Virus record (IMG/VR): IMGVR_UViG_3300042894_006927
Coordinates: 1-64,000 of that record
Direction: 5' to 3' (one strand)
Source: a virus
Length of the DNA: 64,000 nt
The translations under genes were made by a program, and so were the position numbers. Below are positions 1-64,000 of the stretch, piece after piece. How positions within the stretch are numbered: the first letter of the stretch is position 1; every line of letters begins with the position of its first letter. The notes beneath the pieces are model-generated. The model saw nothing but the letters and a program-made list of their open reading frames with translations. It had not been told where the DNA came from and did no database searches.

Positions 1-1
1 T

Positions 2-352
2 TTACAAGATAAAGTGGTATTGGGGAATTTAGAAGCCAAAAGGGATTTTGGACACGCAAAAGATTATGTAAAGGCTATGCAAATGATGTTGCAGTTGGAA
101 AACCCCGATGATTTTGTTGTTTCAACGGGAGAAACTCATTCAATAGATGCCATTGTTGACTATGTTTTTGAAAAACTAAACCTCGATAGGTCAAAAAACC
201 TTGAAATTTCAGATAAATACCTTCGACCTAACGAACTACACCTTTTAAGGGGGGATAGTGCGAAATTTCGCACCAAAACGGGGTGGAAACCCGAAATTTC
301 GTTTGAAGCAATGCTTGACGAAATGATTGAACATCAAAAAAATAAATTTTAG
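2..352 (+). CDS. gmd: GDP-mannose 4,6-dehydratase, C-terminal part (runs off the left edge)
   Basis: LGNLEAKRDFGHAKDYV, PDDFVVSTGETHS and YLRPNELHLLRGD match the Gmd C-terminus. Confidence 0.92.
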   Translation, partial: LQDKVVLGNLEAKRDFGHAKDYVKAMQMMLQLENPDDFVVSTGETHSIDAIVDYVFEKLNLDRSKNLEISDKYLRPNELHLLRGDSAKFRTKTGWKPEISFEAMLDEMIEHQKNKF

Positions 353-356
353 ACCT

Positions 357-857
357 ATGATTGTTGTTGATATTAACGAAAATCAAACGGAAAGGGCAAA
401 AACACGCCTTGACATTAAAAGAAACGAAAAGACAATAAGCAACGATGTAGAACAAGCCAATTTTATTGGGTCTTTAGGAGAAATTATTGTTTTCGATTAT
501 TTTAATGAATTAGGGCATAAGATTCAAGATTTCAGTTGTAAAGATTTTGATTTAATAATTGATTGCCATAAAATAGAAATAAAAACAAAAAAAAGCAGGG
601 GAATACCTCAACCATCTTGGCTATGTTTGATTGCCGAAAAATATATGTATCAAAATCCCGATTTTTATTTTTTTTGTACTATTAACTTGCAAAATAAAAA
701 AGGATTTATTTGTGGTTACATTTCAAAAATTAATTTCGTGAAATTATCAAAGTTCCAAAAAAAGGGAGAAAGGGATGGGGACACTAATTTTTTCTTTAAA
801 GAAAACAATTATGTTCTTCCTTTTCACCATTTGAATAAATTTACTTCCAAAAGTTAA
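357..857 (+). CDS. putative PD-(D/E)XK-fold nuclease
   Basis: GSLGE...DFDL...KIEIKTK motif; ATG at 357 preferred over the TTG at 327. Confidence 0.6.
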   Translation: MIVVDINENQTERAKTRLDIKRNEKTISNDVEQANFIGSLGEIIVFDYFNELGHKIQDFSCKDFDLIIDCHKIEIKTKKSRGIPQPSWLCLIAEKYMYQNPDFYFFCTINLQNKKGFICGYISKINFVKLSKFQKKGERDGDTNFFFKENNYVLPFHHLNKFTSKS

Positions 858-1083
858 ATGTTACCATCTTCAACCTTATCCAATATGCCGTGTATAAAAC
901 ATTTTTGGGGTTTGATTCTAAAATATCAATATGGGATTTCACAAACCTTTCAATATCAGTAATCGTTTCGGCAGGGCTTAAAACAAACTTTTCTCCACGA
1001 ATTTTGTCAAAGTCAAAATCGTTCCAAAATGCCTTGCAATCTGCAAGTTTAATTTCATTGAAAGGCGGTTTCTGATTTTTCAT
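841..1083 (-). CDS. hypothetical protein
   Basis: 80-aa ORF coupled by a 4-nt overlap to the upstream minus-strand gene. Confidence 0.6.
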   Translation of the reverse strand: MKNQKPPFNEIKLADCKAFWNDFDFDKIRGEKFVLSPAETITDIERFVKSHIDILESNPKNVLYTAYWIRLKMVTFNFWK

Positions 1084-1355
1084 TCTTCAAAATAAGTGTT
1101 TGCATAAATGGGCGTTTTTTCGCCAATGTAAGTCGAAAATGTATTGTAGCCAAGCCATTCAGCAGCATCGTCTAAAGATAAATCTCCTTGTTCCGAACAC
1201 AATGAAATCATTTTTTCTATTGAGTACACAAGTCGGTAATCATTTGATATTCCAATTATTGCATCATCGTACCCATCGGGGTCGCCATTGAATCCTACGG
1301 GCTTATATGCCCCTTCTTGTTCTGCTTGTTCTAAAATTAGAGTTAAATCTCTCAT
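1080..1355 (-). CDS. conserved small phage protein
   Basis: DGYDDAIIG...LVYS...A.EW..YN...YIGEKTPI pattern typical of small phage proteins. Confidence 0.7.
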   Translation of the reverse strand: MRDLTLILEQAEQEGAYKPVGFNGDPDGYDDAIIGISNDYRLVYSIEKMISLCSEQGDLSLDDAAEWLGYNTFSTYIGEKTPIYANTYFEE

Positions 1356-1367
1356 ATTGATTTTCAG

Positions 1368-2141
1368 TTAGTTAAAGGTTAATTGGTTTGAAAATAAGTT
1401 TGGAATATCTTTTTTAGGAAAGTATTTACATCCGCTTTTTCCGTAATCAAAATGCTCTATTGAAAAATAAACTCTTGAAATGTTTGTCAATTCTGAAATT
1501 ATAGTTGGCGTTAGTTTTTTTCTGAAAATAAGCCCCCTGCCAATAACATACTCGCAAAGTTTTTTCGTTGTAAAATCTTCAATGTAGTTCATTCCATATC
1601 GGTATTCCACGAAATCCATTCTATTGAATCTCCTTCCTACAATCTCGCCAAATGTTATTATTAACCCTTTTTGTGCTATTTGTAAAGCAAAGTCAAAACA
1701 CTCAAAAGCACTACCAAAAGGGTCTAAATCTACAATATCAAATTTGTTTTTTCTTTGAGAAAACAAAAAGTCAATAGCATCCATTTTGTAATCAGCACCA
1801 TCTACATACAAGTCATTGTCAATAACTTGGTAGTCAGTATTTTTTTTGTACCAAGAAACGCCACCGCTAAAAACATCAAGTATAGTTGTCGCTTCTACTT
1901 TACTTAAAAATTCGGCATTAGTTCGATATTTTTCAGCCCTATGCTTGACGTTATACTTGTCTAACTTTTTCATTAGTTTGTAGTATTTTTTATTGCACGA
2001 ATAAGAAGTCCGTTTCAATAAAGAACCTATTTCTTCAAATGAAACATTGTTTTTTTTGTAGTCCAACAAAATTTCAATTTCTTTTTTAGTCCATTTTTTC
2101 GGCTCTGATTTTATCACCCCATTTTCAAAATGCTTATTCAT
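1368..2141 (-). CDS. Myb/SANT-like N-terminal domain fused to a SAM-dependent methyltransferase-like domain
   Basis: N-terminal KWTKKEIEIL...L.RT..SC; C-terminal ILDVFSG (motif I) and DIVDLDPFGS (Trm1-like motif). Confidence 0.65.
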   Translation of the reverse strand: MNKHFENGVIKSEPKKWTKKEIEILLDYKKNNVSFEEIGSLLKRTSYSCNKKYYKLMKKLDKYNVKHRAEKYRTNAEFLSKVEATTILDVFSGGVSWYKKNTDYQVIDNDLYVDGADYKMDAIDFLFSQRKNKFDIVDLDPFGSAFECFDFALQIAQKGLIITFGEIVGRRFNRMDFVEYRYGMNYIEDFTTKKLCEYVIGRGLIFRKKLTPTIISELTNISRVYFSIEHFDYGKSGCKYFPKKDIPNLFSNQLTFN

Positions 2142-2156
2142 AAAGTATGAGTTTTT

Positions 2157-3836
2157 TTAGTTGTTTTTGAAAGCCAATAATTTTTGTTCCCTTTTCTTAA
2201 AATTTTCTTTTATTTCAACCATTTTCCTAATAGAAATCAAGTTTTCCTCACTCGGATTTTGTTTTAATTTTTCAATTTTTTCATCAATCTTTTCAATGCA
2301 AATACGAAGTTGAAGAATATCACGAAGCACAAACGGGAAATCTTCGGCAGATACAAATGATAGTTCGGGAAAATCACCCTTTAGGTTCAATTTTGAAATC
2401 ATTTTCAAAAACAACCCTCCTTCGTAATTATACATTTTACTTTGAAATTCGGAATAATCATCACACGAATCAATGATTGATTGCACCCCTTCCAATCCAT
2501 TTCCAAGCACAATTTCGTTCAAGTCCAATGTGTTTGCCATAGAAACAAAAATACTATCAACCTCATTGTTTCCAAAAACCCTAAAATTACTGCCATACCT
2601 TGACATAACAGCAACGTATTGAATCGAAATGTTATTCAAATGAAAGTTGTTGTTAGTTTTTGTAACCTCTCTGAATCGTTTTTCAATCGTTTCTACTGAT
2701 ACCCTTCTACGCACATCGGGAATGATGCCTTTGGCTATTTTCAAAGTCAGATTTTGAATTTCAATTTTCTTTTCAATATCATCTTCGTTTTTCGCCTTTG
2801 AGTACAAAAAATCAATCCAATCTAATTTTTCATTCTCAAAAAATTGCTCTGCTTCGTTATTTTCTCGGAAATAGGAATCGGGGTCTTGTTCTTCGGGCAG
2901 GGAAACAATTTTAACCACAAAGTCCTCGTTCAATAGAATCTCCAACGCTTTTAGAGTTGCTTTTTTACCCGCAGAATCGGAATCGTAGCAAATAACAATT
3001 TCATCGAAGAATTGCCTTAATAACTTTGCTTGTTCGCTTGTTAATGCAGTACCCATTGGTGCAACCGAATTAGTAACGCCAAGTGAGTGCAACCGAATTA
3101 CATCGAAATTTCCTTCCACCAAAACGCACCACTTTTTGTTGCTCATTTTTGCGAAGTTCAATGCGTAAAGATTGCTGCCCTTCTTAAAAATGTCGCTATC
3201 CCTTGAATTAAGGTATTTAACTTGGGAATCGCTATAAATAGCCCTTGCTTGGAAACCAATAATTCTCCCACTTTTACTCCATACGGGGAATGTTATGCGG
3301 TCAAAAAAAATGTGGTTTTGTTTAAGAAAGGCATCTATTTCAGTTTCCTTTTGTGGAAACTTGCTATTAAGAAAATCCCGAAGCAAATCATTAGTCCTAC
3401 TCGCAAAACCGATTTCAAATTTCGCCAAAATATCATTGTCAAAACCCCTTGATTGTAGGTAGTCCAAAGGTTCTTGACTTTTTGAAAGGACACGCTTGTA
3501 ATAGTTGTTTTGCTCAACCAAAAACTTTGAAGTGAAATTGGGTTCTGACTTTGAAAGAATTATGCCATTTTCTTCGGCAAGTAATTTCAACGCTTCGCCA
3601 AATTCTAACTTTTTGTATTCCATTACAAAATCAATCACGCTACCCGATTTCCCACACCCAAAACACTTGAAGGAGTTGGTCTTTTTAAAAATGTGTAAAG
3701 AGGGCGTTTTTTCATTATGAAATGGGCATAAACCACTCATTGAAGTACCCGTGTTTTTTAACTTAACATAAGCCCCTACAACATTGACAATCGGCAATTC
3801 CCGAATAGTCATTATATCATCAGTAAAATTCGACAT
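2157..3836 (-). CDS. dnaG: DnaG-type DNA primase
   Basis: CPFHNEKTPS...FKCFGC zinc finger, KYLNS, VEGNFDV and CYDSDSAG Toprim motifs, QDPD; ATG at 3836 preferred. Confidence 0.95.
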   Translation of the reverse strand: MSNFTDDIMTIRELPIVNVVGAYVKLKNTGTSMSGLCPFHNEKTPSLHIFKKTNSFKCFGCGKSGSVIDFVMEYKKLEFGEALKLLAEENGIILSKSEPNFTSKFLVEQNNYYKRVLSKSQEPLDYLQSRGFDNDILAKFEIGFASRTNDLLRDFLNSKFPQKETEIDAFLKQNHIFFDRITFPVWSKSGRIIGFQARAIYSDSQVKYLNSRDSDIFKKGSNLYALNFAKMSNKKWCVLVEGNFDVIRLHSLGVTNSVAPMGTALTSEQAKLLRQFFDEIVICYDSDSAGKKATLKALEILLNEDFVVKIVSLPEEQDPDSYFRENNEAEQFFENEKLDWIDFLYSKAKNEDDIEKKIEIQNLTLKIAKGIIPDVRRRVSVETIEKRFREVTKTNNNFHLNNISIQYVAVMSRYGSNFRVFGNNEVDSIFVSMANTLDLNEIVLGNGLEGVQSIIDSCDDYSEFQSKMYNYEGGLFLKMISKLNLKGDFPELSFVSAEDFPFVLRDILQLRICIEKIDEKIEKLKQNPSEENLISIRKMVEIKENFKKREQKLLAFKNN

Positions 3837-3873
3837 AAAAGGCAAATAAGTTTTGACAAAAATAGGCAACATA

Positions 3874-3905
3874 TTTGCAAATGCAATACATAGTACATAA
3901 ATTTG
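3874..3905 (+). promoter_or_regulatory. Bacteroidota-type housekeeping promoter (-33/-7)
   Basis: TTTG (3874-3877), 20 nt, then TAAATTTG (3898-3905), just upstream of the ATG at 3917. Confidence 0.7.
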
Positions 3906-3916
3906 TCAAAAAAAAG

Positions 3917-4480
3917 ATGAATCCTATTCTCAATCGTATTGAATTTAAAGGGAAAACGGGCAATTTTGTTTTCTTTGACAAAGAGTTGAAGGAAGAAGTG
4001 CCTATTCCCCTTGTAAGGTTTGTAATCCTTAAAAGCACATCACAAATTACGGGTTACAATCCCAAGTGTGGCTCTATTTGGTCGAATGAAGTCGAATCAA
4101 TACGGGAAGAAGAATTAGTTGTTAGGTGCAAGAACATAGGCAAGTTGTGTCAAGGTGCTTATTCCGAATTAAAAAACACTCTGCCGAAGGGGTCAAAGTA
4201 CACAACCAATCTTTACATTGTAGCAAGTATAAACAACAAAGTAGGTATCTATATTTTGCGTTTGGTTGGCGGTGCTTTAAATGAGTGGATTGAGTTCAAG
4301 CAGAAAAACCCCGATGTTTACAAATCCACGATATTAGTGCCAAATTTGGCAAAAAGAATGAATGGGGCTATTGAATACCTTGTACCCGTATTTGCTTTGC
4401 GGAAATCAACGGAAATTGAGGAAAAAACCGCAAAAACATTGTGGGGCAGATTGCGGGAGTGGGAAAAAGCGAAAATCTAA
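3917..4480 (+). CDS. hypothetical phage protein, possibly ssDNA-binding or recombination-related
   Basis: intact beta-rich ORF divergent from the primase; function inferred from context only. Confidence 0.55.
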   Translation: MNPILNRIEFKGKTGNFVFFDKELKEEVPIPLVRFVILKSTSQITGYNPKCGSIWSNEVESIREEELVVRCKNIGKLCQGAYSELKNTLPKGSKYTTNLYIVASINNKVGIYILRLVGGALNEWIEFKQKNPDVYKSTILVPNLAKRMNGAIEYLVPVFALRKSTEIEEKTAKTLWGRLREWEKAKI

Positions 4481-5055
4481 TCTTTCGACAAAATAATACC
4501 CCAACGACCATACGAATCACAAGCAAAACGGGCATCGGTTAATTTGTATTGCGAAAAATTGTTTTGAACAAAATTTCGGTATTCAAGGCAATCAGCCCTA
4601 TCATCGGTATCATCAATGTAGAGTGCGTGTTTTGTAATTTTTATGTGGTTTTCAAGAAACGGCATCCTTTGGTGGTTTCCAAAATCATAAAGGGTATATT
4701 CAGAATTTAATTCAAGAACTTCCGATTGTTTTTCAATAGCGATAAAATTGTCGGTGTTTAATCCTGCCAAAAAACAAATATCTTTTACCGCTTCCAAGTA
4801 ATCCCTATCGGGGTCAGTACAAACTATGTTCGGAAAAATGTGCCGTAAAACAAAAGAGGAAGCCCCCGCCCCCGCATTTAGAATTTTAGAATCAGTTGTA
4901 GCCAAATCCTTAAAAGCCATTAAACATTCAAAACTTGATGCCATTCCATTCGGCAATCCGTTTCTTCCACCTACATACTCCACCATTCCAATAGGTGCGT
5001 GTTGGCTGAAAAGTTGGAAATATAAAAGGTATTTTTCGTAAAGTTCGTGGTTCAT
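4477..5055 (-). CDS. class I SAM-dependent methyltransferase-like protein
   Basis: KILNAGAGASS motif I variant, VCTD, acidic YIDD. Confidence 0.55.
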   Translation of the reverse strand: MNHELYEKYLLYFQLFSQHAPIGMVEYVGGRNGLPNGMASSFECLMAFKDLATTDSKILNAGAGASSFVLRHIFPNIVCTDPDRDYLEAVKDICFLAGLNTDNFIAIEKQSEVLELNSEYTLYDFGNHQRMPFLENHIKITKHALYIDDTDDRADCLEYRNFVQNNFSQYKLTDARFACDSYGRWGIILSKD

Positions 5056-5654
5056 AACATTCCTCGTCTTTTTTTCTGCTCTAAAGAGTTAAATTCGTGG
5101 TTATCAGAAACGAGTTCAAAGTTCTTTATGTGCCAAATAGCGGTACGCCAATAGTGGTGTTTCGGCTGTGCAAAAATGTGTACTTCGTTTGCTCTCAAAA
5201 TTGGGATTTCGATTGCTTCGGGTAAAAATTCCAAATTATCTAAAATTACCATTCCATCTTGGACAAGGTTTTGTTTTGAAATAAGTTCCAAACACTCTTT
5301 CCGAAAACTGCCATCAACAATAATTAAATCAAAAACCCCCATTGTTTTTAACGGCAGAATGTAATCTTGTAATTCTTCCGCAAAAATAGCGTGAACATTG
5401 TGGCTGTTTTTTTCATTCAAACCTTCCAAAACCATATTGTACCATTGTGGATTGTCGTCAACGGCAACAACGCTTTTTGCTTTTTTTGACCACCAAATTG
5501 TAGATGCCCCCATTCCGAGTTCCAAAATTCTTTTGTCAGAAAAGTCGAAATAGTCAATGATTTCTAAAGAAGGTTCGGTGTAATGTGGATAAAGCAAATT
5601 CATTTCTTTGTCCACGAATTGCCACTCGTTAGGATTGGTCAGTAAAGGGTGCAT
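5052..5654 (-). CDS. class I SAM-dependent (O-)methyltransferase
   Basis: RILELGMGASTIWW, VVAVDD, FDLIIVDG..R..C, G.VILDN. Confidence 0.85.
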   Translation of the reverse strand: MHPLLTNPNEWQFVDKEMNLLYPHYTEPSLEIIDYFDFSDKRILELGMGASTIWWSKKAKSVVAVDDNPQWYNMVLEGLNEKNSHNVHAIFAEELQDYILPLKTMGVFDLIIVDGSFRKECLELISKQNLVQDGMVILDNLEFLPEAIEIPILRANEVHIFAQPKHHYWRTAIWHIKNFELVSDNHEFNSLEQKKRRGML

Positions 5655-5655
5655 T

Positions 5656-6483
5656 TTAATAGTTTTGATTTGCCCAATAGAATACATCAAAGGTGGTTTC
5701 AATTTCAGTTAAATCCAAAAATTTTTCTTTGTGCTTTTCTAAAAAAATATGAATTTTGGGTTCAATCCAACCCGCAGAGCCAATGTGAAGGCATATTTCA
5801 TTGCTTTCTTCATACTCTTTTGGGAAACCTAAATCTAAATCGGGTACAAAATTTTTGGAAAACAAAAAATCCCTTGTTGGCATACCCTTTAAAAAGTGTT
5901 CGCATTTTGAAAGTGTGCCTTCCAAAATGTAATTTTCGGAAAAAAGCGGAAGTATTTTTTGTTGCAATAAATCTTGGTCAGAACCTTTTTTTGAAAAATC
6001 AATTTTTGAATCGTTTACCAATTCATCCCAAGTTTGAAAGTTCGTGTGTGCAATGAATCTTTCGCACCTAAATCCAATCATACCGCCCATTAGCGGAATA
6101 GTGTGTTGGTCGTTATCGGTTATTGCGTGAATAACTGCACCGCTTAAAATCCAATCTTCAACACAAAGCCGTTCCCGAAGTGTAAGTGGGGCATCTACAT
6201 CCCTGCAAATTATGTGCGTGTATTTTTCGGAAAAAATCGGTTTTAATCGCCAAAGCATTTTTTTGGTAAAAGCATCGTTGTCATTTGCCAAAACAATTTC
6301 AATATCAATTTTTTGCAACCATTCGTTAGCATAAAAAACGCTTTCCGAAACAATCAAAACAATTTTCCAATCGGGGTAAAGTATTCTCGCCAATTTCAAA
6401 TTAAGCATAAGCCCCCGTATGTATGTGTTAAAAGAAAACGAATCTGCGGGGTGTGAAAAAAGGGCGTAAACGATTACTTTCAT
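5656..6483 (-). CDS. putative GT-A-fold glycosyltransferase-like protein (paralog of 14233-15099)
   Basis: MLWRL.P, ICRDVD (DxD), HTIPLMGGMIGF and KGSDQD shared with 14233-15099. Confidence 0.6.
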   Translation of the reverse strand: MKVIVYALFSHPADSFSFNTYIRGLMLNLKLARILYPDWKIVLIVSESVFYANEWLQKIDIEIVLANDNDAFTKKMLWRLKPIFSEKYTHIICRDVDAPLTLRERLCVEDWILSGAVIHAITDNDQHTIPLMGGMIGFRCERFIAHTNFQTWDELVNDSKIDFSKKGSDQDLLQQKILPLFSENYILEGTLSKCEHFLKGMPTRDFLFSKNFVPDLDLGFPKEYEESNEICLHIGSAGWIEPKIHIFLEKHKEKFLDLTEIETTFDVFYWANQNY

Positions 6484-6519
6484 TCTGCAAAATAAGTGTT
6501 TTAAAGGGTTTTCAGCAAA

Positions 6520-6574
6520 TTAACATTCTTTAACTAAAATTATTTGCAACCCAAATATCAAGCACCGAAATTTG
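6520..6574 (+). promoter_or_regulatory. promoter with upstream TTAAC direct repeat (copy 1)
   Basis: TTAACA-N4-TTAAC, then TTTG (6543), 20 nt, GAAATTTG; same layout as 7712-7767 and 9095-9149. Confidence 0.65.
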
Positions 6575-6595
6575 TTCCAACCAAAAATCAAAAAT

Positions 6596-6916
6596 ATGTT
6601 CTTCATAGCCCCCCACAAAAAAGCCGCCAAAGAAATGTGTGAGCCAAATTTTTTCGGAGTTCGGAAAATTAAAAGTATTTCAAAGTACAATGAAATGTGC
6701 GTAGGCGTTTGGTATGAAATGCACTATTGGTCAAGCAACCAAAAAATGTTTATGCGTGATGCTAAATTGTGCAACCTTGAAATTCATTTTGTAAAATTCA
6801 ACGGAGAATACCTGCCCGTAGCGGTTGGCGATTTATCGAATCTAAAAAGCGAGTCCGAGTTTAAGCAAAAATTCAGCAAGAGGTTTAACGATATGATTGC
6901 TTATGTCAAAAAATGA
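6596..6916 (+). CDS. hypothetical protein
   Basis: ATG downstream of the promoter; first gene of a small-gene operon. Confidence 0.6.
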   Translation: MFFIAPHKKAAKEMCEPNFFGVRKIKSISKYNEMCVGVWYEMHYWSSNQKMFMRDAKLCNLEIHFVKFNGEYLPVAVGDLSNLKSESEFKQKFSKRFNDMIAYVKK

Positions 6917-7073
6917 AATAATTGATGATTGCATTTGCGGTTCTTTATCCGATTTAGAACGAATAAAGCGTGAAATAAGACAAGAGCATATCATTGTGTA
7001 TGAAGGAGAGGTTTTGCCATTTGCCATTGGCAGGTACAACCAAGAAATTAAATACAAGAAAAAGAAAAAATGA
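6903..7073 (+). CDS. small hypothetical protein (56 aa, not in the ORF track)
   Basis: MSKNEIIDDC...KYKKKKK*; fills the gap and overlaps both neighbours (ATGA coupling at 7070). Confidence 0.55.
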   Translation: MSKNEIIDDCICGSLSDLERIKREIRQEHIIVYEGEVLPFAIGRYNQEIKYKKKKK

Positions 7074-7267
7074 AATCAAAAATTAGTCAAACAAAACGGC
7101 TATTTGTTGACCGAAATGAAAGAGTTTGGGAAATAGAAAAGGTGTCGCTTCCAAAAAAAAAGGGTGAATACATTTTTTATACTGCCGACTGCATTTCAAA
7201 CAAAAAATTGGGAATAAGAGAAAACAAACTATCTGAAATCAAAAAATCAATTTTAAAATGTCAGTAA
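7070..7267 (+). CDS. hypothetical protein, paralog of 7258-7509
   Basis: F(V/I)D(R/K)N..VW.(I/V)EKVS...AD shared with the next gene. Confidence 0.65.
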   Translation: MKSKISQTKRLFVDRNERVWEIEKVSLPKKKGEYIFYTADCISNKKLGIRENKLSEIKKSILKCQ

Positions 7268-7509
7268 TTACAATTAACGAAAAACGAAAAATCTTCATTG
7301 ACAAAAATGATGATGTTTGGATTGTGGAAAAAGTGAGTATGCACGTTAAGGGCAGAACCCGAAGAAAAATGTTTTGGGTTGCGGATTCAATAGATATGAA
7401 CAAAAAAGGAACTTATGATAGTTTGGTTACCAATGTTATTAACCATCTGAAAGAAAATTATGGGGAGAGCAAATCTTCGCTTAAAATCACAAAACCAAAA
7501 CCTATTTAG
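7258..7509 (+). CDS. hypothetical protein, paralog of 7070-7267
   Basis: shares the same motif with the previous gene. Confidence 0.65.
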   Translation: MSVITINEKRKIFIDKNDDVWIVEKVSMHVKGRTRRKMFWVADSIDMNKKGTYDSLVTNVINHLKENYGESKSSLKITKPKPI

Positions 7510-7512
7510 AAT

Positions 7513-7660
7513 TGTGCGTAGTGTGTAGGTAGTGCGTGTAGCGTGTGTGTAGTGCGTGTAGTGTGCGTAGTGCGTGTAGCGTGTAGGTGGTGCGTGTAGT
7601 GTTTATGTAGTGTGTGTGTAGTGTTTATGTAGTGTGTATGTAGCGTTTGCAGTATGCGTA
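7513..7660. repeat. non-coding degenerate (T/C)GYGTGTAG repeat tract
   Basis: about 14 GTAG-terminated units, mostly 7-11 nt; near-alternating purine/pyrimidine; strongly G/T-skewed on the + strand. Confidence 0.9.
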
Positions 7661-7711
7661 CTATTAAAGCGTAGCCCCGAAACCCCCTATTTTCAAGGAC
7701 TTTCAAATCCA

Positions 7712-7767
7712 TTAACATTTCTTAACAAAAGATATTTGCATTGTGAATAACAACCCCCATATATTTG
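7712..7767 (+). promoter_or_regulatory. promoter with upstream TTAAC direct repeat (copy 2)
   Basis: TTAACA-N4-TTAACA, TTTG (7735), 21 nt, TATATTTG (7760-7767). Confidence 0.75.
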
Positions 7768-7796
7768 CGTTACCAAACAAACACAAATCACAAGTT

Positions 7797-8105
7797 ATGT
7801 CCAAAAAACCAATGTCAAAAATTTACCAAAATTTGAACGACAACCTTCAAAAACTTTTAATTCTGCAAATAGAGGAACATATTGCAAATGTAAAAGCAGA
7901 AATGTACGACCAACCCTACCGAAAAGAAATCACAATTTTATTCAACCATTTTTTCTACGATTTTAGAAATAATCAAATTCGTGGTTTGCAAGATTCAACG
8001 AATGTAATTACCGATAAAAAAGAGCAAATAACGCTATGGGATTTTACGAACTATGATTTAATTCACATACTTCGGCAATTTGAACTAAACGCTTTTATTA
8101 TTTAA
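7797..8105 (+). CDS. hypothetical protein
   Basis: ATG downstream of the promoter; C-terminal D...DLI.IL..(F/I)E shared with the next gene. Confidence 0.6.
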   Translation: MSKKPMSKIYQNLNDNLQKLLILQIEEHIANVKAEMYDQPYRKEITILFNHFFYDFRNNQIRGLQDSTNVITDKKEQITLWDFTNYDLIHILRQFELNAFII

Positions 8106-8132
8106 AAAAACCAACCACATAAAACCAAACAA

Positions 8133-8429
8133 ATGTCAAAGTCAAGAGATTTTTTAATACGCAATGAAATTTTTGTAGGCGAATTAGTAAGAGAAATAAA
8201 ATTGTGCCTTCATCTGCAAAATGCGAAAACAATTTCATTCAAAAATCCAATCAAATTAAAAACGCAAAATTGTTTTGGCGAAATAATGGGAATTGATGAA
8301 AGTGAGATTGCTTTTTCACCCGAAGATTCCTGCTCTTTTAAAGACCTTGAAATAACCGATTTAATTGCCATACTTACCGAAATTGAAAGGGGCGAGTATG
8401 TAATAACCGAAAATTTATTAGAACATTAA
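8133..8429 (+). CDS. hypothetical protein
   Basis: preceded by the AAAACCAAACAAA leader that is also found before 8442. Confidence 0.65.
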   Translation: MSKSRDFLIRNEIFVGELVREIKLCLHLQNAKTISFKNPIKLKTQNCFGEIMGIDESEIAFSPEDSCSFKDLEITDLIAILTEIERGEYVITENLLEH

Positions 8430-8441
8430 AAACCAAACAAA

Positions 8442-9098
8442 ATGAAAACAACGACCTTCATTGACCTTAATACGATTTACGAACAAAAAATCGAAACCGA
8501 AAATTGGGTAATTTCTGAAACGATATTGTCCGATGAAGAAGTGAGAATGGAAAAAATGCGAAACTTTAGAAATTATTGGTATGTCGCAGGTTTACAAGCG
8601 AATTTCAAATACATTGTTTTGCGGAAAAAAGGTAGTGGCGTTTGGATGTCAGATACTCCAATGGAACGAAATTCAAACCGAAATTTCATTCAAAAAGCAA
8701 ATGGCGATGTTTTAATTTTTGGACTTGGGCTTGGGTTAATTGTCTTTCCATTACTTGACAATCCCGAAGTAAAGTCAATCCGAGTTATTGAAAAAGAAAA
8801 AGAAGTAATTGACCTTATTTCGCCTTACATAAAAGCAAAAGACACCTTTAACAAGGTTACTATTGTTGAAGGGGATTGTTTTGAATACAAAACGAAAGAA
8901 AAATTCGATGTTATCTACGGAGATATTTGGAGAGATATATCTACTGATAATTACGAGGAAATGAAGCAATTAACGAGGGCTTGGAAAAACCGAGTAAACC
9001 GAGAAAATCCTAACGCTTTCATTAGCCATTGGCTCAAGGACTACTTGAAGGGCGAAATCCAAAAAGAAAAGCGGGAAAATTCTTATTGGAGATATTAA
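8442..9098 (+). CDS. spermidine-synthase-like SAM-dependent methyltransferase
   Basis: WMSDTP.E, DVLIFGLGLG, VIEKE.EVI, EGDCF, FDVIYGDIW. Confidence 0.8.
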   Translation: MKTTTFIDLNTIYEQKIETENWVISETILSDEEVRMEKMRNFRNYWYVAGLQANFKYIVLRKKGSGVWMSDTPMERNSNRNFIQKANGDVLIFGLGLGLIVFPLLDNPEVKSIRVIEKEKEVIDLISPYIKAKDTFNKVTIVEGDCFEYKTKEKFDVIYGDIWRDISTDNYEEMKQLTRAWKNRVNRENPNAFISHWLKDYLKGEIQKEKRENSYWRY

Positions 9099-9149
9099 CA
9101 AATTTTAACTAAAAATACTTGCAACATAAATATCAAAGCAATAAATTTG
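9095..9149 (+). promoter_or_regulatory. promoter with upstream TTAAC direct repeat (copy 3)
   Basis: TTAACA-N4-TTAAC, CTTG (9118), 20 nt, TAAATTTG (9142-9149). Confidence 0.7.
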
Positions 9150-9153
9150 AACT

Positions 9154-9351
9154 ATGAAACTTGACAAAATCTTCATTGAGCATTGTGATAAAAGTGGTGT
9201 AAGCATCATTGCTTTTAATTACGATAAAAAGAAGGAAACCTATACTGCATTGGTGCGTGGCGAACCTAAAAAAGAGGACTTTACAACCATTGAAAAAACA
9301 AAATCGCCATACGGAAACGCTTTTTATGTAACCCTTAAATACTCGCTATAA
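9154..9351 (+). CDS. hypothetical protein
   Basis: 65-aa ORF directly after the promoter, TAATG-coupled to the next gene. Confidence 0.6.
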   Translation: MKLDKIFIEHCDKSGVSIIAFNYDKKKETYTALVRGEPKKEDFTTIEKTKSPYGNAFYVTLKYSL

Positions 9352-9701
9352 TGAGAGCAATCAAAATCAATGTTGAAAAACAAATCTTTGAAGAAATTGA
9401 AATCAAAGATTGGACTGAAATCGCACCCGCTATTGGCAACAAATGTGAAATTTTTACTTGCCCGATTACGCTTGAAAATGGCGATACAATGTACTGCGAT
9501 GATGAAGGACTATTTACCGAGCAATTTGGTGGAATAATTATGAAAGATTGGCAATACCCGTTGCTTGGAAATATCATTCTGCTTAATGCAGATGAAGAAG
9601 GCGATAGCACCCCTGCCGTATCAAAAATTGAAGATTTAAAAGGACAAATCCGTTTTATTACCAAACAACAAGCAAATGAGTACCAAAAACAATTTTTCTG
9701 A
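9351..9701 (+). CDS. conserved phage protein (DUF3846-like)
   Basis: MYCDDEGL...PLLGNIILL..D.EGD motif. Confidence 0.7.
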   Translation: MRAIKINVEKQIFEEIEIKDWTEIAPAIGNKCEIFTCPITLENGDTMYCDDEGLFTEQFGGIIMKDWQYPLLGNIILLNADEEGDSTPAVSKIEDLKGQIRFITKQQANEYQKQFF

Positions 9702-9945
9702 TTGGGAATTTACCCCCGTTATTGACAAAGTATTTGCATTTCAGTTGGTAGATGGCGACACCCAAAAAATGAAGGAATACTGCCCCGAACTAAAAATTTA
9801 CAATGATAAAATTGGCAATACATTTGTCGAAATAGAAGGAAACACCTTCATATTGTTAGATACTTGGTGGCTAATTTTTTTCGATAAAAAGCCAATACGA
9901 ATACTTAACAACATTCAATTTTGGAAGGATTATGTTAAAAATTAA
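9676..9945 (+). CDS. hypothetical protein
   Basis: 89-aa ORF within the operon. Confidence 0.55.
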   Translation: MSTKNNFSDWEFTPVIDKVFAFQLVDGDTQKMKEYCPELKIYNDKIGNTFVEIEGNTFILLDTWWLIFFDKKPIRILNNIQFWKDYVKN

Positions 9946-10019
9946 ATCAACAATAAAACCCGAAAACCCCGCAGAAAACTTTAATGAGTGGATGCAATTT
10001 ATTAAAACCCAAATCGAAA

Positions 10020-10826
10020 ATGAAAAACAAATCAATCAAAAAAAACCTACAAGAGTTTATTGTAAAAACGCTTGAATCCCGTAACGAATTTATTACATCA
10101 AAAGACATTTCTGAAATGTTTAATTCGGTTACGGGATATAAAACCGATGCTGCCTCCATAAGAAATTCAGTACACGAATTACGGGCAAATAAAATCAGTC
10201 CAATTATTGCTTCAAGGAGGGGCTACAAAATAGCCACAACCAAACGGGAAATTCAAGAACAAACAAAGCGATTGGAAGAAATGGTTTTTGAAATTATGGA
10301 TGCATTGGCAGGAATGGCATCAATGGCGGAATCCCTAAAATTCAATTTTGAAGTCAAAAAAAAGGGGAAACAACAATTCGCTATTTATTCTCCAATCTTT
10401 GAGCAAATTATTGCCGAAATAAAAAATGGCGGAAAAATTTTGGAAGTGCTTAAAAAGTACAATGTTTCATACCAAAAAATAAGCAAAGAGGACAAAATTA
10501 AAATGCGACAAGTACGCTTTAACAATCCCATCCCGATACAAATGAAAAGGGAAAAGCAGAAAAAAAAGCAAAACCAAATAAATTCGGAGTTGGTTACAAC
10601 GGCTGTAAGCAAAAAAAGAGGTCGCAAAAAACATACGATTAACTTTTCCGATGTTGCCGACAAGTTTTTTGAGGAACTTAAAAAAGGCAGAACAAGGGGC
10701 GAACTTTTGCTTGAATACAACATTGGGTATCAAACATTGACAGCAGAGGATAAAATTAAGATAAGGCAAATTAAATATCCGAATCTTGTACCTTTACAAT
10801 TAAGAAGAAATATCCAAAAAACTTGA
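10020..10826 (+). CDS. putative DNA-binding regulator: winged-helix N-terminus plus two helical repeats
   Basis: ITSKDI...IRNSVHELR...IIASRRGY wHTH-like region; two ~50-aa repeats (Y..Y.....EDKIK.RQ) flanking KKRGRKK. Confidence 0.6.
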   Translation: MKNKSIKKNLQEFIVKTLESRNEFITSKDISEMFNSVTGYKTDAASIRNSVHELRANKISPIIASRRGYKIATTKREIQEQTKRLEEMVFEIMDALAGMASMAESLKFNFEVKKKGKQQFAIYSPIFEQIIAEIKNGGKILEVLKKYNVSYQKISKEDKIKMRQVRFNNPIPIQMKREKQKKKQNQINSELVTTAVSKKRGRKKHTINFSDVADKFFEELKKGRTRGELLLEYNIGYQTLTAEDKIKIRQIKYPNLVPLQLRRNIQKT

Positions 10827-10827
10827 T

Positions 10828-11160
10828 ATGAATTACACTATTGAAATTGATGCAGCAAAATTGTTCGACCCTATTGTTATTGCTAAATTTTGCAATCAAA
10901 TGGTTGAAATGAATCATCATAGAGTTTTTCCAAGAACAACTTTAGAATCAGCAATGTTCGTAAATGTAGAAAAACAAGGCGTAAAAAGAACTGCCTTAAT
11001 TGTTTTTCAGATTACCCAAAATGAGGGCAACGATTTTTCTGAAAAGGAATTTGATGTTGAGATTGTTGGAGTAGCCCTTTGCGATGAAAAGCCAAGCGAG
11101 GAAAAAGTATTGGAAATAGCCAAAGAAATAAAAGCACATTCAGTTGCCATACTGAATTAA
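10828..11160 (+). CDS. hypothetical protein
   Basis: 110-aa ORF ending before a terminator. Confidence 0.6.
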   Translation: MNYTIEIDAAKLFDPIVIAKFCNQMVEMNHHRVFPRTTLESAMFVNVEKQGVKRTALIVFQITQNEGNDFSEKEFDVEIVGVALCDEKPSEEKVLEIAKEIKAHSVAILN

Positions 11161-11189
11161 ACATACCCATTTGGGTTTTTTGGTTGGTT

Positions 11190-11227
11190 GCCCGAAACCT
11201 TTGTAATAAAGCGTTTCGGGCTTTTTT
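11190..11227 (+). terminator. rho-independent terminator
   Basis: GCCCGAAAC...GTTTCGGGC stem followed by T6. Confidence 0.75.
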
Positions 11228-11259
11228 AAAATTCAAAAATTTGACTAAATTTGTCAATT

Positions 11260-11733
11260 ATGAATATCTTTGCAATTCATTCAAATCCCTTCATTTCGGG
11301 TTCTCATTTGGTGGACAAGCACATTGTCAAGATGCCCCTTGAAACGGCTCAAATGCTATGCTCAACGCATACTTTGGTAGAATCGGGAATAAAAACCCCA
11401 TACCTACCTTCTCATTTAAAACATCCCTGCAATTTGTGGCTTACCAAAAGCGAGGAAAATTACGATTGGTTAATTTTTCACGGAATTTCACTTTGCTTTG
11501 AATACAACGAGAGATATAACAAAGTCCATTCGTGTTTACAAGTTATTTTGTGGGCTGAACAAAACCGACCTAAATTGCCAAAAAAATCAATTACCCCATT
11601 TGCTATTGCGATGCCCGATGTTTACAAAATATCCGACAATCCTATTGAGTGTTATCGTGAATACTATGCAAAAGGTAAAAAACACCTTCACACTTGGAAA
11701 AACAATAAAAAACCCGATTTTATATGCGATTGA
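11260..11733 (+). CDS. pyrimidine-dimer DNA glycosylase / endonuclease V-like family protein
   Basis: MNIF...DKHIVKMPLETAQML...HPCNLW...NYDWL...EY..RY.K.H...AMPD...YR.YY. Confidence 0.85.
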   Translation: MNIFAIHSNPFISGSHLVDKHIVKMPLETAQMLCSTHTLVESGIKTPYLPSHLKHPCNLWLTKSEENYDWLIFHGISLCFEYNERYNKVHSCLQVILWAEQNRPKLPKKSITPFAIAMPDVYKISDNPIECYREYYAKGKKHLHTWKNNKKPDFICD

Positions 11734-13103
11734 CAAATGAACAAATTGCAATCGTTAATTCGCAGGAAAAAGAAATCAAAATAATTGCGGGTGCGGGTGC
11801 TGCCAAAACAACTACATTGGTTGAGTTTACAAAGGTTAGACCAAACAAAAAATTCCTTTACATTGCCTTCAATAAAAGCGTTCAACAAGAAGGTGCAAAA
11901 AAATTTGGCTCTAATGTTCTTGTAAAAACGGCACACGGACTTGCTTATTCCAATTTCGTAAAAAAACGCTACAAGGTTGTAAACGAACTGAAAGAAAAAG
12001 ATTTTAGGGAGTTATTTGACGAGTATTCAGATTTAATTGACTTTCCCGAATTTGTTTACACGCTAAAAAGGTGCTTTGAATTATATTGCCATTTGCCGCA
12101 CAATAAAGCCCTTACACCTTCCCAAATAAAAAGCAACAATACAAACTTTGTAAACAATGTAAACAAGGCGGTTGGGGTGGTTGTAAACAAAATGTTGAAA
12201 GGCGAAATTCCTCTTACCCACGATGCGTATTTGAAGTTTTATATGCTTACAAACCCGCAGTTAGATTTTGACTACATTTTATTTGATGAAGGTCAAGACG
12301 CTTCCCCCGTTATGCTTCGTATTTTTGCTTCGCAGGATTCCCGAAAAATAATTGTTGGCGACCCAAACCAATCAATTTACCGATTCCGACACGCCATAAA
12401 TGCTCTCGGAAAATTGAACTACAAAACCTACCCCTTGTCGGTTTCTTTTAGATTCGGAAATGATATTGCTGAAAAGGCTAATTCTATTTTGTATTTCAAG
12501 CAAAAAATGAAGATGCCAACGGGAATACAAATCATCGGTGGCGGGGGGAACAAATACAATTCCGAAAATGCAATTTTGTGTAGGAGTAATTCAAGCGTTT
12601 TGGATGTTTTACTAACAAATCCAAATAAACGGATTTATTTAGAGGGCGGTAAACAAGGTTACAATTTCTCTGCGGGTGGTTTATTAAGCGATGTTTACAA
12701 ACTAAAAAAAGGTAAACACGGGCTAATTAAAAATGATTTAATAAGGAATTTTAAAGACATTAACGAAGCATATCAATTCGCAAAAAAAGTCGGTGATGTG
12801 AAAATTATTTCCTGCATCGAAATCATTAACCGATACGGGGGAAACATTTTCAAGGAAATCAAGGAAGCAAAAAATAGGATTGTAAACAACCGAATGGATG
12901 CAGATTTAATTGTTTCAACAATTCATAAGGCGAAAGGAATGGAGTATTCAAGTGTTACTCTTGCTTCTGATATAAAAAAGCCCGAAGAAATTTTGGATGC
13001 CTACAAAAAAACCGAGCAAACCTACGATGATTACAAGTGGTTTGAGGAAGAACTTAATTTGATTTATGTTGCAGTAACAAGAGCAATAAATAGAGTGCTA
13101 TGA
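11724..13103 (+). CDS. UvrD/SF1A-like DNA helicase
   Basis: LTNEQ, AGAGAAKT, DEGQD, VGDPNQSIY.FR, SFRFG, STIHKAKGME, YVAVTRA. Confidence 0.93.
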   Translation: MRLTNEQIAIVNSQEKEIKIIAGAGAAKTTTLVEFTKVRPNKKFLYIAFNKSVQQEGAKKFGSNVLVKTAHGLAYSNFVKKRYKVVNELKEKDFRELFDEYSDLIDFPEFVYTLKRCFELYCHLPHNKALTPSQIKSNNTNFVNNVNKAVGVVVNKMLKGEIPLTHDAYLKFYMLTNPQLDFDYILFDEGQDASPVMLRIFASQDSRKIIVGDPNQSIYRFRHAINALGKLNYKTYPLSVSFRFGNDIAEKANSILYFKQKMKMPTGIQIIGGGGNKYNSENAILCRSNSSVLDVLLTNPNKRIYLEGGKQGYNFSAGGLLSDVYKLKKGKHGLIKNDLIRNFKDINEAYQFAKKVGDVKIISCIEIINRYGGNIFKEIKEAKNRIVNNRMDADLIVSTIHKAKGMEYSSVTLASDIKKPEEILDAYKKTEQTYDDYKWFEEELNLIYVAVTRAINRVL

Positions 13104-13573
13104 ATTTGAATTTTATTGAAAAGCGGTTTTATGTTGCAAACGATGAAACATTTATTGTTGACAATGGTGTTTACATTGAAATTGGGGATTTTAACCGATA
13201 TTTTAAGCGACACGAACCCGCATACCAAGTTGGTGCGGTAATTGTGAATAGAACCAAATTAAAAGCGGTTGTAAACGCATACGCAAAAGCGAGAATTTTG
13301 CTGACCGACAACGGATTTTTCATTCTGAATTGGAGAAAAGCGGAAAACTACAAATTTGTACTGATTTTGTGTTCGGGAAAACTTGGCTCAATTCACTATT
13401 TTGCGGTTGGGGATTTAATTTTTATTATGCCCTATAAAAATGTTCCCGAATTATACGAATCGGGTTTGGACTTAAATTTAGACCGAAAGTATTTCCACGA
13501 ATTAAAGGATAGCATTTTAAACTTTCAAACCATTGAGTATGCCGAAAAAATTTACAACGGGCTTCAAAGTTGA
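13100..13573 (+). CDS. hypothetical protein
   Basis: 157-aa ORF coupled to the helicase. Confidence 0.6.
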   Translation: MNLNFIEKRFYVANDETFIVDNGVYIEIGDFNRYFKRHEPAYQVGAVIVNRTKLKAVVNAYAKARILLTDNGFFILNWRKAENYKFVLILCSGKLGSIHYFAVGDLIFIMPYKNVPELYESGLDLNLDRKYFHELKDSILNFQTIEYAEKIYNGLQS

Positions 13574-14255
13574 AGATAACGGAGAAAAGCGTACATTTGA
13601 ACTCACTTTTTCGGGAATTAAAAACCCCAAAGAGGCGGTTGAAAGATTACGAACTTCATTGAGCATAATGGAATACCAAGCAATTTTAGAACAAAGACCG
13701 AACTTCGGGGTTTCAATCTTAATATGCCACACATTAGGCAGGGAAAAACTGCTTGAACGGCTTACCAATCGGCTTCAAAAAGCATACAAGGACTATTCTA
13801 AATTTTTTGAAATAATCATTGATTCAACAAGCGGAATTTCAGTTGGAGAAAAGCGAAACAATCTGCTTGAATTAGCCGAGAAGGAGTATGTTTGTTTCAT
13901 TGATGATGATGATTTGGTTTCAGAAGATTATTGCGAAATTCTTTTGGAAGGCATAAGAGGGTTGCCCGACAACCTTTCATTGATTGGGGTAATAACATTT
14001 GATGGCATTGCCCCCAAAAATTTTTATCATTCAATAAAGTATGGATTTGCGTATGAAAACAATGGTGCATATTTTAGACCGCCTAATCACCTTAATTGTA
14101 TCAAAACTGAAATTGCAAAATGCTTTCAGTTTCCCCATAAATCGCACGGAGAAGATATGGAGTGGGCTATGCTGATAAAAAATAGCGGAGTTTTGCAAAA
14201 CGAGTACGAGGTTCAAAAACCAATTTATTTTTATGACTACATCCCAAACAAATAA
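13539..14255 (+). CDS. glycosyltransferase family 2-like protein
   Basis: VSILIC, GEKRN.L, YVCFIDDDD, GEDMEW. Confidence 0.85.
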   Translation: MPKKFTTGFKVEDNGEKRTFELTFSGIKNPKEAVERLRTSLSIMEYQAILEQRPNFGVSILICHTLGREKLLERLTNRLQKAYKDYSKFFEIIIDSTSGISVGEKRNNLLELAEKEYVCFIDDDDLVSEDYCEILLEGIRGLPDNLSLIGVITFDGIAPKNFYHSIKYGFAYENNGAYFRPPNHLNCIKTEIAKCFQFPHKSHGEDMEWAMLIKNSGVLQNEYEVQKPIYFYDYIPNK

Positions 14256-15099
14256 GTGCATTTCCTTATCCCTTTTTGGATTTGGGCAAGAGGATAAAGA
14301 TTGCCATTCCTTTAGGTCATTTTTGCAATTTTTCAGCGTTAATTTGAGGGCGTACAAGTTTCTATTTCCCGATTACCATATTGTGCTTTATATTGATGCC
14401 GATTCTTACAAAAGCCACATTTTATACTTTGGAGAAATTCACAAACTTGATTTCGTTAAGATTTGGATTATGGGCGAAAAAGAGGATTTGTGTAAAAGTA
14501 TGCTTTGGCGTTTGTACCCCGTATTCAAATACGACTATACTATCTGCCGAGATATTGATTCTCTGCCAACACTCAAAGATTGGCGTTGCGTTGAAAAGTG
14601 GATTCAAGATGGAACTAAAGCACACGCAATTTCCGATAGCATTTCGCACACAATACCGCTTATGGGGGGAATGATTGGCTTTACAAAATATGCCTTTCCG
14701 AACCATATTTTAGAAAATCCAAATTTTGATTTTAAGCGAAAAGGCAGCGACCAAGATTTTCTCAACAAACTTGTTTTGCCTTATGTTTCCCATTCATTAA
14801 GCGAGTTTAGATTTTTGGGAATAAGCCCTATGTCAAACAATTCATTCGCCCACAATACCGATAGCGGAGAATTTTCAGCGTTCCTAACTTGCGACCTATT
14901 GGTAAATCACATCGGGCAAGGCGGGTATCACCTTGAAGAAACTTTCAATGAAATTACAAACCGAAAATACGAGGGGGCTTTGAATTACTATGTCAGAAAC
15001 CCGCAGGTAGAACTTTTAGGAAAAGAGGTTATTGAATTGAATCAAAAACTTTTGGAAGCAGAAAAACTATACCCCGAAACATTTTATTGGACACTATGA
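14233..15099 (+). CDS. putative GT-A-fold glycosyltransferase-like protein (paralog of 5656-6483)
   Basis: MLWRLYP, ICRDID, HTIPLMGGMIGF, KGSDQDFL. Confidence 0.6.
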   Translation: MTTSQTNKCISLSLFGFGQEDKDCHSFRSFLQFFSVNLRAYKFLFPDYHIVLYIDADSYKSHILYFGEIHKLDFVKIWIMGEKEDLCKSMLWRLYPVFKYDYTICRDIDSLPTLKDWRCVEKWIQDGTKAHAISDSISHTIPLMGGMIGFTKYAFPNHILENPNFDFKRKGSDQDFLNKLVLPYVSHSLSEFRFLGISPMSNNSFAHNTDSGEFSAFLTCDLLVNHIGQGGYHLEETFNEITNRKYEGALNYYVRNPQVELLGKEVIELNQKLLEAEKLYPETFYWTL

Positions 15100-15923
15100 A
15101 GCAATTTGTAATTTTAAGTACGGACTATAATCCCGACTACCTTTTTTACACGCCAATAACGGCAGCAATTTGGAAGCATTTTGGGTTTGAGCCGATTATC
15201 ATTAGCGTTTATGATTCGGATTCAGTACACCTTTTTGAAAAGTATGCGGATTTGGTTCACGAAACTTGCAAAAAACAAGGCATATACAACATCGAAACCT
15301 ATTTTAATTCAAAAGGGCTTCGCTTCTCAACGCCAACCATTGTTCAATCAATACGGCTTTGGGGATTTTTAAGCCCAAGAATAAATGCCGAAGATTATGT
15401 TGTTTTGGGCGATATTGATATGATTCCCCTAAACTCGTTTCTAAACCGAGATTTTGACAAAGTAAATTCATTCGGGTTTGACCTTACCGATAGAACGCAG
15501 ATTCCGATTTGCTATGTAGGGATGCAAAAGAAGAAATGGATGGAAATAGTGCCAAACATTTCAACGCTTCAATGCTATCCAAACTGCTTAAATAAAATGC
15601 AGGATTTTCCGCAATCAAGAAGCGTTAACTTTGAAGATTATTGGTTTACTGACCAAATTATGCTCACAAAGTTTATGCAAGATTACGGCTTTGATAAAAT
15701 CAATTTTGTTGATAGGGGGAAAGAGCCAAATGGTTTTGCAAGGTTGCGTGTAGATAGGGGAAATTGGGGATGGCAAGAAGGGGTTGAGTATATGGATGCA
15801 CACCTACCGAGAAACCCGCTTGAAAACTTTGAACTTGTTTATGACCTTATTAAATCAAAAATAAATACCGACATAAAATGGATAAATCAATATACGAAGG
15901 AATTTCGCCAATTAGCGGAATAG
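15096..15923 (+). CDS. putative nucleotide-sugar transferase-like protein
   Basis: Y.FY.PI, IRL, LGDIDMIP (DxD), PICY, WFTDQ, R.DR..W, D.H; lies within the GT cluster. Confidence 0.55.
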   Translation: MKQFVILSTDYNPDYLFYTPITAAIWKHFGFEPIIISVYDSDSVHLFEKYADLVHETCKKQGIYNIETYFNSKGLRFSTPTIVQSIRLWGFLSPRINAEDYVVLGDIDMIPLNSFLNRDFDKVNSFGFDLTDRTQIPICYVGMQKKKWMEIVPNISTLQCYPNCLNKMQDFPQSRSVNFEDYWFTDQIMLTKFMQDYGFDKINFVDRGKEPNGFARLRVDRGNWGWQEGVEYMDAHLPRNPLENFELVYDLIKSKINTDIKWINQYTKEFRQLAE

Positions 15924-16444
15924 AAATTAACGGGTATTCCAACCACCTTGTACTTATAGATGCCCTTTTCAAAAATGTGAAAAAGGGGGCTATTAAGCAT
16001 ATTTTTGAGTATGGTTGCGGGTTTGGAAGCACCGCCTATTTCCTGCAAAAATCAAAATCGGTTATTGCCTTAGAAATGCAGTCAGATGGTTGGTTTTGGC
16101 GTGTACGAAACGACCTTAAACCAATTTACCCGCACCTTGAAATTCACCTTGCTTTAGAGAGATGCCATTGGAATTTTCTCGGAAAATTTAACCAAAATTT
16201 CGACCTTGTTTTTGTAGATGGACACGGAGATACAAGACCCGAATGTATTAACTATGCAATGGGAAAAGGTGTGCCGTATATTGTTTCCCACGATACCGAA
16301 GAAAAAGGGTATGGTTGGGAACGGGTTATAAATAACCAAGAATACCACAAATTAACAATGCGGGATTTTAATAATTGGACTACGCTTTGGACAACGGACA
16401 CGCAAGTATTTGGAAAACTAAAGTCGGATTTTAATTGGTTTTAA
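15878..16444 (+). CDS. class I SAM-dependent methyltransferase
   Basis: IFEYGCGFGST, FDLVFVDG...R..C, VSHDTE. Confidence 0.8.
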   Translation: MDKSIYEGISPISGIEINGYSNHLVLIDALFKNVKKGAIKHIFEYGCGFGSTAYFLQKSKSVIALEMQSDGWFWRVRNDLKPIYPHLEIHLALERCHWNFLGKFNQNFDLVFVDGHGDTRPECINYAMGKGVPYIVSHDTEEKGYGWERVINNQEYHKLTMRDFNNWTTLWTTDTQVFGKLKSDFNWF

Positions 16445-16510
16445 AAAGTTTGACTAATTTAGTCAAATGAAATTGAGCATTTTAATAGACATTACTCTAA
16501 AAAACAAAAA

Positions 16511-17278
16511 ATGAAAATAAGCATCGTTCACCCTTCCCGAAATAGGGTTAAAATGGCATCAGAAGCCATAGAAAAATGGAAGTCAGCAGGAGTTGAATAC
16601 ATTTTGTCGGTTGATTTTTCCGATACCGCAGAGAACTTTATTAAGTACCAAGAAATTGCGAAAAAGAACAAGTGCAAATTGGTAATTAACCACAATAAAA
16701 ATTGTGTTGATGCCGTAAACGCAGGGGCAAAACACACTACGGGGGATTGGATTGTCGTAGTTTCTGATGATTTTGATTGCCCCGAAGATTGGGTTCAAAA
16801 GTTGCGAGAAATCGAAGGTTTTGATTCAAAAGAACCGAGAGTTATTTTGGTAAACGATGGCATTTCAAACAATATCGTTTCGTTGCCAATTATTAACCGA
16901 ATTGCATACGAGCAACTTGGCTACATTTACTATCCGAAATATGCTTCGATGTTTGCCGATACCGACCTTTTCGCTTTGGCAAAAAGAAAAAATTGGATGA
17001 TTGATGCCAAGCATTTGTTGTTTGAACACAAACACTTTACAAATGGAAAAAGGGAAAGCGATGAAGCATATTTAAGACAAAATCAAAGTGCTTTTTGGGC
17101 AATCGGAAAGGCATTGTTTGAACGCAGGGTTCAGTCGGATTTTGAAATGGTTGACCTAACTGAACAAGAACGAATTACTTTTGAAAATCAAATTGAGGAT
17201 TCAGTTTCTCAAAATCCAAGTCAACACCCCAACCTAAAGCCCATTACGATAATTAGCGGTGGTGGACAATGCAATTAA
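16511..17278 (+). CDS. glycosyltransferase family 2-like protein
   Basis: KISIVHPSRNR, AVN.GA, VVSDD, YASMFAD. Confidence 0.8.
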   Translation: MKISIVHPSRNRVKMASEAIEKWKSAGVEYILSVDFSDTAENFIKYQEIAKKNKCKLVINHNKNCVDAVNAGAKHTTGDWIVVVSDDFDCPEDWVQKLREIEGFDSKEPRVILVNDGISNNIVSLPIINRIAYEQLGYIYYPKYASMFADTDLFALAKRKNWMIDAKHLLFEHKHFTNGKRESDEAYLRQNQSAFWAIGKALFERRVQSDFEMVDLTEQERITFENQIEDSVSQNPSQHPNLKPITIISGGGQCN

Positions 17279-17282
17279 AATT

Positions 17283-18542
17283 ATGAAAGGGCTACATAAC
17301 ATTTACAAATCGCTTTTGTCTGATTCTGAATTGGATTACCGAGAGGTTTTTCCCGCTTTTTTTGAGCAAGATAAAAAGACCAAAGTTCTATTTGTTTGTC
17401 CGAGAATGGATGCCTTTGGGCTTCGGAATATGTTTGTACCCGCATTGGGGTTATCCAATACGCCCAAAATGGCTTCTTGTATTTTTATGGCTCAAAAATC
17501 AAACAATGAGCATTTAACGGAGTTACGCCAAGACATTGACCTGCCAAGCGAAATAGTGCAACAAGCGGATGTAATTATTTTTCCGTTTTGCGATGTTCGT
17601 TTGCGACCAATCTACGCTTTAATACGAGAGTTGAAGCCAACGATACGCATTGCGTTCATTGTTGACTTTCCAATCGAACAATTAAAGGACTATCATTTTT
17701 CCAAAAAGACCTACAATAAAGTAAAGGAGAACATTTACGAGAACATTTATTTTGCTGACAAGGTTTTTATTCCCTGCGAATCGTACAATGAGGAAATAAG
17801 AAAAATGGTTGATGGCAGGTTTGAAATTTCAAAACCGCTTTTAACCGAGATTTACAATACAAAAATCAGCCCGATTGTGGTTGAAAGTATTGATTTTCAA
17901 AAGATGCCCGAACTTTTTAACCCGCCACCGCCCTACCGAATAGGGTTTTACTCCCAACACGCAGGGGTAGGTAGGAATGAAAAGGAAATCGAATTGATTA
18001 AGTTTTGCCAAGAAAACGAGGAAAGGTTTGAATATGTTATTTACGGGGCAAATCCATTTGGAAACCGAAAGGACAAAAAAATTGAGGAATCAAATGGGCT
18101 TGAGGTTTATGAGGATAACTCACTTGCAAAATTGAGCAAAAAATTCAATGGAAATTTTAAGCCAATACGCAGGGTTCAAACCAACGACTACATTTATCAC
18201 TTCAAGAACATTTACAAATTGGGGTTAAGCATAGCCATAGTTATGCCGAAACGGGATGATTTTTTTAACCTTTCTCCGTTCCCCTTTATTATTGAGGAAT
18301 TGGCACTTATGCAGATTCCCGTAATTACCGACATACCATTAAATAAAATGCAGAAAGAAGGGGCGTTTTTTGTTTCAAACATCAATGAAGCCAAAGAAAT
18401 TTTGCGTTCTTTAACCCCCGAAATGATTGCCGATAAAGGGCAGAAGGCACAAGAGGTTTTTGGCGGGAGTATTCTTACCGAGCAGGAACATTGGGTGGCT
18501 CTTGAACAAGCAATTTTGTCTGATTCGATTTATTCCTTTTAA
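17283..18542 (+). CDS. probable GT-B-fold glycosyltransferase-like protein
   Basis: KVLFV start, ADKVF, IGFY, IEELA.MQIPVIT resembling a GT-B C-terminal domain. Confidence 0.5.
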   Translation: MKGLHNIYKSLLSDSELDYREVFPAFFEQDKKTKVLFVCPRMDAFGLRNMFVPALGLSNTPKMASCIFMAQKSNNEHLTELRQDIDLPSEIVQQADVIIFPFCDVRLRPIYALIRELKPTIRIAFIVDFPIEQLKDYHFSKKTYNKVKENIYENIYFADKVFIPCESYNEEIRKMVDGRFEISKPLLTEIYNTKISPIVVESIDFQKMPELFNPPPPYRIGFYSQHAGVGRNEKEIELIKFCQENEERFEYVIYGANPFGNRKDKKIEESNGLEVYEDNSLAKLSKKFNGNFKPIRRVQTNDYIYHFKNIYKLGLSIAIVMPKRDDFFNLSPFPFIIEELALMQIPVITDIPLNKMQKEGAFFVSNINEAKEILRSLTPEMIADKGQKAQEVFGGSILTEQEHWVALEQAILSDSIYSF

Positions 18543-18786
18543 ATGAAATTTCGATGTGATAATTCATCTTTTCGGCATATTGAGAAATCTTGTCAAAAGA
18601 AAGGTAAATATCCCCATTCATAAATCGTGAAATTATATCTAATCTTTCGCCCAAAAATTCGCTGAATTTAGTCAAAGTGTATTTTCTTTTTTCGGACTTT
18701 GATTTGCGTTCAATAAAATCTTTGCACAATTCAAAAAAAACATCATTAAGTTCGTCTTTATCCCTAATTTTATTATATCTTCGCAT
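18475..18786 (-). CDS. XRE-type helix-turn-helix protein
   Basis: YTLTKFSEFLG...ISRFMNG...LSFDKI..YAEK. Confidence 0.6.
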   Translation of the reverse strand: MRRYNKIRDKDELNDVFFELCKDFIERKSKSEKRKYTLTKFSEFLGERLDIISRFMNGDIYLSFDKISQYAEKMNYHIEISFKRNKSNQTKLLVQEPPNVPAR

Positions 18787-18803
18787 AAAATCAAAATTTT
18801 GTT

Positions 18804-19301
18804 ATGGTAACTGATTCAATCACTTCTTTCAAGGCAAAAATAGAAAAAGCAGAGGCAATTCTGAAATTAAAAACCGAGAAATTGGAGTTGTCGCAAAAAT
18901 TGACAAAAACACTCAAAGCCGAAGCCAAAAAATCAAGTGGAAGCGATGCACTTGAAAAGCAATACAAAGCATCCGAATATGCCATTCTTGAAATTGAAAA
19001 TGAAACGGAGGTTTTTATTCTGAAAAGTATTTTGAACGAGGACTTGGAAAGGTACTCTGAAATGCAGAAAAGAGAGGAAGAATTGCGTGAAAGGATTTCG
19101 TTGCTGCCCGAAATTGTTGACCGAATTAAGGACAAATACAATGCTAAAAAACGGCTTGGAAAATTGCCCAAAAACGATTCGGCAGATGCGTTGGATTTTC
19201 TACAAGATTATCAGTCGTATATGCACCAACCAAATGATGTCGAAGCCACAAAACTACTTCGCAGAGCAGACCGAATTGAGTTCAATCTAAATCAATTATG
19301 A
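18804..19301 (+). CDS. coiled-coil hypothetical protein
   Basis: charged heptad-rich sequence. Confidence 0.65.
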   Translation: MVTDSITSFKAKIEKAEAILKLKTEKLELSQKLTKTLKAEAKKSSGSDALEKQYKASEYAILEIENETEVFILKSILNEDLERYSEMQKREEELRERISLLPEIVDRIKDKYNAKKRLGKLPKNDSADALDFLQDYQSYMHQPNDVEATKLLRRADRIEFNLNQL

Positions 19302-19933
19302 AACTAACAATGGTTATGCAATCCTACCTTTATGAATATGAAGGTGGGGCGAGTAATCGGGTTGATAAATTTCATCGTGCTTTAGCGGGATTTGCAGGGC
19401 AAACGGAAAGTTCAAGCAACATTGAATTGATTGTAATTTCTCACGGATGCCCAATTACAAAAGCCCAATATCGAAACTTTGTTGAATTGCACAAGCCGAA
19501 AAACTTTAGGTATTATGAGGTTCAGCGAAATTCCCAATTTGAGGGCAGTCCAAGAGATATTGGCATAGTTAATGCAAAAGGGGAATACATTGCCTATTTG
19601 GATTCCGATGATATGCTCGTTGTTGACTATTGCGAAAAACTAATTGATGCTCTAAATTTTTGGAACAACCCAAAATGGGCGTATTTTAACGATTTGATTC
19701 GCACAAATACGGGTACAAGTGAACGCAAAATTAAAATGGAACAAGGTCGAATTGGAACAAGTAATTTGTGCCATAGACAAGACCTTTTTCCCGATGTCCG
19801 TTGGGCGGGATTGGATGGTTACGGACACGATTGGGGATTCATTTTGAGATTGAAAAAGTTTGGTGGCGAGGGCGTAAGGTTTCATAAAATGGGATATGTA
19901 GTGTGCCACATTCCTTTCAAAATGGACTACTAA
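19298..19933 (+). CDS. glycosyltransferase family 2 protein
   Basis: ELIVI, G.PRD.G...AKGEYIAYLDSDD, GHDWGF. Confidence 0.88.
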   Translation: MKLTMVMQSYLYEYEGGASNRVDKFHRALAGFAGQTESSSNIELIVISHGCPITKAQYRNFVELHKPKNFRYYEVQRNSQFEGSPRDIGIVNAKGEYIAYLDSDDMLVVDYCEKLIDALNFWNNPKWAYFNDLIRTNTGTSERKIKMEQGRIGTSNLCHRQDLFPDVRWAGLDGYGHDWGFILRLKKFGGEGVRFHKMGYVVCHIPFKMDY

Positions 19934-19962
19934 TTTGTACCTTCGGTTTTAAATGACCGAAA

Positions 19963-22929
19963 ATGAACTCATACGGACTTGTATTTGGTGGAGAAAAAAC
20001 AAGCCACGATAGCGGAAACGATATTGCCTACCAAGTTGTAGCAGGAAATAATTACTCCCAAGTTGTAATTGAGGGCGATGAATATATCCTGCCAAAAGAA
20101 GCAATGCAATCCGAAAAAGTTTACGACTTTGTGGATAAATTGCCTATTGAAATGCTTGACGAAATTAAGCGTTCCGAGAATGTATTTATTCAGTTTCCAA
20201 ATTTACGGCAGGGGGATATGGTTGTCTGCAAAAATTCGGTTCGGAATGATGATTTGCACACAATTAAAGGAACTGCGAAAGAAATTGGAAACTACCTTCA
20301 AGGGCTTTCAGCGTGTAGAATGTATGCGAAAGGCGGTTACATTAGCGGTGAACTTGCCAACGGGGGCGGGGTAGAAGATGAAAGTCAGTTGCGTTTGCTT
20401 ACCCCTATGCCACCGACAAAACTTGGCAAAACGGGCATTGATTCTCTAACTGAAATCATTGGAAAAGATAAAATGCGACCTGCCTTTTCGGGGGCGTTAT
20501 ATGCAGGTAAGGGAAGAATAGTTGCCACCGATGCAAACATATTGGTTGTTCTTGAAAACCAAAACTATCCGAAATCACTTGATGGAACAATTAAATCTTT
20601 GTGGAATAAAGTGCCACAAGAAAGGTTGGTTGGTATTCCTTATCCAAATTGGGAAGCGGTTGTACCAAGCCAACAAAATTTTCAGACAAAAGAACTATCA
20701 ATAGACGATGTTCTCGCCTATGCGTATGGGGGGTTTTTAGAGGGCAAAAAAATTATTAACGAAAAGGATTTTAACAAATACCAAAAAGAAGTATTCAAAT
20801 ACATTTTACGATTAAACATTGGGAACATTGAAATTGGCGTTGATTCGTTGTTGCTTACCCGTATTTTAAGGACTTTAAAGGCGAATGATGTTCGGAAGAT
20901 TGTTTTTCATATTGGGCAAACAAATCAAAGACCAATCAAAATAACAACCGACAATAAACACTATGGGTTAATAATGCCCGTAATGATTGCTGATAAAGTT
21001 GAAGATTTAGGAGAAGCCATTTATGTTAGTCAACAAATTTTTTACCCTATTTCGGAGAAGGATTTTAGGGCAATGTCAAAAAAATATGGCGAATACTTAA
21101 CCGAATTTTCAAAAATGGTTGGGGGTGAAAGAATGGCAGAAGGTGGAGAAATTACTATGAATATGCCGCTTCTGATTCGTGTTTTGGAATTGGCTAAAGA
21201 GGATGTGAAAGAGGACAAAGAAATTCATTTTATAGCAGAAAGGTTGCAGTCAATCGCAGACAAAGGCACTTTGACTATGGAAGATTACGATTACATTTCG
21301 GGGTTGGAAAGTAACGACAAAATTCAAAAACTGATTGCCGAAAATGATAGTAACGATTCCGATTTAAGGTTTGAGCAGGGCGGGGAAGTAGAGGATTTAA
21401 TAAGCAGAGGAATTGTTGACTTGAAAATGTACGATACAATCCCAAAACACGCAAATGAATATGGTTTGCAATGCCTTAATCCATTGTTTGTTCAAACTAT
21501 TTGCGTAAGTGAACCAAAAAGATTAAAAGGTTTAGGCACAAAAGTATTATCGTACATTGAAAAATACGCAATCGAAAATGGACACGATTTAATTTTTGGT
21601 CATATCATTCAAGAAGCAAAATTTACTAAAGACGAAAGACAAACATTTTTTTGTGATATTGATATGATTAAGAATTGGTTGCACTCAAACGGATATGCAA
21701 TCAGGGATGAAAATAATGATTTTCATAAATTCATTCAAAGTAATAAGTTAGAAGGTGGAGGTAGCGTTTTGTTAGCCCCAAACGGAAAGCCGAGCAATTT
21801 AACCCCCGAACAATGGCATTTAGTCCGAACCCACGAATTTAAAGCGTGGTTTGGGGATTGGGAAGCCCTTGAAAACGCTAAATTAAGGGATAAGGGAATG
21901 GATGAAGTTACCTTGAAAAATTTGGCATCGGATGTTTCAAAGGTTGTTGATGAGAATGGTGAGCCGTTGGTGGTTTATCACGGAGGTTATATTGATTTTA
22001 ATGTTTTTGATATTGATAAGACAGCAAATAAGAGATTTTATTTTACCCCAAGTAAAGAGTACGCTGAATTTAGAGGGCAAGTTTCTAAAGCGTATTTCTT
22101 AAAGATTATAGAATTATATTATGTAGATTGGCAACAAGGGAGAACTTTACAAAAACCAAAAGGTAAATTTTCGGGTTATGCTAATTTACTAAATGGTATA
22201 AAAAATCTTAATGAAATAATTGTTTTTGAACCTACCCAAATCAAACTTGCCGATGGTAGCAACACTACATTTGATTCCAATAACCCCGATATAAGGTTTG
22301 AACAAGGCGGGATGTTAGAAAATGGTGTTGGAGGGGAGTACGATAGTTTATATGCTTTTCTTTATTGGCACAAAGAGTACATCCCAATTTTCGCTAAAAA
22401 ATACGGCATAAACGAATCGGAGTGGGAAGATTTTGTTAGTGGGGAATTGGGATATGATAAAGAAATTTTGCAAAACATTTTGGGGGATGGGTACAAACTA
22501 TTTTACGATGAAGAAAAAGATATGTTTGAGGTTTCAGAGAAAAGGAAGCGAAAAAAATCGGGCAACTATAAAATAGAGAAAGTTTCAAGTAAAAATGAAA
22601 AACAAGTTTTGAGAATAATTAACGAGGAAATAGTTACCGAGTTAAAACCAAGATTAGCAGTTTTTTGGAATGATATGGTTGTGGGTGGTTCTACTTATGA
22701 ATTTAAAAATGGCACATATAAATTTGACTTGGCTATTTTACCCGAATATCAAGGGCTTGGAATTTCAAAAGGTTTGATTCAGTCAATTATTGACGATGCA
22801 AAAATGCTAAAAGCAAAAAGTTTGGAAGCAGAGGTTGTAAACAAAAAGTTGCTTTCATACCTTCAATCAATAGGGTTTTCGGCATACAAATCTCAAGGTC
22901 AAGATTTTGCTTTCTTATCTCTAAAATAA
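19963..22929 (+). CDS. mosaic polyvalent protein / putative polyprotein (beta-clamp-like, GNAT, ADP-ribosyltransferase, GNAT)
   Basis: D..RP...IVATD...YPNW..VVP...LIMPV (clamp-like); FKAWFGDWE...VVDENGEPLVVYHG...FYFT...EIIVFEPTQIK (ART-PolyVal-like); RLKGLG and YQGLGIS acetyl-CoA loops; six xxxGG linkers. Confidence 0.8.
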   Translation: MNSYGLVFGGEKTSHDSGNDIAYQVVAGNNYSQVVIEGDEYILPKEAMQSEKVYDFVDKLPIEMLDEIKRSENVFIQFPNLRQGDMVVCKNSVRNDDLHTIKGTAKEIGNYLQGLSACRMYAKGGYISGELANGGGVEDESQLRLLTPMPPTKLGKTGIDSLTEIIGKDKMRPAFSGALYAGKGRIVATDANILVVLENQNYPKSLDGTIKSLWNKVPQERLVGIPYPNWEAVVPSQQNFQTKELSIDDVLAYAYGGFLEGKKIINEKDFNKYQKEVFKYILRLNIGNIEIGVDSLLLTRILRTLKANDVRKIVFHIGQTNQRPIKITTDNKHYGLIMPVMIADKVEDLGEAIYVSQQIFYPISEKDFRAMSKKYGEYLTEFSKMVGGERMAEGGEITMNMPLLIRVLELAKEDVKEDKEIHFIAERLQSIADKGTLTMEDYDYISGLESNDKIQKLIAENDSNDSDLRFEQGGEVEDLISRGIVDLKMYDTIPKHANEYGLQCLNPLFVQTICVSEPKRLKGLGTKVLSYIEKYAIENGHDLIFGHIIQEAKFTKDERQTFFCDIDMIKNWLHSNGYAIRDENNDFHKFIQSNKLEGGGSVLLAPNGKPSNLTPEQWHLVRTHEFKAWFGDWEALENAKLRDKGMDEVTLKNLASDVSKVVDENGEPLVVYHGGYIDFNVFDIDKTANKRFYFTPSKEYAEFRGQVSKAYFLKIIELYYVDWQQGRTLQKPKGKFSGYANLLNGIKNLNEIIVFEPTQIKLADGSNTTFDSNNPDIRFEQGGMLENGVGGEYDSLYAFLYWHKEYIPIFAKKYGINESEWEDFVSGELGYDKEILQNILGDGYKLFYDEEKDMFEVSEKRKRKKSGNYKIEKVSSKNEKQVLRIINEEIVTELKPRLAVFWNDMVVGGSTYEFKNGTYKFDLAILPEYQGLGISKGLIQSIIDDAKMLKAKSLEAEVVNKKLLSYLQSIGFSAYKSQGQDFAFLSLK

Positions 22930-22933
22930 AACA

Positions 22934-24460
22934 ATGCAAGTTTTTGAATTAACATTTTACCGAGTTGCAATACAAGGGAATGATTATTCTGAAATTATTT
23001 ATGAAGGCATAAATTTCGATTATGCGAAAATGGAATACGATTCGGTTAATATATCGGATTTCCAAGACGATTTTGGCGGTGTGGTTGAACTTGAAAAATT
23101 TGATAGGTTGTATGAGTATATTTACGATTTAGAGGATTTAGAGGATTTCCCATTTTTAAAACATTATGCCGACAATTCCTTATTTAAGGAAATAGATGAA
23201 ACCGAAATTGAAACACTTTTTCAGAGAAGGGTTGACTACATAAACCAACAAAGTGATGAACTATTGAGCAGGGTTCAACAACACTATTTTCAAATTTATG
23301 GCGATTACAAATACAATAACATTCCCGTTACTAATGGTTTGCCCGAAGATGATGATGATTTTATTGAATTTGGTTGTATTCAATTAAGGTTGGCAGACCA
23401 TTCCGAAAACCTACAAAACGTAGATAGGTTTGGCGTGTGCGATTATTACATTTCAGTAGTGATTGCAGATAAAAATGCAACAAAAGAGCAATTTTTTTCA
23501 AGTAAATTTGAAAGGCGAAAAAATGAAGTTGAATTGTACTTTGATTCAGATTCAAATTTCGATGAAATTATTGATGAAATAGAAGATAGAATTGAAAATG
23601 CAAGAGAACTTATTATGCCTAAATACGAGCAAAATAACCAAATGAAAATGGGGGGCAAATTAAATCCTTCAAAAACTCCCGCACCAATTAAAGAACGGGT
23701 TTATGGAAGCAAAATAAACAAGCCCGAATCTTCGGCATCGTTAAGGTCTGCTTCTGCAATAAAACTATCTTCCGAAAACATTTCAACGCTGAATAAAAAG
23801 GTATTGGAATTTAAGTCAAAATACATTAACCGAAACAAGAGAATGACACTTAATGCCCTAAAAGCGGTAATGCGTAGGGGTATGGGTGCTTATTCTTCAA
23901 CACACCGACCAACAATTTCGGGTGGCAAACCAAATTCAAGGGTTGCTTGGGGATTAGCAAGGGTAAATGCCTTTTTGTTCAAAGCAGAAAATGGCAGACC
24001 AAAAAACCCAAAATATGTTCAAGATGATGATTTATTGCGTGAATTGGGATATAAGTTTGCTATGCAAATGGGCGGTGGTGTTTATCTTCCCGAATTGTAC
24101 GATTTTGATGAAAGCGAATTAAAAAAAGGCGGGGAAATTTCCCCCGAAAAGTTTAAGATGCCAAACAAAGAGGTTTTGGAATATGGGGATTTTTTGAAAA
24201 AGAATCACCCGAAAGTGTGGAAGGCGGGGGGAAACATTTTCGGAAACCAAGCATTTGAGAACTTGAAGCGGGTAAGCAATAGGGGTTATTGGCTTGAAAG
24301 TGAAAGGTGGATGTATGAAAAATGGCAATCATTTGTAAAACGGCATCAACATAATCACCTTCTTGCAGGGATTATCGCCAATGTTAAGTGGGCTTCTTGG
24401 GGAAATATCGGAAAAGCAAAAGCGAAATCGGTAATTGAAAATGCTTTTTCCGATAATTAA
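22934..24460 (+). CDS. mosaic protein / putative polyprotein with three GG linkers
   Basis: acidic N-terminal module (QLRLADH), basic RRGMGAY..THRP...WGLARVNAFL module and WKAGGNI.GN module, separated by MKMGG, MQMGG and LKKGG. Confidence 0.7.
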   Translation: MQVFELTFYRVAIQGNDYSEIIYEGINFDYAKMEYDSVNISDFQDDFGGVVELEKFDRLYEYIYDLEDLEDFPFLKHYADNSLFKEIDETEIETLFQRRVDYINQQSDELLSRVQQHYFQIYGDYKYNNIPVTNGLPEDDDDFIEFGCIQLRLADHSENLQNVDRFGVCDYYISVVIADKNATKEQFFSSKFERRKNEVELYFDSDSNFDEIIDEIEDRIENARELIMPKYEQNNQMKMGGKLNPSKTPAPIKERVYGSKINKPESSASLRSASAIKLSSENISTLNKKVLEFKSKYINRNKRMTLNALKAVMRRGMGAYSSTHRPTISGGKPNSRVAWGLARVNAFLFKAENGRPKNPKYVQDDDLLRELGYKFAMQMGGGVYLPELYDFDESELKKGGEISPEKFKMPNKEVLEYGDFLKKNHPKVWKAGGNIFGNQAFENLKRVSNRGYWLESERWMYEKWQSFVKRHQHNHLLAGIIANVKWASWGNIGKAKAKSVIENAFSDN

Positions 24461-24494
24461 AATTGTTTACTATCTTCGTAAAAATCAATTTAAA

Positions 24495-24986
24495 ATGGCT
24501 TTAACGCTAAAGATTTTTGACAACAACCGAGAAATTTCTCGTCTTTGTGCTTTAGATTATATCCCAACAACATTCAAGGGAAATTCTTATTTGCCAACAA
24601 TTTCTTTAATCAAACTTGCAATCCACGAAAAGGTTGAAAATATGATTGAAGAATTTATCGTTGAGTGCAAAGCAAATGGAATGTCAGAGCAAAGTGCTTA
24701 TGAGGAACTTTCGGTAAGGGCAGAGGAGTTGCTTGGCGAACCCATTTACGCAAATAACCTAAATGCCCTTTTGCACCAAATTACCGATTCCCAACAAAAT
24801 TTTATTTTGTCCGATAGAATTGAGTACAACCTTCAAGAGTTGGAAAGAACACCAAGTAAAATAGAAGCAGAATTGATAGATGGAGTTTTTAAAGATGAAA
24901 TCAAAACCTATCATTCATTCATTCGTACTTGCCAAGATGAATCTATACTTTCTTACCTTGAACTTTTAGGTCAACAAAACATTTAA
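24495..24986 (+). CDS. hypothetical protein
   Basis: ATG at 24495; helical and acidic. Confidence 0.6.
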   Translation: MALTLKIFDNNREISRLCALDYIPTTFKGNSYLPTISLIKLAIHEKVENMIEEFIVECKANGMSEQSAYEELSVRAEELLGEPIYANNLNALLHQITDSQQNFILSDRIEYNLQELERTPSKIEAELIDGVFKDEIKTYHSFIRTCQDESILSYLELLGQQNI

Positions 24987-24987
24987 T

Positions 24988-27900
24988 ATGGCTGACGAAC
25001 AAAACATAAACGAGGAAGGAAACGCCCAAAATCCAAATTCTGCACCCGAAGTTGGAAATGACCCAAAGCCAAATGTTGAGGGGGATTTAGCGGCAGATAT
25101 TTTAAGTACATCGGAAAGTTTAGACGACACCGAAAGCGAGGATTTTGATTTTCAAGATTCTTCTCAAAAACTTTATCCGTATAAGTCGGCAAGTAATAAT
25201 CCGATAAAAGTGGGCGGGGCTTTTATCCCTTTAACGCTTACTGCTGAAACGACAACTGCTTTAAATAAAATGAAGGAAGCGGTTGGCGACATTGATGCCT
25301 ATATCGTTGAAAAACTCGGATATGACACGAAAACTGATGTTTGGCGTAGTTTCGCTTCCGAACAAATAGATGCCATTGCCTTGCAGATTTTTTCTTATGA
25401 AACCGATGGCTCTGCAATTATTTTGGGCGATATGGCGGGAACGGGAAAAGGAAGGGTTTGTGCGGGAATTTGTCGTTATGCGTATTTGCAGGGGCTTATG
25501 CCACTTTTTATTACTGAAAAAGCAAACCTATTTTCTGACTTTTACCGAGATTTAAACGACATTGGTGGATTTCCTAAACTAAACCACCCCGTAGCGGGTA
25601 ATTTGCCCATTCCTTTGATTTTAAATGCGGGTTCAAAAGAAAAGATTGTAAATAAGGACAATTCAAGAATAAAGCCATCATCAAAAGCGGGTTCAAATGA
25701 TATTTATGAGCCGAGAAAAAATATAGCGATGAGGTATGATGAAGTGCCGTTGTTATTTACCGCACAAAAGCAAGAAATACTATCTCGTTTTTACAAAAAA
25801 AACGAACTGCCCCGAAACTATCAGTTAATGGTTGCGACTTATTCACAATTTCAAGGAAAAGGAAGCGATTTAAGGGAGAAATTTGTCAAGAATAATGCAG
25901 ATAAAATTTTTGTTATTTTAGATGAAAGCCACAACGCAGCAGGGGAATCTTCGGTTGGCAGATTTTTTCAAGAAATTTTGCCAATAGTTAATGGTGCTAT
26001 GTTTTCGTCAGCAACCTACTCAAAAAGGGTTTCAAACTTAAAAATATATGCCCTGCGAAACGCTATGAGGCAGTTGGGTTCGATAAATTATATTTCACAA
26101 GTTCTTGATAACGGCAGAGATAGATTAAATGAATACATTGCTACGGGTTTGGCAGAAGCAGGACATTTATTAAGAAGGGAAAGAAGTTTTGGAGATTGTC
26201 AGATAGACACGAAATTAGTTCAGAAAAGTGAGGAAGAAAGGATTTTTGAAGAATACGACAATGCCGTTAGGGGCTTCATTCAATTAAGGGATTTTTTGAA
26301 AAGTGATATTTACCAAAATGCCGTTGCTTCTTTAATTCAAGAAGTAATAGATAATTACAATTCGGAAAACAATACTTATATTTCAATAGCACCCGAATAT
26401 GATAAAAATGCTCACGGAACGAGGGCAATGTATAATCAAAGATATACGGGGTTTTACACTCAATATGAAACATTTGGAATTGTAGGCAAAAACCATTTCA
26501 ATTATATTGAGCAGTTATTGTTTAGCGTAAAAGCGGAATCCGTAGCAAAAATAGCAGTTGAAGAATTGCAAAGGAATCAGCCCGATGCCGATAGGGATGG
26601 TATTATTGCCAAAACAACTGACCCAATTCAACGACCAAAAAACTATACATTAGGTGCAACGAAACCAATCATTGCGGTTAAAAACACTCTTGAATCAATT
26701 TTTAAAAAGGTTGGAATTACGGAGGGCAAAATAGTGGATAGAGGGGATTTTGGTATTTACTTTCAGTATTTATTGGCATCAATTTATTCGGGAAGCGTAA
26801 CCTTTAAAAAAATAGGTGGTAATAAACCCGAAACAATAACCTTTAAAGACCTTGAAATTAAAGTAACCCCCGATTCCACTTTAGATAGAGAACTCAAACG
26901 GGTAACTGAAATTCTTTTGGGATTAAAGTTTACTGCACCGCTTTCCCCTATTGACACAATAATTCAGAATGTTGAAAGTGAGAGGGCTAATCAGCCAACG
27001 CCATTTTCTGCTATCGGGGATAATTTTACCTGCCGTGAAATTTCGGGAAGGAAAACAATGTTCATAAAGTTGCCCGATGGTAGATTTCAATTAGTTAAAA
27101 ACTCAAAAACCGAAAACAATGTTGCTTCGGCATTTCAAGCGTTTAACGATGGCAGAACTGACTTTTTAATCATAAATAAATCGGGTTCTACGGGTGCTTC
27201 CGCACACTCAAGCCCACAATTTAAAGACACAAGACCGAGAACGCTTTTAATCCACCAAGTAGAGTTAAATGTTCAAACCGAAGTGCAAAAAAGGGGAAGG
27301 GTAAATAGAACGGGGCAGTTGTGGTTTCCGAGATACATTTACATCATTTCGCCTATTCCTTCCGAAACAAGGCGTATGATTATGCTTATGCGTAAGTTGA
27401 AAACGCTTGATGCCCTTTCTTCGGGCAATCAAAAGCAATCAGAAGCAATGACAACAATTCAAAGTTCCGCAGGAGTTAAAATTCGGGATTTTATCAATAA
27501 GTACGGGTGGAAGGCAGCAAGACCGATTTATTTAGAAATGCTTGGAAGGAATAGCGTAAACAATGATTCCAACGCTATTATATTAAACAACGACCAAATT
27601 GCTTCATTAGAAAAATATAGTGAAGAAGATGAAAATGGAGAGGATGCTATGCAGTTGCTTATGCGATATATGGAATTGCAATTTACAAGTGTCCAAATTG
27701 AATTTTACAATAAATCGAATACCGCATATTTTGAATTGTATCAAAAAATGGATGAAAACGGCACTTGGGATTTGGACACCGAGTATCGTGATTTTCAAAG
27801 CGTAACAAGAAATAGGTTTGAACTTGTACCGCCAAAAGGAGAGGGCGTTTTTAATCAAGGCGTATATGTTGAGGATTGTGCGATTACTGCCGATGATAAG

Positions 27901-29793
27901 CGTTTGACAAAAGATACTTTAAAAAAGGAAATAGCAAAAGCACTTGACAATAATACCATTACTGAAAAAGTGAAAAAAGAAAGGGTATTAAAGTCAATAG
28001 AGCAGTCCAAAGAAACCTATCTTAATTATAGAGTAGAAATTTTTTGGGCTTCGGCTAATGTTAATTTGGGCTTAATCACCGATGATGAAGAAAGAAACGC
28101 AAAAAGGCAAGAATACGAGGAAAGGTTAGTTTCTGAAATACCAATTTGGGAATTTCCATTTGATAGGGCTTTGGCGTTAATAAATTCGTTAATTGGCATT
28201 AACAAAAACTACAACGCCCTTGATGTTATCGCTATGGAATCATCGCTTTTTACGGGTAGTGGTGGTGGTCAAAACAACATTTATGCAAGGGCTAAATGTA
28301 TTGACATAAAAGTTGCCAAAATACCCGAAGATAGACCCGTAAAATACAATACTATTGCAGAATTTTCGGTTGTTTTCGCTTATTATGATGGGCTTTCAAC
28401 AAAAATTGAGGTAAATCTTTTTAATAGAGATTTTTATGAATTATTAAGTGCAATTACTATTGAACGAGAAAACGCAGAAATTGATGAATGGCAAATCAGA
28501 CAAAGAACGAGAGTTAATGCAAGGTTTCTAACGGGCAACCTATTTAGGGCGTATGCAATATCTTCAAACTACATAACCTACAACAACGAAAAAACAAGAA
28601 TAGATAGAAACAAAATAATCGCTACGAGGAAAGATTTTGTTCGGTTTTCAGAGTATGGGGGTAGAGGTTTGAGGTACGGCATTAGATTATACACGCAGAA
28701 TCCAAATGTACCTAAATTAAAAGGGGAGATTTTTAGTGTGTTGCCACCAAAATTCGTTTCCTTTGATAGTGAGTATTTTATTGATTTAATGTCGTCATAC
28801 AAATATAGGGATGTCCTTGTAAAAGTTGATGCCGATACCCCACTATTATTTTTGGGGTTGAACGGATATGGTAATGGGCAATTTTTCGGAGGAATAGATA
28901 GGGAATTTGTAGTTGCTTTTTTTACAAAAGGAAGAAAAAAAGAAATAAACAACCCGTTTTTGCAGGATAGCGATTGGAGAAATAAAATGGGTTTAGGCAG
29001 GTATTTTTCGGAAGGTTATAGAACCCAATACCGAAGGAGTGCTGACCAAAGGTTTTCTTCTTTTGAGGTTACATACACGAACATCGGCTATCATTTAACG
29101 AGAAGCGAAGCAGAATCGTTTTGCAAGTATTTAGCAAACTATTACACGATTGATTTGGCATTAGACACCAATGATGAAGGTTTGATAGAAGTAATTTCAG
29201 ATGAAGATACTTTTTCTTCAAGCGGTTTTCAGACAATCGAAAGAGAAGCCCCCGATTTTGGGTTTGTTTTTGTTGGACATAACACAAACGACCTATCTTC
29301 GCTTTTTGCGAACATTCCCGAAAGCAAACCTGCAATAAATCAAGGCGGTATTTGGCAAATTTATTTGTCTAAATTTCCTTCTGCATATCAACTGATGCAA
29401 TATGATTTATGTGTTCCTAAAAATAGGGTAACACCTAAACTTGTAATTGACTTGATTTTAGAGGTTTTGGTTCAAGATGAAGCATTGAAATATAGGTTTT
29501 TAAAAGAACTAAAAGACGCTATTAACGATGGCTCTGATGATGCCACTATCTACAACCGAACTTTCAATCTTATTTATCTTAAATTTAGCAATGAGGAAAG
29601 CATCTTCGGACTAAATACCGATATTGATGAAAGGGGGGAACTTTTGAGATTAGGGTTTGCAAATGCCGCAGACGAGGGGCAACCACTTGTTGCCGAAGAA
29701 GAATCCCGTTCCGAAATTAGGAAATTGGAGTTAAACCTTCTCAATGCTCAAAAATATATGATACTTTTAGAGTTTATGACGAAAAAAATGTAA
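24988..29793 (+). CDS. strawberry-notch-family SF2 helicase-like large protein
   Basis: EQIDAIA, LGDMAGTGKGR, TYSQ, LDESH, FSSATY, RRERSF, EISGR, SGSTGASAHS, QKRGRVNRTGQ. Confidence 0.9.
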   Translation: MADEQNINEEGNAQNPNSAPEVGNDPKPNVEGDLAADILSTSESLDDTESEDFDFQDSSQKLYPYKSASNNPIKVGGAFIPLTLTAETTTALNKMKEAVGDIDAYIVEKLGYDTKTDVWRSFASEQIDAIALQIFSYETDGSAIILGDMAGTGKGRVCAGICRYAYLQGLMPLFITEKANLFSDFYRDLNDIGGFPKLNHPVAGNLPIPLILNAGSKEKIVNKDNSRIKPSSKAGSNDIYEPRKNIAMRYDEVPLLFTAQKQEILSRFYKKNELPRNYQLMVATYSQFQGKGSDLREKFVKNNADKIFVILDESHNAAGESSVGRFFQEILPIVNGAMFSSATYSKRVSNLKIYALRNAMRQLGSINYISQVLDNGRDRLNEYIATGLAEAGHLLRRERSFGDCQIDTKLVQKSEEERIFEEYDNAVRGFIQLRDFLKSDIYQNAVASLIQEVIDNYNSENNTYISIAPEYDKNAHGTRAMYNQRYTGFYTQYETFGIVGKNHFNYIEQLLFSVKAESVAKIAVEELQRNQPDADRDGIIAKTTDPIQRPKNYTLGATKPIIAVKNTLESIFKKVGITEGKIVDRGDFGIYFQYLLASIYSGSVTFKKIGGNKPETITFKDLEIKVTPDSTLDRELKRVTEILLGLKFTAPLSPIDTIIQNVESERANQPTPFSAIGDNFTCREISGRKTMFIKLPDGRFQLVKNSKTENNVASAFQAFNDGRTDFLIINKSGSTGASAHSSPQFKDTRPRTLLIHQVELNVQTEVQKRGRVNRTGQLWFPRYIYIISPIPSETRRMIMLMRKLKTLDALSSGNQKQSEAMTTIQSSAGVKIRDFINKYGWKAARPIYLEMLGRNSVNNDSNAIILNNDQIASLEKYSEEDENGEDAMQLLMRYMELQFTSVQIEFYNKSNTAYFELYQKMDENGTWDLDTEYRDFQSVTRNRFELVPPKGEGVFNQGVYVEDCAITADDKRLTKDTLKKEIAKALDNNTITEKVKKERVLKSIEQSKETYLNYRVEIFWASANVNLGLITDDEERNAKRQEYEERLVSEIPIWEFPFDRALALINSLIGINKNYNALDVIAMESSLFTGSGGGQNNIYARAKCIDIKVAKIPEDRPVKYNTIAEFSVVFAYYDGLSTKIEVNLFNRDFYELLSAITIERENAEIDEWQIRQRTRVNARFLTGNLFRAYAISSNYITYNNEKTRIDRNKIIATRKDFVRFSEYGGRGLRYGIRLYTQNPNVPKLKGEIFSVLPPKFVSFDSEYFIDLMSSYKYRDVLVKVDADTPLLFLGLNGYGNGQFFGGIDREFVVAFFTKGRKKEINNPFLQDSDWRNKMGLGRYFSEGYRTQYRRSADQRFSSFEVTYTNIGYHLTRSEAESFCKYLANYYTIDLALDTNDEGLIEVISDEDTFSSSGFQTIEREAPDFGFVFVGHNTNDLSSLFANIPESKPAINQGGIWQIYLSKFPSAYQLMQYDLCVPKNRVTPKLVIDLILEVLVQDEALKYRFLKELKDAINDGSDDATIYNRTFNLIYLKFSNEESIFGLNTDIDERGELLRLGFANAADEGQPLVAEEESRSEIRKLELNLLNAQKYMILLEFMTKKM

Positions 29794-29794
29794 A

Positions 29795-31126
29795 ATGTCA
29801 GCAACATCAGAAATAATTAAACAAAACCAAGAATTGCTTAAAAAAGCAATAGAAATTGCTATTAAAGATGCCCTTAAAGACATTAAATTGACTAAAGAGG
29901 ACATTTCAGATGAACTTTTTTTAGACCTAATAAACATAGCAACTCAACGAGCAACAACAACAATACCTATGGGAGAAATTTCACTACCACAAAGCAGGGC
30001 AGACGAGTGCCAAATATCTTTTAAAATTGACAAGCAAATTGCTTCAATTATTACTGACCTTAAACTCGGAAACAATGTTTATTTGTATGGTCTTGCGGGA
30101 ACGGGAAAAACATACACCGCAGAAAAGGTCGCTGAACTTATGGGAATTTCAGCATACACAATAAATTGTTCTCAATGGACATCCCCGACAATTATTGTTG
30201 GGGGGCAAACAATCGAAGGTTACAAAAACGGGCAACTTGAACTTGCGTGGAAAAATGGTGGGCTTTTAATCCTTGACGAGTTGCCAAAACTTGACCCCAA
30301 CACCGCAGGACTTTTAAACGATGCCCTTTCAAAAACGGGGAATCAGCCCGAAGTTTGTGAGATAAGCAAAGAAACCTACGACAAAGAACGGGCAATGGGG
30401 GAAAGTGTAAAGTACGCATATTTCAAGGGAAAAGAAGCCATTGACTATTACGCAGATGCCCAAGCCAACAAGTATTACAAAGTAACCTTTCCAACAATCA
30501 CAAGTGGTCGTGGGGAAATAATGAGAAAAGGCAAAAACTTTTGTGTTATTGCTTCGGGAAATACCGATATGATGAATCCAACATCAAACTTTGGTGGTAA
30601 TAACAAGCAAGATTACTCCCTTGTTGACCGATTTGCGGGTTCATATTACGAGGTAAGTTTTAATGAGCAACTTGAAATGTCGCTAACCTACCAAGTAGTA
30701 TTTTTGATTTGTAAGTCAATTCGTGAAATTTTAATTGCTGATAGAACAATCGAACAAGCAATTACTTTGCGTACAATGTTGAATTTCAATCGAATCTATG
30801 AAAACCAAATGCTCAAATTGTTGGGCGTAAAAGAATATGGTTACAAGGGCATAGAGGTTGGCGGTATTGGAATTTTAGTAAAAACGCTGAAAGAAAGTTT
30901 TGATGCCTTTATTATGTTGCTTCCCGATACCCCCAAAAACGCAATACTTTCAGACCCAACGATTGATTCTTACATAAAAAATGCCACAAACCGAGATTAT
31001 CAGCAAACCTTTATGTTTGACTTTTTGAGGTTGAGAGGAATAACTTTGTGGGAAGCCCCTTTCAATAAACCAAAACCCGAAGATTCTTTTAAAAACATAA
31101 TTGCCAATCAAACCATTAACCCATAA
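29795..31126 (+). CDS. MoxR/CobS-like AAA+ ATPase
   Basis: GLAGTGKT Walker A, LLILDE Walker B, IASGNT, QDYSLVDRF. Confidence 0.88.
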   Translation: MSATSEIIKQNQELLKKAIEIAIKDALKDIKLTKEDISDELFLDLINIATQRATTTIPMGEISLPQSRADECQISFKIDKQIASIITDLKLGNNVYLYGLAGTGKTYTAEKVAELMGISAYTINCSQWTSPTIIVGGQTIEGYKNGQLELAWKNGGLLILDELPKLDPNTAGLLNDALSKTGNQPEVCEISKETYDKERAMGESVKYAYFKGKEAIDYYADAQANKYYKVTFPTITSGRGEIMRKGKNFCVIASGNTDMMNPTSNFGGNNKQDYSLVDRFAGSYYEVSFNEQLEMSLTYQVVFLICKSIREILIADRTIEQAITLRTMLNFNRIYENQMLKLLGVKEYGYKGIEVGGIGILVKTLKESFDAFIMLLPDTPKNAILSDPTIDSYIKNATNRDYQQTFMFDFLRLRGITLWEAPFNKPKPEDSFKNIIANQTINP

Positions 31127-31129
31127 ATT

Positions 31130-32431
31130 ATGAGGTTTGACGCTGAAAATTTTAACATAAACACAAATTTTGGTGCTTCTTGTAATCAAAGCAAGGATGT
31201 CTATGTTGGCATATTTGAAAACACCCAAGAACTCATAAATGAAATTTTGGGCGGTTATGATATTCAAGACCTTTCAAATAGGCGTTTACCAAACGGGCTT
31301 AATGGCGATTTTTGGAGGCAATTTATTGAGAGGGATGTAAATAATAGCATAAACTTTTATGGTGGCACTCAAAACGATGATTTTGAATCTTTGTTTTTGA
31401 GAAAAAATTGGGGGCGAATGGATGAATTTAACAACATTTATGTAAATAGGATTCAGCCAATAATGCAACAAGTTTATAGGGATTTTTTAAGTCAAGGAAA
31501 AATAGAAAATCCCGAATTTGAGTACAACGATAGAGAACTTGGAAATTTTGCTTTTGAACGGGCATCAGTTGAGTTGTTGCCAATTTTTGAGTATTACGAT
31601 GATAAGTTGGAGGTATCAGTTCCGCAAAAAAATGTTGAGGATAAAGGCGAAAAAACCTTCGATAAAACAAATGGCAACGAGGTTTTTTGGATTCCAAAAT
31701 ATGAGGACAAAAAAAAATCAAAACGGGCTTGTAAATTAAAAAAAGAGGGCAAACCAATATCTGAAATAATGTCAACGGAGGGGCTTCAACCCCCAAAATA
31801 TACAAGTTCAGTAAAAAAATCTTTTGTTTACAAAAAGGAAAAGCCAAAACTTAAAAAAGCGGTAAGGATTTTGCTTGACTTGTCTATTATTGGGCGTAGA
31901 ACTCCCGAACAAGCAATTTGGCGTGGATATGGTGCGGTTGGAATAATAAAATTTTTAGAAAGCGTTGGTTATGCCACATCGCTAATAGGTGTTGAAAGTA
32001 CCGCATACGGAAGCGGAACAATAAGCCACGACCTTATTTGTGCCGTATTTTTAAAAAATTTTGGACAACCTTTGGACACATCAGAGTTGCTTTATGGGGC
32101 ATCGGATGTTTCACTTGTCAGAGTAAAGTATTGGCTTTGGAATATGTTGGCGAGTAGTATGCTTAATAATAATGTTGGTGGAAGTCATGGGGGGATTATG
32201 TCGCATAATTGCGTTGTTTTCAATACATTCCGTTCAGTTGGTGCAAGATACGATAGGTTGTGGCAAGAGAATATAAATTCCTTTTCTAACCGAAATACGG
32301 GAAATTTCCTTTACATTACTTTTGGGGATTGTTGGTCGGAAGATGAAATGATTGCCGAAATAAGAAGAAAAATAACCGATGTTTTAAACATAAACAACGA
32401 AGCGATACAATTTGCCCAAGCAAACCCCTAA
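31130..32431 (+). CDS. probable vWA-like partner of the AAA+ ATPase
   Basis: immediately follows a MoxR-type ATPase; AVRILLDLS...IWRG....I..LE..G alpha/beta pattern, MIDAS degenerate. Confidence 0.5.
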   Translation: MRFDAENFNINTNFGASCNQSKDVYVGIFENTQELINEILGGYDIQDLSNRRLPNGLNGDFWRQFIERDVNNSINFYGGTQNDDFESLFLRKNWGRMDEFNNIYVNRIQPIMQQVYRDFLSQGKIENPEFEYNDRELGNFAFERASVELLPIFEYYDDKLEVSVPQKNVEDKGEKTFDKTNGNEVFWIPKYEDKKKSKRACKLKKEGKPISEIMSTEGLQPPKYTSSVKKSFVYKKEKPKLKKAVRILLDLSIIGRRTPEQAIWRGYGAVGIIKFLESVGYATSLIGVESTAYGSGTISHDLICAVFLKNFGQPLDTSELLYGASDVSLVRVKYWLWNMLASSMLNNNVGGSHGGIMSHNCVVFNTFRSVGARYDRLWQENINSFSNRNTGNFLYITFGDCWSEDEMIAEIRRKITDVLNINNEAIQFAQANP

Positions 32432-32440
32432 TTTTACGAT

Positions 32441-32701
32441 ATGGAAATTGCTGAACTGAAAAATAAAATAATGTTTGACTTGCTTTCCCGAAACAAGGAA
32501 AATATGGTTTTTTTATCGCCTAAACTTTGCTATTGTTTGGACTACCCCGACAAAATAATAGTTGAGTGCCAACAAGTTGAAATTACTCAAAGAAATAACG
32601 GCAGACCAAGAACAAAATTCTTTACCTATGATATTAGTGGGAATTACATTTCAGAAGAAATGCTATCAAAAGACGAAATAAATTCCTTGATTGACTTATG
32701 A
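32441..32701 (+). CDS. hypothetical protein
   Basis: 86-aa ORF with ATGA coupling to the next gene. Confidence 0.6.
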   Translation: MEIAELKNKIMFDLLSRNKENMVFLSPKLCYCLDYPDKIIVECQQVEITQRNNGRPRTKFFTYDISGNYISEEMLSKDEINSLIDL

Positions 32702-34854
32702 TTGATAAGCAAAAACTAATGAGTTTGACACAATTTGGTGTTTCGGAGAATGATATTAAAAGGTCGTTCCCCGAAACCTCTTATTTGTTTATTGCTTACG
32801 ATGATGAAGGCGTTGTCCAATCAGTACAAAACATTCTCAATATAAATGAAACTTTTTTAATTGAAAAAATAAAGAGAGAAAGGGTAGCCAAACATTCAAT
32901 ACTGAAATATCCCTTTAATCCGCTAAATACGGCATTTTACAATTACTGCCTTTATATTTCAAGCCCTTCGGATAGAAGTGCTTTTGACAATATGTATATT
33001 GGTTGGGTAAATGAATACTTAACAAAAAAAGAAAACGAAACAAAATTTGGAAATTCAGTTTATGAAATTGAGTTTTCGGGTTTAGATTCAGACATTCAAA
33101 AGTTTTGTTACGAATTTGTCTTGGATAACGAAAAAGGGGGAATGGTGCTTGACATTCTCTATTTGCTTCAAGCAAAATCAAAACTAATGGGTATGCCTTT
33201 GTTTGGAAAGATTATTTCAAAGGCGGTAACATCAGTTTATTTTGAGGGAATCGGTCTGCTTCCCGAATATGAAATCAGCAATATGCACTACCTAATTGGG
33301 GGTTTTCAATCAAAAGTTGCCGACAAAGAAAAATTTGATGAAGCAAAAAAATTGGCAAGGCAGGGTATGGATATTGATGTTATTGCTTCAAAAACGGGTT
33401 GGATTTTAAATGCACCCGATGGTAAGCCCCGATTTGTGATTCCAAATGAAAAAGCAAATTGGAAAAAGGAAGCCCAACTTTATAGCGTAACAAATTCCGA
33501 AATGATTTTGGCGTTAAAAGACCCAAGCGATAGAGTAAAAAATGATTTCGGTTTTGGATTTTCAAATAGTAGGCATCTATTAGAGTTTCCCAAACTCGGA
33601 GAAATTTTAGATTTTCCCGAATTATTCAACGCATATCCGCACTTTGAAAACATACCCATTTGCATTGGCGTTTCAAGAAGTTTAAGTGGCGGTACAAGAG
33701 GTGCTTTTTCGGACACCCCCGTAAAAAACATTTCTTCTATTCGTGAGGGGGATTGGAACGATGTTAGCAATTCAGTTTTAAGTACGCTTCTGCACGAAAT
33801 ACAACACGCAATCCAAGAGGAAGAAGGGTTTTCGGGAGGCGGGAACACTTTTTTTTCAAGGTTGGCTATGGCATCGGGGGTTGATTTTTATAGAAAATAT
33901 AGAATCATACTGAACGACTTTGAAAGTGTGTTCAAAGAAAGGGCTTTAAAAGAAAATGCTAAACAAGAGTTCCAAAGTGCTTTTCTTGATAATCCTAATT
34001 TCAGCGAAATACACGATTATTTTAAGGGATTCTCAACAAGCGAATTGGGGCAATTTGCATCAATGTTTTCTTTTTGTTTCTTAATTATTTCATTGAGAAA
34101 GAACGAGCAAGAATTTATGAATTTTGCGAATACTGCGAGGGAGTTTATGTATGCTTTTAGCGGTATGGAAGAAACCCCCATATTTGCAAAATTGGTTAAT
34201 TCTACGAAAGAAGTAAATGCTAAATATGACAATTTAAGAAGGGATTGGATTTCAAGGGGCTATGATGATAACGACTTAAATGCCATAAGTTATGCCTACT
34301 ATTTATCTTTTGGCGGGGAGATTGAAAGCCGATATGTTCAGCAAAGTTTTTTCCAAAGAGTACCCGTAGAACTACAAAAAAAATTGAGGTTTTTGTCGTA
34401 TGAAAACACGATTAACAACCTTTACATTTTTGACAAATCTTCTACTGCGGTAAAAAGCCAAAATGCCTTTGAAACTGCAAAAGGCAAAGGGGGCATATTA
34501 CACCTTACAAAATCAGAAAACGCTTTTATTTTGCTTCACGAAGTAGGACACGCAGTTTATGATTTACTTATTAAGGCAAATTCATCAAATGAAATTAAGT
34601 TTGTAAACGCCTTTGAAAACGAATCGGAAATTGTAAAAGAAAGGGGTTATTCCGAATTTTGTGCTAATTCTTTTGTTTCTTACTTGAAAAGGAAAAAAAT
34701 TGAAGAACCCTTGACCAAGTATTTTAGATTGGAAGATAATATAGGGGTTGAACTTAATGCCCTTTTTGAAAAGTTTTTAAATTACGAGGTTGAAGATGAT
34801 TATTCGGAAAAAGTAGAATTGTATCTTCAATATCTAAAAGAAATGCAAAAATGA
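32698..34854 (+). CDS. polyvalent-protein-type zincin metallopeptidase (LPD23-like) with two HExxH motifs
   Basis: TGW...PDGKPRF...ELF.AYP...TLLHEIQHAIQEEEGFSGGG...GEIESR; second motif LLHEVGH...E..AN.F. Confidence 0.75.
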   Translation: MIDKQKLMSLTQFGVSENDIKRSFPETSYLFIAYDDEGVVQSVQNILNINETFLIEKIKRERVAKHSILKYPFNPLNTAFYNYCLYISSPSDRSAFDNMYIGWVNEYLTKKENETKFGNSVYEIEFSGLDSDIQKFCYEFVLDNEKGGMVLDILYLLQAKSKLMGMPLFGKIISKAVTSVYFEGIGLLPEYEISNMHYLIGGFQSKVADKEKFDEAKKLARQGMDIDVIASKTGWILNAPDGKPRFVIPNEKANWKKEAQLYSVTNSEMILALKDPSDRVKNDFGFGFSNSRHLLEFPKLGEILDFPELFNAYPHFENIPICIGVSRSLSGGTRGAFSDTPVKNISSIREGDWNDVSNSVLSTLLHEIQHAIQEEEGFSGGGNTFFSRLAMASGVDFYRKYRIILNDFESVFKERALKENAKQEFQSAFLDNPNFSEIHDYFKGFSTSELGQFASMFSFCFLIISLRKNEQEFMNFANTAREFMYAFSGMEETPIFAKLVNSTKEVNAKYDNLRRDWISRGYDDNDLNAISYAYYLSFGGEIESRYVQQSFFQRVPVELQKKLRFLSYENTINNLYIFDKSSTAVKSQNAFETAKGKGGILHLTKSENAFILLHEVGHAVYDLLIKANSSNEIKFVNAFENESEIVKERGYSEFCANSFVSYLKRKKIEEPLTKYFRLEDNIGVELNALFEKFLNYEVEDDYSEKVELYLQYLKEMQK

Positions 34855-36965
34855 GTGCCGAATTAAACGAAAACGAGTTCGATTTATCGCAAAAAGCCGT
34901 TGGTATTTCTATCGGTGGTTCGGGTAGTGGTCAAACTCAAATCGGTGGTAGTGGTGGAAGCGGAAGCGGTGGTAGTGGTGGAAGCGGAAGCGGTGGTAGT
35001 GGTGGAAGCGGAAGCGGTGGAAATGGTGGAAGCGGAAGCGGTGGTAGTGGTGGAAGCGGAAGCGGTGGTAGTGGTGGAAGCGGAAGCGGTGGAAATGGTG
35101 GAGAAGGTGGAAGCGGTGGTAGTGGTGGAAGCGGAAGCGGTGGTAGTGGTGGAAGCGGAAGCGGTGGTAGTGGTGGAAGCGGAAGCGGAAGCGGTGGTAG
35201 TGGTGGAAGCGGAAGCGGTGGAAATGGTGGCGAAAATGGAAATGGTGGAAATGGTGGCGAAAATGCAAATGGTGGGGATGAAGAAGATGGCGAAGAAAAC
35301 CCTGCCGAAGAACAAGAGGAAGGGGATAGCGAAGATGAACAAAATTCGCAAAACGATAGCAGATTAGGGCAACGATGCGTAATAATTTATCCCAAAGAAT
35401 TTGCGGGGCGGTTGGGTAATATAAAAAGGGTTATTTTTAAGGGTAAATCCGACACGCCAATAGAACCGAGAAACATAGATGGGTACACTCTTACATATCC
35501 ATCAGAAACCGAATTTACTTTGTTTGAGGTAGAATATATCAATGAAAATGGGAAGTTAGAAGAAGGTTCTTTTATGGACATTGATGTTCTATTTGAAAAT
35601 CAAGAATTTTTTGTAGTCGTTGACGGGGGTCAAGTATTAGAAGCGGTTTGTAGCGGTTTTGTTGAATCTGATAGAAACCCATATAAATTTTTTATTAAAA
35701 CGGAAAATGGGCAAGTTTTTCCTGCGTTTAGGTGCTTTGTTCAACCCCAAGAAAAAAATGAAAACGAAAACGATGCCGAAGATGGGGAAAGCGATGAAGA
35801 TGAAGATACCCAAGATAATGAGCAAGAAAATTCTATTGTAGGAAAAGAATTTGTTTTATTACGGGATAGTTTTACACACAAATCGGGGGAAAGGGGAACT
35901 ATTCTTTCGTCATTAGGCGAGAGAATGCTTGAGGGCACGGAAGAATATGTTGTCAATGGTCATCGGATTTTTTACCCAATAGGAACATATTATAGTGCTT
36001 ATCGTGTCGCAATAGGAGATAGCAACTTTATTATCAACGACTTTGATTTTGTATTTGTAGGCGAAGAAGTAAGTTTTGTGATAAGTGATGCAAACGAATA
36101 TGGTTTACAAGAGGCAATCTATAATGGTTATAGTGTATTTGGATTTATTGAAGATTCACCACAAAATTTTTTGTTAGCATTAGATAGCGATAACCCATCG
36201 TTGATTAAAACCGATATGTGTTTTGTTTCGTTAGAAACGATTGCGATTAGAAACCAAAGGCAAGATAGCCAAGATGATGATGATGATGATGATGATGAGC
36301 AAACACCCGAAAACGAAGAAAATGTTTTTGTGGCATCCTTATTTTGGAATTATGTACTTAATGAGAGGAAATTAAGCGGGGATGTTTTTACGGCTGATAT
36401 AGACGAAAATTTTAGAGAGGTTACAAACGAGTTGTCTTTCCTTCGTAGTTTTCCCGCAAGTTTGTATGATGAATCAGTAATTTATAGCAAAGAAACGAAA
36501 GAATACGGGTATCTTACAACAAACGAATTTGATGTAAACACAATTCAAACCATTGATTATTTTGCAGTTACCAATTTCAATTTGTTTGAATCGGTTATTT
36601 ACCGAAATAATCCAAAAGAATTAAATTTTACCTATGTTGCCCTAAAGTATGTTTTGGACAATTTAAAAAGAAAAATGTTTTTTGTGCCAACATATCAAGT
36701 AAATGAGGAATCGTTCTATATTATGGTTTACGAAAAGAGTGAGGATGAAATTATTGTAGTTACCAATTACGAGAAATTTAGCGTTAGAAAAAACGGGTTG
36801 GGCGATTATTTACACTTAATTGTTCATTTAATGAATTGGGCATACCTTAATAGGTTTGAACAAAATTTGTTTTTAGATTTCAAAAAACAAACCCAAAATT
36901 TACTCAAGCCAAACATTTTTTACGCAAAAATTTTTGAAGATTATTGCAAGGCACTTACAATCTAA
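34851..36965 (+). CDS. large acidic protein with a Gly/Ser-rich N-terminal linker
   Basis: GGSGGSGS repeats, then D/E tracts separating beta-rich domains. Confidence 0.75.
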   Translation: MSAELNENEFDLSQKAVGISIGGSGSGQTQIGGSGGSGSGGSGGSGSGGSGGSGSGGNGGSGSGGSGGSGSGGSGGSGSGGNGGEGGSGGSGGSGSGGSGGSGSGGSGGSGSGSGGSGGSGSGGNGGENGNGGNGGENANGGDEEDGEENPAEEQEEGDSEDEQNSQNDSRLGQRCVIIYPKEFAGRLGNIKRVIFKGKSDTPIEPRNIDGYTLTYPSETEFTLFEVEYINENGKLEEGSFMDIDVLFENQEFFVVVDGGQVLEAVCSGFVESDRNPYKFFIKTENGQVFPAFRCFVQPQEKNENENDAEDGESDEDEDTQDNEQENSIVGKEFVLLRDSFTHKSGERGTILSSLGERMLEGTEEYVVNGHRIFYPIGTYYSAYRVAIGDSNFIINDFDFVFVGEEVSFVISDANEYGLQEAIYNGYSVFGFIEDSPQNFLLALDSDNPSLIKTDMCFVSLETIAIRNQRQDSQDDDDDDDDEQTPENEENVFVASLFWNYVLNERKLSGDVFTADIDENFREVTNELSFLRSFPASLYDESVIYSKETKEYGYLTTNEFDVNTIQTIDYFAVTNFNLFESVIYRNNPKELNFTYVALKYVLDNLKRKMFFVPTYQVNEESFYIMVYEKSEDEIIVVTNYEKFSVRKNGLGDYLHLIVHLMNWAYLNRFEQNLFLDFKKQTQNLLKPNIFYAKIFEDYCKALTI
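34944..35270 (+). repeat. 24-bp coding tandem repeat (GGTGGTAGTGGTGGAAGCGGAAGC = GGSGGSGS)
   Basis: roughly 11 near-perfect copies followed by GGNGGEN variants. Confidence 0.95.
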
Positions 36966-36986
36966 AAAAAATCTTAATTTTACATT

Positions 36987-37409
36987 ATGTACCAATCAAA
37001 AAAATACTTTGACGAAGGTTTGAACTTCGATGATGTTTTTCCCGAAAAGCAAGAAGCGTTACGAGGTCAAAATTTTGCTTTCGATTTTCAAGAAGTTGCC
37101 GATTTTGTTAGGATAAATTCGCAGGATTTTTCACTTTCGCAGCCCGAATTGGAAGCCGTTGATAAGCAAATAAAAATGGTTGTAGATTTGTGGCGTGGTC
37201 AATCTCAACCCGCACCCGTTCCCGCACCCGCACCCGCACCTATGCCCGAACCCGAACTGCAAGAGGATGAAGAAATTACGGCAGAAGAAATTAGGGAAGA
37301 AATTATGGCACTTACCGAAGCCCTTGAGGTAATTGACGACCCCGAAGATAGGGCGTTACTTGAATCTGAAATAGATGCTTTAAACCAAGCCCTTGAATTT
37401 ATAGAGTAA
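36987..37409 (+). CDS. acidic protein with a Pro-Ala linker and C-terminal helical hairpin
   Basis: C-terminus EEIREEIMAL.E.LEV...DR.....EI..L..ALE recurs inside 38884-41316. Confidence 0.75.
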   Translation: MYQSKKYFDEGLNFDDVFPEKQEALRGQNFAFDFQEVADFVRINSQDFSLSQPELEAVDKQIKMVVDLWRGQSQPAPVPAPAPAPMPEPELQEDEEITAEEIREEIMALTEALEVIDDPEDRALLESEIDALNQALEFIE

Positions 37410-37498
37410 TGAAACTCGTTTTTAGCAAAATAAAAAGGTTGCTTTCAACAACAAAACACCACATTGAACTATCAAAATCCCTAAACAAGTTTTAAGTT

Positions 37499-38881
37499 AT
37501 GACCAAGTTAGAATTACAAAACAAAATAGCCGTTTTAGAAAAAAACATTTCAAAAACGAAGAATCCTACATCGTTGGCTATATTGCAAAAAAACATTGAA
37601 GATGCACGAAAAAAACTTGCGGCACTTGAACAAGGCACTCCCGCACCCGCCCCAAATGGCGGTTCTTCTGAATTGGAAAAACTTTATGCTCAAAGGGAAA
37701 CATTAAAAAAGGGTTTAAGTAGTTCCAATCCCGTTGTTCAGAAATCAGCAAAAGCGGCACTTCCAAAAGTTGAAGCCCGTATTGCTGAATTAGAAGGGGC
37801 ATCACCCGCCCCCGCACCTGCGAAGCGTATGCCAAAATCAAAGGCAGAAAAACCCGCTAAAACAACCGCAAAAAGAGGTCGCAAACCAAAGGCAGAAACC
37901 CCCGCAGAGGAAAAACCTAAAATCAAGCGTGGTCGTAAGCCAAAAGCCGAAACCCCCGCAGAGGAAAAGCCAAAAGTCAAGCGTGGTCGTAAGCCAAAAG
38001 CCGAAGCCCCCGCAGAAATACCCGTAGCAGCCGTAAGGCGTGGTCGTAAGCCAAAAGCACCTACCGAAACCCCCGCAAAAGCCCCCGCAAAGCGTGGTCG
38101 CCCCGCCCTTCCAAAAGGTGCAAAAAGCCAAGAAGTTTCAATAGATTCTCTAACTAAATTGGCAAATGCGTTAGTTGAATTTTGCATTGAAAACGGCATA
38201 TCAAACCCAAGCGTTTCTGATTTGCAAGGAATCCTTAACCTTCTTGACAAAGGAAAGGCATTAAAATTTGCCAAAGGCGGTAAAATTTCCAAAAGCGGCA
38301 GTTATCTCTCTAAATGGCAAATCAAAGAAATTCTTACCGATGGCGGTATGAAAATAGGCTCTGATGAATTACTTTCGGGAGTTTGGTTAAAAAAAAAAGA
38401 TAGTGGTGTAGCCCAAATGCGAATGGGCGGTGAAGTTGGGTACTTCGTTATTGATGATGATATTCTTGATAGCGGAAAGTCCGTAATGCTCGGCAATCGT
38501 AGAATTTCTGCAAAAAACAAAAAATTTCAAGGCGTTTTTGAAGGAAAAATGGTCGGTGGCGTAATGAAAGTTTACGACTACGATGATGAAATGTGGAAAG
38601 TAGTTAATCCCGATGAATGGCAACAAGCGTATGCCGAAGGTGGCGAGGTTGGAAGATTTCATAGGGGAAGGTCGGTTATGGTTGCAGAAGAAAATGACAA
38701 CGAAAACTACGACAATTTTAGAGGTAAAGAGTTGGTAATAACCGAAAAATTTACAAACTCTAAAGAAAACCCATATTTTGATGAAGGGCTTTCGGGTATG
38801 GCACTATATCATTTAATGGAGAGAGAAACGGGGAAAAAAATTCCTTTTGCCCTTTATGATTATGAATTGGAAGCATACTAA
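37499..38881 (+). CDS. histone-like AT-hook-repeat protein with GG-delimited C-terminal modules
   Basis: five (K/R)RGR(K/P) repeats; FAKGG, MRMGG and YAEGG linkers. Confidence 0.75.
   Translation: MTKLELQNKIAVLEKNISKTKNPTSLAILQKNIEDARKKLAALEQGTPAPAPNGGSSELEKLYAQRETLKKGLSSSNPVVQKSAKAALPKVEARIAELEGASPAPAPAKRMPKSKAEKPAKTTAKRGRKPKAETPAEEKPKIKRGRKPKAETPAEEKPKVKRGRKPKAEAPAEIPVAAVRRGRKPKAPTETPAKAPAKRGRPALPKGAKSQEVSIDSLTKLANALVEFCIENGISNPSVSDLQGILNLLDKGKALKFAKGGKISKSGSYLSKWQIKEILTDGGMKIGSDELLSGVWLKKKDSGVAQMRMGGEVGYFVIDDDILDSGKSVMLGNRRISAKNKKFQGVFEGKMVGGVMKVYDYDDEMWKVVNPDEWQQAYAEGGEVGRFHRGRSVMVAEENDNENYDNFRGKELVITEKFTNSKENPYFDEGLSGMALYHLMERETGKKIPFALYDYELEAY
37865..38110 (+). repeat. ~54-bp coding repeat (KRGRKPKAETPAEEKPKI-like)
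   Basis: CGTGGTCGTAAGCCAAAAGC...CCCCGCA units repeated. Confidence 0.85.
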
Positions 38882-38883
38882 TT

Positions 38884-41316
38884 ATGCAACACCAAGATTC
38901 ATACATTGTCGTAAAGGAATTTACTGACAACGGAAAAAAAACGAGAGAGGTTATTGCAACGGGAGTAACCAAGCAAGGCTTTATTGATGCCTACACCGAA
39001 AAAGGTTGTGTAATGAGAGGGGGCGAAAACCCCCATTTTGAGGACATTTATTCGGGTATAATTTACAAGTTGGAAAAAGAATTTGAGCAAGGCGGTCAAA
39101 TTGATAGGGAAAGGGATATTCAGATTGCCAAAACAATTTTGATGCAAATGGGTGGCTCAAACCGACTGCAAATGTTTACGGGGGCATACAATTTTGTGGC
39201 AGTACCCTATGGGGTTTCATTTCGGATTAAAAACCGAAGCGTAAACTATGTGAAAATTGTGCTGAACGCAATGGACACTTACGATATTGAATTTGGGCGA
39301 ATTAGTGGGGTAAACTACAAGATTGTAAAAGAATTAAGCGGAATCTACAACGACCAATTAGTTGAAATTTTTACCCGTTATACGGGAATGGTTTTGCGTT
39401 TAAGAAAAGGCGGTGCAATTCAAGGGGAAGAAAATGCCGAAATGGTTATGAATCAAAACCTACAAATTCGCCACCACACCGAAGAATTAGAAGAAATCCT
39501 AAAATCGGGAAAGGAAGTTCCTGCTTGGGTTGTTTCAAAAGTTAGCAGGGCGGCAGATAGTATGTCAGATGCCACACACTACCTTGAAGGAACACCCGAT
39601 AAAATGGAAAGGGGTGGGAATACAAGAATTGTAGATATTTCAAAACTGAAAACTTATGTTTTGACTTATATTCCCGTTTTTGACATTAAACGGGCAATGC
39701 AAATAAAGCAAAAAGCGGTTTACGCAGAAAGCGAGGAAGATGCCATTGCCCAACTTCCAAGAACGGCAAAAGTAATTTCAATAAAAGTTACTTCGGGCGG
39801 TGGTCGTGGCATACCCCAACGACAAAGGGGGCGTGGAGAATCACAATCTCAAAAAATTCGGAAAGAAATAAAAGCGTTAAAGGAAACATTGCCCTTTTTG
39901 GAGGGTAAAGACAAAAAACAAATTGAAGATGAAATCAAAAACCTAAATGATACATTGGATGAGATGGATACATTGGATGAAATGAGGGCGGAAGGACAAT
40001 ATGCCGAAGGCGGAGGGGTTAATAAAATGGCAATGGGCGGTGAGGTTTCCAAACAATATGAAGACATACCTAATACAACATACCAACTAAAGATTAAAGT
40101 TTATTATGACAAGGGGGGTATGAACTATTATTCGGGGGGGACAAACAAAAGAGGTTATTACCTTTCAGTTACACCCGTTCAAATTGAAAGGCAAGGAAAT
40201 AATGTGATGATTGAATCATATACGGCATTTTCGGGCATAAAAAAGTTAATTTTAGAAGTAGAAAGACAAAGCCCAAAATCGGCTGAAAAAGCAAAAGAAC
40301 TTGCCGAATCTTCAATTTCCGAATTAAAGCAGTATGTTTTAAATCAAATGATTGAAAGAGGCGAAATACCACAAGCCCTTCCTATGCCCGAACCCGAACC
40401 AATGCCCGATGAAGATGAAATAAACCCCGAAGAAATTAGGGCTGAAATCGTAGCGTTAGAGCAAGTTTTAGAAGTGTTGGAAGGAGAGGATAGGCAATCA
40501 ATCCAAGAGGAAATCGAAATACTAAAACTTGCATTGGAAGGAATGGGCAATTATGCCAAAGATGGGGATAGCATAAAAAATTGGTACACAAGCACATACC
40601 CTTCCGATGATTTGGGCGAAGAATTAAACCCCGATGCTAAATTTAGTGGATTAGAAGAAAATTTGGCAGACATTTACACTTATTTGGGTGTTGCCGATTC
40701 GGTTGTTCGTGAAAGAGTTTTTGAAAGATATTCTGAAATTTTTAATAAGCCATACGAATATATTTACGACAAGTGGGTTAAATCGGAGAAATTTGCCAAA
40801 GGTGGCGGGATTGGTGAATTGCCCCCAAAAGGAGAATTAACCAATAAAGATAATTTTCTGCTCAAATATGAAAAAAAGGGTGGCGACTACGAATTTTACA
40901 TTTACAAACCCGAAACAAAAAAAGTTAGTGGATATAATCAAGTAAAGCATATTTGCGTAAATTCAGATTGCCCACACAAAATGACTTATGAGCAATTTTT
41001 AAATTACTTGTATGCAGAATTGTATTTAGATAATATGAAATATGCCAATGGCGGTGAAATTTTTGTATGCCCCGTTGGAACTGAAATCCAAACTTTGATT
41101 TTTGACAAATCAATGTTTAACCTTCGGGAAGCAAAAGCGTGGGCAAAGAAAAACAATTTTGAAAACGCTTATGTTGATGGCAAATTAAACACTTTGCGAA
41201 TACGACAAAAAGACCCCGCTATGTTTACCGAAGATGGATTTAGAACAATTCAATTAAGGCAAGGCGTTCAAGCAGTAATTGGTTGCCCGAAGCGTAAAAT
41301 CAGCAGAAAAAAATGA
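38884..41316 (+). CDS. mosaic protein / putative polyprotein of 8-9 small modules
   Basis: linkers FEQGG, LRKGG, MERGG, YAEGG, MAMGG, YAKDG (degenerate), FAKGG and YANGG separate unrelated 60-170 aa modules. Confidence 0.75.
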   Translation: MQHQDSYIVVKEFTDNGKKTREVIATGVTKQGFIDAYTEKGCVMRGGENPHFEDIYSGIIYKLEKEFEQGGQIDRERDIQIAKTILMQMGGSNRLQMFTGAYNFVAVPYGVSFRIKNRSVNYVKIVLNAMDTYDIEFGRISGVNYKIVKELSGIYNDQLVEIFTRYTGMVLRLRKGGAIQGEENAEMVMNQNLQIRHHTEELEEILKSGKEVPAWVVSKVSRAADSMSDATHYLEGTPDKMERGGNTRIVDISKLKTYVLTYIPVFDIKRAMQIKQKAVYAESEEDAIAQLPRTAKVISIKVTSGGGRGIPQRQRGRGESQSQKIRKEIKALKETLPFLEGKDKKQIEDEIKNLNDTLDEMDTLDEMRAEGQYAEGGGVNKMAMGGEVSKQYEDIPNTTYQLKIKVYYDKGGMNYYSGGTNKRGYYLSVTPVQIERQGNNVMIESYTAFSGIKKLILEVERQSPKSAEKAKELAESSISELKQYVLNQMIERGEIPQALPMPEPEPMPDEDEINPEEIRAEIVALEQVLEVLEGEDRQSIQEEIEILKLALEGMGNYAKDGDSIKNWYTSTYPSDDLGEELNPDAKFSGLEENLADIYTYLGVADSVVRERVFERYSEIFNKPYEYIYDKWVKSEKFAKGGGIGELPPKGELTNKDNFLLKYEKKGGDYEFYIYKPETKKVSGYNQVKHICVNSDCPHKMTYEQFLNYLYAELYLDNMKYANGGEIFVCPVGTEIQTLIFDKSMFNLREAKAWAKKNNFENAYVDGKLNTLRIRQKDPAMFTEDGFRTIQLRQGVQAVIGCPKRKISRKK

Positions 41317-41936
41317 AAAAAGAAAAATTCGCTGCGATTGCACTTGCCCTTACCGCAGGAGTTTTTTTGTTGGGAACAACGATTGGTTTTTTAATTCCAC
41401 AATTAAGGCGAAAGGTTGAAAAAAAATCATTGAAAAAACTTCTATTTGTAGGCGATAGTCAAACCAAGCCAAGTTACTCGTATGCCAACAAATTGTCTGC
41501 AAAATTGGGTTCGATGTTTTCTAAAATAGCGGAAAACGGGAAGCAAACCGAGTGGATGAAAAACCAAATTTTAAACACCGATATTTCGCCCTATGATGCT
41601 ATTTTTGTTTTTGGTGGTGGTAACGATATTTCAGCGAATAGGGTTGGTAAGGCACAACAAAACCTTAATGCCATTTACTCGTATGTCAAAAATAACGACA
41701 AGATTTTGGTTGCGGTTTCCCCACCATCAAAAGCCCTTTCAACGATTCACAATGAAATCCAAAAAAACCAAAATTTAGAATTGCGGGATTTTGTTTTAAA
41801 CCATCCCCTGCCCGATTTGAAAATTGATGCCACCGAAATCACAAACAAATCTTTTTTTAGTTCCGATAACATTCACCTAAATCCCGCAGGGCAGAATCAC
41901 CTTTCAAACATTATTTATTCACGATTAAAGGGTTGA
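41313..41936 (+). CDS. membrane-anchored SGNH/GDSL hydrolase
   Basis: N-terminal TM; FVGDS, G..T, GGGND, D.IH.N..G blocks. Confidence 0.88.
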   Translation: MKKEKFAAIALALTAGVFLLGTTIGFLIPQLRRKVEKKSLKKLLFVGDSQTKPSYSYANKLSAKLGSMFSKIAENGKQTEWMKNQILNTDISPYDAIFVFGGGNDISANRVGKAQQNLNAIYSYVKNNDKILVAVSPPSKALSTIHNEIQKNQNLELRDFVLNHPLPDLKIDATEITNKSFFSSDNIHLNPAGQNHLSNIIYSRLKG

Positions 41937-41938
41937 TT

Positions 41939-42652
41939 ATGTCAGCAATAACGGATTTTTTTGATGTTATTTTAAGGGGCGAAAGCAGAACCTATGACGA
42001 CCATAATTGGTATGTTTCGGGTGGAAGATTAAGGGGCTACATAAAAGGCAGAAACACAAACCCGTACCCTTTACTGAAAAAGGATTTGAGTAAATACTCA
42101 TTCGGAGAAATTAAAGCGTTCCAATCAAGGGATAGGGATGCCAATGGTCAATTATGGGCAACGGGCAGATACCAAATTATTCCTTCAACATTGCGGGGGG
42201 TTCAAAAACAAGTTGGATTGCCCGATTCAGCAATTTACAATTTAGAAAATCAAGATAAATTAGGGTTTGCTTTATTGGTTGAAAGGAGAAACACACGAAA
42301 TTACCTTTATGGGAAAGTTGCCGATACGCTTGAAAACCGACAATTAGCGGCACTTGATGTTGCAAAAGTTTGGTCAAGCGTGGGAGTTCCTTACCGAGTT
42401 TTTGGTGGAAGGGGAAGGTATGTTGAAAAAGATGAATCTTACTACAAAGGCGGTGGCGACAAGGCGAGTGTTCCAAGTATAAATGCCCAACAAGCATTAC
42501 AAAAACTGCGAAATTCATTACTAAACAATCAAGTTCCCCAAGCACCGAAAATAAAGCGAGATTTTACTTGGGCTTATTACATTTCGGGTGGGTTGCTTTT
42601 AAGTTCAGCAATAGCATTTTATTTTATCGCTAAACGCAGGAAAAATAAATGA
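41939..42652 (+). CDS. lysozyme-like muramidase/transglycosylase with C-terminal membrane anchor
   Basis: I..GES, ATGRYQIIPSTL, ENQD, WSS (lambda R / GH104-like); C-terminal TM plus KRRK. Confidence 0.75.
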   Translation: MSAITDFFDVILRGESRTYDDHNWYVSGGRLRGYIKGRNTNPYPLLKKDLSKYSFGEIKAFQSRDRDANGQLWATGRYQIIPSTLRGVQKQVGLPDSAIYNLENQDKLGFALLVERRNTRNYLYGKVADTLENRQLAALDVAKVWSSVGVPYRVFGGRGRYVEKDESYYKGGGDKASVPSINAQQALQKLRNSLLNNQVPQAPKIKRDFTWAYYISGGLLLSSAIAFYFIAKRRKNK

Positions 42653-42703
42653 TTTTTAATTGCTTTTTTATTTATATTTGCAATACAAATAAATTTTAAT
42701 GTT

Positions 42704-43093
42704 ATGGCAAAACTACCTCACATTTACTTTCTTGAGCAACTTGATTTGACCGAACAAGACATTCTTTCGGAGTTCAAAAATTATCGTTTAGAAAACGCAA
42801 AAGCCAAAAAGTTTGTAGAATCAAAAGATTTGACAAACGCTTTAAGTGTTTCAAACCGAATTATTGAAAAGGTTATTCCAATGCTTGACGAAGAAGATTT
42901 TTCTGATGAAGAAATTGAAAAAGCCAAGCAAGATGCCCTTTCGCAATTTTCAACAAAACAAAGTTCAAATGGCGAAGCCAATGATAACTCCGAAAATTCT
43001 GATTCAAAAAATGATTTAGGAATTTTGGGTTGGGTTTTGGGCGGTGCTGCCCTACTTGGCGGTGCTTTTTTCTTATTCAAGCGTAAAAAATAA
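42704..43093 (+). CDS. tail-anchored membrane protein
   Basis: C-terminal hydrophobic helix plus KRKK; TATATTTG element just upstream. Confidence 0.7.
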   Translation: MAKLPHIYFLEQLDLTEQDILSEFKNYRLENAKAKKFVESKDLTNALSVSNRIIEKVIPMLDEEDFSDEEIEKAKQDALSQFSTKQSSNGEANDNSENSDSKNDLGILGWVLGGAALLGGAFFLFKRKK

Positions 43094-43668
43094 TGCTCGT
43101 TTGTAATTATAGGAGTTTTGAAGGTCTGCCCCTGCCGAATGTTAGAACAATATCGGGTGGGTTAGGTCGGTATGGACTTGACATAATTACAATGGTGGCA
43201 CGAAATGAAACGGGAACGGCTCAACAAGTTGATTTCTTTTCCCGTAGCAATCCCGCAGGGGTTCGTGTCAGTAACGATGCAATTTCTATGAGTGGGCTTA
43301 TTACCCGTACCCAAGCAAGTCCTCTTGTTATTACAAAAGGGAAATTCTTTGCAAGTGGCGAAAATTCTATTGAGCAACAAAATCAACCTTTGCTGATTTA
43401 CACAAAAACCGCATCGGGGGCTTACGACCAAATTCAAATGAATCCGAGTGCGTACCAATCTTCTCTGCGAACAAGTCAATACCCTATTGACATTCCATTG
43501 AAAGCAATTATTGATAGCCAAAGTAGTTTCTCAACAACCATTTTGCCTAACACTACAATCCGTATAGTGTTAAAGAGTTTCCAACCGCTTAATAAGTCGA
43601 AGGATTTACGGGCATTTCGTGAATTTATGGGAATAAAATGGCAGAAACAAAAGAAATTTGGATTTTAG
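43093..43668 (+). CDS. putative capsid protein 2 (single jelly-roll-like; paralog of 46073-46828)
   Basis: colinear with 46073: (I/Y)T.V..N.T...Q.V; (T/S)Q.SP; Q; A.G...Q....P.A(Y/F).SSL......ID(I/L). Confidence 0.55.
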   Translation: MLVCNYRSFEGLPLPNVRTISGGLGRYGLDIITMVARNETGTAQQVDFFSRSNPAGVRVSNDAISMSGLITRTQASPLVITKGKFFASGENSIEQQNQPLLIYTKTASGAYDQIQMNPSAYQSSLRTSQYPIDIPLKAIIDSQSSFSTTILPNTTIRIVLKSFQPLNKSKDLRAFREFMGIKWQKQKKFGF

Positions 43669-44051
43669 AAACCGCAAAAGCATACGAAGAAAAACTTGCC
43701 ACACGCATCCGCAAGAATACTTCATTGAAAAGCCGTTATCCCAAAATGCTAATTAAAGCAAGGATTGACTTTGTTTTTTTTGTCGTTTCCTTATATTTCG
43801 GGCTTGACAAAAATTGCTTTTATGAAAAGAAACGGCAGGGCGGACTTCCATCAAATTTTTCAGAAATTCGGGGGTTTGCATTTGCATTGCTAAAGCAACG
43901 ATACAACTACTCAAACGAAATGATTTCATTACACACAAAATTTTCACAAAATTGGATTGCAAGGTGCATCTACAAGTTTTCGATTTCGGAAAATTCCGAG
44001 TTTCAAAAATGCGAACTGATTTCAAAACAAATAGCCAATTCTAACTTATGA
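43638..44051 (+). CDS. DnaA domain IV / TrpR-like HTH protein
   Basis: V..YFGL.......KR......R..A..L......S.E.I pattern. Confidence 0.5.
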   Translation: MAETKEIWILETAKAYEEKLATRIRKNTSLKSRYPKMLIKARIDFVFFVVSLYFGLDKNCFYEKKRQGGLPSNFSEIRGFAFALLKQRYNYSNEMISLHTKFSQNWIARCIYKFSISENSEFQKCELISKQIANSNL

Positions 44052-44944
44052 GAGGTCGTAAAAAAATAATTGTTGACAAAGCGGAAGATGCCACAATTCT
44101 TTCAGAACCCGAATTGATGAAGCCAATGGGGGCGACACAATCGCCTTTGCTTGACCCAATTTCTACCGAAGCATCGGGAGAAGGTTCGGGAAAAGCAAAA
44201 ATCCTTCAAAATTTAGGGGGGGCTACTTCTGACGACACCTTTGATGAAAACGATGATAATTTTGAAAGTAACCAACCCGAACCGAAAGTTAGAAGCCAAA
44301 AAAAGCAATCGGCAAGTTTTAATTCTGAAAGCGTAATTTCCGACAATAATTTTCCCGAACCACCCGAATCAAATTTTGATGAACCCGATGAATTTGATGA
44401 AGAATATGAAGAAGGGTCTAACGACCTTCCCGAAGGATATTTAGACAAGGAAATTCCAAAACAAGCGAAATTCATTACCGACCTTGTTACTAATTTGCTT
44501 GAAACATTGATTTTGCAGAAATACGCTATTGATGTTGATAGCGTGAGGACTTCCTTAATGGAAATTTCCGATATGCAACAACAAGTTCCGAATGTAATCA
44601 AAGGTCTTAATGACTACAATATGGGATTTAAAAATGCCATAGAGTTTACCAAAGATGAAAAGAAACTTATTGTTACGGGATTGGTAAACATTCTGAAAAA
44701 ATACCCTGCAATTTCAGACAAACTAACGGGGGAAGCACAATTAGGTTTGGCTATTTTAACGATTGGATTGACTAAATTAGGCGTTTTAAAACAAATGAGA
44801 GATAAGGGAACGGAGATTTTAACCAACATAAATGCCACTTTAAATCAGTATCGTGAATTTTACAAAGCCAAAACCGAACAAATGCGTAATCAACAAGCCC
44901 AAGCAGAGCAAAGCGGAAACGCAAGGGCAGAACAATATGGATAA
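44048..44944 (+). CDS. acidic protein with a hydrophobic helix, upstream of the packaging ATPase
   Basis: disordered acidic N-terminal half, LGLAILTIGL segment, coiled-coil tail. Confidence 0.65.
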   Translation: MRGRKKIIVDKAEDATILSEPELMKPMGATQSPLLDPISTEASGEGSGKAKILQNLGGATSDDTFDENDDNFESNQPEPKVRSQKKQSASFNSESVISDNNFPEPPESNFDEPDEFDEEYEEGSNDLPEGYLDKEIPKQAKFITDLVTNLLETLILQKYAIDVDSVRTSLMEISDMQQQVPNVIKGLNDYNMGFKNAIEFTKDEKKLIVTGLVNILKKYPAISDKLTGEAQLGLAILTIGLTKLGVLKQMRDKGTEILTNINATLNQYREFYKAKTEQMRNQQAQAEQSGNARAEQYG

Positions 44945-44954
44945 TCTTTAGGAA

Positions 44955-45869
44955 ATGGCGATACGGAAAAGCAAACCCACAAATGAGCCGAGTAAAAGGA
45001 AATCGGATAGCCGAAGCAACGGCATATCGGTTATTACGGGTATGCAGGGCGTAGGAAAATCATTTAATCTGAACAGCCGAGTAAGGCAGTACGCCCAATT
45101 TCATAAACGCCCCGTAATTGTCTATGATGTAAACGATGAATATGCTGATTATGAAATTGTGCGTTGGTCTGACATTAAAAACCTAAAAGGCGGTATTGTT
45201 CGCAGAGTATTACCCTATAAGCAGAAGCGTAGCGGGAGTAAGGTAAGGGAAATCAAAGCGTTTGACTTGGAAGATTTAAGAAATGGTTTTTTTTATTTGC
45301 TTGAAAACTTTAAAAACGGGTGTTTAGTATTGGATGATTTTAATTCCTACACTATTTCGACACGAAAGACAAACATCCTTTCTACTCTGACAAGGGCAAG
45401 GCATCACGGGTTGGATATAATTATTGTTTTGCAAGAACTTGGAAAAGTAACCAAAGACCTTTTTGCGAACTCGTCTTATTTCGTAATGCACCGACAAAAT
45501 ACTTCGCTTGACATTGAAAGAAAAAAAATAACAAACTTTCCTTTGTTTAAGATTGCAGAGAACATTGTAAATGCTCAATTTCATTTGGTTGAGAAAATGA
45601 ATGAAATGGGCAAGTTTTCATTGGAAAGCGAATACAAAATGTATCGTAGTTTTTATGTTGAAATTGATGTAAAGCGAAATAAAATCTACGGGTGTACGAG
45701 CAGAGAAATGTTCCGAGAAGCAATTAAGAAATACCTTAAAACTTCGGACAAATACCGAGAGGTTTATGAATTTATGGCTGAAAATGATTTGAGAAAGACG
45801 AACAAAGAGGATTTGGATAGGGCTATAAATGAGGTTTCGGGCAGGTATATGGGCTTTTTTGCAGGTTAA
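44955..45869 (+). CDS. FtsK-HerA superfamily (A32/P9-like) genome-packaging ATPase
   Basis: ITGMQGVGKS Walker A, VIVYD, CLVLDD Walker B, RARHHGLDIIIVLQ (R-finger/H and Q sensor); no nuclease domain. Confidence 0.8.
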   Translation: MAIRKSKPTNEPSKRKSDSRSNGISVITGMQGVGKSFNLNSRVRQYAQFHKRPVIVYDVNDEYADYEIVRWSDIKNLKGGIVRRVLPYKQKRSGSKVREIKAFDLEDLRNGFFYLLENFKNGCLVLDDFNSYTISTRKTNILSTLTRARHHGLDIIIVLQELGKVTKDLFANSSYFVMHRQNTSLDIERKKITNFPLFKIAENIVNAQFHLVEKMNEMGKFSLESEYKMYRSFYVEIDVKRNKIYGCTSREMFREAIKKYLKTSDKYREVYEFMAENDLRKTNKEDLDRAINEVSGRYMGFFAG

Positions 45870-46072
45870 TAATTGGGTTTTTAAGTTATTTATTGTGTAT
45901 TTGCAAGAAACTTAAAATCAGCAAGTTGCAATATGAATGGGAATGTTATATCATTTAAAATTCCTTTTTAATTCTTTTTCTTAATAATTGAAATGTTTAT
46001 TCTACGGAATTGAGTGTAAATTTGACTGATAAATCATTTAAACACTCACTTGCGAGGTAAAACAAATCAATT

Positions 46073-46828
46073 ATGAAAAATCGTATCACTTCTCTTGAAA
46101 ATGCTATGGAACGGAATTTCCGTAACTATGGCGGCTATAATGACTTCTCTATGGGTCAGTATGGCGATGGAACATTCCTTAACGCCAATGGCGGTGGGGC
46201 AGTTCCCGTTTCCCGTTTGAATCCAAACGCACGGCTTTACACTTTGGTAATAACCAATAGTACGGCAAGTACGCAGGATGTTATCATTCTAAACGCAGGG
46301 GATGGCGTACCTCCTACTTCTGCTTCCGTTCCCGCAGGAACATCGGTTACTTTGCAACAAAGTTCTTACAATCGGTTATTGACCGAATCCCAAAACTCTC
46401 CAATGATGGTAGCGGGTTGTAAGGTGTCGGTAAAAGATGCAAGTCAATTCAGTAATGTTTGGACTTTGGCATACCTAAATGCCGCAGGTTTGTTGCAACA
46501 AGCAACTCTTTCGCCTTTGGCGTTCCGTTCTTCTCTGCAAAACTTGGCAACGCAGATTGACCTTTCCGAAGATGATTTCCAATATGTTATCAACCAAGAT
46601 AGCCGTTGGACAATCCCCGTGAATGGCACTTCTTCCGTTTCGGGTGGAGAGAGCATCACGCTGAACTTGTTTGTTAAATCGCAAATCCAACCTACCCGCA
46701 TTTTGCAAGGGCAGAGCAATGTTTCGATTAGCAATCAAGGCGTTCCTTCGGGTTTGCCTACCCAAAAACTTGAAGTGGTGAATCGCACCATTGCGGGGGG
46801 TATGAATGGCGGAATGTCCGTAATGTAA
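46073..46828 (+). CDS. putative major capsid protein (single jelly-roll-like, with N-terminal propeptide)
   Basis: beta-rich, S/T/N/Q-rich 251 aa; follows the ATPase, has its own 200-nt leader and a strong terminator; paralog at 43093. Confidence 0.6.
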   Translation: MKNRITSLENAMERNFRNYGGYNDFSMGQYGDGTFLNANGGGAVPVSRLNPNARLYTLVITNSTASTQDVIILNAGDGVPPTSASVPAGTSVTLQQSSYNRLLTESQNSPMMVAGCKVSVKDASQFSNVWTLAYLNAAGLLQQATLSPLAFRSSLQNLATQIDLSEDDFQYVINQDSRWTIPVNGTSSVSGGESITLNLFVKSQIQPTRILQGQSNVSISNQGVPSGLPTQKLEVVNRTIAGGMNGGMSVM

Positions 46829-46856
46829 ATTGCTCAATGGAGTAATGTCCATAACA

Positions 46857-46893
46857 AAAGGGGGCGGGGTACTTTTGCCCCGCCTTTTTTTTT
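46857..46893 (+). terminator. rho-independent terminator after the putative MCP
   Basis: GGCGGGGT...GCCCCGCC stem followed by T9. Confidence 0.88.
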
Positions 46894-46908
46894 ACTAAAA
46901 AGAATTTT

Positions 46909-47430
46909 ATGCAACCAACATTAGTCGGCACTATTATTCAGCAAAACTTTTCGGGTGTTCAGCAACTTGCTCAAAAAATGGGCTATCCCGTTCCGCAAAC
47001 GCCCCAAGAAGCACAAACTTTTTTCGTAAACCTTCGTGATAACGAAGCACCACAAGATTTTGCCCGATATGTTATGTCGGTTCATCCGAATTGGCAACTC
47101 TTTGGAAAAAACATTTGCAACACTATGTTGCTAAACAATAATTCTCAACCTATGCAATACCGAAACGCTTGTTGCGGGTTTGTAAATGCCGATGGTAGCC
47201 AAAACGGAAATGGCAACGGAAACGGAAACGGAAACGGCAATGGAAACCAAATGCAAAATAACCAACAAACCAACCAACAAATTGAAATCCCGCAAGAATT
47301 TAGGCAGGGATTTGATTTTCTTTCACAAAGAATTGGTGAAATTGCAAGTACCCGAAATCAGAATCAGATTATTCAATACGGACTTGTTTTCGTAGTCGGA
47401 TTGGTAGCGGGAAAGGTATTGTTCAAATAA
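46909..47430 (+). CDS. tail-anchored virion membrane protein
   Basis: FVNADG motif, (NG)n tract, C-terminal TM. Confidence 0.7.
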   Translation: MQPTLVGTIIQQNFSGVQQLAQKMGYPVPQTPQEAQTFFVNLRDNEAPQDFARYVMSVHPNWQLFGKNICNTMLLNNNSQPMQYRNACCGFVNADGSQNGNGNGNGNGNGNGNQMQNNQQTNQQIEIPQEFRQGFDFLSQRIGEIASTRNQNQIIQYGLVFVVGLVAGKVLFK

Positions 47431-47439
47431 AAAAATTTT

Positions 47440-47928
47440 ATGCTTGAATATCGAAATAACAACGGAAAAGTAGGCGGTAAAATACTTGCTGAACAAGTTA
47501 TGTTTAATCGTTCAAAAATGAACGAATTGATGGCTCGTTTTGGCTACAATACCGAAAATTTAAGCGATTATCAACTCGTTTCCCTTATGGGCGATTTGTC
47601 GTTTAAAAACAAGCAATTTGTTCCAACACTTGCAACCTACATAAACACTAATTTTAGGGGTTTTGTGGGGGAAATTGTAGCGGGAATTGGCGGTTTAGTA
47701 ACTGCACTTGATGATGCTTTTAAAACATCAGATGATGAAACTCGGCAAACCCAAGCCCAAGCAGAATTAGAAAGGGCAAAAGCAGATGCCGAACAAGCGA
47801 AAGCAGATTCGGAACGGGCTTCTTCATCCGCAAAAATGTGGACTTATATTGGCGTTTCCGCAGTCGTTGTTATCGGTGTTGTAGCGGGTGTAATTCTTTA
47901 TCGTAGAAGGTCTAAAAAATCGGTGTAA
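47440..47928 (+). CDS. tail-anchored virion membrane protein
   Basis: FRGFVG motif, short coiled coil, C-terminal TM plus RRRSKK. Confidence 0.7.
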   Translation: MLEYRNNNGKVGGKILAEQVMFNRSKMNELMARFGYNTENLSDYQLVSLMGDLSFKNKQFVPTLATYINTNFRGFVGEIVAGIGGLVTALDDAFKTSDDETRQTQAQAELERAKADAEQAKADSERASSSAKMWTYIGVSAVVVIGVVAGVILYRRRSKKSV

Positions 47929-49526
47929 TGGCTATTGACAAAGTTAAATATCCTTTTTCCGCAAAACTTGTGGAAATTATTGGTATGCAAAATGACTTTG
48001 CAAATCCTTGTCAAATTGATTTAACTGCCGATATTGCTTTAGCCAAAAAAGTATTAGAGCAGCCATCGGTAGGACTTGATTGGGGCAAATCTTATTTTTT
48101 GTATAAATTGGGAAGTAATGCAAAAGGAGTTGATACCTTAACGGGCATACAAAAAATAACGATGCCCTCAAAGCCAACGAACAAAACGCCCGACCAAATT
48201 AGTGCCGTTTTAAACGCAATAAAAGTAAATGCAGATGATACTGCGAAAAGGTTTGGAAGCCCCGAACTTTTTGAACTTTTTACTAAAATTTTTTACGATG
48301 AAATAACCAACGAGTGCCGAGAGCATCAAAGAAACCACGAAATTTGGACACCCATTTTAGGTGCGGATTATGTAATTCAATTTACCGACCCGCTTTTAAA
48401 ACAACGAGGGGCAACCATTGAAAGCGTTTCACCTGCAATTCGTGAGCAAATTCGCCCCGTTTTCCTAAACTTTGAAAATTCTCTACGGCACTTAACCGCT
48501 TTAGAAAAAAAGGCGGATTATTTGGAACAAGACATTCAAACATACAATACTTGGATAAGCGAAATTGAAGAATTAACAAGGGATAATTCAAGCGATAAAC
48601 TTTCTTTGGCTTTGCGTAAATATGGTTCAAGTTGTACGCCTATTTTGGCAAGAAGAAATGGCATTTTAGAGCAGGGCAGTATGGAAGCCTACCCAAGATG
48701 GGGGGGCAATAAGAATTGGTCGCAAGGTTGGCATTGTATTTTAGAGAAAGGTATGCCTAAATATAGGGCTACACATCCCGAAGCAGTTGCAGACCCGTTA
48801 GGTCAAGCACAATTTAGGGGCGACCAAATAAACGCTTTAAGCCTTCGTTTAGCGGCTTTTAAGAGTGAAAGAGCAAGGTTTAAAGTATTGCTCAAAAATG
48901 TAATTGATACTGAAATCCCGAACCAAAAAAAGGTTGTTGCGGAAAAGACAAAATTGTGGAATGACCAACAAAAGGTAATTGTAACTTTTTTAAATGGAAT
49001 TGCCGATGCCGCAAGAATAGAGGCAGAAGCCGCAAATCTCCCCGCAATAATTGAAGCCCAAAGACAAGCAAAGATATTAGAAGAAGAAACCAAGCGGCAA
49101 CTTGCTTTAATTGCCGCAAAGGAAGCAAGAGAGAAAAGAACACAATCTTTGCTTATTGGCGGTGGCGTAGCAGCAGTTGGTGTGGCATATTTTAGTACGA
49201 GGGGTGCAGGTGGTGGAAGCCGACTTGGAAACATTGCCGTAGGTGCATTGATGTTAGGCGGTTTAGGGTATGGAATTTATACATATATGAAAGCCCCCAA
49301 AGAAGTTGAGGAATTACCTACTAACGACCAACAAGCAACAATAAGTGCCAACGCTTTAGCGAGTTTGACAAGAAAAAATGCAATGTATTTTGGTAAAGTT
49401 TATGTAAACGAGAAAAGGCAATGTAGTGGCAGAATGACACTTGAACAACAAAGGGCGTGTGAATCCCAATTTACTGCGTTTTCGAGTTTTATGGGTATGC
49501 CAATGGGTTCAACGGGAAATTCTTAA
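47928..49526 (+). CDS. large coiled-coil membrane protein
   Basis: long helical body with two TM segments near the C-terminus. Confidence 0.7.
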   Translation: MAIDKVKYPFSAKLVEIIGMQNDFANPCQIDLTADIALAKKVLEQPSVGLDWGKSYFLYKLGSNAKGVDTLTGIQKITMPSKPTNKTPDQISAVLNAIKVNADDTAKRFGSPELFELFTKIFYDEITNECREHQRNHEIWTPILGADYVIQFTDPLLKQRGATIESVSPAIREQIRPVFLNFENSLRHLTALEKKADYLEQDIQTYNTWISEIEELTRDNSSDKLSLALRKYGSSCTPILARRNGILEQGSMEAYPRWGGNKNWSQGWHCILEKGMPKYRATHPEAVADPLGQAQFRGDQINALSLRLAAFKSERARFKVLLKNVIDTEIPNQKKVVAEKTKLWNDQQKVIVTFLNGIADAARIEAEAANLPAIIEAQRQAKILEEETKRQLALIAAKEAREKRTQSLLIGGGVAAVGVAYFSTRGAGGGSRLGNIAVGALMLGGLGYGIYTYMKAPKEVEELPTNDQQATISANALASLTRKNAMYFGKVYVNEKRQCSGRMTLEQQRACESQFTAFSSFMGMPMGSTGNS

Positions 49527-49539
49527 ATTTGAATAAAAT

Positions 49540-50520
49540 ATGCTACCAAATTACGAAATACAAATTGTGCCAAGTGGAATGACAATCTACAATCCACCTA
49601 TGTCGGATGATGCGTTTAATCCCGCCATTGGCAACATAAGCGACTATAATAAAGCAGCAAAAGAAATTTGTATAGGTGAAGGAAAATTGGCACAAAACAA
49701 ACGAGATTACACGGCTTATGCGTTGCAATTAGCAAACAAAAGAGATAATGTAAGCGGTTGGAATGAGGTAATAAACGGCTTGGAAGGTGCTAAAAAAACC
49801 GATGGTTGCGAATGGGGTGCAAAGCGTGGAAGGGTTGCGGAGGTAATTCGGGTTTTAAAGCGTGAAAAAAGTGAATGGGAAAAAGCCAAAGCGGGAATTG
49901 GAACGCCCGTAGTTAGTAGTGTTGATGGTAAAACACAATTAACCGCCCCGAATTGGAATCCTACAACAGCAAATTGGGAAGCGATAGCAAAAGATTTAGG
50001 CGACAAGTTATTATCAAAGCAAGAACTTGTTTCAATCCTAAAATCAAAAATTTCTATTGAATTAGCCAAAGGAAATAACGCAGGGATAATTTTGGCACAA
50101 AAAATTTACGATGGCTCAATAAACGGACTTGAAATAAATAAAAAGGCAGTTGCTTGGGGTGTAAAAAGGACAAGAGTAAATGCCGCTATTCGTTTAATTA
50201 AAAGTACAATTCGCAGACCCGAAACTCTTGTAGATATTGTTTCGGGGCAACCCGTAAAAATTGATACGCCCTCTTTGGAAGATTTGGCAAAAGAAACTTC
50301 CGAAACCGAAAAAAACTTTTTTGATAAAATCGGTGATTTTTTCGGCATTTCTCCCGATGATGAAGCGGGTGATGTAACGGGTGGCAACATTAACGGAAGC
50401 GGAGAAGGTGATAAACCAAATTACACGCCTCTTTTAGCGGGGGGCGGGGTTGTGGTAGCAATTATTTTAGTTGGTGTTTTAGTAAGTGCCGCAAACAAAG
50501 GAGTAAAACCAAAATCATAA
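49540..50520 (+). CDS. tail-anchored membrane protein with an internal repeat
   Basis: INGLE......WG.KR.RV...IR..K occurs twice; C-terminal TM. Confidence 0.7.
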   Translation: MLPNYEIQIVPSGMTIYNPPMSDDAFNPAIGNISDYNKAAKEICIGEGKLAQNKRDYTAYALQLANKRDNVSGWNEVINGLEGAKKTDGCEWGAKRGRVAEVIRVLKREKSEWEKAKAGIGTPVVSSVDGKTQLTAPNWNPTTANWEAIAKDLGDKLLSKQELVSILKSKISIELAKGNNAGIILAQKIYDGSINGLEINKKAVAWGVKRTRVNAAIRLIKSTIRRPETLVDIVSGQPVKIDTPSLEDLAKETSETEKNFFDKIGDFFGISPDDEAGDVTGGNINGSGEGDKPNYTPLLAGGGVVVAIILVGVLVSAANKGVKPKS

Positions 50521-50822
50521 TGAGAATAACAAACTATTCCGTTCCAAACGACGAACAAATGCGAGAAATTGAAGGTCGGTATTTTATTCCCCAAGAGATT
50601 GTTGACCAAGTGGCTTATGCGGTTAATAAGGGCAAAGAAATTGTTGAAAATGTAACTACGCCAACAAACGGAAATCAAGGTGGCGGTGCAAACAATGGAA
50701 ATCAGCAGAAAAATGGCGGTACAAACATTGGAAAACCATTGCTTTATACGGGTGGTGCTATTGTTTTAGGACTTGCCGTTTATTTTGGTTACAAGTATTA
50801 CACAAAAACCCTTAAAAAATGA
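50520..50822 (+). CDS. small tail-anchored membrane protein
   Basis: N/G linker plus C-terminal TM and basic tail. Confidence 0.7.
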   Translation: MRITNYSVPNDEQMREIEGRYFIPQEIVDQVAYAVNKGKEIVENVTTPTNGNQGGGANNGNQQKNGGTNIGKPLLYTGGAIVLGLAVYFGYKYYTKTLKK

Positions 50823-50995
50823 GAACATTAGACGACATTGAGCAAAAAAGTGATAAAAAAACATTGTCTGATAAAGTGAAAAATTTACCAACGAGTACAA
50901 AAATTGCGGTTGCCGTAGTTGTTTTAGGCGGTATGTTTTTTGCGTATCGAAAATTCTTTGTAAAAAAAGCAGAACCGAACATTATTGTTGACTAA
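50819..50995 (+). CDS. small membrane protein (58 aa, not in the ORF track)
   Basis: MRTLDDIEQK...IAVAVVVLGGMFFAYRKFF; ATGA and TAATG coupling at the two ends. Confidence 0.7.
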   Translation: MRTLDDIEQKSDKKTLSDKVKNLPTSTKIAVAVVVLGGMFFAYRKFFVKKAEPNIIVD

Positions 50996-51792
50996 TGGAG
51001 AACAAACTGCGGTATAGTTTGAATGTAAATTCGCCCTTTAAGGTGTTTCTTGACTTGCAAGTTAAGAAAGCACCCGTGCGAGTATTTATCCGCATTTTTA
51101 ATCCAAATTTGCCAAATACATTTGCTTATTCACGAAAGCAAGATTTTGAAGTTCCAACATCGTTCAATTACAAAATCGGAGTTCCCGATTTTATTCCCCC
51201 GCTTGTTTTGGAAGTTTATACTGACAAAAATGAACCCGCTTCTGATTATGTAACTGCAAAATTTAGGGTTGAGGAAACGGGAAGCACAATTAAGAGAATC
51301 CCGATGAAGCATAGGAACGCAATTAAATTTCTGCGTGAATTTTCTTTAAAGGCAGGTTTTTTAGAGCCGAACAAAACATATTCAAACGGGAAGATTCAAA
51401 TTAACTATTTGCCCTACATTACTTATGAAAATGGGCAGATGCACACTACCCCCGCAAGGATTCATAAAACGGAAAATTATATTGAGGTAAGCAAGTTCCA
51501 TTTTGATAGGATGCCAACACCCCGAAGAAATGCAATTCTTTTCCACGAATTATCACATAATTTTATTTCCCGAAATCCAAATTCAGAAGAAGAAGCAGAC
51601 GACCATAGTGCCGACCTTTATTCTTTATCGGGGCTTCCGCCAAGCGAGTTCATTTATGGCTTTTCAACCATATTTAGGCAACACAATCCAAAAGAGTTTG
51701 CCAATATGATGAAAGACCCTAACTATCAAAAATTACATTCAATGCAAGTAAACCGATTGCGTAGAATGATTAACAAAATGTCAAACAAATAA
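50995..51792 (+). CDS. zincin metalloprotease, candidate virion maturation protease
   Basis: TPARI...AILFHELSH...EEEAD (HExxH plus downstream Glu ligand). Confidence 0.75.
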   Translation: MENKLRYSLNVNSPFKVFLDLQVKKAPVRVFIRIFNPNLPNTFAYSRKQDFEVPTSFNYKIGVPDFIPPLVLEVYTDKNEPASDYVTAKFRVEETGSTIKRIPMKHRNAIKFLREFSLKAGFLEPNKTYSNGKIQINYLPYITYENGQMHTTPARIHKTENYIEVSKFHFDRMPTPRRNAILFHELSHNFISRNPNSEEEADDHSADLYSLSGLPPSEFIYGFSTIFRQHNPKEFANMMKDPNYQKLHSMQVNRLRRMINKMSNK

Positions 51793-51794
51793 TT

Positions 51795-52502
51795 ATGGGA
51801 TATTTACCATCTTTTAGACCTACTGAAATTTTTGTAACCCCAAGACAAGAGGGGGTTTTTGGAATTTCCCAAGATTCTTTTATGCAGTTTGCACAATCAA
51901 CACAAGTTGGCGGAAGCGGTGGCGTTCAAACACCAAGTCAGCCGAGTAGTGGTGGTGGCGGTGGTGGAAGCGGCATACAAATGGGCGACCAAGTTGGCAT
52001 AAATCCCAATGATAATAGTGGTAGTGTAAATCCGCCCCCGCCAAGCACCCCGCCAACAAACTTTTGTCCTACAACATATTTCCCCGTTTGTGCCAATGGG
52101 CAAACTTTTGGAAATGCTTGTGAAGCAGAAAACGCAGGTTTTACTCAATACACACAAGGAGAGTGTGCCACAAATGGCAATGGCGGTGGCGATAACGGAA
52201 ATGGCGGTGGAAATCAGCCCGTTTATGACCCCGAAACGGGTTGTATTATTCAAGGGTTTGATAATTTAGGCAATCCTATCTACATTGACCAAAACGGGAA
52301 TCCATCTTTAAATCCCGAAGGTTGTCAAATAAGCCCCGATTTTAATAGCGGTGGCGGTGGCGGTGGCGACAACGGGAATGGTGGCGGTGGCGGTGGAACA
52401 ATTCCCGATGATGAAAAAATTATTGCTTTCGTAAAGAAAAATTGGATGTATTTACTTGCCGTAACTGCGGGAATTTATTTACTCACAAATAAATCGAATT
52501 AA
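51795..52502 (+). CDS. Gly-rich membrane protein with a Kazal-like domain
   Basis: CPTTYFPVCANGQTFGNACEA......QGEC; C-terminal TM. Confidence 0.75.
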   Translation: MGYLPSFRPTEIFVTPRQEGVFGISQDSFMQFAQSTQVGGSGGVQTPSQPSSGGGGGGSGIQMGDQVGINPNDNSGSVNPPPPSTPPTNFCPTTYFPVCANGQTFGNACEAENAGFTQYTQGECATNGNGGGDNGNGGGNQPVYDPETGCIIQGFDNLGNPIYIDQNGNPSLNPEGCQISPDFNSGGGGGGDNGNGGGGGGTIPDDEKIIAFVKKNWMYLLAVTAGIYLLTNKSN

Positions 52503-52576
52503 AAAGCAATTAAAAATCAATAATAATTCAAAAAAAAACCTTTACTTTTAATCTCTAACAACAAAAACAAAACGCT

Positions 52577-52786
52577 ATGTTTGAAAATTTGAAAACTGAA
52601 AACTACATTGGTGGAATATCGGGTGGGTTAGTAGCCTACTACGGAATCCGTAAATTTCGCCCAAACACAAATGTTTACCTTCATTGGGGGGCTACTGCTT
52701 TAGCCGTATGGGTCGGTTCAAAGTATGTTGCACCACAAGTTGCCAAACTTTTTCAAGGTGGCGAAGAAGTCGCCCCCGTTGAGTAA
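52577..52786 (+). CDS. small membrane protein
   Basis: two Gly-rich hydrophobic helices. Confidence 0.65.
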   Translation: MFENLKTENYIGGISGGLVAYYGIRKFRPNTNVYLHWGATALAVWVGSKYVAPQVAKLFQGGEEVAPVE

Positions 52787-53001
52787 TGGCAAGACAAGTT
52801 AAAAATACCGAGTATGCGGCAGGTTTGCCGTATGCCCCTAAATATGCGGTTTCGGGAAGGATAGTGGTTGCCAACGGCAATTACACTTCCTTCCGAAACT
52901 TTGCGGAAACGGGGCAAAAAGCGACAAAAATTTCCCTTATTGGGAAAATAGCCGTTGCAGGTATTTTGACATACTTACTTTATCAATTAACAAAAAATTA
53001 G
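52786..53001 (+). CDS. small membrane protein
   Basis: FRNFAE motif then C-terminal TM. Confidence 0.65.
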   Translation: MARQVKNTEYAAGLPYAPKYAVSGRIVVANGNYTSFRNFAETGQKATKISLIGKIAVAGILTYLLYQLTKN

Positions 53002-53006
53002 AAAAA

Positions 53007-53480
53007 ATGGCACGACCAAAAAAAACACAATCATTTGGGGCTGAACTTGCCGCAGGTTTGAAAAAAATTATGGGTGGCGAAAAACAAGCCGAAAAACCAA
53101 AGGCGAAATCCCCCGCAAAGGCAAAATCCCCTGCAAAGGCAAAATCCCCTGCAAAGGCAAAATCCCCTAAAGTATCTTTAAAAGCCAAAGTGAAGCCAAG
53201 AGATTTGAACCGAGTTGAAAAAAAGGGTAAAATCGCTAAATTTTTAAGTGCAAAAGGCACTAAAAAACAAACTGCACGGGGTAAAAAGCAAGACAACAAA
53301 TTCATTGCTCTACCCGCAGGAAAAAGGATTGCAACAAAAGTGGCTACCATTACTAAAGCGGATGGAACTGCATTTACACGCAGAAACCCAAATGCAACCG
53401 AAGGGAAAATTTATTCCGAAAAGCGTAAAAACCGAGCCGATGTATTCGGAAAGGTTGCTCGTATGGGCGGTAGAATGTAA
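53007..53480 (+). CDS. basic histone-H1-like DNA-condensing protein
   Basis: four KAKSP repeats (18-bp unit), very K-rich, ends ARMGGRM. Confidence 0.7.
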   Translation: MARPKKTQSFGAELAAGLKKIMGGEKQAEKPKAKSPAKAKSPAKAKSPAKAKSPKVSLKAKVKPRDLNRVEKKGKIAKFLSAKGTKKQTARGKKQDNKFIALPAGKRIATKVATITKADGTAFTRRNPNATEGKIYSEKRKNRADVFGKVARMGGRM

Positions 53481-53514
53481 TTGTATTAAAAATTAAAAAT
53501 TTAATTTAAGAATT

Positions 53515-54042
53515 ATGAGATTTTCAACAATTTTTAGTAGTCCACAAGGTTGTACTTGCTATGACAACAAAAATAGTCAATGTGCCCCTAATTATTGGTG
53601 CAACGAATGTCGCAAGAATCCAAGTAACCCAAATTGCAATATGCGGGTTGGAAATAGGGTAGTGCCTCGTTACCAAACCCAAAGTGGAAATGGTCAAATT
53701 TATGCTACCCCCACAAATCGCTTCCGAAATGCTATGCCTTTGATGCCAATGGGTATTAACACGGGCGGTTTTGGTATGCCAATGGGCAATAGCGGTAGGG
53801 ATGCCTACCAAAATGCGGTTGGTATGGGAAATCCAACAATGGTTGCCCCTGCTTTTGGAGGAACACAAACGCCAAGTAGCGGTATTAACAACTATTGTAT
53901 TAAATGCTTAAAAAAAGGGTGCGGATGTGTCAGAGATGAAAGAGGTCGCCCACGATGCGACTGCGGAGATTTAACGCCAAGCGGAATACGGCTTAATAAA
54001 TTTTGCAAAAGGCATCCCGAACTTTGTAATGTTCAAATCTAA
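53515..54042 (+). CDS. Cys-rich protein
   Basis: two Cys clusters flanking FRNAMP and YQNAVG motifs. Confidence 0.65.
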   Translation: MRFSTIFSSPQGCTCYDNKNSQCAPNYWCNECRKNPSNPNCNMRVGNRVVPRYQTQSGNGQIYATPTNRFRNAMPLMPMGINTGGFGMPMGNSGRDAYQNAVGMGNPTMVAPAFGGTQTPSSGINNYCIKCLKKGCGCVRDERGRPRCDCGDLTPSGIRLNKFCKRHPELCNVQI

Positions 54043-54055
54043 AAACAATTAAATA

Positions 54056-54286
54056 ATGAAAAACAAAGTTTATGCTTTCGCTAATTTCCGCAATGCGGAA
54101 GGCGAATTATCGGGGCGGCTTCAAATGCCCCAAGCATCCATTGTCGGTACTGCCGTTGGTGCAATCGCAGGACACTTTATTGGCAGAAATGCTAAATCGG
54201 GTATGGCGAAAAAATTAAATGCCTACAATGGGGCTGCTTATGGTCTTTTAATCGGTGCTTTAATCGAAGGGTATCGGTCAGTTTAA
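54056..54286 (+). CDS. small glycine-zipper membrane protein
   Basis: FRNAEG near the N-terminus; GxxxGxxxG helices. Confidence 0.7.
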   Translation: MKNKVYAFANFRNAEGELSGRLQMPQASIVGTAVGAIAGHFIGRNAKSGMAKKLNAYNGAAYGLLIGALIEGYRSV

Positions 54287-54305
54287 TTAAAAAAAAGAAA
54301 AAGAA

Positions 54306-54770
54306 ATGGGAACTATTTTAGGTTTATCCTCTCGTATGGTCAGCATTGACCCGAATGAACCCTCATTCAACGACCAAATAAATGCCACTATTGCTCAAGG
54401 AGTTGATAACAATGCTTCTTATTTTCCTTCGGGGGCAAGACAAGCGTTTGCGGAACAAACTCAAACGAAAATCGGTGCTTTAACAAGCGACATTTTGCCC
54501 GTTGGGGAGTATATGATTCCAAATGCTTATTTGTTAGCCGATGGCGATGTTAATGCCGATGCTAATGCCGATGCGGGTGGAATTGAAGTAGGTGCTTCTT
54601 ATGTTGTACCTTCAACTGCAATGTTGTTAGGCAATGTGCTTGGTGGAATCTTGGCTTATCAAATGACCGCAAACCGCAAAGGGCGTGTTTGGTGGACTAT
54701 TGGTGGAGTAATTGCGGGTGGCATTGCTACCTCTCTTGCTTACAATGTAGGTCGGGGCTTTAGCCGATGA
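54306..54770 (+). CDS. membrane protein with two C-terminal TM helices
   Basis: LLGNVLGGILAY and WWTIGGVIAGGIA. Confidence 0.7.
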   Translation: MGTILGLSSRMVSIDPNEPSFNDQINATIAQGVDNNASYFPSGARQAFAEQTQTKIGALTSDILPVGEYMIPNAYLLADGDVNADANADAGGIEVGASYVVPSTAMLLGNVLGGILAYQMTANRKGRVWWTIGGVIAGGIATSLAYNVGRGFSR

Positions 54771-55189
54771 AAAAAGGCGTAGTGGTTGGAATTGGCTCGG
54801 TTTTGCTTGTCGGAATTGCGATAGGCGGGTATTTTCTATGGAGAAATACTCGCAAATCCGAAACTGATAGCGGAAAAGCCAATGGTGGAGATACGGGTGG
54901 GGGAATTGATGTTACCCCGCCTACTATTCCTTCCAACGAAACTTTACCCCCGCCAACGCAGGGATGCCCAAGTAAATCATATACCCGCCAACGCAATGAT
55001 GCCTTTCCCTTGAAATGGGGTTCAGAAGGTGCAAATGTAGGTAGGTTGCAGAGGGCGTTGAATATGAAATTGGGCTACAATTTAAGTGTTGACAATAAGT
55101 TCGGTTGTTTGACCGAATCTGCCCTTCGCCAAGCGTTAAGAAAAAATGAAATTTCGCAGACCGAATTAGAATCACTTGAAAATCAATGA
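54767..55189 (+). CDS. membrane-anchored peptidoglycan-binding (PG_binding_1-like) protein
   Basis: N-terminal TM; FPLKWGSEG.NV..LQ.ALN....L.VD.KFG..T..A. Confidence 0.8.
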   Translation: MKKGVVVGIGSVLLVGIAIGGYFLWRNTRKSETDSGKANGGDTGGGIDVTPPTIPSNETLPPPTQGCPSKSYTRQRNDAFPLKWGSEGANVGRLQRALNMKLGYNLSVDNKFGCLTESALRQALRKNEISQTELESLENQ

Positions 55190-55581
55190 AAACATCGTCA
55201 ATTTATATTTTAGCGGGAACACTTGCTTTAGGCGGTGTTGCAATTCTTGTTTTGGCGTTGCGTAAACGCCCCGAAGAAACCGAATCCCCTATTGATGTTA
55301 CTCCCCCAACTCAAAATGGCGGTGGCGGTGGCGGTACTCGGCAATTTTCGTGTATGTACGGAAACGAATTTCCTTTGCAGTTTGGCTCTTGCGGTTCAAA
55401 TGTCGAAAAATGGCAAACATATTTGAACTCCAAAAGGGGCGAAAATTTAGCCGTTGATGGAAAGTTTGGTGCTTTAACCGAATCCGCTACAAAACGGCAT
55501 CCCGCCTTTGGAAATTTATCTACTTTCAATCAAGGAAAAGTAAGCGAGGTTGATTTCAATATGGCGACTTTTCAAGGTTAA
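55186..55581 (+). CDS. membrane-anchored peptidoglycan-binding protein
   Basis: N-terminal TM; FPLQFGSCGSNV..WQ.YLN....LAVDGKFG..T..A. Confidence 0.8.
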   Translation: MKTSSIYILAGTLALGGVAILVLALRKRPEETESPIDVTPPTQNGGGGGGTRQFSCMYGNEFPLQFGSCGSNVEKWQTYLNSKRGENLAVDGKFGALTESATKRHPAFGNLSTFNQGKVSEVDFNMATFQG

Positions 55582-55597
55582 TGCAATCTAAAATGAA

Positions 55598-56008
55598 ATG
55601 GCAAAAGCATCGTTTCTACCCAAAAAAAATGATTTACCCGATGTTTGGGTAAATTGGTTTGATAACCTTCAAGGAGAGGTAGGGATAAATAATGCCCGAT
55701 TTCTTTGGACTAAATGGTGGAACGAAATTAAGCCAACTTCAAGCAACACAATAAACCTTCGCAATCAAATGGAAGCGAGGGGAATTGTAATTGAACCCGA
55801 ATCTGCTTTAGGAAAAATCGGTGATATTGGCTCTGATGTGTTTTCGGGCATTGGAACTGCCTTTCGTGGCGTTGGAACGCTAATTACTATTTCGGTGGTT
55901 GGCGGGATTGCTATTATTGGACTTGTTCTTTACAATTTCACAAAAGATGAAAGTGGTCGTGCTGAACTGAAAAATTTAGCATCAAAAATTGCAACAAAAG
56001 GGATGTAA
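55598..56008 (+). CDS. membrane protein
   Basis: Trp-rich N-terminus, C-terminal TM. Confidence 0.65.
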   Translation: MAKASFLPKKNDLPDVWVNWFDNLQGEVGINNARFLWTKWWNEIKPTSSNTINLRNQMEARGIVIEPESALGKIGDIGSDVFSGIGTAFRGVGTLITISVVGGIAIIGLVLYNFTKDESGRAELKNLASKIATKGM

Positions 56009-56009
56009 A

Positions 56010-56486
56010 ATGAACAAAAAGCAACTCATTTTTATTGGTGCAACTGCGACTGCGATTGGGTTTTTCTTTATTGGAAGAAGCATTTATCGAAAAATTCGGC
56101 TTGAAGATATTTTGAAGCAGATGCAAACGGCATCAACGGGTGATATTTCTACGGATTTAGGATTAGTTTTTAGCGGTCAGCCATACCTTAACCAACTTGC
56201 AGGGAAAACATTGATTTTATTGCAGGATTCGGTTGCGAGAAAATATGCAAATGACTTGAAAGGATATATTTGCCAAACCTATGTTTGTAACACAAACGAG
56301 GGTGGAATTTATGGGGTGTTTCAGCGTATTTCAAATAAAGCCCAAGTAGCCCAAGTTTCAAAGTGGTACAAAGCGTTATTCGGAAGGGATTTACTTGCTG
56401 ATTTAAACGCTGATTTAAACGATACGGAATTAGAAAAGGTAAGAACAATAATTGCTTCAAAACCCGATTACGAAATTGCACAATGA
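56010..56486 (+). CDS. membrane-anchored protein with an annexin-like repeat
   Basis: N-terminal TM; TNEGGIYGVF....NKAQ..QV...Y...FGRDL..DL resembles the annexin repeat consensus. Confidence 0.55.
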   Translation: MNKKQLIFIGATATAIGFFFIGRSIYRKIRLEDILKQMQTASTGDISTDLGLVFSGQPYLNQLAGKTLILLQDSVARKYANDLKGYICQTYVCNTNEGGIYGVFQRISNKAQVAQVSKWYKALFGRDLLADLNADLNDTELEKVRTIIASKPDYEIAQ

Positions 56487-57007
56487 ATAGAAAATTAGCA
56501 ATAGGATTAGCCGTTGGTGGCGGTACTATAATTGTTGTAGGACTTGCTACCTATTTTGGCGTTAAACTTGCTTCAAAGCCCGAAAATCAACAAGGCGGTG
56601 GCGGTGGTGAAAATGGCGGTGGAACAAGACCCCCAAGCGAAGATGAATCCGTGCCACAAACGGGAACACAAGAGGCAAAAATGTCTTTTCCCCTTGCGAT
56701 TGGTGATAGGGGCGTAGGCGTTGCTTACCTTCAAAAATCCCTGCAATGTTTAGGCAAGTATTCGGGAAGCATTGATGGAAAATTCGGTATTGAAACATAC
56801 AAGGCGATTAGAAGTTATTTTACTTTCCAATGGTTTAATTGTACTTTTCATTACGAGTGCAAATTGTCTGAAAAACAATGGAAGGAAATTGTCCAACAAG
56901 CAAGGCAAAAATGTGGGTTGGCAACTTTCTCTTTACCCGATTCAATTTGGGAAGAATATACCCAAGCCCATACTGATTTTTGGAACAAAAAACGCCAAGA
57001 AAAATGA
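56483..57007 (+). CDS. membrane-anchored peptidoglycan-binding protein
   Basis: N-terminal TM; FPLAIGDRG.GV..LQ..L..LG.....IDGKFG.ET..AIR.F. Confidence 0.8.
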   Translation: MNRKLAIGLAVGGGTIIVVGLATYFGVKLASKPENQQGGGGGENGGGTRPPSEDESVPQTGTQEAKMSFPLAIGDRGVGVAYLQKSLQCLGKYSGSIDGKFGIETYKAIRSYFTFQWFNCTFHYECKLSEKQWKEIVQQARQKCGLATFSLPDSIWEEYTQAHTDFWNKKRQEK

Positions 57008-57465
57008 TTAAGCGTGGGTGGATAATTGGTGGCGTAATTGCGGGAATTTTAGCCGTTCCAATTACCTATTTTTTGGTTCAGTACAAAAAGTTAATGGACT
57101 ACGAAATTAACCCCGACACAATTACCCGAATTTCAAAAGAAGGCAGAAGGTACAAGTATAGGGTTGTTTTTAATTTTGAAAACAAATCTTCGCTTGGTTA
57201 TACGATTGAGCAACAAAGTTATGAGGTGTTTTTAGGTAATTTGAAAATCGGTGAAGGAAGTTACAAAGAGAATGTGGAAATAAAGCCAAAATCAGTAAGC
57301 AAATTGCCTATGGTTATGGAGTTTGTTTTACCTACAAACGCCCAAGCAATAGGTTATTTGCTTGAATTGTTTTCAAGCGGAAAAGTTTTGATAAATGTAA
57401 AATGGCAAGTATCTTTAATGGGCTTAAAAACGAACATTGAAAAACAAATGGAGTTTAAAATCTAA
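57004..57465 (+). CDS. membrane-anchored LEA_2/WHy-like beta-sandwich protein
   Basis: N-terminal TM; F.FEN......TI....Y.V.L....IG.G......I.P. Confidence 0.6.
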   Translation: MIKRGWIIGGVIAGILAVPITYFLVQYKKLMDYEINPDTITRISKEGRRYKYRVVFNFENKSSLGYTIEQQSYEVFLGNLKIGEGSYKENVEIKPKSVSKLPMVMEFVLPTNAQAIGYLLELFSSGKVLINVKWQVSLMGLKTNIEKQMEFKI

Positions 57466-57468
57466 ATT

Positions 57469-57963
57469 ATGTCGAAAAATTCAAAAATCTTATTGGCGGT
57501 AATTGTTTCGGGAATTATTGGCTTTTTTGTTGGGAAAAAAAGTAAGCAATCAAACTTTTCTAACTTTGAAAAAGGCGGTGGAATGTTTCCTTGCCCCGAA
57601 CCGACAAAAAATTTGGAATTAAATACCCGTAACCGAAACAAGGCAATTAAAGCAGATTGGATTCAATATGGGCCTTTAAACCTTTCAGATTCAGCGTATT
57701 ACAATCGACTTGCAAAGCATTGGAATACGAGTGTTGGGGTTGCAAAAAAATCTAATTGCGGAAATTGTGCTGCTTTTGATGTTTCCCCAAGAATGAAAGG
57801 TTGTATGTCAGTAGGCGAATTGCAAGATAAAGATGGTGCTTTTGGATATTGTTGGATGCACAAATTTAAGTGCCATTCTGCCCGTACTTGTTACACTTGG
57901 GCGAAGGGCGGTGCAATTACAACTGACAAAGTATCTTATGGTTGGCAAGAAAGAAATCAATAA
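57469..57963 (+). CDS. membrane-anchored Cys-rich (HiPIP-like spacing) protein
   Basis: N-terminal TM, FSNFEKGG, then CGNCAAF...GYC....FKC....TC..W. Confidence 0.65.
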   Translation: MSKNSKILLAVIVSGIIGFFVGKKSKQSNFSNFEKGGGMFPCPEPTKNLELNTRNRNKAIKADWIQYGPLNLSDSAYYNRLAKHWNTSVGVAKKSNCGNCAAFDVSPRMKGCMSVGELQDKDGAFGYCWMHKFKCHSARTCYTWAKGGAITTDKVSYGWQERNQ

Positions 57964-57999
57964 AAATCAATTTAAAAATCAATTTTAAAATCAAATCCT

Positions 58000-58251
58000 A
58001 TGGAAAACAAGGAACTTATCAATTACGGGGGTGGAATTGTTGGTGGCATTTTAGGAAATGTTATCAATGACCGATTCACCAAATTTGGAATGGCAGGGCG
58101 ACTTGGACTAATTGCCGTTGGTGTTTTTGGCGGTTATTTTTTAACCAAAACTTTGCAGGACAAAGGTGGTTTTAGAAATGCCGATGGCGGTTGCGGTTGC
58201 GGTTGCGGTGGAAAATGTGGTGGCGGTTGCGGTTGCGGTTGTGATGATTAA
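58000..58251 (+). CDS. small membrane protein with a (Cys-Gly)n tail
   Basis: two TMs, FRNADG, then GCGCGCGGKCGGGCGCGCDD. Confidence 0.7.
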   Translation: MENKELINYGGGIVGGILGNVINDRFTKFGMAGRLGLIAVGVFGGYFLTKTLQDKGGFRNADGGCGCGCGGKCGGGCGCGCDD

Positions 58252-58285
58252 CACTATATTTGTGGTGGACTTAAAACATTGAGCA

Positions 58286-58474
58286 ATGTTCGGATTAGAT
58301 AAAATCATTGATTCTCGGATTCAAGATTTGATTCACAAACTTTCAGAAGAAATGGGCGAACCGATTTCTGAAATAAAAGTGCTGTTAAAACTTGACGAGC
58401 AAACGGGAAAAACAATCGCCTACTCGGTTGTAAATGGAAAAGCGGGTAGGAGAATTTCATTAAAAGAGGTTTAA
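58286..58474 (+). CDS. hypothetical protein
   Basis: 62-aa ORF within the operon. Confidence 0.55.
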   Translation: MFGLDKIIDSRIQDLIHKLSEEMGEPISEIKVLLKLDEQTGKTIAYSVVNGKAGRRISLKEV

Positions 58475-58475
58475 A

Positions 58476-58748
58476 ATGGCACAATCAAGCGGTATAAATC
58501 TTCGGTCTTGGTCAAACAATGTGGTGCAAGTTCAGAACTTTACCTACTTGTCAATTTACAACATAGGGGCATCTGACTTGGTGCTTAAATTTGGTTTGGG
58601 CGATAGTGCCACTAATTCCAATGTTGTACCTGCAAACGGGGGCGTTTGGACTTCCCCGCAAATTGTGGCAAAAATTGAAAGCATTTACATATTAAATTCA
58701 TCGGGTTCGGCTTACAATATAATGACCGATGGGCAAATAGTTTCCTAA
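58476..58748 (+). CDS. small all-beta protein, possible vertex/penton protein
   Basis: alternating beta pattern; lies upstream of the spike-like genes. Confidence 0.4.
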   Translation: MAQSSGINLRSWSNNVVQVQNFTYLSIYNIGASDLVLKFGLGDSATNSNVVPANGGVWTSPQIVAKIESIYILNSSGSAYNIMTDGQIVS

Positions 58749-59083
58749 TGTCTAAAAAAATAGTTCTGCCATTTACTGAAAATGAATTATTCGTAACTGC
58801 GGATAAATCCAAGATTTTCATTGAGGGAACGCCAATAAACATTGACTTCTGCTATTGCAGGGTTGAGTTTTTGGTACGGCATACGGGAAGGGAAATGGAT
58901 ATTGCCCTTTTTACTTTTTTCGATAAATCAGCATACGAGAAAAGCCCAAACACGCCTTTGGTAACAAATCTCAACAAATTTATGGTTCGGGTTGAGTTGG
59001 ATGATTCGCAACAATTATGCGTTCAAACTGCCTTGCATTTTATGAAGGACAAATTGATTCAAGATGGCTACAAAGTGGAATAA
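58748..59083 (+). CDS. hypothetical protein
   Basis: 111-aa ORF, TAATG-coupled. Confidence 0.6.
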   Translation: MSKKIVLPFTENELFVTADKSKIFIEGTPINIDFCYCRVEFLVRHTGREMDIALFTFFDKSAYEKSPNTPLVTNLNKFMVRVELDDSQQLCVQTALHFMKDKLIQDGYKVE

Positions 59084-59085
59084 AA

Positions 59086-59604
59086 ATGGGGCAAGTATCA
59101 AAAGCGGCTTATGGTTGGAATCCTGCACCAAAAAGAGATTTTAGTGGCGGTGCTTATGGCGTAATTTATTCAACACAAAACCAACCTGCATTAGCCCCAA
59201 ATACCCCGCAAATTATTACTCTGAACACCCTAAATGGTTCAAGCGGGATTTCTTTAGACAACAACAAAATTGTTATTGCCACACCCGCAACCTATCGAAT
59301 GTCAGTAACGATTTTAACTCAAAATGCCGACAACAAAGAACACGATATTACCTTTTGGCTAAAATTTTTGGGTAATGATTACCCAAATTCGGCACATACA
59401 ACAACACTTCCTGCACGGAAAAGCACGGGAACGCCAAGTTTTCAGTTGTTTACATACGATTTCATTGGAACTTCTATTAACCCAAACGACTATGTTGAGT
59501 TATTTTGGAAAGCAGAATCGGTAGCCGTATCTTTGAAGTATACGATTGGGGTTGGTGTGCCTAATGCACCTTCCGTAAGCGTCAACATTAATAGAGTTGC
59601 TTAA
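59086..59604 (+). CDS. putative spike protein with a C1q/TNF-like head
   Basis: YG......Q...I...T.....GI.L....I.......Y......FWL......NS...NDYVELFW. Confidence 0.55.
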   Translation: MGQVSKAAYGWNPAPKRDFSGGAYGVIYSTQNQPALAPNTPQIITLNTLNGSSGISLDNNKIVIATPATYRMSVTILTQNADNKEHDITFWLKFLGNDYPNSAHTTTLPARKSTGTPSFQLFTYDFIGTSINPNDYVELFWKAESVAVSLKYTIGVGVPNAPSVSVNINRVA

Positions 59605-59605
59605 T

Positions 59606-60376
59606 ATGGGCAAAGTTTCAGCATTTGGATATGGTTTTCTACCCCCCGTAAGTGGGGGCGGTGGCACTACAACCCTACAAATAGGAGATACAATCGTAAA
59701 TAATGCGGTTGCAGGTGGAGTTTTATTTGTTGCTTTTGCGGCAGGTCAAAATCGCCTTTCAATGAATCCCAATAATTTCTTTTGGGATGAATCTAATTTA
59801 AGATTGGGTTTAGGAACGAATACGCCTTCGCAAAAACTACACGCATTTGGCGGTGCTTCTGATGTAGGTATTTTGACCGATGCAAATTCGGGATTACAAA
59901 ACAAGGCATACATTTTTGGTACGGGTGGCGATAAGCGATGGGATTTGAATGTTTTTGGAAACAATACGGGGGCTAATGTTGGCGATGATTTTTCCATACG
60001 CAGATACAACGATGCAGGGGCGTTAATTGACACGCCTATTTCCATTGTTCGTTCTACGGGTGTTGCCACAATCAACGGCAAAACAATGGCTGACAAACTT
60101 GATGTTACAACGGCATCTACGGGTGCAAACATTTTGTTTGTCGTTCCTCAAATTTACAATAGCGTTGCTTCCCCAAGAACGGGAAATATAACCTCTGATT
60201 TAACGGGTGCAAACATTGGAATTGTGCAAAAAATTTATCACCAACAAGTAGGCGTTCCGAGTTTTCCCGTAGGTTGGGTTTTGGTTGGCACGGGTAGTTA
60301 TGTAGGTGGAACGCTAAATATCATTTATGCTGAATGGGTTTCGGGAACAAGGGTTGAGTATTGGATTGTTCAATAA
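59606..60376 (+). CDS. putative fibre/spike protein
   Basis: FFWD..N.RLGLGT.TP..KLH fibre repeat; RW......DF.I.RY.D.G motif. Confidence 0.65.
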   Translation: MGKVSAFGYGFLPPVSGGGGTTTLQIGDTIVNNAVAGGVLFVAFAAGQNRLSMNPNNFFWDESNLRLGLGTNTPSQKLHAFGGASDVGILTDANSGLQNKAYIFGTGGDKRWDLNVFGNNTGANVGDDFSIRRYNDAGALIDTPISIVRSTGVATINGKTMADKLDVTTASTGANILFVVPQIYNSVASPRTGNITSDLTGANIGIVQKIYHQQVGVPSFPVGWVLVGTGSYVGGTLNIIYAEWVSGTRVEYWIVQ

Positions 60377-60382
60377 AAAAAT

Positions 60383-61198
60383 ATGTCAAATCGCTATTCT
60401 ACCATATTGGCTTTAGGAGGTTCGATTGAGCCTTTTTTTCTTGACACCTACCCCAATGCGTCAGTAGCCTATTCCCTTAGATTACTAAGCAGCACCTATG
60501 CTGGTTCTGCAATTAGGGTAAGAAGGTCAAGCGATAATACTGAGCAGAACATTGGCTTTAGTGCAGGAGTGTTGGATACTGCCGCCTTACTAAGTTTTTG
60601 CGGTGCGGGAAATGGTTTTGTTACTACATTCTACGACCAAAGCGGTAACGCAAAGAACAGCGTACAAACTTCCGCAGGTTCACAACCAAGAATTGTTTTG
60701 TCGGGGGTATTAGAAACATTAAATTCAAAGCCTACAATAAATTACATTTCAGGTACGGCAACGGGTACACCTTTACAAAATGTAACTGCTCAAAGTATAT
60801 TTAATGTAGGTCAAGTAGTTACATATAACCAACTTCAATCACTTATTTCTTTCGATAGTGTATCAGGTTTTGGCCCGTGGATTCGTTCTATATCTCCTAA
60901 TTATTGGAGAACACCAAGTACGAGTGCAACAGATTCCTTTGATTTCACACATTTAAGTAATATGTACTTTAACGGCAACCTACATATAACAGCAAACAAC
61001 TTTTTAAACCCACACATTTTATCGTCTTTTGGGTTATCAGCGATTACTAAAAAGTTTGGCATAAGCGACATTACTTTTCTTGGAAGATGGTTTTTAGGTA
61101 AAATGTCCGAGTGTATCGTATATCCAACAAATCAACAAAGCGGATTTAAGTCAGGAATCGAATCAAACATGAGTTCTTATTATTCAATTCCATTATGA
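60383..61198 (+). CDS. ConA-like lectin / arabinofuranosidase-B-like receptor-binding protein
   Basis: AYSLR.L...Y.G.AIRVRRSSDN.E..IGF...FVT..YDQSGN...QPRI...G.MSE.I.Y. Confidence 0.7.
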   Translation: MSNRYSTILALGGSIEPFFLDTYPNASVAYSLRLLSSTYAGSAIRVRRSSDNTEQNIGFSAGVLDTAALLSFCGAGNGFVTTFYDQSGNAKNSVQTSAGSQPRIVLSGVLETLNSKPTINYISGTATGTPLQNVTAQSIFNVGQVVTYNQLQSLISFDSVSGFGPWIRSISPNYWRTPSTSATDSFDFTHLSNMYFNGNLHITANNFLNPHILSSFGLSAITKKFGISDITFLGRWFLGKMSECIVYPTNQQSGFKSGIESNMSSYYSIPL

Positions 61199-61446
61199 CC
61201 ATATTAGGCTATAAATACTTAACTGAGGCTGATGCTCAAAAGGCAAGGAAAGATTGCTCTGATTATTATGGCATTCCTGTTTCTCCTGAAGATACAACCC
61301 GATATTGGGTAGATTATTATTGTGCAATGTTAGATGAGCCAAAGTTTTGGTTTATACTATTTAATGATAGTTTAACTATTGTATTAGGAGAACCTATCGA
61401 ATTTGAAGTTATTCAACCAACCCCATTTGAAGATGCGACCAATTAA
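61195..61446 (+). CDS. small acidic phage protein
   Basis: 83-aa ORF with ATGA coupling to the lectin gene. Confidence 0.7.
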   Translation: MTILGYKYLTEADAQKARKDCSDYYGIPVSPEDTTRYWVDYYCAMLDEPKFWFILFNDSLTIVLGEPIEFEVIQPTPFEDATN

Positions 61447-61574
61447 CCACATCGTATTGCAAAGATTGGGTTATTTCAGAGCAAGAAGTTGAGCAAAACC
61501 AATATGCAGAATTTAATTGGATAGAAAATTTGCCAACAAAAAATTGGATTCCACCAACACCGCCTAACCCTTAA
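61433..61574 (+). pseudogene. chimeric gene scar: amidase-like start fused out of frame to an orphan 3' gene end
   Basis: ATG 61433 reads MRPINHIVL then stops at 61492; a second frame 61455-61574 (DWVISEQEVEQ...WIENLP) has no start codon. Confidence 0.55.
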
Positions 61575-61586
61575 AAAAATATCAAA

Positions 61587-62531
61587 ATGTTAAAAAAAGG
61601 TAGCAAAGGACAAGGAGTAAAATCCCTGCAATCATTTTTGGGAATAGATGCTGATGGCGTGTTTGGAAATGAAACTGAAAACGCTGTAAAAGAATTTCAA
61701 AAGAAATTTAATTTACGCCCCGATGGAGTTGTTGGTAAGGAAACTTTTGAAGAAATGGGAATACTAACAACCGATATTTCGGAAAATTGCGAGAACGATG
61801 ATGATACAATAATTCAAAATTATTTTTTGCCCGAAAACGAGTATTTTAAAAGCGTTCAAAAAAAGAATTGGGCATTTCTTCATTACACCGCAGGGGGTTC
61901 AAACCCATTTAAAGTTGTAGATGCTTGGGCAAAGGATAATCGTGGAAGGGTGGGTACTGAATTTGTTATTGGTGGGCAATCGGTAAGCGGAAATGACACT
62001 AAATATGATGGTGTGATTGTAAGGGCTATTCCCGAAGGTGGATATGGTTGGCACTTGGGTATTGGAAACAATGAATTGCACCGAAATAGCATTGGAATCG
62101 AAATTTGCTCAATGGGGTATTTAACCAAAGGTGGCTATTGGACAAGATTAATTAGAAACGGAGAAACAAAAAGGGTTTTTATTAAAAAAAATCCCGAATC
62201 ATTTTATACCTATACGGGGGTAGAAGCACACAAAAAACAAATAGTCATTTTGGAAGAACCATTTTTAGGGCATATTGCTTGGCATAGATTCAGCGACAAA
62301 CAACTTTCATCGGTACACAATGTTCTTGAATTAATCGAAAGGCGTGATGGAATTGATATTACTAAAGGGTTGCCCGAAATGATTAAAAAGTATGGTTGGA
62401 AAGCATTTGCAAATAGAAATTTGCCCTATGTAACAAGCAACTATGGTGTTTATTCACACACCAACGTAAGTGTTCAAAAACTTGATGTTTTTCCTCAACC
62501 CGAACTAATTGAAATACTGACTTCATTATGA
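61587..62531 (+). CDS. endolysin: PG-binding domain plus N-acetylmuramoyl-L-alanine amidase (Amidase_2-like)
   Basis: LKKGSKG..V..LQ..L....DG.FG..T..AV..FQ; FLHYTAG, WHLG, SIGIEIC, HT.V...K.D. Confidence 0.9.
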   Translation: MLKKGSKGQGVKSLQSFLGIDADGVFGNETENAVKEFQKKFNLRPDGVVGKETFEEMGILTTDISENCENDDDTIIQNYFLPENEYFKSVQKKNWAFLHYTAGGSNPFKVVDAWAKDNRGRVGTEFVIGGQSVSGNDTKYDGVIVRAIPEGGYGWHLGIGNNELHRNSIGIEICSMGYLTKGGYWTRLIRNGETKRVFIKKNPESFYTYTGVEAHKKQIVILEEPFLGHIAWHRFSDKQLSSVHNVLELIERRDGIDITKGLPEMIKKYGWKAFANRNLPYVTSNYGVYSHTNVSVQKLDVFPQPELIEILTSL

Positions 62532-63115
62532 ATTGGTTAAATATACTTTCAAACCGATTTTTGCATTACGGAGTTTTGATTGCACTTTTATTTATGGCAT
62601 ATCAAGGCTGCAACGAATGGAAAAATGAAGCGGAAATTCAAGAGAAAAACACCAATGAACTTTTGCGTGAAACCTCAATAAAAACAAAGCGTTTGGAACT
62701 TGACAATAAAAAATTAAGAGAGTTGTTTCCGAGTTTTTTAGATAGCATTGAAAAAGAATATAATATCAAGTCAAAAAACATTCAAAAAATTCATTTTGTT
62801 AAATGGAGAACAAAATGGGATACATTATTAGTGCCAATCCAAATAATTAAAAACGATACAATTCCTTGCTTTGGGGAAAGGTGGGAATTAGATACATTTT
62901 GCATTAAACAAAAGTATTTTCGCCCTGCGGGAGATAGCGTTGGAAAACTTGAAATTAAAAGGGATTTTGATGTAAACATTATTGCTTATAGAACCCGACC
63001 AAAACCTAAATTTTGGAGTTGGCTTGGGGGCAAGTGGGAACAAAATATAATTGTTACTTCGCCTTGCTTTCCCGATAGCAGTATCTTTGAAAACATTTTA
63101 TTTGAAAAAAAGTAA
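62528..63115 (+). CDS. putative spanin-like lysis protein
   Basis: N-terminal TM plus coiled coil, directly after the endolysin. Confidence 0.5.
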   Translation: MNWLNILSNRFLHYGVLIALLFMAYQGCNEWKNEAEIQEKNTNELLRETSIKTKRLELDNKKLRELFPSFLDSIEKEYNIKSKNIQKIHFVKWRTKWDTLLVPIQIIKNDTIPCFGERWELDTFCIKQKYFRPAGDSVGKLEIKRDFDVNIIAYRTRPKPKFWSWLGGKWEQNIIVTSPCFPDSSIFENILFEKK

Positions 63116-63128
63116 TTAAATTAGCATT

Positions 63129-63473
63129 ATGGAAGCAAATTTCTTTCACTCACTATTGGGAAACATCGAACCAATGACATTCCTTTTATTCCTTGTTTGG
63201 GGGATGATTGGCATTTTTGTAAACATTCTAATTCACGCTTCGGGAAGGGATGTAAGAACCGATTACTCGCCTTTGCAATTCTCTTGGAGTTACTTAATCA
63301 AGGATAATTGGAAAAGGGGTTTGCTCGGCATATTGCTTTTAATCGTTGCAATTCGTTTTTCCAATGAAATTTTAGGGGTTGAAACTACGGCTTTTGCTTC
63401 ATTTTGGATTGGATTAACCTCACATAAGTTAATCAACATTTTTCGCAGATTAAGTAAGCAAAAAAGCATTTAA
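63129..63473 (+). CDS. putative holin
   Basis: 2-3 TMs and a basic C-terminus, within the lysis cluster. Confidence 0.55.
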   Translation: MEANFFHSLLGNIEPMTFLLFLVWGMIGIFVNILIHASGRDVRTDYSPLQFSWSYLIKDNWKRGLLGILLLIVAIRFSNEILGVETTAFASFWIGLTSHKLINIFRRLSKQKSI

Positions 63474-63474
63474 T

Positions 63475-63735
63475 ATGCCACCAACACAAGCACAATTACT
63501 CGGACAAATACTCACAAAACTTGAAGGTCTTGAAAAGGCAATTAAGGGGGATGAATTAGGCAACGAAGGACTTGCAAAAAGGGTTACAAGATTGGAAACA
63601 AAACTTGACGACCAACAAAAGTTTTTGGAGAAAATCAAAACCACGATGTCAGTATCTTGGAAATTTGCGGGGCTTGTTGGCGGTGCAGTTGGCTCTTTAG
63701 TTTCAGTATTGGGATTCCTTTGGGGTAAAAATTAA
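63475..63735 (+). CDS. small coiled-coil membrane protein (holin/antiholin-like)
   Basis: G...GL..RV.RLE coiled coil plus C-terminal TM. Confidence 0.55.
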   Translation: MPPTQAQLLGQILTKLEGLEKAIKGDELGNEGLAKRVTRLETKLDDQQKFLEKIKTTMSVSWKFAGLVGGAVGSLVSVLGFLWGKN

Positions 63736-63739
63736 AGCA

Positions 63740-63961
63740 ATGGCAAAAGGAGTAGCAGACAAAATTTATGGGGAACTGAAAAGCAAACCCGTTGAAATTC
63801 TTGCGGTAGTTTTAGGTTTGGCATCTACGGCTTTAATAACCTACAACACAATTATTGCGATGCGGGAACGCAAAAGCAGGGCAGAATTAGAGGATATTCA
63901 AAAAGAAATGACAATTCTGCAATACCAAAAACTAAAAAGTGAGATTGAGGGGAATCAATAA
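63740..63961 (+). CDS. small membrane protein
   Basis: one TM followed by a charged helix. Confidence 0.6.
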   Translation: MAKGVADKIYGELKSKPVEILAVVLGLASTALITYNTIIAMRERKSRAELEDIQKEMTILQYQKLKSEIEGNQ

Positions 63962-64000
63962 TCCCTTAACCCAAGTTGAAATTGGGCAAGTCGGGTATCA

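Follow-up and report, generated by a model that had tools for sequence, protein, structure and literature searches.

Four large genes of an uncultured ~80-kb phage encode strings of unrelated small protein modules that are joined by one short conserved peptide, Lys-[Met/Tyr/Phe]-Ala-x-Gly-Gly-x-[Ile/Val], hereafter the seam. Related phages swap modules exactly at this peptide. The seam is inferred, with moderate confidence, to be a cutting signal for a protease, though no cut has been observed. The window analysed here is a stretch of 64,000 nucleotides, positions 1 to 64,000 of the 79.8-kb IMG/VR record IMGVR_UViG_3300042894_006927, and all features given below with start and end positions lie on its + strand.

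An initial annotation of the sequence alone listed about 20 copies of a Gly-Gly linker at domain borders of four large genes, and this observation holds: every listed motif is present in the ORF named for it. The strict pattern [MFYL][AERKQ][AEKQMNRG]GG occurs 20 times in ORFs 19963-22929, 22934-24460, 37499-38881, and 38884-41316 (2,766 aa in total), but only 3 times in the remaining 22,666 aa of the record. A set of 2,000 residue shuffles of the four ORFs gives a mean of 0.52 and a maximum of 4. Two motifs are added to the list, MQMGG at residues 87-91 of ORF 38884-41316, which lies inside a folded domain, and KMVGG at residues 384-388 of ORF 19963-22929, which forms a doublet with MAEGG. 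Of the two further copies assigned to structural genes by the initial annotation, FEKGG in ORF 57469 is in register, whereas ARMGG at the end of ORF 53007 is out of register, with Ala rather than a hydrophobic residue at P5.

The first seamed protein (19963-22929, 988 aa) comprises an N-terminal module, a clamp-like module, a small module, a GNAT-like module, ART-PolyVal, and GNAT. Pfam profiles match ART-PolyVal (PF18760, E 1.5e-12) at residues 663-705 and GNAT at residues 897-978, and PHROG profiles match residues 153-340 and 595-780. A phmmer search of PDB sequences with the clamp-like module gives no match, so the clamp assignment rests only on phrog_6615 and on homologue P0047, which carries PF02767. 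The protein has six strict seams. YAKGG (20323-20337) and LANGG (20353-20367) form a doublet (20323-20367), of which LANGG is lost in relatives P0006 and P0009. KMVGG-ER-MAEGG (21112-21147) is a second doublet, and relatives P0002, P0003, and P0008 carry two extra modules (about 123 aa) exactly between its two seams, indicating that it is either the scar of a seam-to-seam module deletion or an insertion site. FEQGG (21370-21384) is preceded by SNDSDLR, a remnant resembling the ART tail. LEGGG (21748-21762) lies immediately before the start of the ART-PolyVal module (SVLLAPNGKPSN), and a second FEQGG (22297-22311) lies at the end of the ART-PolyVal tail (NPDIRFEQGG). The tblastn hits of the ART module span residues 595-784, from seam to seam. 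The conserved ART tail ends in [FY]xxGG at 204 non-redundant sites. The long motif NPDIR[FY]xxGG is not the linker itself, but the C-terminal tail of the ART-PolyVal domain that happens to end in a seam.

The second protein (22934-24460, 508 aa) has the seams MKMGG (23642-23656), MQMGG (24062-24076), and LKKGG (24119-24133). A DUF5824-like module lies between the first two. This module (residues 242-381) is 51-58% identical in four family genomes, where it is flanked by seams and is N-terminal in family genome G004 and C-terminal in family genome G003. Its natural N- and C-termini coincide with seam edges. The third protein (37499-38881, 460 aa) has the seams FAKGG (38267-38281), MRMGG (38417-38431), and YAEGG (38630-38644), and a phrog_34111 match starts at residue 385, right after YAEGG. 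A search of the ESM Atlas with the N-terminal part of this protein gives nothing.

The fourth protein (38884-41316, 810 aa) has border seams FEQGG (39082-39096), LRKGG (39400-39414), MERGG (39604-39618), YAEGG (40000-40014), MAMGG (40027-40041), FAKGG (40792-40806), and YANGG (41041-41055), as well as the degenerate YAKDG (40552-40566, residues 557-561). The additional MQMGG (39142-39156) is intradomain. Homology blocks of thousands of metagenomic relatives start and stop at the seams. In particular, the ends of BLAST alignments to 150 representative homologues cluster at residues 71, 177, 245, 377/386, 641, and 724. In the subject proteins, 101-123 of 206 alignment ends lie within 10 aa of a seam, against about 40 by chance. 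An AlphaFold model, folded from a filtered alignment of homologues, shows about 9 separate modules and places 7 of 8 seams plus the degenerate one in sharp dips of confidence. The dips, with pLDDT below 50, lie at residues 68-73, 174-184, 230-297, 371-400, 555-560, 638-645, and 709-733. In close relatives, the breakpoints of module insertions and deletions fall exactly after residue 245, and in such seam-to-seam indels the sequences are identical up to and including Gly-Gly and diverge straight after it.

The same cluster encodes an unseamed giant protein (24988-29793, 1601 aa) with an Sbno-type helicase (Pfam AAA_34, Helicase_C_4, and ResIII; PF13871/PF13872) and no strict seam, and a protein with the large polyvalent protein-associated domain LPD23 (32698-34854, PF18838). 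The four seamed ORFs contain several unrelated modules in one polypeptide, and together with their neighbours carry signature domains of the polyvalent proteins of phages and conjugative elements (PMC5512222).

The seam is sequence-specific. Positions that were not used to pick the sites still carry information: P4 is Ala in 59% of sites, P6 is Lys or Arg in 47%, and P3 is Lys, Asp, or Glu, giving the consensus (K/R)-[M/Y/F]-A-[K/D/E]-G-G-x-[I/V/T]. The Gly codons differ from seam to seam and between genomes, indicating that the conservation is at the protein level and that the seam is not a DNA-level recombination signal. Nor is it a pause site resembling a Shine-Dalgarno sequence, because the first Gly codon avoids GGA. 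Met at P5 does not mark an internal start codon, because Phe and Tyr are equally common there. In addition, the seam is not part of a repeated domain, because the modules of one 1,828-aa protein are mutually unrelated.

The seam marks a virus family of 65-85 kb. Family-wide counts of the 7-mer are 23-62 per genome, against 4.5-7.9 expected, and are concentrated in 2-5 ORFs per genome, with up to 26 seams in one 2,093-aa protein. The median module in the family is about 80 aa, with a range of roughly 50-250 aa. In contrast, crAss-like and Bacteroides phage proteins with ART-PolyVal domains show no enrichment, nor does a 98-kb non-family record. In family genomes G000, G003, G004, G005, and G012 the seamed genes lie directly upstream of a morphogenesis block. 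This block holds a small packaging-type P-loop ATPase (44955-45869) with Zot, terminase, and HerA-like hits, homologues of which occur in 8 of 17 IMG/VR records that carry the ART tail plus GG. Other searches found nothing, namely a megablast search of a phage collection, single-protein scans of IMG/VR, and alignment-based scans of viral and genome contigs with the module at residues 636-726. Terminase_6N and Phage_capsid profiles hit none of ten records, but these include non-family records that were presumed, not shown, to be tailed, so the result says nothing about whether the family has tails.

To identify a candidate protease, we searched the record for peptidases. Profiles of Peptidase_C5, C48, and C57 (PF00770, PF02902, and PF03290) give no match at E up to 10 in the 79.8-kb record, and PF02902 is absent from family genomes G003, G004, G010, and G012, two of which are 90% and 94% complete, although records may be incomplete and very divergent folds would be missed. 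Profiles of the S77 and S78 prohead proteases (PF03420 and PF04586), the only prohead protease families searched, give no match at E up to 1 in G000, G003, G004, G010, and G012. Among the 68 ORFs scanned with Pfam, the only peptidase hit is a weak one, PF18894 on ORF 50995-51792 (E 0.003, below cut-off). This ORF encodes a predicted beta-sandwich (residues 1-96) followed by a predicted M48/minigluzincin-like zincin domain with HELSH...E..EAD. Residues H184, E185, H188, E198, and D202, which comprise the HExxH motif and a downstream Glu as the third metal ligand, are invariant in 9 homologues down to 18% identity. The AlphaFold model has a pLDDT of 89. Residues 107-265 align to BepA (BepA/YfgC) with a Z-score of 8.2 over 119 residues, to abylysin with 7.2, and to selecase with 6.5. 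These scores are moderate, and no Pfam M48 hit was obtained, though M48 leads the matches. Unlike these enzymes, the viral protein carries the fused beta-sandwich, has no membrane segment, and lies in a morphogenesis block. The zincin and the ATPase are the only non-cargo proteins that BLAST finds in all four other family genomes compared. No peptidase domain is embedded in the seamed ORFs, and no fused form of the zincin was found among longer proteins, which is weak evidence.

The interpretation in the initial annotation, that the phage builds bead-on-a-string polyproteins that are packaged and clipped by an adenain-, ASFV pS273R-, or Ulp1-type protease, is thus only partly supported. Its proposed gain or loss of modules exactly at linkers, which it had put forward as a test, is borne out, as are the bead-on-a-string build of the proteins and the position of the motif at module borders, but its type of protease is not supported. 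What the sequences demonstrate is that the four ORFs are polyvalent proteins built from unrelated modules, that the seam joining them lies outside the folded modules (with the intradomain MQMGG as an exception), that it is kept by selection on the amino acids, that it is the exact point of module insertion, deletion, and exchange, and that it is characteristic of the family. Cleavage, packaging, the identity of the protease, and the proteolytic activity of the zincin are inferences. In this view, which we hold with moderate confidence, the chains would be polyproteins that are clipped into many small proteins during particle maturation or after delivery, and the best candidate enzyme is the conserved metallopeptidase-like protein. 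With a zincin, the cut could be after Gly-Gly or just before the conserved Ile/Val, because thermolysin-like zincins favour a hydrophobic P1' residue. That the products would be virion cargo is inferred from gene position and from the ART-PolyVal/Alt analogy. In support, Iyer, Burroughs, Anand, de Souza, and Aravind (2017) proposed that zincin-like peptidases process polyvalent proteins (PMC5512222). However, no cleavage product, virion proteome, or N-terminus has been seen, and the zincin could serve another purpose, such as entry, lysis, or attack on host proteins. M48-type and minigluzincin enzymes are not known to be specific for such a site, and cutting after Gly-Gly is classically a cysteine-protease trait. 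At least one in-register motif, MQMGG at residues 87-91, is buried in a folded domain and could not be a site. The link between zincin and seams rests on a handful of genomes that share ancestry and is therefore co-inheritance, not independent co-occurrence. In addition, a few seams (2-3 per protein) occur in ART proteins of records that lack both the zincin and the ATPase.

A possible but less favoured alternative is that the seam is an uncleaved hinge, a standard connector that lets unrelated modules fold and act independently on one chain and whose uniformity would make module exchange by recombination viable. The proteins would then work, and perhaps travel, as intact multi-enzyme chains, as reported for some polyvalent proteins. 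The indel breakpoints, the low-confidence, probably flexible segments around the seams, and twelve seam doublets spaced exactly 6 residues apart, which look like recombination scars, are consistent with this view. So is the citation of N4 vRNAP, ArdC, and TraC1 as polyvalent proteins that are transferred full-length (PMC5512222), and no protease has been tied to the motif. However, flexible linkers are normally low-complexity and not sequence-conserved, whereas here Lys/Arg, aromatic/Met, Ala, and Ile/Val are conserved around Gly-Gly across unrelated modules and across genomes whose ATPases are only 25-33% identical. With differing codons, the seam is too short and too variable in DNA to drive homologous recombination by itself, and chains of up to 26 unrelated modules of about 80 aa are hard to explain as a single working protein.

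The reading of the initial annotation, a clan-CE cysteine protease that is encoded in an unsampled part of the genome, too divergent to detect, or supplied by the host, is unlikely. Gly-Gly is at the heart of the motif, ASFV and adenovirus are precedents for GG-X processing (PMC10308890), and CheckV rates the record only 46% complete. Against it stand the negative profile searches and the register, as the hydrophobic residue is at P5 with Ala mostly at P4, and not at P4 as in the (M/L/I)-X-G-G of adenain. It is equally doubtful that the seam is bound rather than cut, either as a repeated docking peptide for loading the chains into the particle or threading them through a delivery channel, or as a decoy for a host system that recognises Gly-Gly tails, such as ubiquitin-like conjugation or JAB peptidases. 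The sequence-specific conservation does imply a trans-acting reader, one seam reads LRLRKGG, which resembles the ubiquitin tail, and a RadC-type JAB domain sits directly before a seam in homologue P0189. However, twenty or more docking sites per chain have no known precedent, profiles of Prok-JAB and RadC find no such domain in this record, and the seam is dispensable for modules that occur as separate genes.

The proteins resemble known polyvalent proteins in their long chains of unrelated enzyme and binding domains next to virion genes, for which delivery with the DNA and an analogy to RNA-virus polyproteins have also been proposed (PMC5512222). That paper describes no junction motif, and the words 'linker', 'glycine', and 'boundaries' do not occur in it. 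Here, a defined 8-residue seam marks nearly every junction, the modules are much smaller and more numerous, and the candidate zincin is a separate gene rather than an embedded domain. Literature searches for the NPDIRF/NPDIRY tail and for phage Gly-Gly polyproteins found no description of the seam. In ASFV, pp220 and pp62 are cut by pS273R, and in adenovirus adenain cuts at (M/L/I)XGG-X; these large dsDNA viruses release core and cargo proteins at Gly-Gly sites with a hydrophobic residue a few positions upstream, but the register here is shifted by one residue and the modules are enzymes and effectors, not core-shell proteins. In tailed phages, packaged effector proteins carry short protease motifs and are cut during maturation (PMC10052503, PMC7411985), as for T4 gp21 acting on Alt, itself an ADP-ribosyltransferase, and the internal proteins, the phiKZ and SPN3US ejection proteins, and the P1 Dar proteins. 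Those sites end in Glu or have other signatures and are cut by S77- or S80-type serine proteases, and the substrates are mostly single proteins with one or a few sites, not strings of 10-26 modules.

A more far-reaching possibility, which we regard as tentative, is that a so far undescribed family of 65-85-kb dsDNA phages uses a true polyprotein strategy. The family has a small A32/FtsK-like packaging ATPase and a structural block rich in membrane proteins, and one member has inverted terminal repeats. Dozens of unrelated effector or core modules of about 80 aa would be translated as a few long chains and released by a virion-associated M48-like metallopeptidase at the code (K/R)-[MYF]-A-x-G-G-x-[IVT]. 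The same seam would serve as a plug-and-play cassette border, so that any module dropped between two seams becomes deliverable cargo.

Polyvalent proteins are thought to be the anti-defence and takeover kits that phages deliver with their DNA. A short, sharply defined seam would give a readable grammar for splitting thousands of unannotated metagenomic giant proteins into functional units, a directly testable polyprotein-processing hypothesis for a DNA phage with a named substrate motif and a named candidate protease, and a natural cassette system that explains rapid module turnover between close relatives. If cleavage is confirmed, this would be a bacterial-virus counterpart to ASFV and adenovirus GG-X processing that uses a different class of protease.

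The initial annotation reported Gly-Gly linker motifs at domain borders of four large genes. Translation of the four ORFs (19963-22929, 22934-24460, 37499-38881, and 38884-41316) shows every motif that it listed for them, so the observation holds. In the full 79,789-bp IMG/VR record, of which the window is the first 64 kb, the strict pattern [MFYL][AERKQ][AEKQMNRG]GG occurs 20 times in the four ORFs (2,766 aa) and 3 times in the other 108 ORFs (22,666 aa). In comparison, 2,000 residue shuffles of the four ORFs give a mean of 0.52 and never more than 4. The underlying codons differ from site to site (GGC-GGT, GGG-GGC, GGT-GGA, and others), and the preferred Gly codon differs between related genomes. 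Therefore, it is the peptide that is conserved, not a DNA repeat. In the present record (G000) and three related IMG/VR records (G003, G004, and G012), the first Gly codon of the seam avoids GGA (3-12% against about 30% elsewhere) and prefers GGC or GGT, which may avoid Shine-Dalgarno-like AGGAGG strings after the Lys, Asp, or Glu codon.

ORF 19963-22929 matches the Pfam ART-PolyVal (PF18760) and GNAT families. The neighboring 1,601-aa ORF has an Sbno-type helicase, and ORF 32698-34854 has LPD23, a large polyvalent protein-associated domain. The cluster therefore belongs to the polyvalent proteins of Iyer et al. 2017 (PMC5512222). That paper proposes processing by zincin-like peptidases and draws an analogy to RNA-virus polyproteins, but it mentions no junction motif, and full-text literature searches found no description of the seam. 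Between the helicase giant and the LPD23 protein, an AAA_5/MoxR-like ATPase is followed by a DUF7192 protein (29795-32431), and the two look like a CobS/CobT-like pair. A 704-aa ORF (34851-36965) without a family match carries an almost pure (Gly-Gly-Ser / Gly-Ser) repeat of about 120 residues (residues 22-141). Immediately upstream of the cargo cluster is a run of at least three family-2 glycosyltransferases together with ORFs of no known family (13533-19933), which is syntenic in the metagenome locus L004.

The motif marks module borders. A library-wide HMMER search with ORF 38884-41316 found 6,664 relatives, and the matched stretches fall into blocks at about residues 65/80-180, 172-246, 372/381-490, 553/562-643, 636-726, and 719-806. 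The starts and ends of BLAST alignments pile up at seam positions 71, 177, 245, 377/386, 641, and 724. In the subject proteins, the same alignment ends lie within 10 residues of a seam in 101-123 of 206 cases, against about 40 by chance, and at a protein terminus in 36-38 cases, against about 5. An AlphaFold2 model of this ORF (mean pLDDT 62.6) shows confident modules separated by dips below pLDDT 50 at residues 68-73, 174-184, 230-297, 371-400, 555-560, 638-645, and 709-733, and these dips hold seven of the eight strict seams and the degenerate YAKDG. The eighth, MQMGG at residues 87-91, lies between two helices of a confident domain and is probably not a seam. In ORF 19963-22929, the clamp-like PHROG match (residues 153-340), the ART match (595-784), and the GNAT match (897-978) each lie between seams. 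In addition, small stand-alone phage proteins homologous to one module end at residue 173, just before LRKGG.

In the ART homologues, a long consensus, ...QIKLADG[ST]NTTFD..NPDIR[FY]xxGG, appears. This is the conserved C-terminal tail of the ART-PolyVal domain, which ends in a seam. The general seam is shorter. To determine its consensus, we read it from 1,379 Gly-Gly sites in distant homologues and from 140 seams in five family genomes. P6 is Lys or Arg (47%), P5 is Met, Tyr, or Phe, P4 is Ala (36-59%), P3 is Lys, Asp, or Glu, P2-P1 is Gly-Gly, and P2' is Ile, Val, or Thr. Positions that were not used to pick the sites carry clear information, which argues for a specific reader rather than a mere flexible hinge.

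Close relatives, 76-94% identical in shared parts, differ by whole modules. ORF 19963-22929 reads ...KMVGG-ER-MAEGG..., and its relatives P0002, P0003, and P0008 carry two extra modules (about 123 aa) exactly between these two seams. ORF 38884-41316 and its relatives P0122, P0124, and P0125 are about 92-94% identical up to and including ...DKM[EA]RGG and differ completely from the next residue on. In P0122, the next module is the one that follows MAMGG in the query, so this is a seam-to-seam deletion. Seam doublets spaced exactly six residues apart (12 cases in the family) fit this history. Tandem doublets such as MADGG-M-MAKGG and YADGG-M-MARGG are common in relatives (metagenome locus L008 at 10245-12005; G003 at 39847-43668 and 47169-52655), always with this spacing. 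The DUF5824-like module of ORF 22934-24460 is seam-flanked in three genomes. It is N-terminal in G004, where it begins where a seam would end, and C-terminal in G003, where it stops before the seam would begin.

The seam is a family trait. A DNA-pattern scan of IMG/VR for the ART tail plus GG returned 21 loci. Of 17 records tested, 8 carry a homologue of the small packaging ATPase (44955-45869), and six of these, all 64 kb or longer, also carry a homologue of ORF 50995-51792, a predicted zincin. Records G003, G004, G005, G007, G010, and G012 form a family of 65-85-kb viruses that share this ATPase (about 280-300 aa), the predicted zincin 6-9 kb downstream of it, and a cluster of seamed cargo genes. 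Of the family records, G010 has inverted terminal repeats, and two are rated 90-94% complete at 80-84 kb. No terminase, HK97 capsid, or prohead-protease profile matched, but the same profiles also missed the non-family records used as controls, so these searches leave the particle type open. About ten consecutive small ORFs at 54306-58251 have one N-terminal membrane helix each, which is unusual for a tailed-phage structural module, and one of them (57469-57963) has an in-register FEKGG seam right after its membrane helix.

We compared seam 7-mers in the present record, these six family records, and one non-family record of 98 kb (G002), each taken whole. The observed counts, with those expected from shuffles in parentheses, are 33 (6.9) in G000, 62 (7.5) in G003, 46 (7.9) in G004, 25 (4.5) in G005, 24 (5.2) in G007, 23 (5.8) in G010, and 41 (6.2) in G012, but 10 (4.7) in the non-family G002. 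The seams are concentrated in 2-5 ORFs per genome, which lie directly upstream of the ATPase block in G000, G003, G004, G005, and G012. The richest chains have 23 seams in 1,828 aa (G003) and 26 in 2,093 aa (G004). The modules of the G003 chain are mutually unrelated, apart from one pair, and the median module in the family is 80 aa. Syntenic metagenome relatives also carry seams, whereas ART-PolyVal giants of a Bacteroides phage and of a crAss-like phage show no enrichment.

Profiles for adenain (C5), Ulp1 (C48), I7L (C57), Prok-JAB, and RadC find nothing in the record, which may be incomplete, and C48, S78, and S77 profiles find nothing in five family genomes. JAB peptidases cut after Gly-Gly in ubiquitin-like systems, and in P0189, a homologue of the module at residues 636-726 of ORF 38884-41316, a RadC-type JAB domain (motif HNHPSG) is followed directly by a YAKGG seam. 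Pfam scans of 68 ORFs found no peptidase other than the peptidase-like ORF 50995-51792, which gives a weak PF18894 hit. Residues H184, E185, H188, E198, and D202 are invariant in nine homologues down to 18% identity. The predicted structure is confident (pLDDT 89) and shows a beta-sandwich (residues 1-96) followed by a helical, putatively catalytic domain, which aligns with the M48 protease BepA (Z 8.2) and with the minigluzincins abylysin (Z 7.2) and selecase (Z 6.5). M48 leads also come from the ESM Atlas and from BFVD. In a BLAST comparison of G000 with four family genomes, this predicted zincin and the ATPase are the only non-cargo proteins found in all four. This supports the predicted zincin as a conserved morphogenesis-block enzyme and as the best candidate for the protease, although it remains co-inheritance, not proof. 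No fused forms were found among longer proteins, which is weak evidence. The next gene (51795-52502) encodes a Gly-rich protein with 21 Gly-Gly pairs and a weak Kazal-like hit (E 0.009, below cut-off).

Our analysis establishes that the seam is a protein-level, sequence-specific junction between independent modules, that module exchange happens exactly at the seam, that the seam is characteristic of one virus lineage, and that this lineage carries a conserved predicted zincin. That the seam is a protease signal and the chains are polyproteins is an inference from sequence, about as likely as not, and the predicted zincin being the enzyme is a more tentative proposal. That the products are virion cargo is likewise inferred, from gene position and from precedents such as T4 Alt and the P1 Dar proteins. 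An uncleaved standard connector that mainly serves modular evolution is possible but less favored, whereas a cryptic or host clan-CE cysteine protease and a non-proteolytic reader are both unlikely. The interpretation in the initial annotation, that the genes encode bead-on-a-string polyproteins that are packaged and clipped, by analogy with the Gly-Gly-cutting adenain, ASFV pS273R, and Ulp1-type proteases, is only partly supported. The adenain analogy fails on two tested features: no clan-CE protease was found by the profile searches, and the hydrophobic residue is at P5 rather than P4. In the structural block, a very basic 157-aa protein with KAKSPA repeats, like histone H1 or a protamine (53007-53480), may condense DNA. 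It has IMGG near its N-terminus and ARMGG three residues from its C-terminus. Both are out of register with the seam, but the N-terminal IMGG-E, not ARMGG, fits the adenain pattern (M/L/I)XGG-X.

Polyvalent proteins and the idea that they are processed are already known. What is new is an explicit, near-universal seam code, the extreme bead-on-a-string architecture, and the tie to a particular virus family with a stand-alone, predicted M48-like peptidase.

Follow-up and report, generated by a model that had tools for sequence, protein, structure and literature searches.

A candidate morphogenesis module of a large tailless membrane-containing phage, probably of Bacteroidota, from lake water

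The region from 41.3 to 61.4 kb of the viral DNA considered in this study is probably a morphogenesis module, that of a dsDNA phage with an icosahedral particle, an internal membrane and no tail, whose host would be a freshwater member of the Bacteroidota. Such a phage would build its coat from two single-jelly-roll proteins, in the manner of P23-77 and SH1, although its genome measures 80 kb or more. The observations that carry this reading are the family membership of an ATPase, the fold and paralogy of two jelly-roll proteins, the enrichment of transmembrane (TM) segments, the order of the genes, and the absence of tailed-phage hallmarks from 79.8 kb of sequence. A search of the literature found no published description of such a virus.

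The window, that is, the whole stretch analyzed, comprises bases 1-64000 of the 79,789-b IMG/VR virus contig IMGVR_UViG_3300042894_006927, which comes from an uncultured virus of lake water, a mesophilic freshwater habitat. An earlier note on this DNA had placed the genome above 64 kb, as the contig bears out, and had called the genomes of known relatives much smaller than the window, which holds for PRD1 and PM2 but not for SSIP-1 (43.8 kb), smaller only. The full contig is a fragment: terminal repeats are lacking, and on the right the assembly broke off inside a high-depth variable repeat. IMG/VR classes its topology as linear, and CheckV estimates its completeness at 46%, a figure that may be unreliable for a virus without relatives in the CheckV reference set. 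The block is not chimeric, since independent assemblies (L003, L006 and a Logan contig of 19,425 b) bridge its junctions with the neighboring DNA.

The block holds 36 genes, all in one direction (+), and every element that the earlier note had listed for positions 41313-61446 was found there (Table 1). It lies in the usual place for structural genes, between cargo-type polyvalent proteins, which occupy about 21 kb (19.9-41.3 kb) immediately upstream, and a lysis cassette downstream. Elsewhere the virus encodes, as had been claimed, its own primase (DnaG), helicases (DnaB, UvrD and one of the Strawberry-notch type) and glycosylation genes (three GT2 glycosyltransferases and an epimerase). The closest relatives of the primase are in Porphyromonas, Cellulophaga and Flavobacterium phages (about 35% identity), and the host is probably a member of the Bacteroidota.

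Table 1. Features of the 41.3-61.4 kb block and of the lysis cassette just outside it. Coordinates are those of the window; genes are named in the text by their first base.
Feature	Coordinates	Strand	Details
Membrane-anchored SGNH/GDSL hydrolase	41313..41936	+	Lipase_GDSL_2 6.6e-9; N-terminal TM, residues 6-24
Lysozyme/transglycosylase-like protein	41933..42652	+	phrog_90 'endolysin' 7.4e-12; C-terminal hydrophobic segment 211-228
Small jelly-roll paralog, candidate second major capsid protein	43093..43668	+	191 aa, pI 9.95; paralogy to 46073
Two genes between small jelly-roll gene and ATPase	43638..44944	+	137 aa with weak TM segment; acidic 298 aa (pI 4.6) with disordered N-terminus
P-loop ATPase, FtsK-HerA superfamily	44955..45869	+	304 aa; phrog_2666, Pfam Zot, motifs
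Non-coding leader of 46073	45870..46072	+	203 b, longest gap in block
Large jelly-roll protein, candidate major capsid protein	46073..46828	+	251 aa; AF2 fold, conservation
Intrinsic terminator directly 3' of 46073	46861..46890	+	21-base G+C-rich stem-loop 46861-46881 GGGGCGGGGTACTTTTGCCCC, then T run
Five membrane proteins	46909..50822	+	173 and 162 aa (C-terminal TM); 532 aa; 326 and 100 aa (C-terminal TM)
Zincin-like metallopeptidase candidate	50995..51792	+	HELSH at residue 184; Pfam PhageMetallopep 3.2e-3, below cut-off
16 mostly small proteins	51795..58251	+	Gly-zipper membrane proteins, 3 TM-anchored PG_binding_1, AKSPAK-repeat protein
Soluble beta-rich proteins upstream of lysis genes	58286..61446	+	59597 spike-like, 60383 lectin-like
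Lysis cassette, just outside block	61587..63961	+	endolysin, DUF6549-like, holin-like, two small TM proteins

The product of 44955 carries a Walker A motif (GMQGVGKS, residues 29-36), a Walker B motif (CLVLDD, 123-128) and TRARHHGLDIIIVLQ at residues 146-160. Its best viral family is phrog_2666 (5.7e-13), which includes PRD1 P9 (1.2e-67), PM2 P9 (2.9e-53) and P23-77 ORF13 (2.9e-40), all matching the same region of the profile, and not a family of conjugation ATPases, a grouping set beforehand as a refutation of the reading. Direct alignment by hhalign gave E-values of 4.6e-4 with P23-77 ORF13, 1.3e-4 with PM2 and 0.025 with PRD1, that with ORF13 spanning Walker A, Walker B and the 'LTxxR...hhhhxQ' core. 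The best Pfam match is Zot (PF05707, 2.1e-6), with DUF87 weak; phrog_197 and phrog_1675 (Zot, M13 pI) are weak secondary matches (4e-5 and 1.2e-3). Hydrophobicity scans found no TM segment in the protein, unlike pI/Zot. These comparisons support its assignment, from sequence, as a predicted genome-packaging ATPase of the PRD1 P9/PM2 P9/P23-77 ORF13 type. The earlier description of the ATPase as A32/P9-type stands in its P9 part, but the Pfam Pox_A32 model does not match.

The capsid-like beta proteins of the earlier note are 46073 and 43093. The AF2 model of 46073 is a single eight-stranded jelly roll (core residues about 50-205, pLDDT mostly 75-97), whose top fold matches (Z 5.4-6.8, VIA) include STIV A223, PBCV-1, PR772 P31, FLiP MCP, phiCjT23 and PRD1 P3, vertical jelly rolls of the PRD1/P23-77-type lineage. 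The matches reach only Z 5-7, and non-capsid jelly rolls match as well (for example nucleoplasmin, Ena fibres and tailed-phage cement and decoration proteins, with KHP40 and Pam1). The modeled fold by itself is no proof of a capsid role. The family of 46073 comprises 240 representative clusters and has no sequence relative in Pfam, PHROG or PDB. Its paralog 43093 (BLASTP 1e-6; aligned by hhalign with 134 columns of the family profile at E 1e-12 and a probability of 97.8%) has orthologs of its own (P0126, P0104 and P0166), and the two genes flank the ATPase gene. Neither a double-jelly-roll capsid candidate nor a penton protein was found.

In relatives at 83-85% DNA identity, the most conserved proteins of the block are 46073 (95.6% amino acid identity, the top value), 43093 (92-93%), the ATPase (90-94%) and the zincin-like 50995 (94-95%), a candidate maturation protease. 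The two proteins encoded at 43638..44944, possibly assembly or scaffold factors, match no Pfam or PHROG family and are 85-90% conserved in L003 and L006. A separate leader precedes the gene 46073, and after it comes a strong terminator, whose hairpin, read on the - strand, is the site with the most G-C pairs (7) in a scan of 41-61 kb. Positions 46017-46024 of the leader read TAAATTTG, which resembles the Bacteroidota -7 motif. This is compatible with a promoter but not evidence for one, because the motif shows no enrichment across the window.

Membrane proteins are concentrated in the block. Under a strict requirement for 18 uncharged hydrophobic residues, 17 of its 36 genes encode a TM segment, as compared to 0 of the 34 genes from 6.5 to 41.3 kb, and the count rises to about 20-22 when a Kyte-Doolittle scan and Gly-zipper proteins are added, in keeping with the figure of about 20 given earlier. 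Among the five directly after 46073, the 532-aa protein consists of a helical coiled coil and two Gly-rich TM segments, and a fold search with its model gave no match. The 162-aa protein is similar in layout to P23-77 VP19, weakly so in sequence (phmmer 2.6e-6 but composition-adjusted BLASTP 0.2). The run of 16 proteins, conserved and colinear in L003, includes the very basic AKSPAK-repeat protein 53007 (pI 11.2) and presumably supplies internal-membrane, DNA-delivery and DNA-condensing components. It also includes 54767, 55186 and 56483, each with an N-terminal TM segment and PG_binding_1 (only 56483 passes the Pfam cut-off), which together with 41313 and 41933, the latter a candidate virion-associated wall enzyme, account for the anchored cell-wall enzymes reported before. 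The spike-like genes reported with them rest on weaker evidence: 59597 matches phrog_29706 'tail spike' (1.3e-5), and 60383 matches phrog_10356 'virion structural protein' (7.6e-17) and has a lectin-like ArabFuran-catal domain (3.1e-9). The products of 58286..61446 are candidate vertex or receptor-binding proteins. In the lysis cassette, the endolysin combines PG_binding_1 with Amidase_2, and the holin-like protein is multi-TM, with two or three hydrophobic segments.

Searches of the full contig in six frames, for TerL with three Pfam families, for portal and for HK97 capsid, found none of them, and the roughly 100 ORFs scanned gave no PHROG or Pfam family for terminase, portal, HK97 capsid or tail. 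A terminase/portal/HK97 module elsewhere on the contig was the other refutation set in advance; both tests came out in favor of the jelly-roll membrane-phage reading, which gains further from the fold and its paralog. Since the genome is incomplete, a head-tail module could nonetheless lie off the contig, and the DNA could be part of a large tailed phage whose ATPase, jelly-roll and membrane proteins serve, for example, in decoration or cement, in a membrane-associated replication or egress compartment, or in superinfection exclusion. I consider this unlikely, despite the low CheckV figure, the lack of termini, the cement proteins among the fold matches and the one weak 'tail spike' match. The block occupies the usual structural site, some 80 kb lack any tailed-phage hallmark, and the ATPase belongs to the family that packages DNA in tailless membrane phages. 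Furthermore, an ATPase-jelly-roll pair followed by about 20 TM proteins is the layout of PRD1, PM2 and P23-77, and it is kept in distant relatives: L007 preserves the order ATPase, jelly-roll gene, TM proteins with a major capsid protein candidate 52% identical, and the distant IMG/VR virus G001 has the same order, with matches to the ATPase profile at 4.5e-36 and to the jelly-roll profile at 3.9e-28, followed by 10 or more TM proteins.

A little less probable again is a tailless membrane virion of another architecture, for example with jelly rolls that lie horizontally, as in Sulfolobus polyhedral virus 1 (SPV1), or pleomorphic or enveloped. Sequence does not reveal how a jelly roll is oriented, the weaker fold matches of 46073 include the SPV1 capsid protein (Z 4.7), neither jelly-roll protein has detectable sequence similarity to P23-77 VP16 or VP17, and the genome is far larger than that of any known vertical single-jelly-roll virus. 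Against this, the P9-type ATPase and its adjacency to the candidate capsid gene are hallmarks of the PRD1/P23-77 lineage, to which the top fold matches also belong, and SPV1 is not known to have a P9-type packaging ATPase. It is very improbable that the block is a conjugative or inovirus-like secretion module of a non-viral element, exporting DNA without a capsid by a Zot-like ATPase and TM proteins: Zot is the best Pfam match and polyvalent proteins occur on conjugative elements too, but the ATPase lacks a TM domain and scores much better with the P9 family than with Zot, none of the families reported by the scans is a VirB4, coupling-protein or relaxase family, conservation extends to the jelly-roll pair, and an amidase-holin lysis cassette follows the block.

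If the block does serve to build a tailless membrane phage, 46073 (large) and 43093 (small) would form the capsid lattice, in parallel with the capsid protein pair VP16 and VP17 of P23-77 and the SH1-type viruses, and the approximately 20 small TM proteins would sit in a host-derived lipid vesicle beneath the shell. The ATPase would drive the genome through a special vertex into the preformed, membrane-lined procapsid. The polyvalent proteins of 19.9-41.3 kb would probably be packaged as cargo. Adsorption and DNA delivery would fall to the lectin- or spike-like proteins and to the membrane-anchored proteins that bind or degrade the cell wall, and the downstream amidase and holin would release the progeny.

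Of the known systems, inovirus pI/Zot is an assembly ATPase from the P-loop superfamily to which the ATPase of this virus also belongs. However, pI/Zot has a C-terminal TM domain, the match here to the P9 family is far better than to the Zot-type families, and the genome is large dsDNA with a lysis cassette. PRD1 (Tectiviridae) and PM2 (Corticoviridae), of the kingdom Bamfordvirae, have the same packaging-ATPase family and the same order of ATPase, capsid gene, small membrane proteins and lysis genes, and P3 and P31 of PRD1/PR772 are among the top fold matches of 46073. However, they have one double-jelly-roll capsid protein rather than two separate single-jelly-roll paralogs, and genomes of 10-15 kb. 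PRD1 replication is protein-primed, whereas the present virus has genes for DnaG and DnaB.

SSIP-1 is likewise a tailless membrane-containing phage with a Bacteroidota-related host, reported to have two capsid protein types (PMC6356626). Its genome of 43,788 b is the largest of this type checked; that of the present virus is at least 1.8 times larger (about twofold). No SSIP-1 ORF has detectable protein-level similarity to this virus, phrog_2666 has no match in SSIP-1, and SSIP-1 comes from a hypersaline habitat rather than lake water.

P23-77 and the other Halopanivirales (Matshushitaviridae, Sphaerolipoviridae and Simuloviridae; kingdom Helvetiavirae) differ in having genomes of 16-31 kb, as compared to at least 79.8 kb. 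The present virus, from a mesophilic freshwater habitat, has its own DnaG, DnaB, UvrD, glycosyltransferases and polyvalent proteins, and P23-77 itself is a Thermus phage. Their small coat gene adjoins the large one, whereas in this virus the ATPase gene has the small paralog on its upstream side. They nevertheless share with this virus a packaging ATPase from one PHROG family with an alignable core, small and large single-jelly-roll coat-type proteins encoded beside it, then small membrane proteins together with wall enzymes and lysis genes, and, in the case of P23-77, possibly a VP19-like membrane protein.

The 36 genes on the + strand between 41.3 and 61.4 kb probably come from a tailless phage, at least 80 kb in genome size, whose capsid is lined by a membrane and built from two proteins with one jelly roll each. 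The elements that an earlier note had taken for a morphogenesis module (a packaging ATPase, beta proteins, about 20 transmembrane (TM) proteins and anchored wall enzymes) are present, in a block of 96% coding density whose features are listed in the table along with those of its surroundings.

Features of the block and of the rest of the contig. Single numbers are gene starts; L002 is the handle for the right part of the contig.
Feature	Position	Remarks
Auxiliary genes	6572-19933; L002:13801-18787	three GT2 glycosyltransferases, NAD-dependent epimerase, TRM-type methyltransferase
Large polyvalent-type proteins	19963-41316	~21 kb directly upstream of the block; ART-PolyVal + GNAT, 1601-aa Strawberry-notch-type helicase, MoxR-like AAA_5 ATPase, DUF7192, LPD23
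Small jelly-roll protein	43093	candidate capsid protein
Packaging ATPase	44955-45869	304 aa; Walker A GMQGVGKS, residues 29-36; Walker B CLVLDD, residues 123-128
Large jelly-roll protein	46073	candidate capsid protein
162-aa protein	47440-47928	two genes past the candidate capsid gene; Gly-rich segment, Ala/Gln coiled coil, C-terminal TM segment
532-aa protein	47928-49526	largest protein of the block; predicted helical, ~110-residue coiled coil, two Gly-rich TM segments
Zincin-like protein	50995	candidate protease acting on polyvalent proteins
Basic protein	53007-53480	157 aa, pI 11.2, Lys + Arg 29%; AKSPAK repeats like histone H1/SPKK tails
Gly-zipper-like membrane protein	58000-58251	83 aa; tail is the Cys-Gly repeat GGCGCGCGGKCGGGCGCGCDD
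GDSL hydrolase	block	N-terminal anchor
Lysozyme-like protein	block	phrog_90
PG_binding_1 proteins (three)	block	each N-terminally anchored
Spike-like proteins	block	phrog_29706 (1.3e-5), phrog_10356 (7.6e-17), lectin-like domain
Lysis cassette	61.6-64 kb	after the block; PG_binding_1 + Amidase_2 endolysin, holin-like protein
Right-end element	79141-79789 (L002:19141-19789)	last ~650 b of the contig

Both Walker motifs of the ATPase are invariant among 11 homologs, as is a motif past Walker B, TRARHHGLDIIIVLQ (an Arg followed by a hydrophobic strand whose last residue is Q), which lines up with LTGGRENGHNVVFVTQ of P23-77 ORF13 and LTQGRSKKIPMIILSQ of PRD1 P9. In Pfam the protein matches Zot (2.1e-6) and, weakly, HerA/DUF87, and its top match in PHROGs is phrog_2666 (5.7e-13), a family labeled "terminase large subunit". 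Used in six-frame searches, phrog_2666 found PRD1 P9 (1.2e-67), PM2 P9 (2.9e-53) and P23-77 ORF13 (2.9e-40). The same region of the profile (304-553) is matched by the ATPase of the window and by those of PRD1, PM2 and P23-77, and the family therefore consists of packaging ATPases of tailless membrane phages, the terminase label being a misnomer. By hhalign, the 11-sequence ATPase profile aligned with P23-77 ORF13 over a stretch of 148 columns that begins with Walker A and extends through the Q motif (E = 4.6e-4), with PM2 P9 in the Walker A/DVxDEY region (1.3e-4) and with PRD1 P9 at the Arg..Q motif (0.025).

The ATPase had earlier been called A32/P9-type. The P9 half of that name stands, but the A32 half does not in its narrow sense, since a six-frame search with Pfam Pox_A32 (PF04665) turned up nothing at E <= 10; the model derives largely from the A32 proteins of eukaryotic viruses, so its silence counts only against the narrow sense. 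Grouping with conjugation ATPases had also been a concern, and no conjugation family appeared among the family matches. Sequence searches of PDB returned just P-loop-level or noise matches, and neither tblastn against INPHARED nor a scan of IMG/VR with the ATPase found anything. An identity with pI/Zot of the Inoviridae type was considered and rejected: those proteins have a C-terminal TM domain and belong to small ssDNA genomes, whereas the ATPase here has no TM segment and is encoded on a 79.8-kb contig with genes of dsDNA-phage type and a lysis cassette. The ATPase gene sits between the two jelly-roll genes, an adjacency kept in two relatives at 83-85% DNA identity (L003 and L006), in a more remote relative (L007) and in a distant IMG/VR virus (G001).

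The block could instead be a fragment of a tailed phage, which I consider unlikely. Six-frame searches of the whole contig gave no match at E <= 1 to Terminase_6N, TerL_ATPase or Terminase_3, nor to Phage_portal and Phage_capsid (two Pfam models only), and when virtually all ORFs, large unknowns included, were compared with Pfam and PHROGs, families of head, portal, tape-measure or tail proteins were not among the matches. Terminase PHROGs were likewise absent from the contig, except for the mislabeled phrog_2666. What had earlier been said of the window, that terminase, portal and HK97 genes are not recognizable, thus extends to all 79.8 kb. The contig carries replication genes, cargo, a block in structural position and lysis genes, a set that looks functionally complete without those of a tailed phage. 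In favor of a tailed phage it may be said that the contig is a fragment, which makes this an argument from absence.

The model of the large jelly-roll protein (46073), drawn from 16 homologs (mean pLDDT 66; core residues 50-205 mostly 75-97), contains one eight-stranded jelly roll between a disordered Gly-rich N-arm and a disordered C-tail, in keeping with the capsid-like beta protein of the earlier note. Its fold matches are moderate (Z 5.4-6.8). Among them are STIV A223, PBCV-1, PR772 P31, the FLiP MCP, phiCjT23, the faustovirus MCP and PRD1 P3, and also jelly rolls of a generic kind, for example those of nucleoplasmin, Ena fibres and the coats of plant viruses. A Foldseek search of BFVD gave generic jelly-roll matches only. 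Since the matches are moderate and mixed with generic jelly rolls, the fold is established and kinship is not. P23-77 VP16 and VP17 are absent from the VIA fold-match lists, an absence that does not exclude them. The small protein (43093) is a paralog of the large one (BLASTP 1e-6; profile probability 97.8%, E = 1e-12), and the two are the only members of their family on the whole contig. A complex prediction for the pair scored 0.01, which counts neither for nor against pairing.

At E <= 1e-3, the family comprises 240 clusters among 1.84 billion representatives, some of them orthologs of the small paralog. Contigs of 74, 70 and 42 kb carry homologs (P0007, P0033 and P0029). A profile of 97 members had no credible match among Pfam, PHROG or PDB sequences, hhalign against capsid proteins of the VP16/VP17 type aligned no more than 12-25 columns, with E-values of 0.06 and 0.11, and tblastn of INPHARED with 46073 matched nothing. 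Scans of IMG/VR gave one distant locus with alignment A11 and none with alignments A1, A4, A8 and A10 or with P0033. In one subfamily within alignment A10, which holds metagenomic members of the family, the N-terminus is extended by an acidic stretch and the C-terminus ends in a tail rich in Arg (RRxRR...LRRRR); such a tail suggests contact with DNA or membrane.

Between L003 and L006 and the contig, 46073 is the most conserved protein of the block (95.6% amino acid identity), followed by the zincin-like protein (94-95%), 43093 (92-93%) and the ATPase (90-94%). Its gene stands by itself, preceded by the longest non-coding gap in the block and followed by a strong terminator; the motif TAnnTTTG occurs 94 times in the window against an expectation of 95, which is no enrichment. 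The order of ATPase, jelly-roll gene and TM proteins, which is that of ATPase, capsid gene and TM proteins in PRD1, PM2 and P23-77, is kept in L007, where the large protein is 52% identical, and the G001 locus has matches to the ATPase profile (4.5e-36) and the jelly-roll profile (3.9e-28), followed by at least 10 TM proteins. The top conservation, the solitary placement before a strong terminator and the shared gene order all support a capsid role for 46073. I regard 46073 and 43093 as candidate capsid proteins, whose jelly rolls would stand vertically.

By a strict criterion, 17 of the 36 genes in the block encode TM proteins, as against 0 of 34 on the + strand upstream, and the count rises to about 20-22 with a Kyte-Doolittle scan and Gly-zipper matches. 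This disparity suggests an internal lipid membrane. The spike-like genes reported earlier do have counterparts, but through weaker matches. A membrane-containing virion of some other architecture I judge quite improbable.

Several other proteins deserve mention. The 162-aa protein is laid out like P23-77 VP19 (L011:9761-10024, in the P23-77 sequence), with a phmmer value of 2.6e-6 and a composition-adjusted BLASTP value of just 0.2; the likeness may be compositional. The model of the 532-aa protein has no fold match, and one may speculate that it is a capsid-size ruler or remodels membranes. The basic protein aligns with its counterpart in L003 in the C-terminal half alone (residues 89-157, 57.97% amino acid identity) and is possibly a DNA-condensing virion protein. 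Searches of the contig for an adenain (C5) or Ulp1 (C48) protease gave no match.

That the genome would exceed 64 kb is borne out by the contig (79,789 b), but the termini that were sought did not appear, there being no direct or inverted terminal repeats. IMG/VR classes the record as "linear", and CheckV estimates its completeness at 46%. In four lake metagenomes the right-end element is covered 10-18 times as deeply as the remainder, and many alternative joints, skipping 59-168 b, are found there. It is a repeat or hypervariable element common to many genomes, and the assembly probably broke because of it. Because of the high depth and the many variant joints, the right end is an assembly break rather than a genome terminus, and with terminal repeats lacking as well, the genome size is at least 79.8 kb. 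The block is joined to its neighbors in contigs from other samples (L003 and L006), and a Logan contig of 19,425 b, in two runs, covers about 53-72.5 kb; since these independent contigs bridge the block and its neighbors, it is not an assembly chimera. A non-viral element, against which stand the P9-type ATPase and the lysis cassette, is hardly credible.

The window, bases 1-64000 of the contig, has a G+C content of 32-42% and no tRNA genes, and virtually all of its genes past 6.5 kb are encoded on the + strand. The replication genes in the rest of the contig encode DnaG, DnaB, UvrD, an exonuclease and RNase H, the DnaB operon including, besides a DEDDh exonuclease, a short ORF that resembles a polymerase (phrog_14632, 1.9e-12). 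Together with the auxiliary genes, these are not what a tailless phage usually carries. The closest relatives of the primase, at about 35% identity, are in phages of Porphyromonas, Cellulophaga and Flavobacterium, and the host may well belong to the Bacteroidota. Scans of 185,579 GTDB species genomes found no relative, hence neither a prophage nor a link to a host. In 20 metagenome runs from lakes or other freshwater (19 studies, 2016-2025), 72-96% of the words sampled from the last 10 kb on the right (69.8-79.8 kb) were present.

A broader reading has, in my estimation, slightly better than even chances: that the contig represents a lineage of jelly-roll viruses of prokaryotes (Varidnaviria-like, with two single jelly rolls) that is widespread in freshwater, with genomes of at least 80 kb, at least twice that of the largest cultured tailless membrane phage, with replication and glycosylation genes of their own and about 20 kb of polyvalent effectors packaged in a membrane-lined capsid. 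It includes, at the same level of confidence, a capsid family of 240 clusters that escapes Pfam, PHROGs, sequence searches of PDB, INPHARED and almost the whole of IMG/VR. If so, packaging by jelly-roll capsid and P9 ATPase scales to large genomes in prokaryotes, virus-detection tools would gain a large and hitherto unannotatable capsid family, and an abundant predator of lake bacteria has been overlooked. The block also offers a test of polyvalent effector delivery from membrane-lined capsids.

The genomes of the tailless membrane phages known to date measure 10-44 kb, and the other jelly-roll viruses known to have large genomes all infect eukaryotes; literature searches turned up no description of tailless phages so large. 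The largest such phage checked, SSIP-1 (43.8 kb), has no detectable protein in common with the contig. Bamfordvirae have a double-jelly-roll capsid protein. Of the proteins modeled here, 46073 has a single jelly roll and the 532-aa neighbor is helical; the jelly-roll family has two members on the contig. The closest working analogues are viruses of the P23-77/SH1 type, which combine an internal membrane and a P9-type ATPase with two capsid proteins of one jelly roll each, although their capsid proteins have no sequence link to the jelly-roll proteins here. Two-capsid viruses of the Helvetiavirae type have genomes of about 16-31 kb, and the genome considered here, at 79.8 kb or more, is at least 2.5-5 times larger.

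Follow-up and report, generated by a model that had tools for sequence, protein, structure and literature searches.

A six-residue peptide motif, aromatic-x-Asn-Ala-x-Gly, is a real punctuation mark between the modules of structural proteins in an undescribed viral lineage, standing between leader and body, between soluble part and membrane anchor, and between domain and domain. The virus is uncultured and large, and is apparently a tailless, membrane-containing virus of bacteria; it is represented by a 79.8-kb contig, its genome spans 80 kb or more, and no sequence match to the lineage was found among 50,697 deposited phage genomes and records. The window analysed here is the first 64,000 nucleotides of this contig. 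It contains a gene block in which two coat-like proteins, one small (191 amino acids) and one large (251 amino acids), surround a Zot/FtsK-like ATPase, and its structural module, in which the motif is concentrated, is rich in small membrane proteins. Among the genes of this virus are some for polyvalent proteins (ART-PolyVal, LPD23 and a Sno-type helicase).

The first-pass annotation of this sequence had described the motif as [FY]x[NSGE][AFY]xG and had listed ten full matches and five near-matches. All 15 translate as listed, in the frames of genes on the + strand, and two full matches had been missed: YLNAAG (46472–46489) and FLSAKG (53241), the latter of which looks like a chance match. The pattern as written lumps together two kinds of site. 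Its core signal, which is robust, is [FY]-x-N-A-x-G (A-type), with the consensus F-R-N-A-D/E-G; the other half, [FY]xx[FY]xG (F-type), gives a weaker signal, and distant homologues do not keep its Gly at the FRNYGG, FREFMG and YRSFEG sites. Codons differ from site to site, so the signal lies at the protein level and is not a DNA motif. As had been suggested, it is also distinct in spacing and residues from the GG code, [MFY]xxGG, which is concentrated in the upstream polyvalent proteins.

Enrichment of the motif in 43–58 kb relative to 1–41 kb was borne out. The original pattern has 12 matches in the 4,888 amino acids encoded at 43093–58251, compared with 1.5 expected from within-protein shuffles (0 of 5,000 shuffles reach 12), whereas the upstream genes are at background, with 4 matches in 14,005 amino acids versus 4.0 expected. 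The last 15.8 kb of the contig contains one match, and a Fisher test of the module against the remaining genome gives P = 5.6 × 10−6. The non-coding frames of the same DNA contain 5 matches in about 25,000 codons. The core [FY]xNAxG occurs 6 times versus 0.18 expected (0 of 5,000 shuffles) and is absent elsewhere in the genome. By type, the module has 7 A-type sites against none in the remainder of the window (P = 4 × 10−5), and 5 F-type sites against 4 (P = 0.04; 3 of 3,000 shuffles); FRN[AFY] occurs 5 times in the module versus 1. The motif was defined post hoc, from the same data. When every 4-of-6 pattern is scanned without bias in a reduced alphabet, F.NA.G ranks first, with an equally extreme pattern in 5.5% of shuffled proteomes, which is borderline, and a BLOSUM-seeded scan of this genome gave no significance. 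We therefore place the weight of the argument mainly on conservation among homologues and not on counts in a single genome.

In four protein families, the Asn, Ala and Gly of the motif are 71–100% conserved, compared with 27–50% for the flanking linker, confirming that the motif persists while its flanks diverge. This pattern holds in the families of 46073, 53515 and 46909 (named by gene start) down to 23–47% overall identity, Asn is the best-conserved residue, and purifying selection is acting on all three positions. The sites sit in arms and linkers that are predicted to be disordered; as originally reported, they tend to be close to a terminus or to separate one part of a protein from the next. 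In structure models, they fall in low-pLDDT segments between foldable modules. Only three carriers (43093, 47440 and 54056) have the motif within their first 16 residues, and it is internal or C-terminal in the others, so that its placement departs from a T4-type signal at the extreme N terminus of cargo. Most membrane-anchored proteins of the module have no copy. The carriers had been called otherwise unrelated, which is accurate at the level of BLAST except for coat-like proteins 1 and 2, which are paralogues (E = 2 × 10−5).

Coat-like protein 2 (46073–46828) carries both types of site. The core of its structure model (residues 53–204) is a beta sandwich, the best structural matches of which are jelly-roll capsid proteins, and these matches are weak (Foldseek E = 9.5 × 10−4; VIA match, Z = 6.7, r.m.s.d. 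of 3.3 over 109 residues). Its N-terminal arm, with pLDDT < 50 at residues 12–52, contains FRNYGG (46118–46135) and, in the disordered part, the A-type site FLNANG (46175–46192), with about 15 residues between it and the jelly-roll-like core. In FRNYGG, all of 15 homologues of down to 44% identity keep R17 and N18, with [YF] next, and 93% keep F16; both Gly residues vary, and distant homologues read FRNYYD or FRNFWD. The FLNANG site retains N in 87%, A in 73% and G in 73% of homologues, compared with 27–40% for its flanks; distant subgroups read YSNANG or FVNANG, and the P0007–P0010 subgroup has lost the site (FVNQVS). YLNAAG lies inside the core, between strands 130–135 and 141–146 of the model, where the paralogue has TASG; Y134 and G139 are invariant and N136 and A137 are 93% conserved, and judging from the model this copy is probably a structural beta-hairpin turn rather than a signal. 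The F-type sites of coat-like protein 1 (43093–43668) are YRSFEG (43108–43125), at residues 6–11 and followed by LPLP, and FREFMG (43615–43632), 11 residues ahead of the basic C terminus. YRSFEG is kept in L002 and L005. In P0038, a 45%-identical homologue, it is replaced by WNYFDW, with MPLP kept and the Gly gone, and FREFMG becomes FRNFMA, in which F-R-x-F-M is retained and Gly is changed to Ala.

Some of the membrane proteins carry the motif close to an anchor or a tail. A double site, YRNACC-G-FVNADG (47158–47196), occupies the linker of the C-terminally anchored protein 46909–47430 and is followed by an (NG)7 repeat; homologues with 23–30% identity read YKNASG and xNATG, plus an extra MRNASG or MRNATD, and N and A of the double site are 71–86% conserved in the family versus 29–43% for the flanks. 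Distant members have NATG followed by GCGCG repeats, an arrangement like that of FRNADG (58171–58188), which separates the membrane part of 58000–58251 from its (GC)n tail. Membrane protein 47440–47928 has the near-match YRNNNG (47449–47466) at residues 4–9 and the F-type site FRGFVG (47653–47670) directly ahead of its first hydrophobic segment; the counterparts in L002, L003 and L005 read YQNNNG or YQNNSG for the former, and the latter is unchanged in all three. The F-type site FSSFMG (49479–49496), followed by MPMG, lies 9 residues from the C terminus of 47928–49526, and its counterpart in L002 and L005 is FTGFSG followed by LPLG or LPMG. The near-match FRNFAE (52891–52908), 8 residues ahead of the C-terminal anchor of 52786–53001, is identical in L002 even though the flank differs. 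Another near-match, FSNFEK (57556–57573), lies just past the N-terminal anchor of 57469–57963 and overlaps a GG-type site, FEKGG.

Module swapping is clearest in the family of the Cys-rich protein 53515–54042. Its linker contains the near-match FRNAMP (53722–53739), followed by LMPMG, in which F70, R71 and N72 are 95% and A73 is 90% conserved among 20 homologues. YQNAVG (53806–53823) marks a module junction and contributes N100, A101 and G103, three of the six invariant columns in the family; what comes after the Gly of YQNA[VN]G differs among homologues, with at least five unrelated modules represented. In four homologues (L002 17561–18484, P0018, P0022 and P0027), an inserted domain of about 125 amino acids is bracketed by copies of the motif, YQNANG at one end and FNSAVG or YQNAVG at the other, and when the same domain is placed C-terminally no motif follows it. 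The small membrane protein 54056–54286 has FRNAEG (54086–54103) at residues 11–16, and its leader (KIYAFANFRNAEGEL) also heads the protein P0035, a fusion joined at FRNA that attaches a 54056-like leader to a 53515-type protein and contains several Cys-rich modules with the separators FRNAEG, YQNAVG, FNNAIG and FHNAVSG. Around FRNA, the leader of 53515 resembles that of 54056 over a short stretch. A passive linker would have no need of an invariant sequence.

The first-pass annotation had proposed a second maturation code, read either by cleavage or by docking. The punctuation is real and restricted to the module, and nothing in the present data separates the two modes. We lean tentatively, and with less than even confidence, towards the motif being the site that a maturation protease encoded by the virus recognizes and cuts, with a zincin as the candidate. 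The only candidate enzyme seen, as protease or reader, is a soluble HELSH zincin (50995–51792, + strand) encoded inside the run of membrane-protein genes. It has no hydrophobic segment, and its identity of 94–95% to the L002 and L005 counterparts places its gene among the most conserved in the module; its Pfam matches (PhageMetallopep, E = 0.003; SprT-like, E = 0.038) are below curated cut-offs, a search of solved structures (PDB) found no relative, and its nearest atlas clusters are viral and unnamed. The putative enzyme would read and cut the motif and trim leaders and tails of both coat-like proteins with their jelly-roll-like cores; as the particle is assembled, it would also split apart or set free the modules of the small membrane and Cys-rich proteins. 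That all copies have a single reader, that the reader is a protease and that the protease is the zincin are inferences, the last from gene position only. Cleavage is the most likely of the readings considered; in its favour are the enrichment confined to 43–58 kb, the protein-level nature of the signal, the conservation of Asn, Ala and Gly, the junctions in the 53515 family, the position in low-pLDDT segments, and the zincin gene within the module of a genome that also encodes polyvalent proteins. Several observations count against it: cutting at sites 3–10 residues from the N terminus (47440, 43093 and 54056) would free little, one subgroup of coat homologues has no A-type site in the N-terminal arm, the F-type Gly is not kept, the zincin falls below Pfam thresholds and the unbiased single-genome statistics are borderline.

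A docking signal, too, would be expected to be conserved and to lie in flexible segments. The main rival, which we consider unlikely, is that the motif serves docking or assembly without cleavage, the peptide fitting a pocket on a common partner such as the base of a jelly-roll capsomer; coat arms and membrane proteins would share a single contact (‘arm mimicry’) that would bring the internal membrane and minor proteins into register with the shell. Retention of the motif in disordered segments, its presence both on terminal arms of the two coat-like proteins and on anchor-adjacent tethers, the invariance of the FRN[YF] that closes the N-terminal helix of coat-like protein 2, and sites so close to N termini that they suit handles better than cut sites are all consistent with this. 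However, multi-module proteins have a copy between every pair of modules and none after the last, which suits separators better than an address label; furthermore, most membrane proteins of the module are without the motif, and the partner is hypothetical. It is quite improbable, in our view, that the motif has no common reader and reflects a favoured turn sequence, linker cassettes spread by recombination and a post hoc definition. The borderline or negative unbiased tests, the plain beta-turn of YLNAAG, the heterogeneity of F-type sites and the similarity between the 53515 and 54056 leaders, suggestive of cassette duplication, point in that direction, but a generic turn would be expected elsewhere too and the core motif occurs 0 times in the other roughly 20,000 amino acids; invariance of Asn, Ala and Gly within drifting linkers of four families requires selection, and an insert bracketed by two copies is unexpected by chance.

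The prominence of the Asn raises the prospect of modification at this residue, for example at an unconventional sequon used by virus glycosyltransferases or in an Asn–Lys cross-link, with neither cutting nor docking. In its favour, the linkers that hold the sites are exposed, three genes for family-2 glycosyltransferases are present in the genome, and the most distant 46909 homologues read NAS or NAT, which conforms to N-x-S/T. By contrast, the window and nearer relatives read NAD, NAE, NAN or NAV, and the glycosyltransferase genes are 25–30 kb from the module, amid replication and modification genes, with nothing that ties them to it. We know of no family-2 transferase that glycosylates Asn, and we regard modification as very improbable.

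If the motif is a cleavage site, 54056, 53515 and the arms of both coat-like proteins are the candidate substrates for the zincin as candidate enzyme; if it is a docking handle only, it would even so mark where membrane proteins are brought into register with the shell. In either case, a conserved six-residue signal on coat-like and membrane proteins offers a testable handle on particle assembly, and module swaps at the motif suggest a route by which new virion proteins arise. Codes for maturation by proteolysis have been described in tailed phages and in jelly-roll viruses of eukaryotes (adenovirus, ASFV and poxviruses); to our knowledge, none is known for prokaryotic tailless viruses with an internal membrane. 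A more far-reaching and rather doubtful proposal is that particle maturation in this lineage proceeds by proteolysis at two kinds of related site, read by the zincin or self-cut at Asn-Ala, in convergence with adenovirus, ASFV and poxvirus, and that the motif is also a universal joint. Packaged polyvalent cargo would carry the sites of the form hydrophobic-x-x-Gly-Gly, coat and membrane proteins those of the form aromatic-x-Asn-Ala-x-Gly, and the joint would be where virion proteins gain, lose and swap modules.

Among described viruses, Sphaerolipoviridae, Simuloviridae and viruses like Thermus phage P23-77 have an internal membrane, two single-jelly-roll coat proteins and a packaging ATPase (PMC5332951, PMC12643093, PMC12642351). 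The coat-like pair around an ATPase, the many small membrane proteins and the jelly-roll-like core of the model resemble these families; unlike their genomes of 16–31 kb, this one is at least 80 kb, and the fold matches are weak (best Z of 6.7). We know of no maturation protease or shared peptide code in these families. In phage T4, which is tailed and has an HK97-fold capsid, the prohead protease gp21, a serine protease of the assemblin clan, cuts L/I-x-E sites, and internal proteins have an N-terminal capsid-targeting sequence. As with gp21, one short site recurs on the major capsid protein and on numerous unrelated proteins that are internal or minor, and the 54056 leader recalls the T4 leader of about ten residues that ends at the site; the motif itself differs, and many sites here are internal or C-terminal and adjoin membrane anchors. 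The coats of nodaviruses (Asn-Ala) and tetraviruses (Asn-Phe), RNA viruses of animals, cleave themselves as asparagine peptide lyases and release membrane-active peptides, at one site in one protein and only in the assembled capsid. Here too, an invariant Asn is followed by Ala, or by Phe or Tyr, in flexible parts of jelly-roll-like coats. The Asn-Ala of every A-type site, together with the Asn-Phe or Asn-Tyr of FRNF and FRNY, is compatible with an asparagine peptide lyase at the level of sequence only; in contrast to those viruses, the motif is linear and common to many proteins.

Multi-substrate cleavage at a consensus is an established scheme of virion maturation in adenovirus, whose protease (AVP) cuts (M/I/L)XGG-X and (M/I/L)XGX-G sites in pIIIa, pVI, pVII, pVIII, pMu, pTP and L1 52/55k (PMC4246237). 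The parallels are a short consensus of hydrophobic anchor and Gly on many unrelated virion proteins, close to termini or separating parts, a capsid that is here putatively of jelly-roll type, and two site forms, here [MFY]xxGG and [FY]xNAxG. The motif departs from the adenain site pattern (hydrophobic P4, Gly at P2 and Gly at P1 or P1′): its anchor is aromatic and one position further off, Asn-Ala is obligatory and Ala stands where adenain sites have Gly. The candidate enzyme here is a zincin, and a Pfam scan of about 60 of the proteins encoded ahead of the last 15.8 kb, with only part of the small proteins among them, found no match to a clan-CE cysteine protease. Unlike the uncut adenovirus hexon, the coat-like proteins carry the motif, at which cleavage is putative. 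Finally, processing by zincin-like metallopeptidases has been proposed for polyvalent proteins of phages and conjugative elements, with no sequence code given (PMC5512222). The motif is absent from the polyvalent proteins of this virus, which carry GG-type sites, and its zincin is a separate small protein and not an embedded domain; as in those systems, however, polyvalent proteins and a zincin with a weak phage-metallopeptidase match occur in the same genome, and the behaviour of the 53515 family fits that of multi-module polypeptides that need to be separated.

The full record is linear and 79.8 kb long, and the window covers its first 64 kb, in which closely spaced genes lie on the + strand. 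The structural gene region at 43–58 kb encodes about twenty small proteins, the majority with one hydrophobic anchor, as well as a Zot/FtsK-like P-loop ATPase (44955–45869) and two paralogous coat-like proteins (BLASTP E = 2e-5), referred to here as coat-like protein 1 (43093–43668, 191 aa) and coat-like protein 2 (46073–46828, 251 aa). The AlphaFold model of coat-like protein 2 has a confident beta-sandwich core (residues 53–204) and disordered ends (12–52 and 204–251), and its best structural matches are weak ones to jelly-roll capsid proteins (Foldseek E = 9.5e-4, VIA Z = 6.7). The very basic protein at 53007–53480 carries tandem AKSPAK-type repeats and may be a DNA-condensing core protein; in its relative in a metagenome locus (L002, 16983–17534) the repeats differ in copy number and in unit sequence (ATPKAK or AMPKAK). 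A bacterial host is indicated by the genes for a DnaG-type primase and a UvrD helicase, and by the peptidoglycan-binding domains.

The first-pass annotation had listed a motif shared by capsid and membrane proteins of this region, [FY]x[NSGE][AFY]xG, and had read it as a second maturation code, either a protease site or a docking signal. Every instance and near-match that it listed was recovered at its position, together with 2 further full matches (YLNAAG at 46472 and FLSAKG at 53241). The motif is more common at 43–58 kb than in the rest of the genome (Fisher p = 5.6e-6), with 12 matches observed against 1.5 expected, a count reached in 0 of 5,000 shuffles. The 48 upstream genes hold 4 matches (4.0 expected), the final 15.8 kb of the record holds 1, and the non-coding frames of the region hold 5 in about 25,000 codons. 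The A-type core, [FY]xNAxG, occurs 6 times at 43–58 kb (0.18 expected) and 0 times elsewhere in the genome. A-type sites number 7 in the region against 0 in the remaining window, compared with 5 against 4 for the F-type, [FY]xx[FY]xG (p = 0.04), and 5 against 1 for FRN[AFY]. The core motif is also absent from the large polyvalent proteins (ART-PolyVal, GNAT, Sno-type helicase and LPD23) at 19963–41316, which instead contain about 25 [MFY]-x-x-G-G sites (for example, FEQGG, YAEGG, MQMGG and FAKGG), the ‘GG code’ of the earlier annotation. No copy of the motif was found in the three paralogous proteins that have a membrane anchor at the N-terminus together with a stalk rich in Gly and Pro and a peptidoglycan-binding domain (54767–55189, 55186–55581 and 56483–57007).

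Because the motif had been tailored after inspection of the data, we also ran unbiased scans of all patterns with four fixed positions and a span of 4–6. Using a reduced alphabet, F.NA.G was the top-ranked pattern (5 proteins, p = 3e-6), but an equally extreme pattern arises in 5.5% of shuffled proteomes, and a BLOSUM-seeded motif search gave no significance. The counts from this single genome are therefore suggestive rather than conclusive. Codon choice changes from one motif site to the next; the signal is therefore carried by the protein rather than the DNA, and a DNA-level motif or recombination site was ruled out on these grounds. A signal peptidase I site, considered for the small residues at −3/−1 in NAxG, was likewise ruled out, given that there is no suitably spaced hydrophobic region and that Phe occupies −3 in F-type sites.

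Four carriers yielded homologues, the proteins at 57469–57963 and 58000–58251 not being among them, and conservation amid diverging flanks holds for the A-type core in three of the four. In coat-like protein 2 (15 sequences, to 44% identity), the N-arm site [FY]xNA[NV]G retains N in 87%, A in 73% and G in 73% of sequences, compared with 27–40% in its flanks, and is present in most subgroups and missing from one. A YxNAxG at residues 134–139, which the model places in a hairpin turn within the core, is nearly invariant. FRN[YF] of the same protein keeps R and N in every sequence and F in 93%, whereas the Gly residues that follow are not conserved. One distant relative, L008, carries this gene in two tandem copies (2–670 and 935–1681), both with the N-arm YSNANG. 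The Cys-rich protein at 53515–54042 (20 sequences) has just 6 invariant columns, and 3 of them are the N, A and G of its YQNA[VN]G site; FRNA is 90–95% conserved. The C-terminally anchored protein at 46909–47430 (7 sequences, to 23% identity) retains both of its sites, as [FY]xNA.. and xNA[DT]G, and distant members have an additional MRNASG or MRNATD; a classical N-x-S/T sequon was set aside, as it occurs only in the most distant of these homologues. In coat-like protein 1, a comparison with one 45% homologue shows FREFMG replaced by FRNFMA and YRSFEG by WNYFDW, and F-type sites therefore retain aromatics and lose Gly. We conclude from these alignments that the robust element is [FY]-x-N-A-x-G, overlapping F-R-N-[AFY], and that the F-type fringe is weak; the pattern as first drawn is broader and takes in weaker or different elements as well.

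Among the different elements, G-[LM]-P-[LM]-[GP] forms a tail behind aromatic-x-Gly three times, at the N-terminus of coat-like protein 1 (43123–43137), the C-terminus of the protein at 47928–49526 (49494–49508) and the linker of the Cys-rich protein (53773–53787); these are its sole occurrences in the window, all within the structural module. Other short elements also adjoin motif copies. An (Asn-Gly)7 repeat (47203–47247) lies directly 3′ of FVNADG in the C-terminally anchored protein and differs in length among close relatives (L003 and L002). The small membrane protein at 58000–58251 ends in a (Gly-Cys)n tail (58189–58248) directly past FRNADG, an arrangement shared by distant homologues of the C-terminally anchored protein (NATG followed by GCGCG repeats); such tails could possibly serve in metal binding, disulfide linking or acylation. 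A paralogy between this small membrane protein and protein 52577, which would align a GG-type with an A-type site, had no significance (E = 21).

The family of the Cys-rich protein suggests how the motif behaves. Its homology extends as far as the final residue of YQNA[VN]G, after which at least 5 unrelated continuations follow. A domain of about 125 aa, modelled with low confidence as alpha/beta, sits as an insert immediately past this site in L002 (17561–18484, 307 aa) and three metagenomic homologues (P0018, P0022 and P0027), bracketed by motif copies (YQNANG ... FNSAVG or YQNAVG); where the domain is C-terminal, no motif comes after it. At this junction other homologues carry either another insert, unrelated to the first, or alternative C-terminal modules, and no further copy of the inserted modules was found in the window or the metagenome loci. 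In the low-confidence model of the 307-aa protein, the three motif copies (pLDDT 21–40) lie between modules at 1–42, 117–213 and 257–300. The homologue P0035 is a natural fusion, in which the 16-residue leader of the small membrane protein at 54056–54286 (KIYAFANFRNAEGEL), a neighbouring gene of the Cys-rich protein in the window, passes at FRNA into the central part of the Cys-rich family; FNNAIG and FHNAVSG separate the additional Cys-rich modules that come next. The motif thus appears to act as a separator between modules.

These comparisons draw on relatives found solely in metagenome assemblies: 7 loci, L002 to L005 coming from freshwater samples and the distant ones being 1–2.7 kb, with distant relatives compared as single proteins or contigs of 1–3 kb. 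The coat-like protein and ATPase had no match among 50,697 phage records (tblastn) or in 185,579 species genomes, and IMG/VR searches with the coat protein, its alignment and the alignments of the Cys-rich protein and the ATPase returned no relatives. The lineage therefore appears to be undescribed.

The invariance of the motif in an otherwise drifting linker implies that something reads it, and we consider it improbable that the sites have no common reader. Our tentative first choice is a maturation-protease site, because it would explain the separators that stand between every pair of modules, the sites towards either end of the coat-like proteins, the sites between soluble parts and membrane anchors, and a highly conserved zincin. 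The candidate enzyme is this zincin, a soluble HELSH protein encoded centrally in the block of genes (50995–51792) and 94–95% identical in L002 and L005. The adjoining gene (51795–52502) encodes a membrane-anchored protein that contains extended stretches of Gly and a weak Kazal-like Cys domain (Pfam E = 0.009). For the class to which this genome’s polyvalent proteins belong, processing by zincins has been suggested (PMC5512222), and cleavage of multiple substrates at a consensus is established in adenovirus (PMC4246237).

Against a protease site, cleavage is only predicted, the zincin’s Pfam matches (PhageMetallopep and SprT-like) are weak and sub-threshold, a search of the PDB with its sequence found no match, and some motif sites lie merely 3–10 residues from the N-terminus. 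The main rival, a docking handle that is not cleaved, strikes us as possible but rather doubtful. Modification of the invariant Asn, at which three family-2 glycosyltransferases encoded elsewhere in the genome (13533–14255, 16511–17278 and 19298–19933) hint, seems very unlikely; several methyltransferase-like genes accompany the glycosyltransferase genes, all upstream of the polyvalent proteins. Also among the alternatives are the self-cleaving coat proteins of nodaviruses and tetraviruses, whose scissile bonds, Asn-Ala and Asn-Phe, are matched by the same dipeptides at the motif sites, a likeness that we offer purely as a lead.
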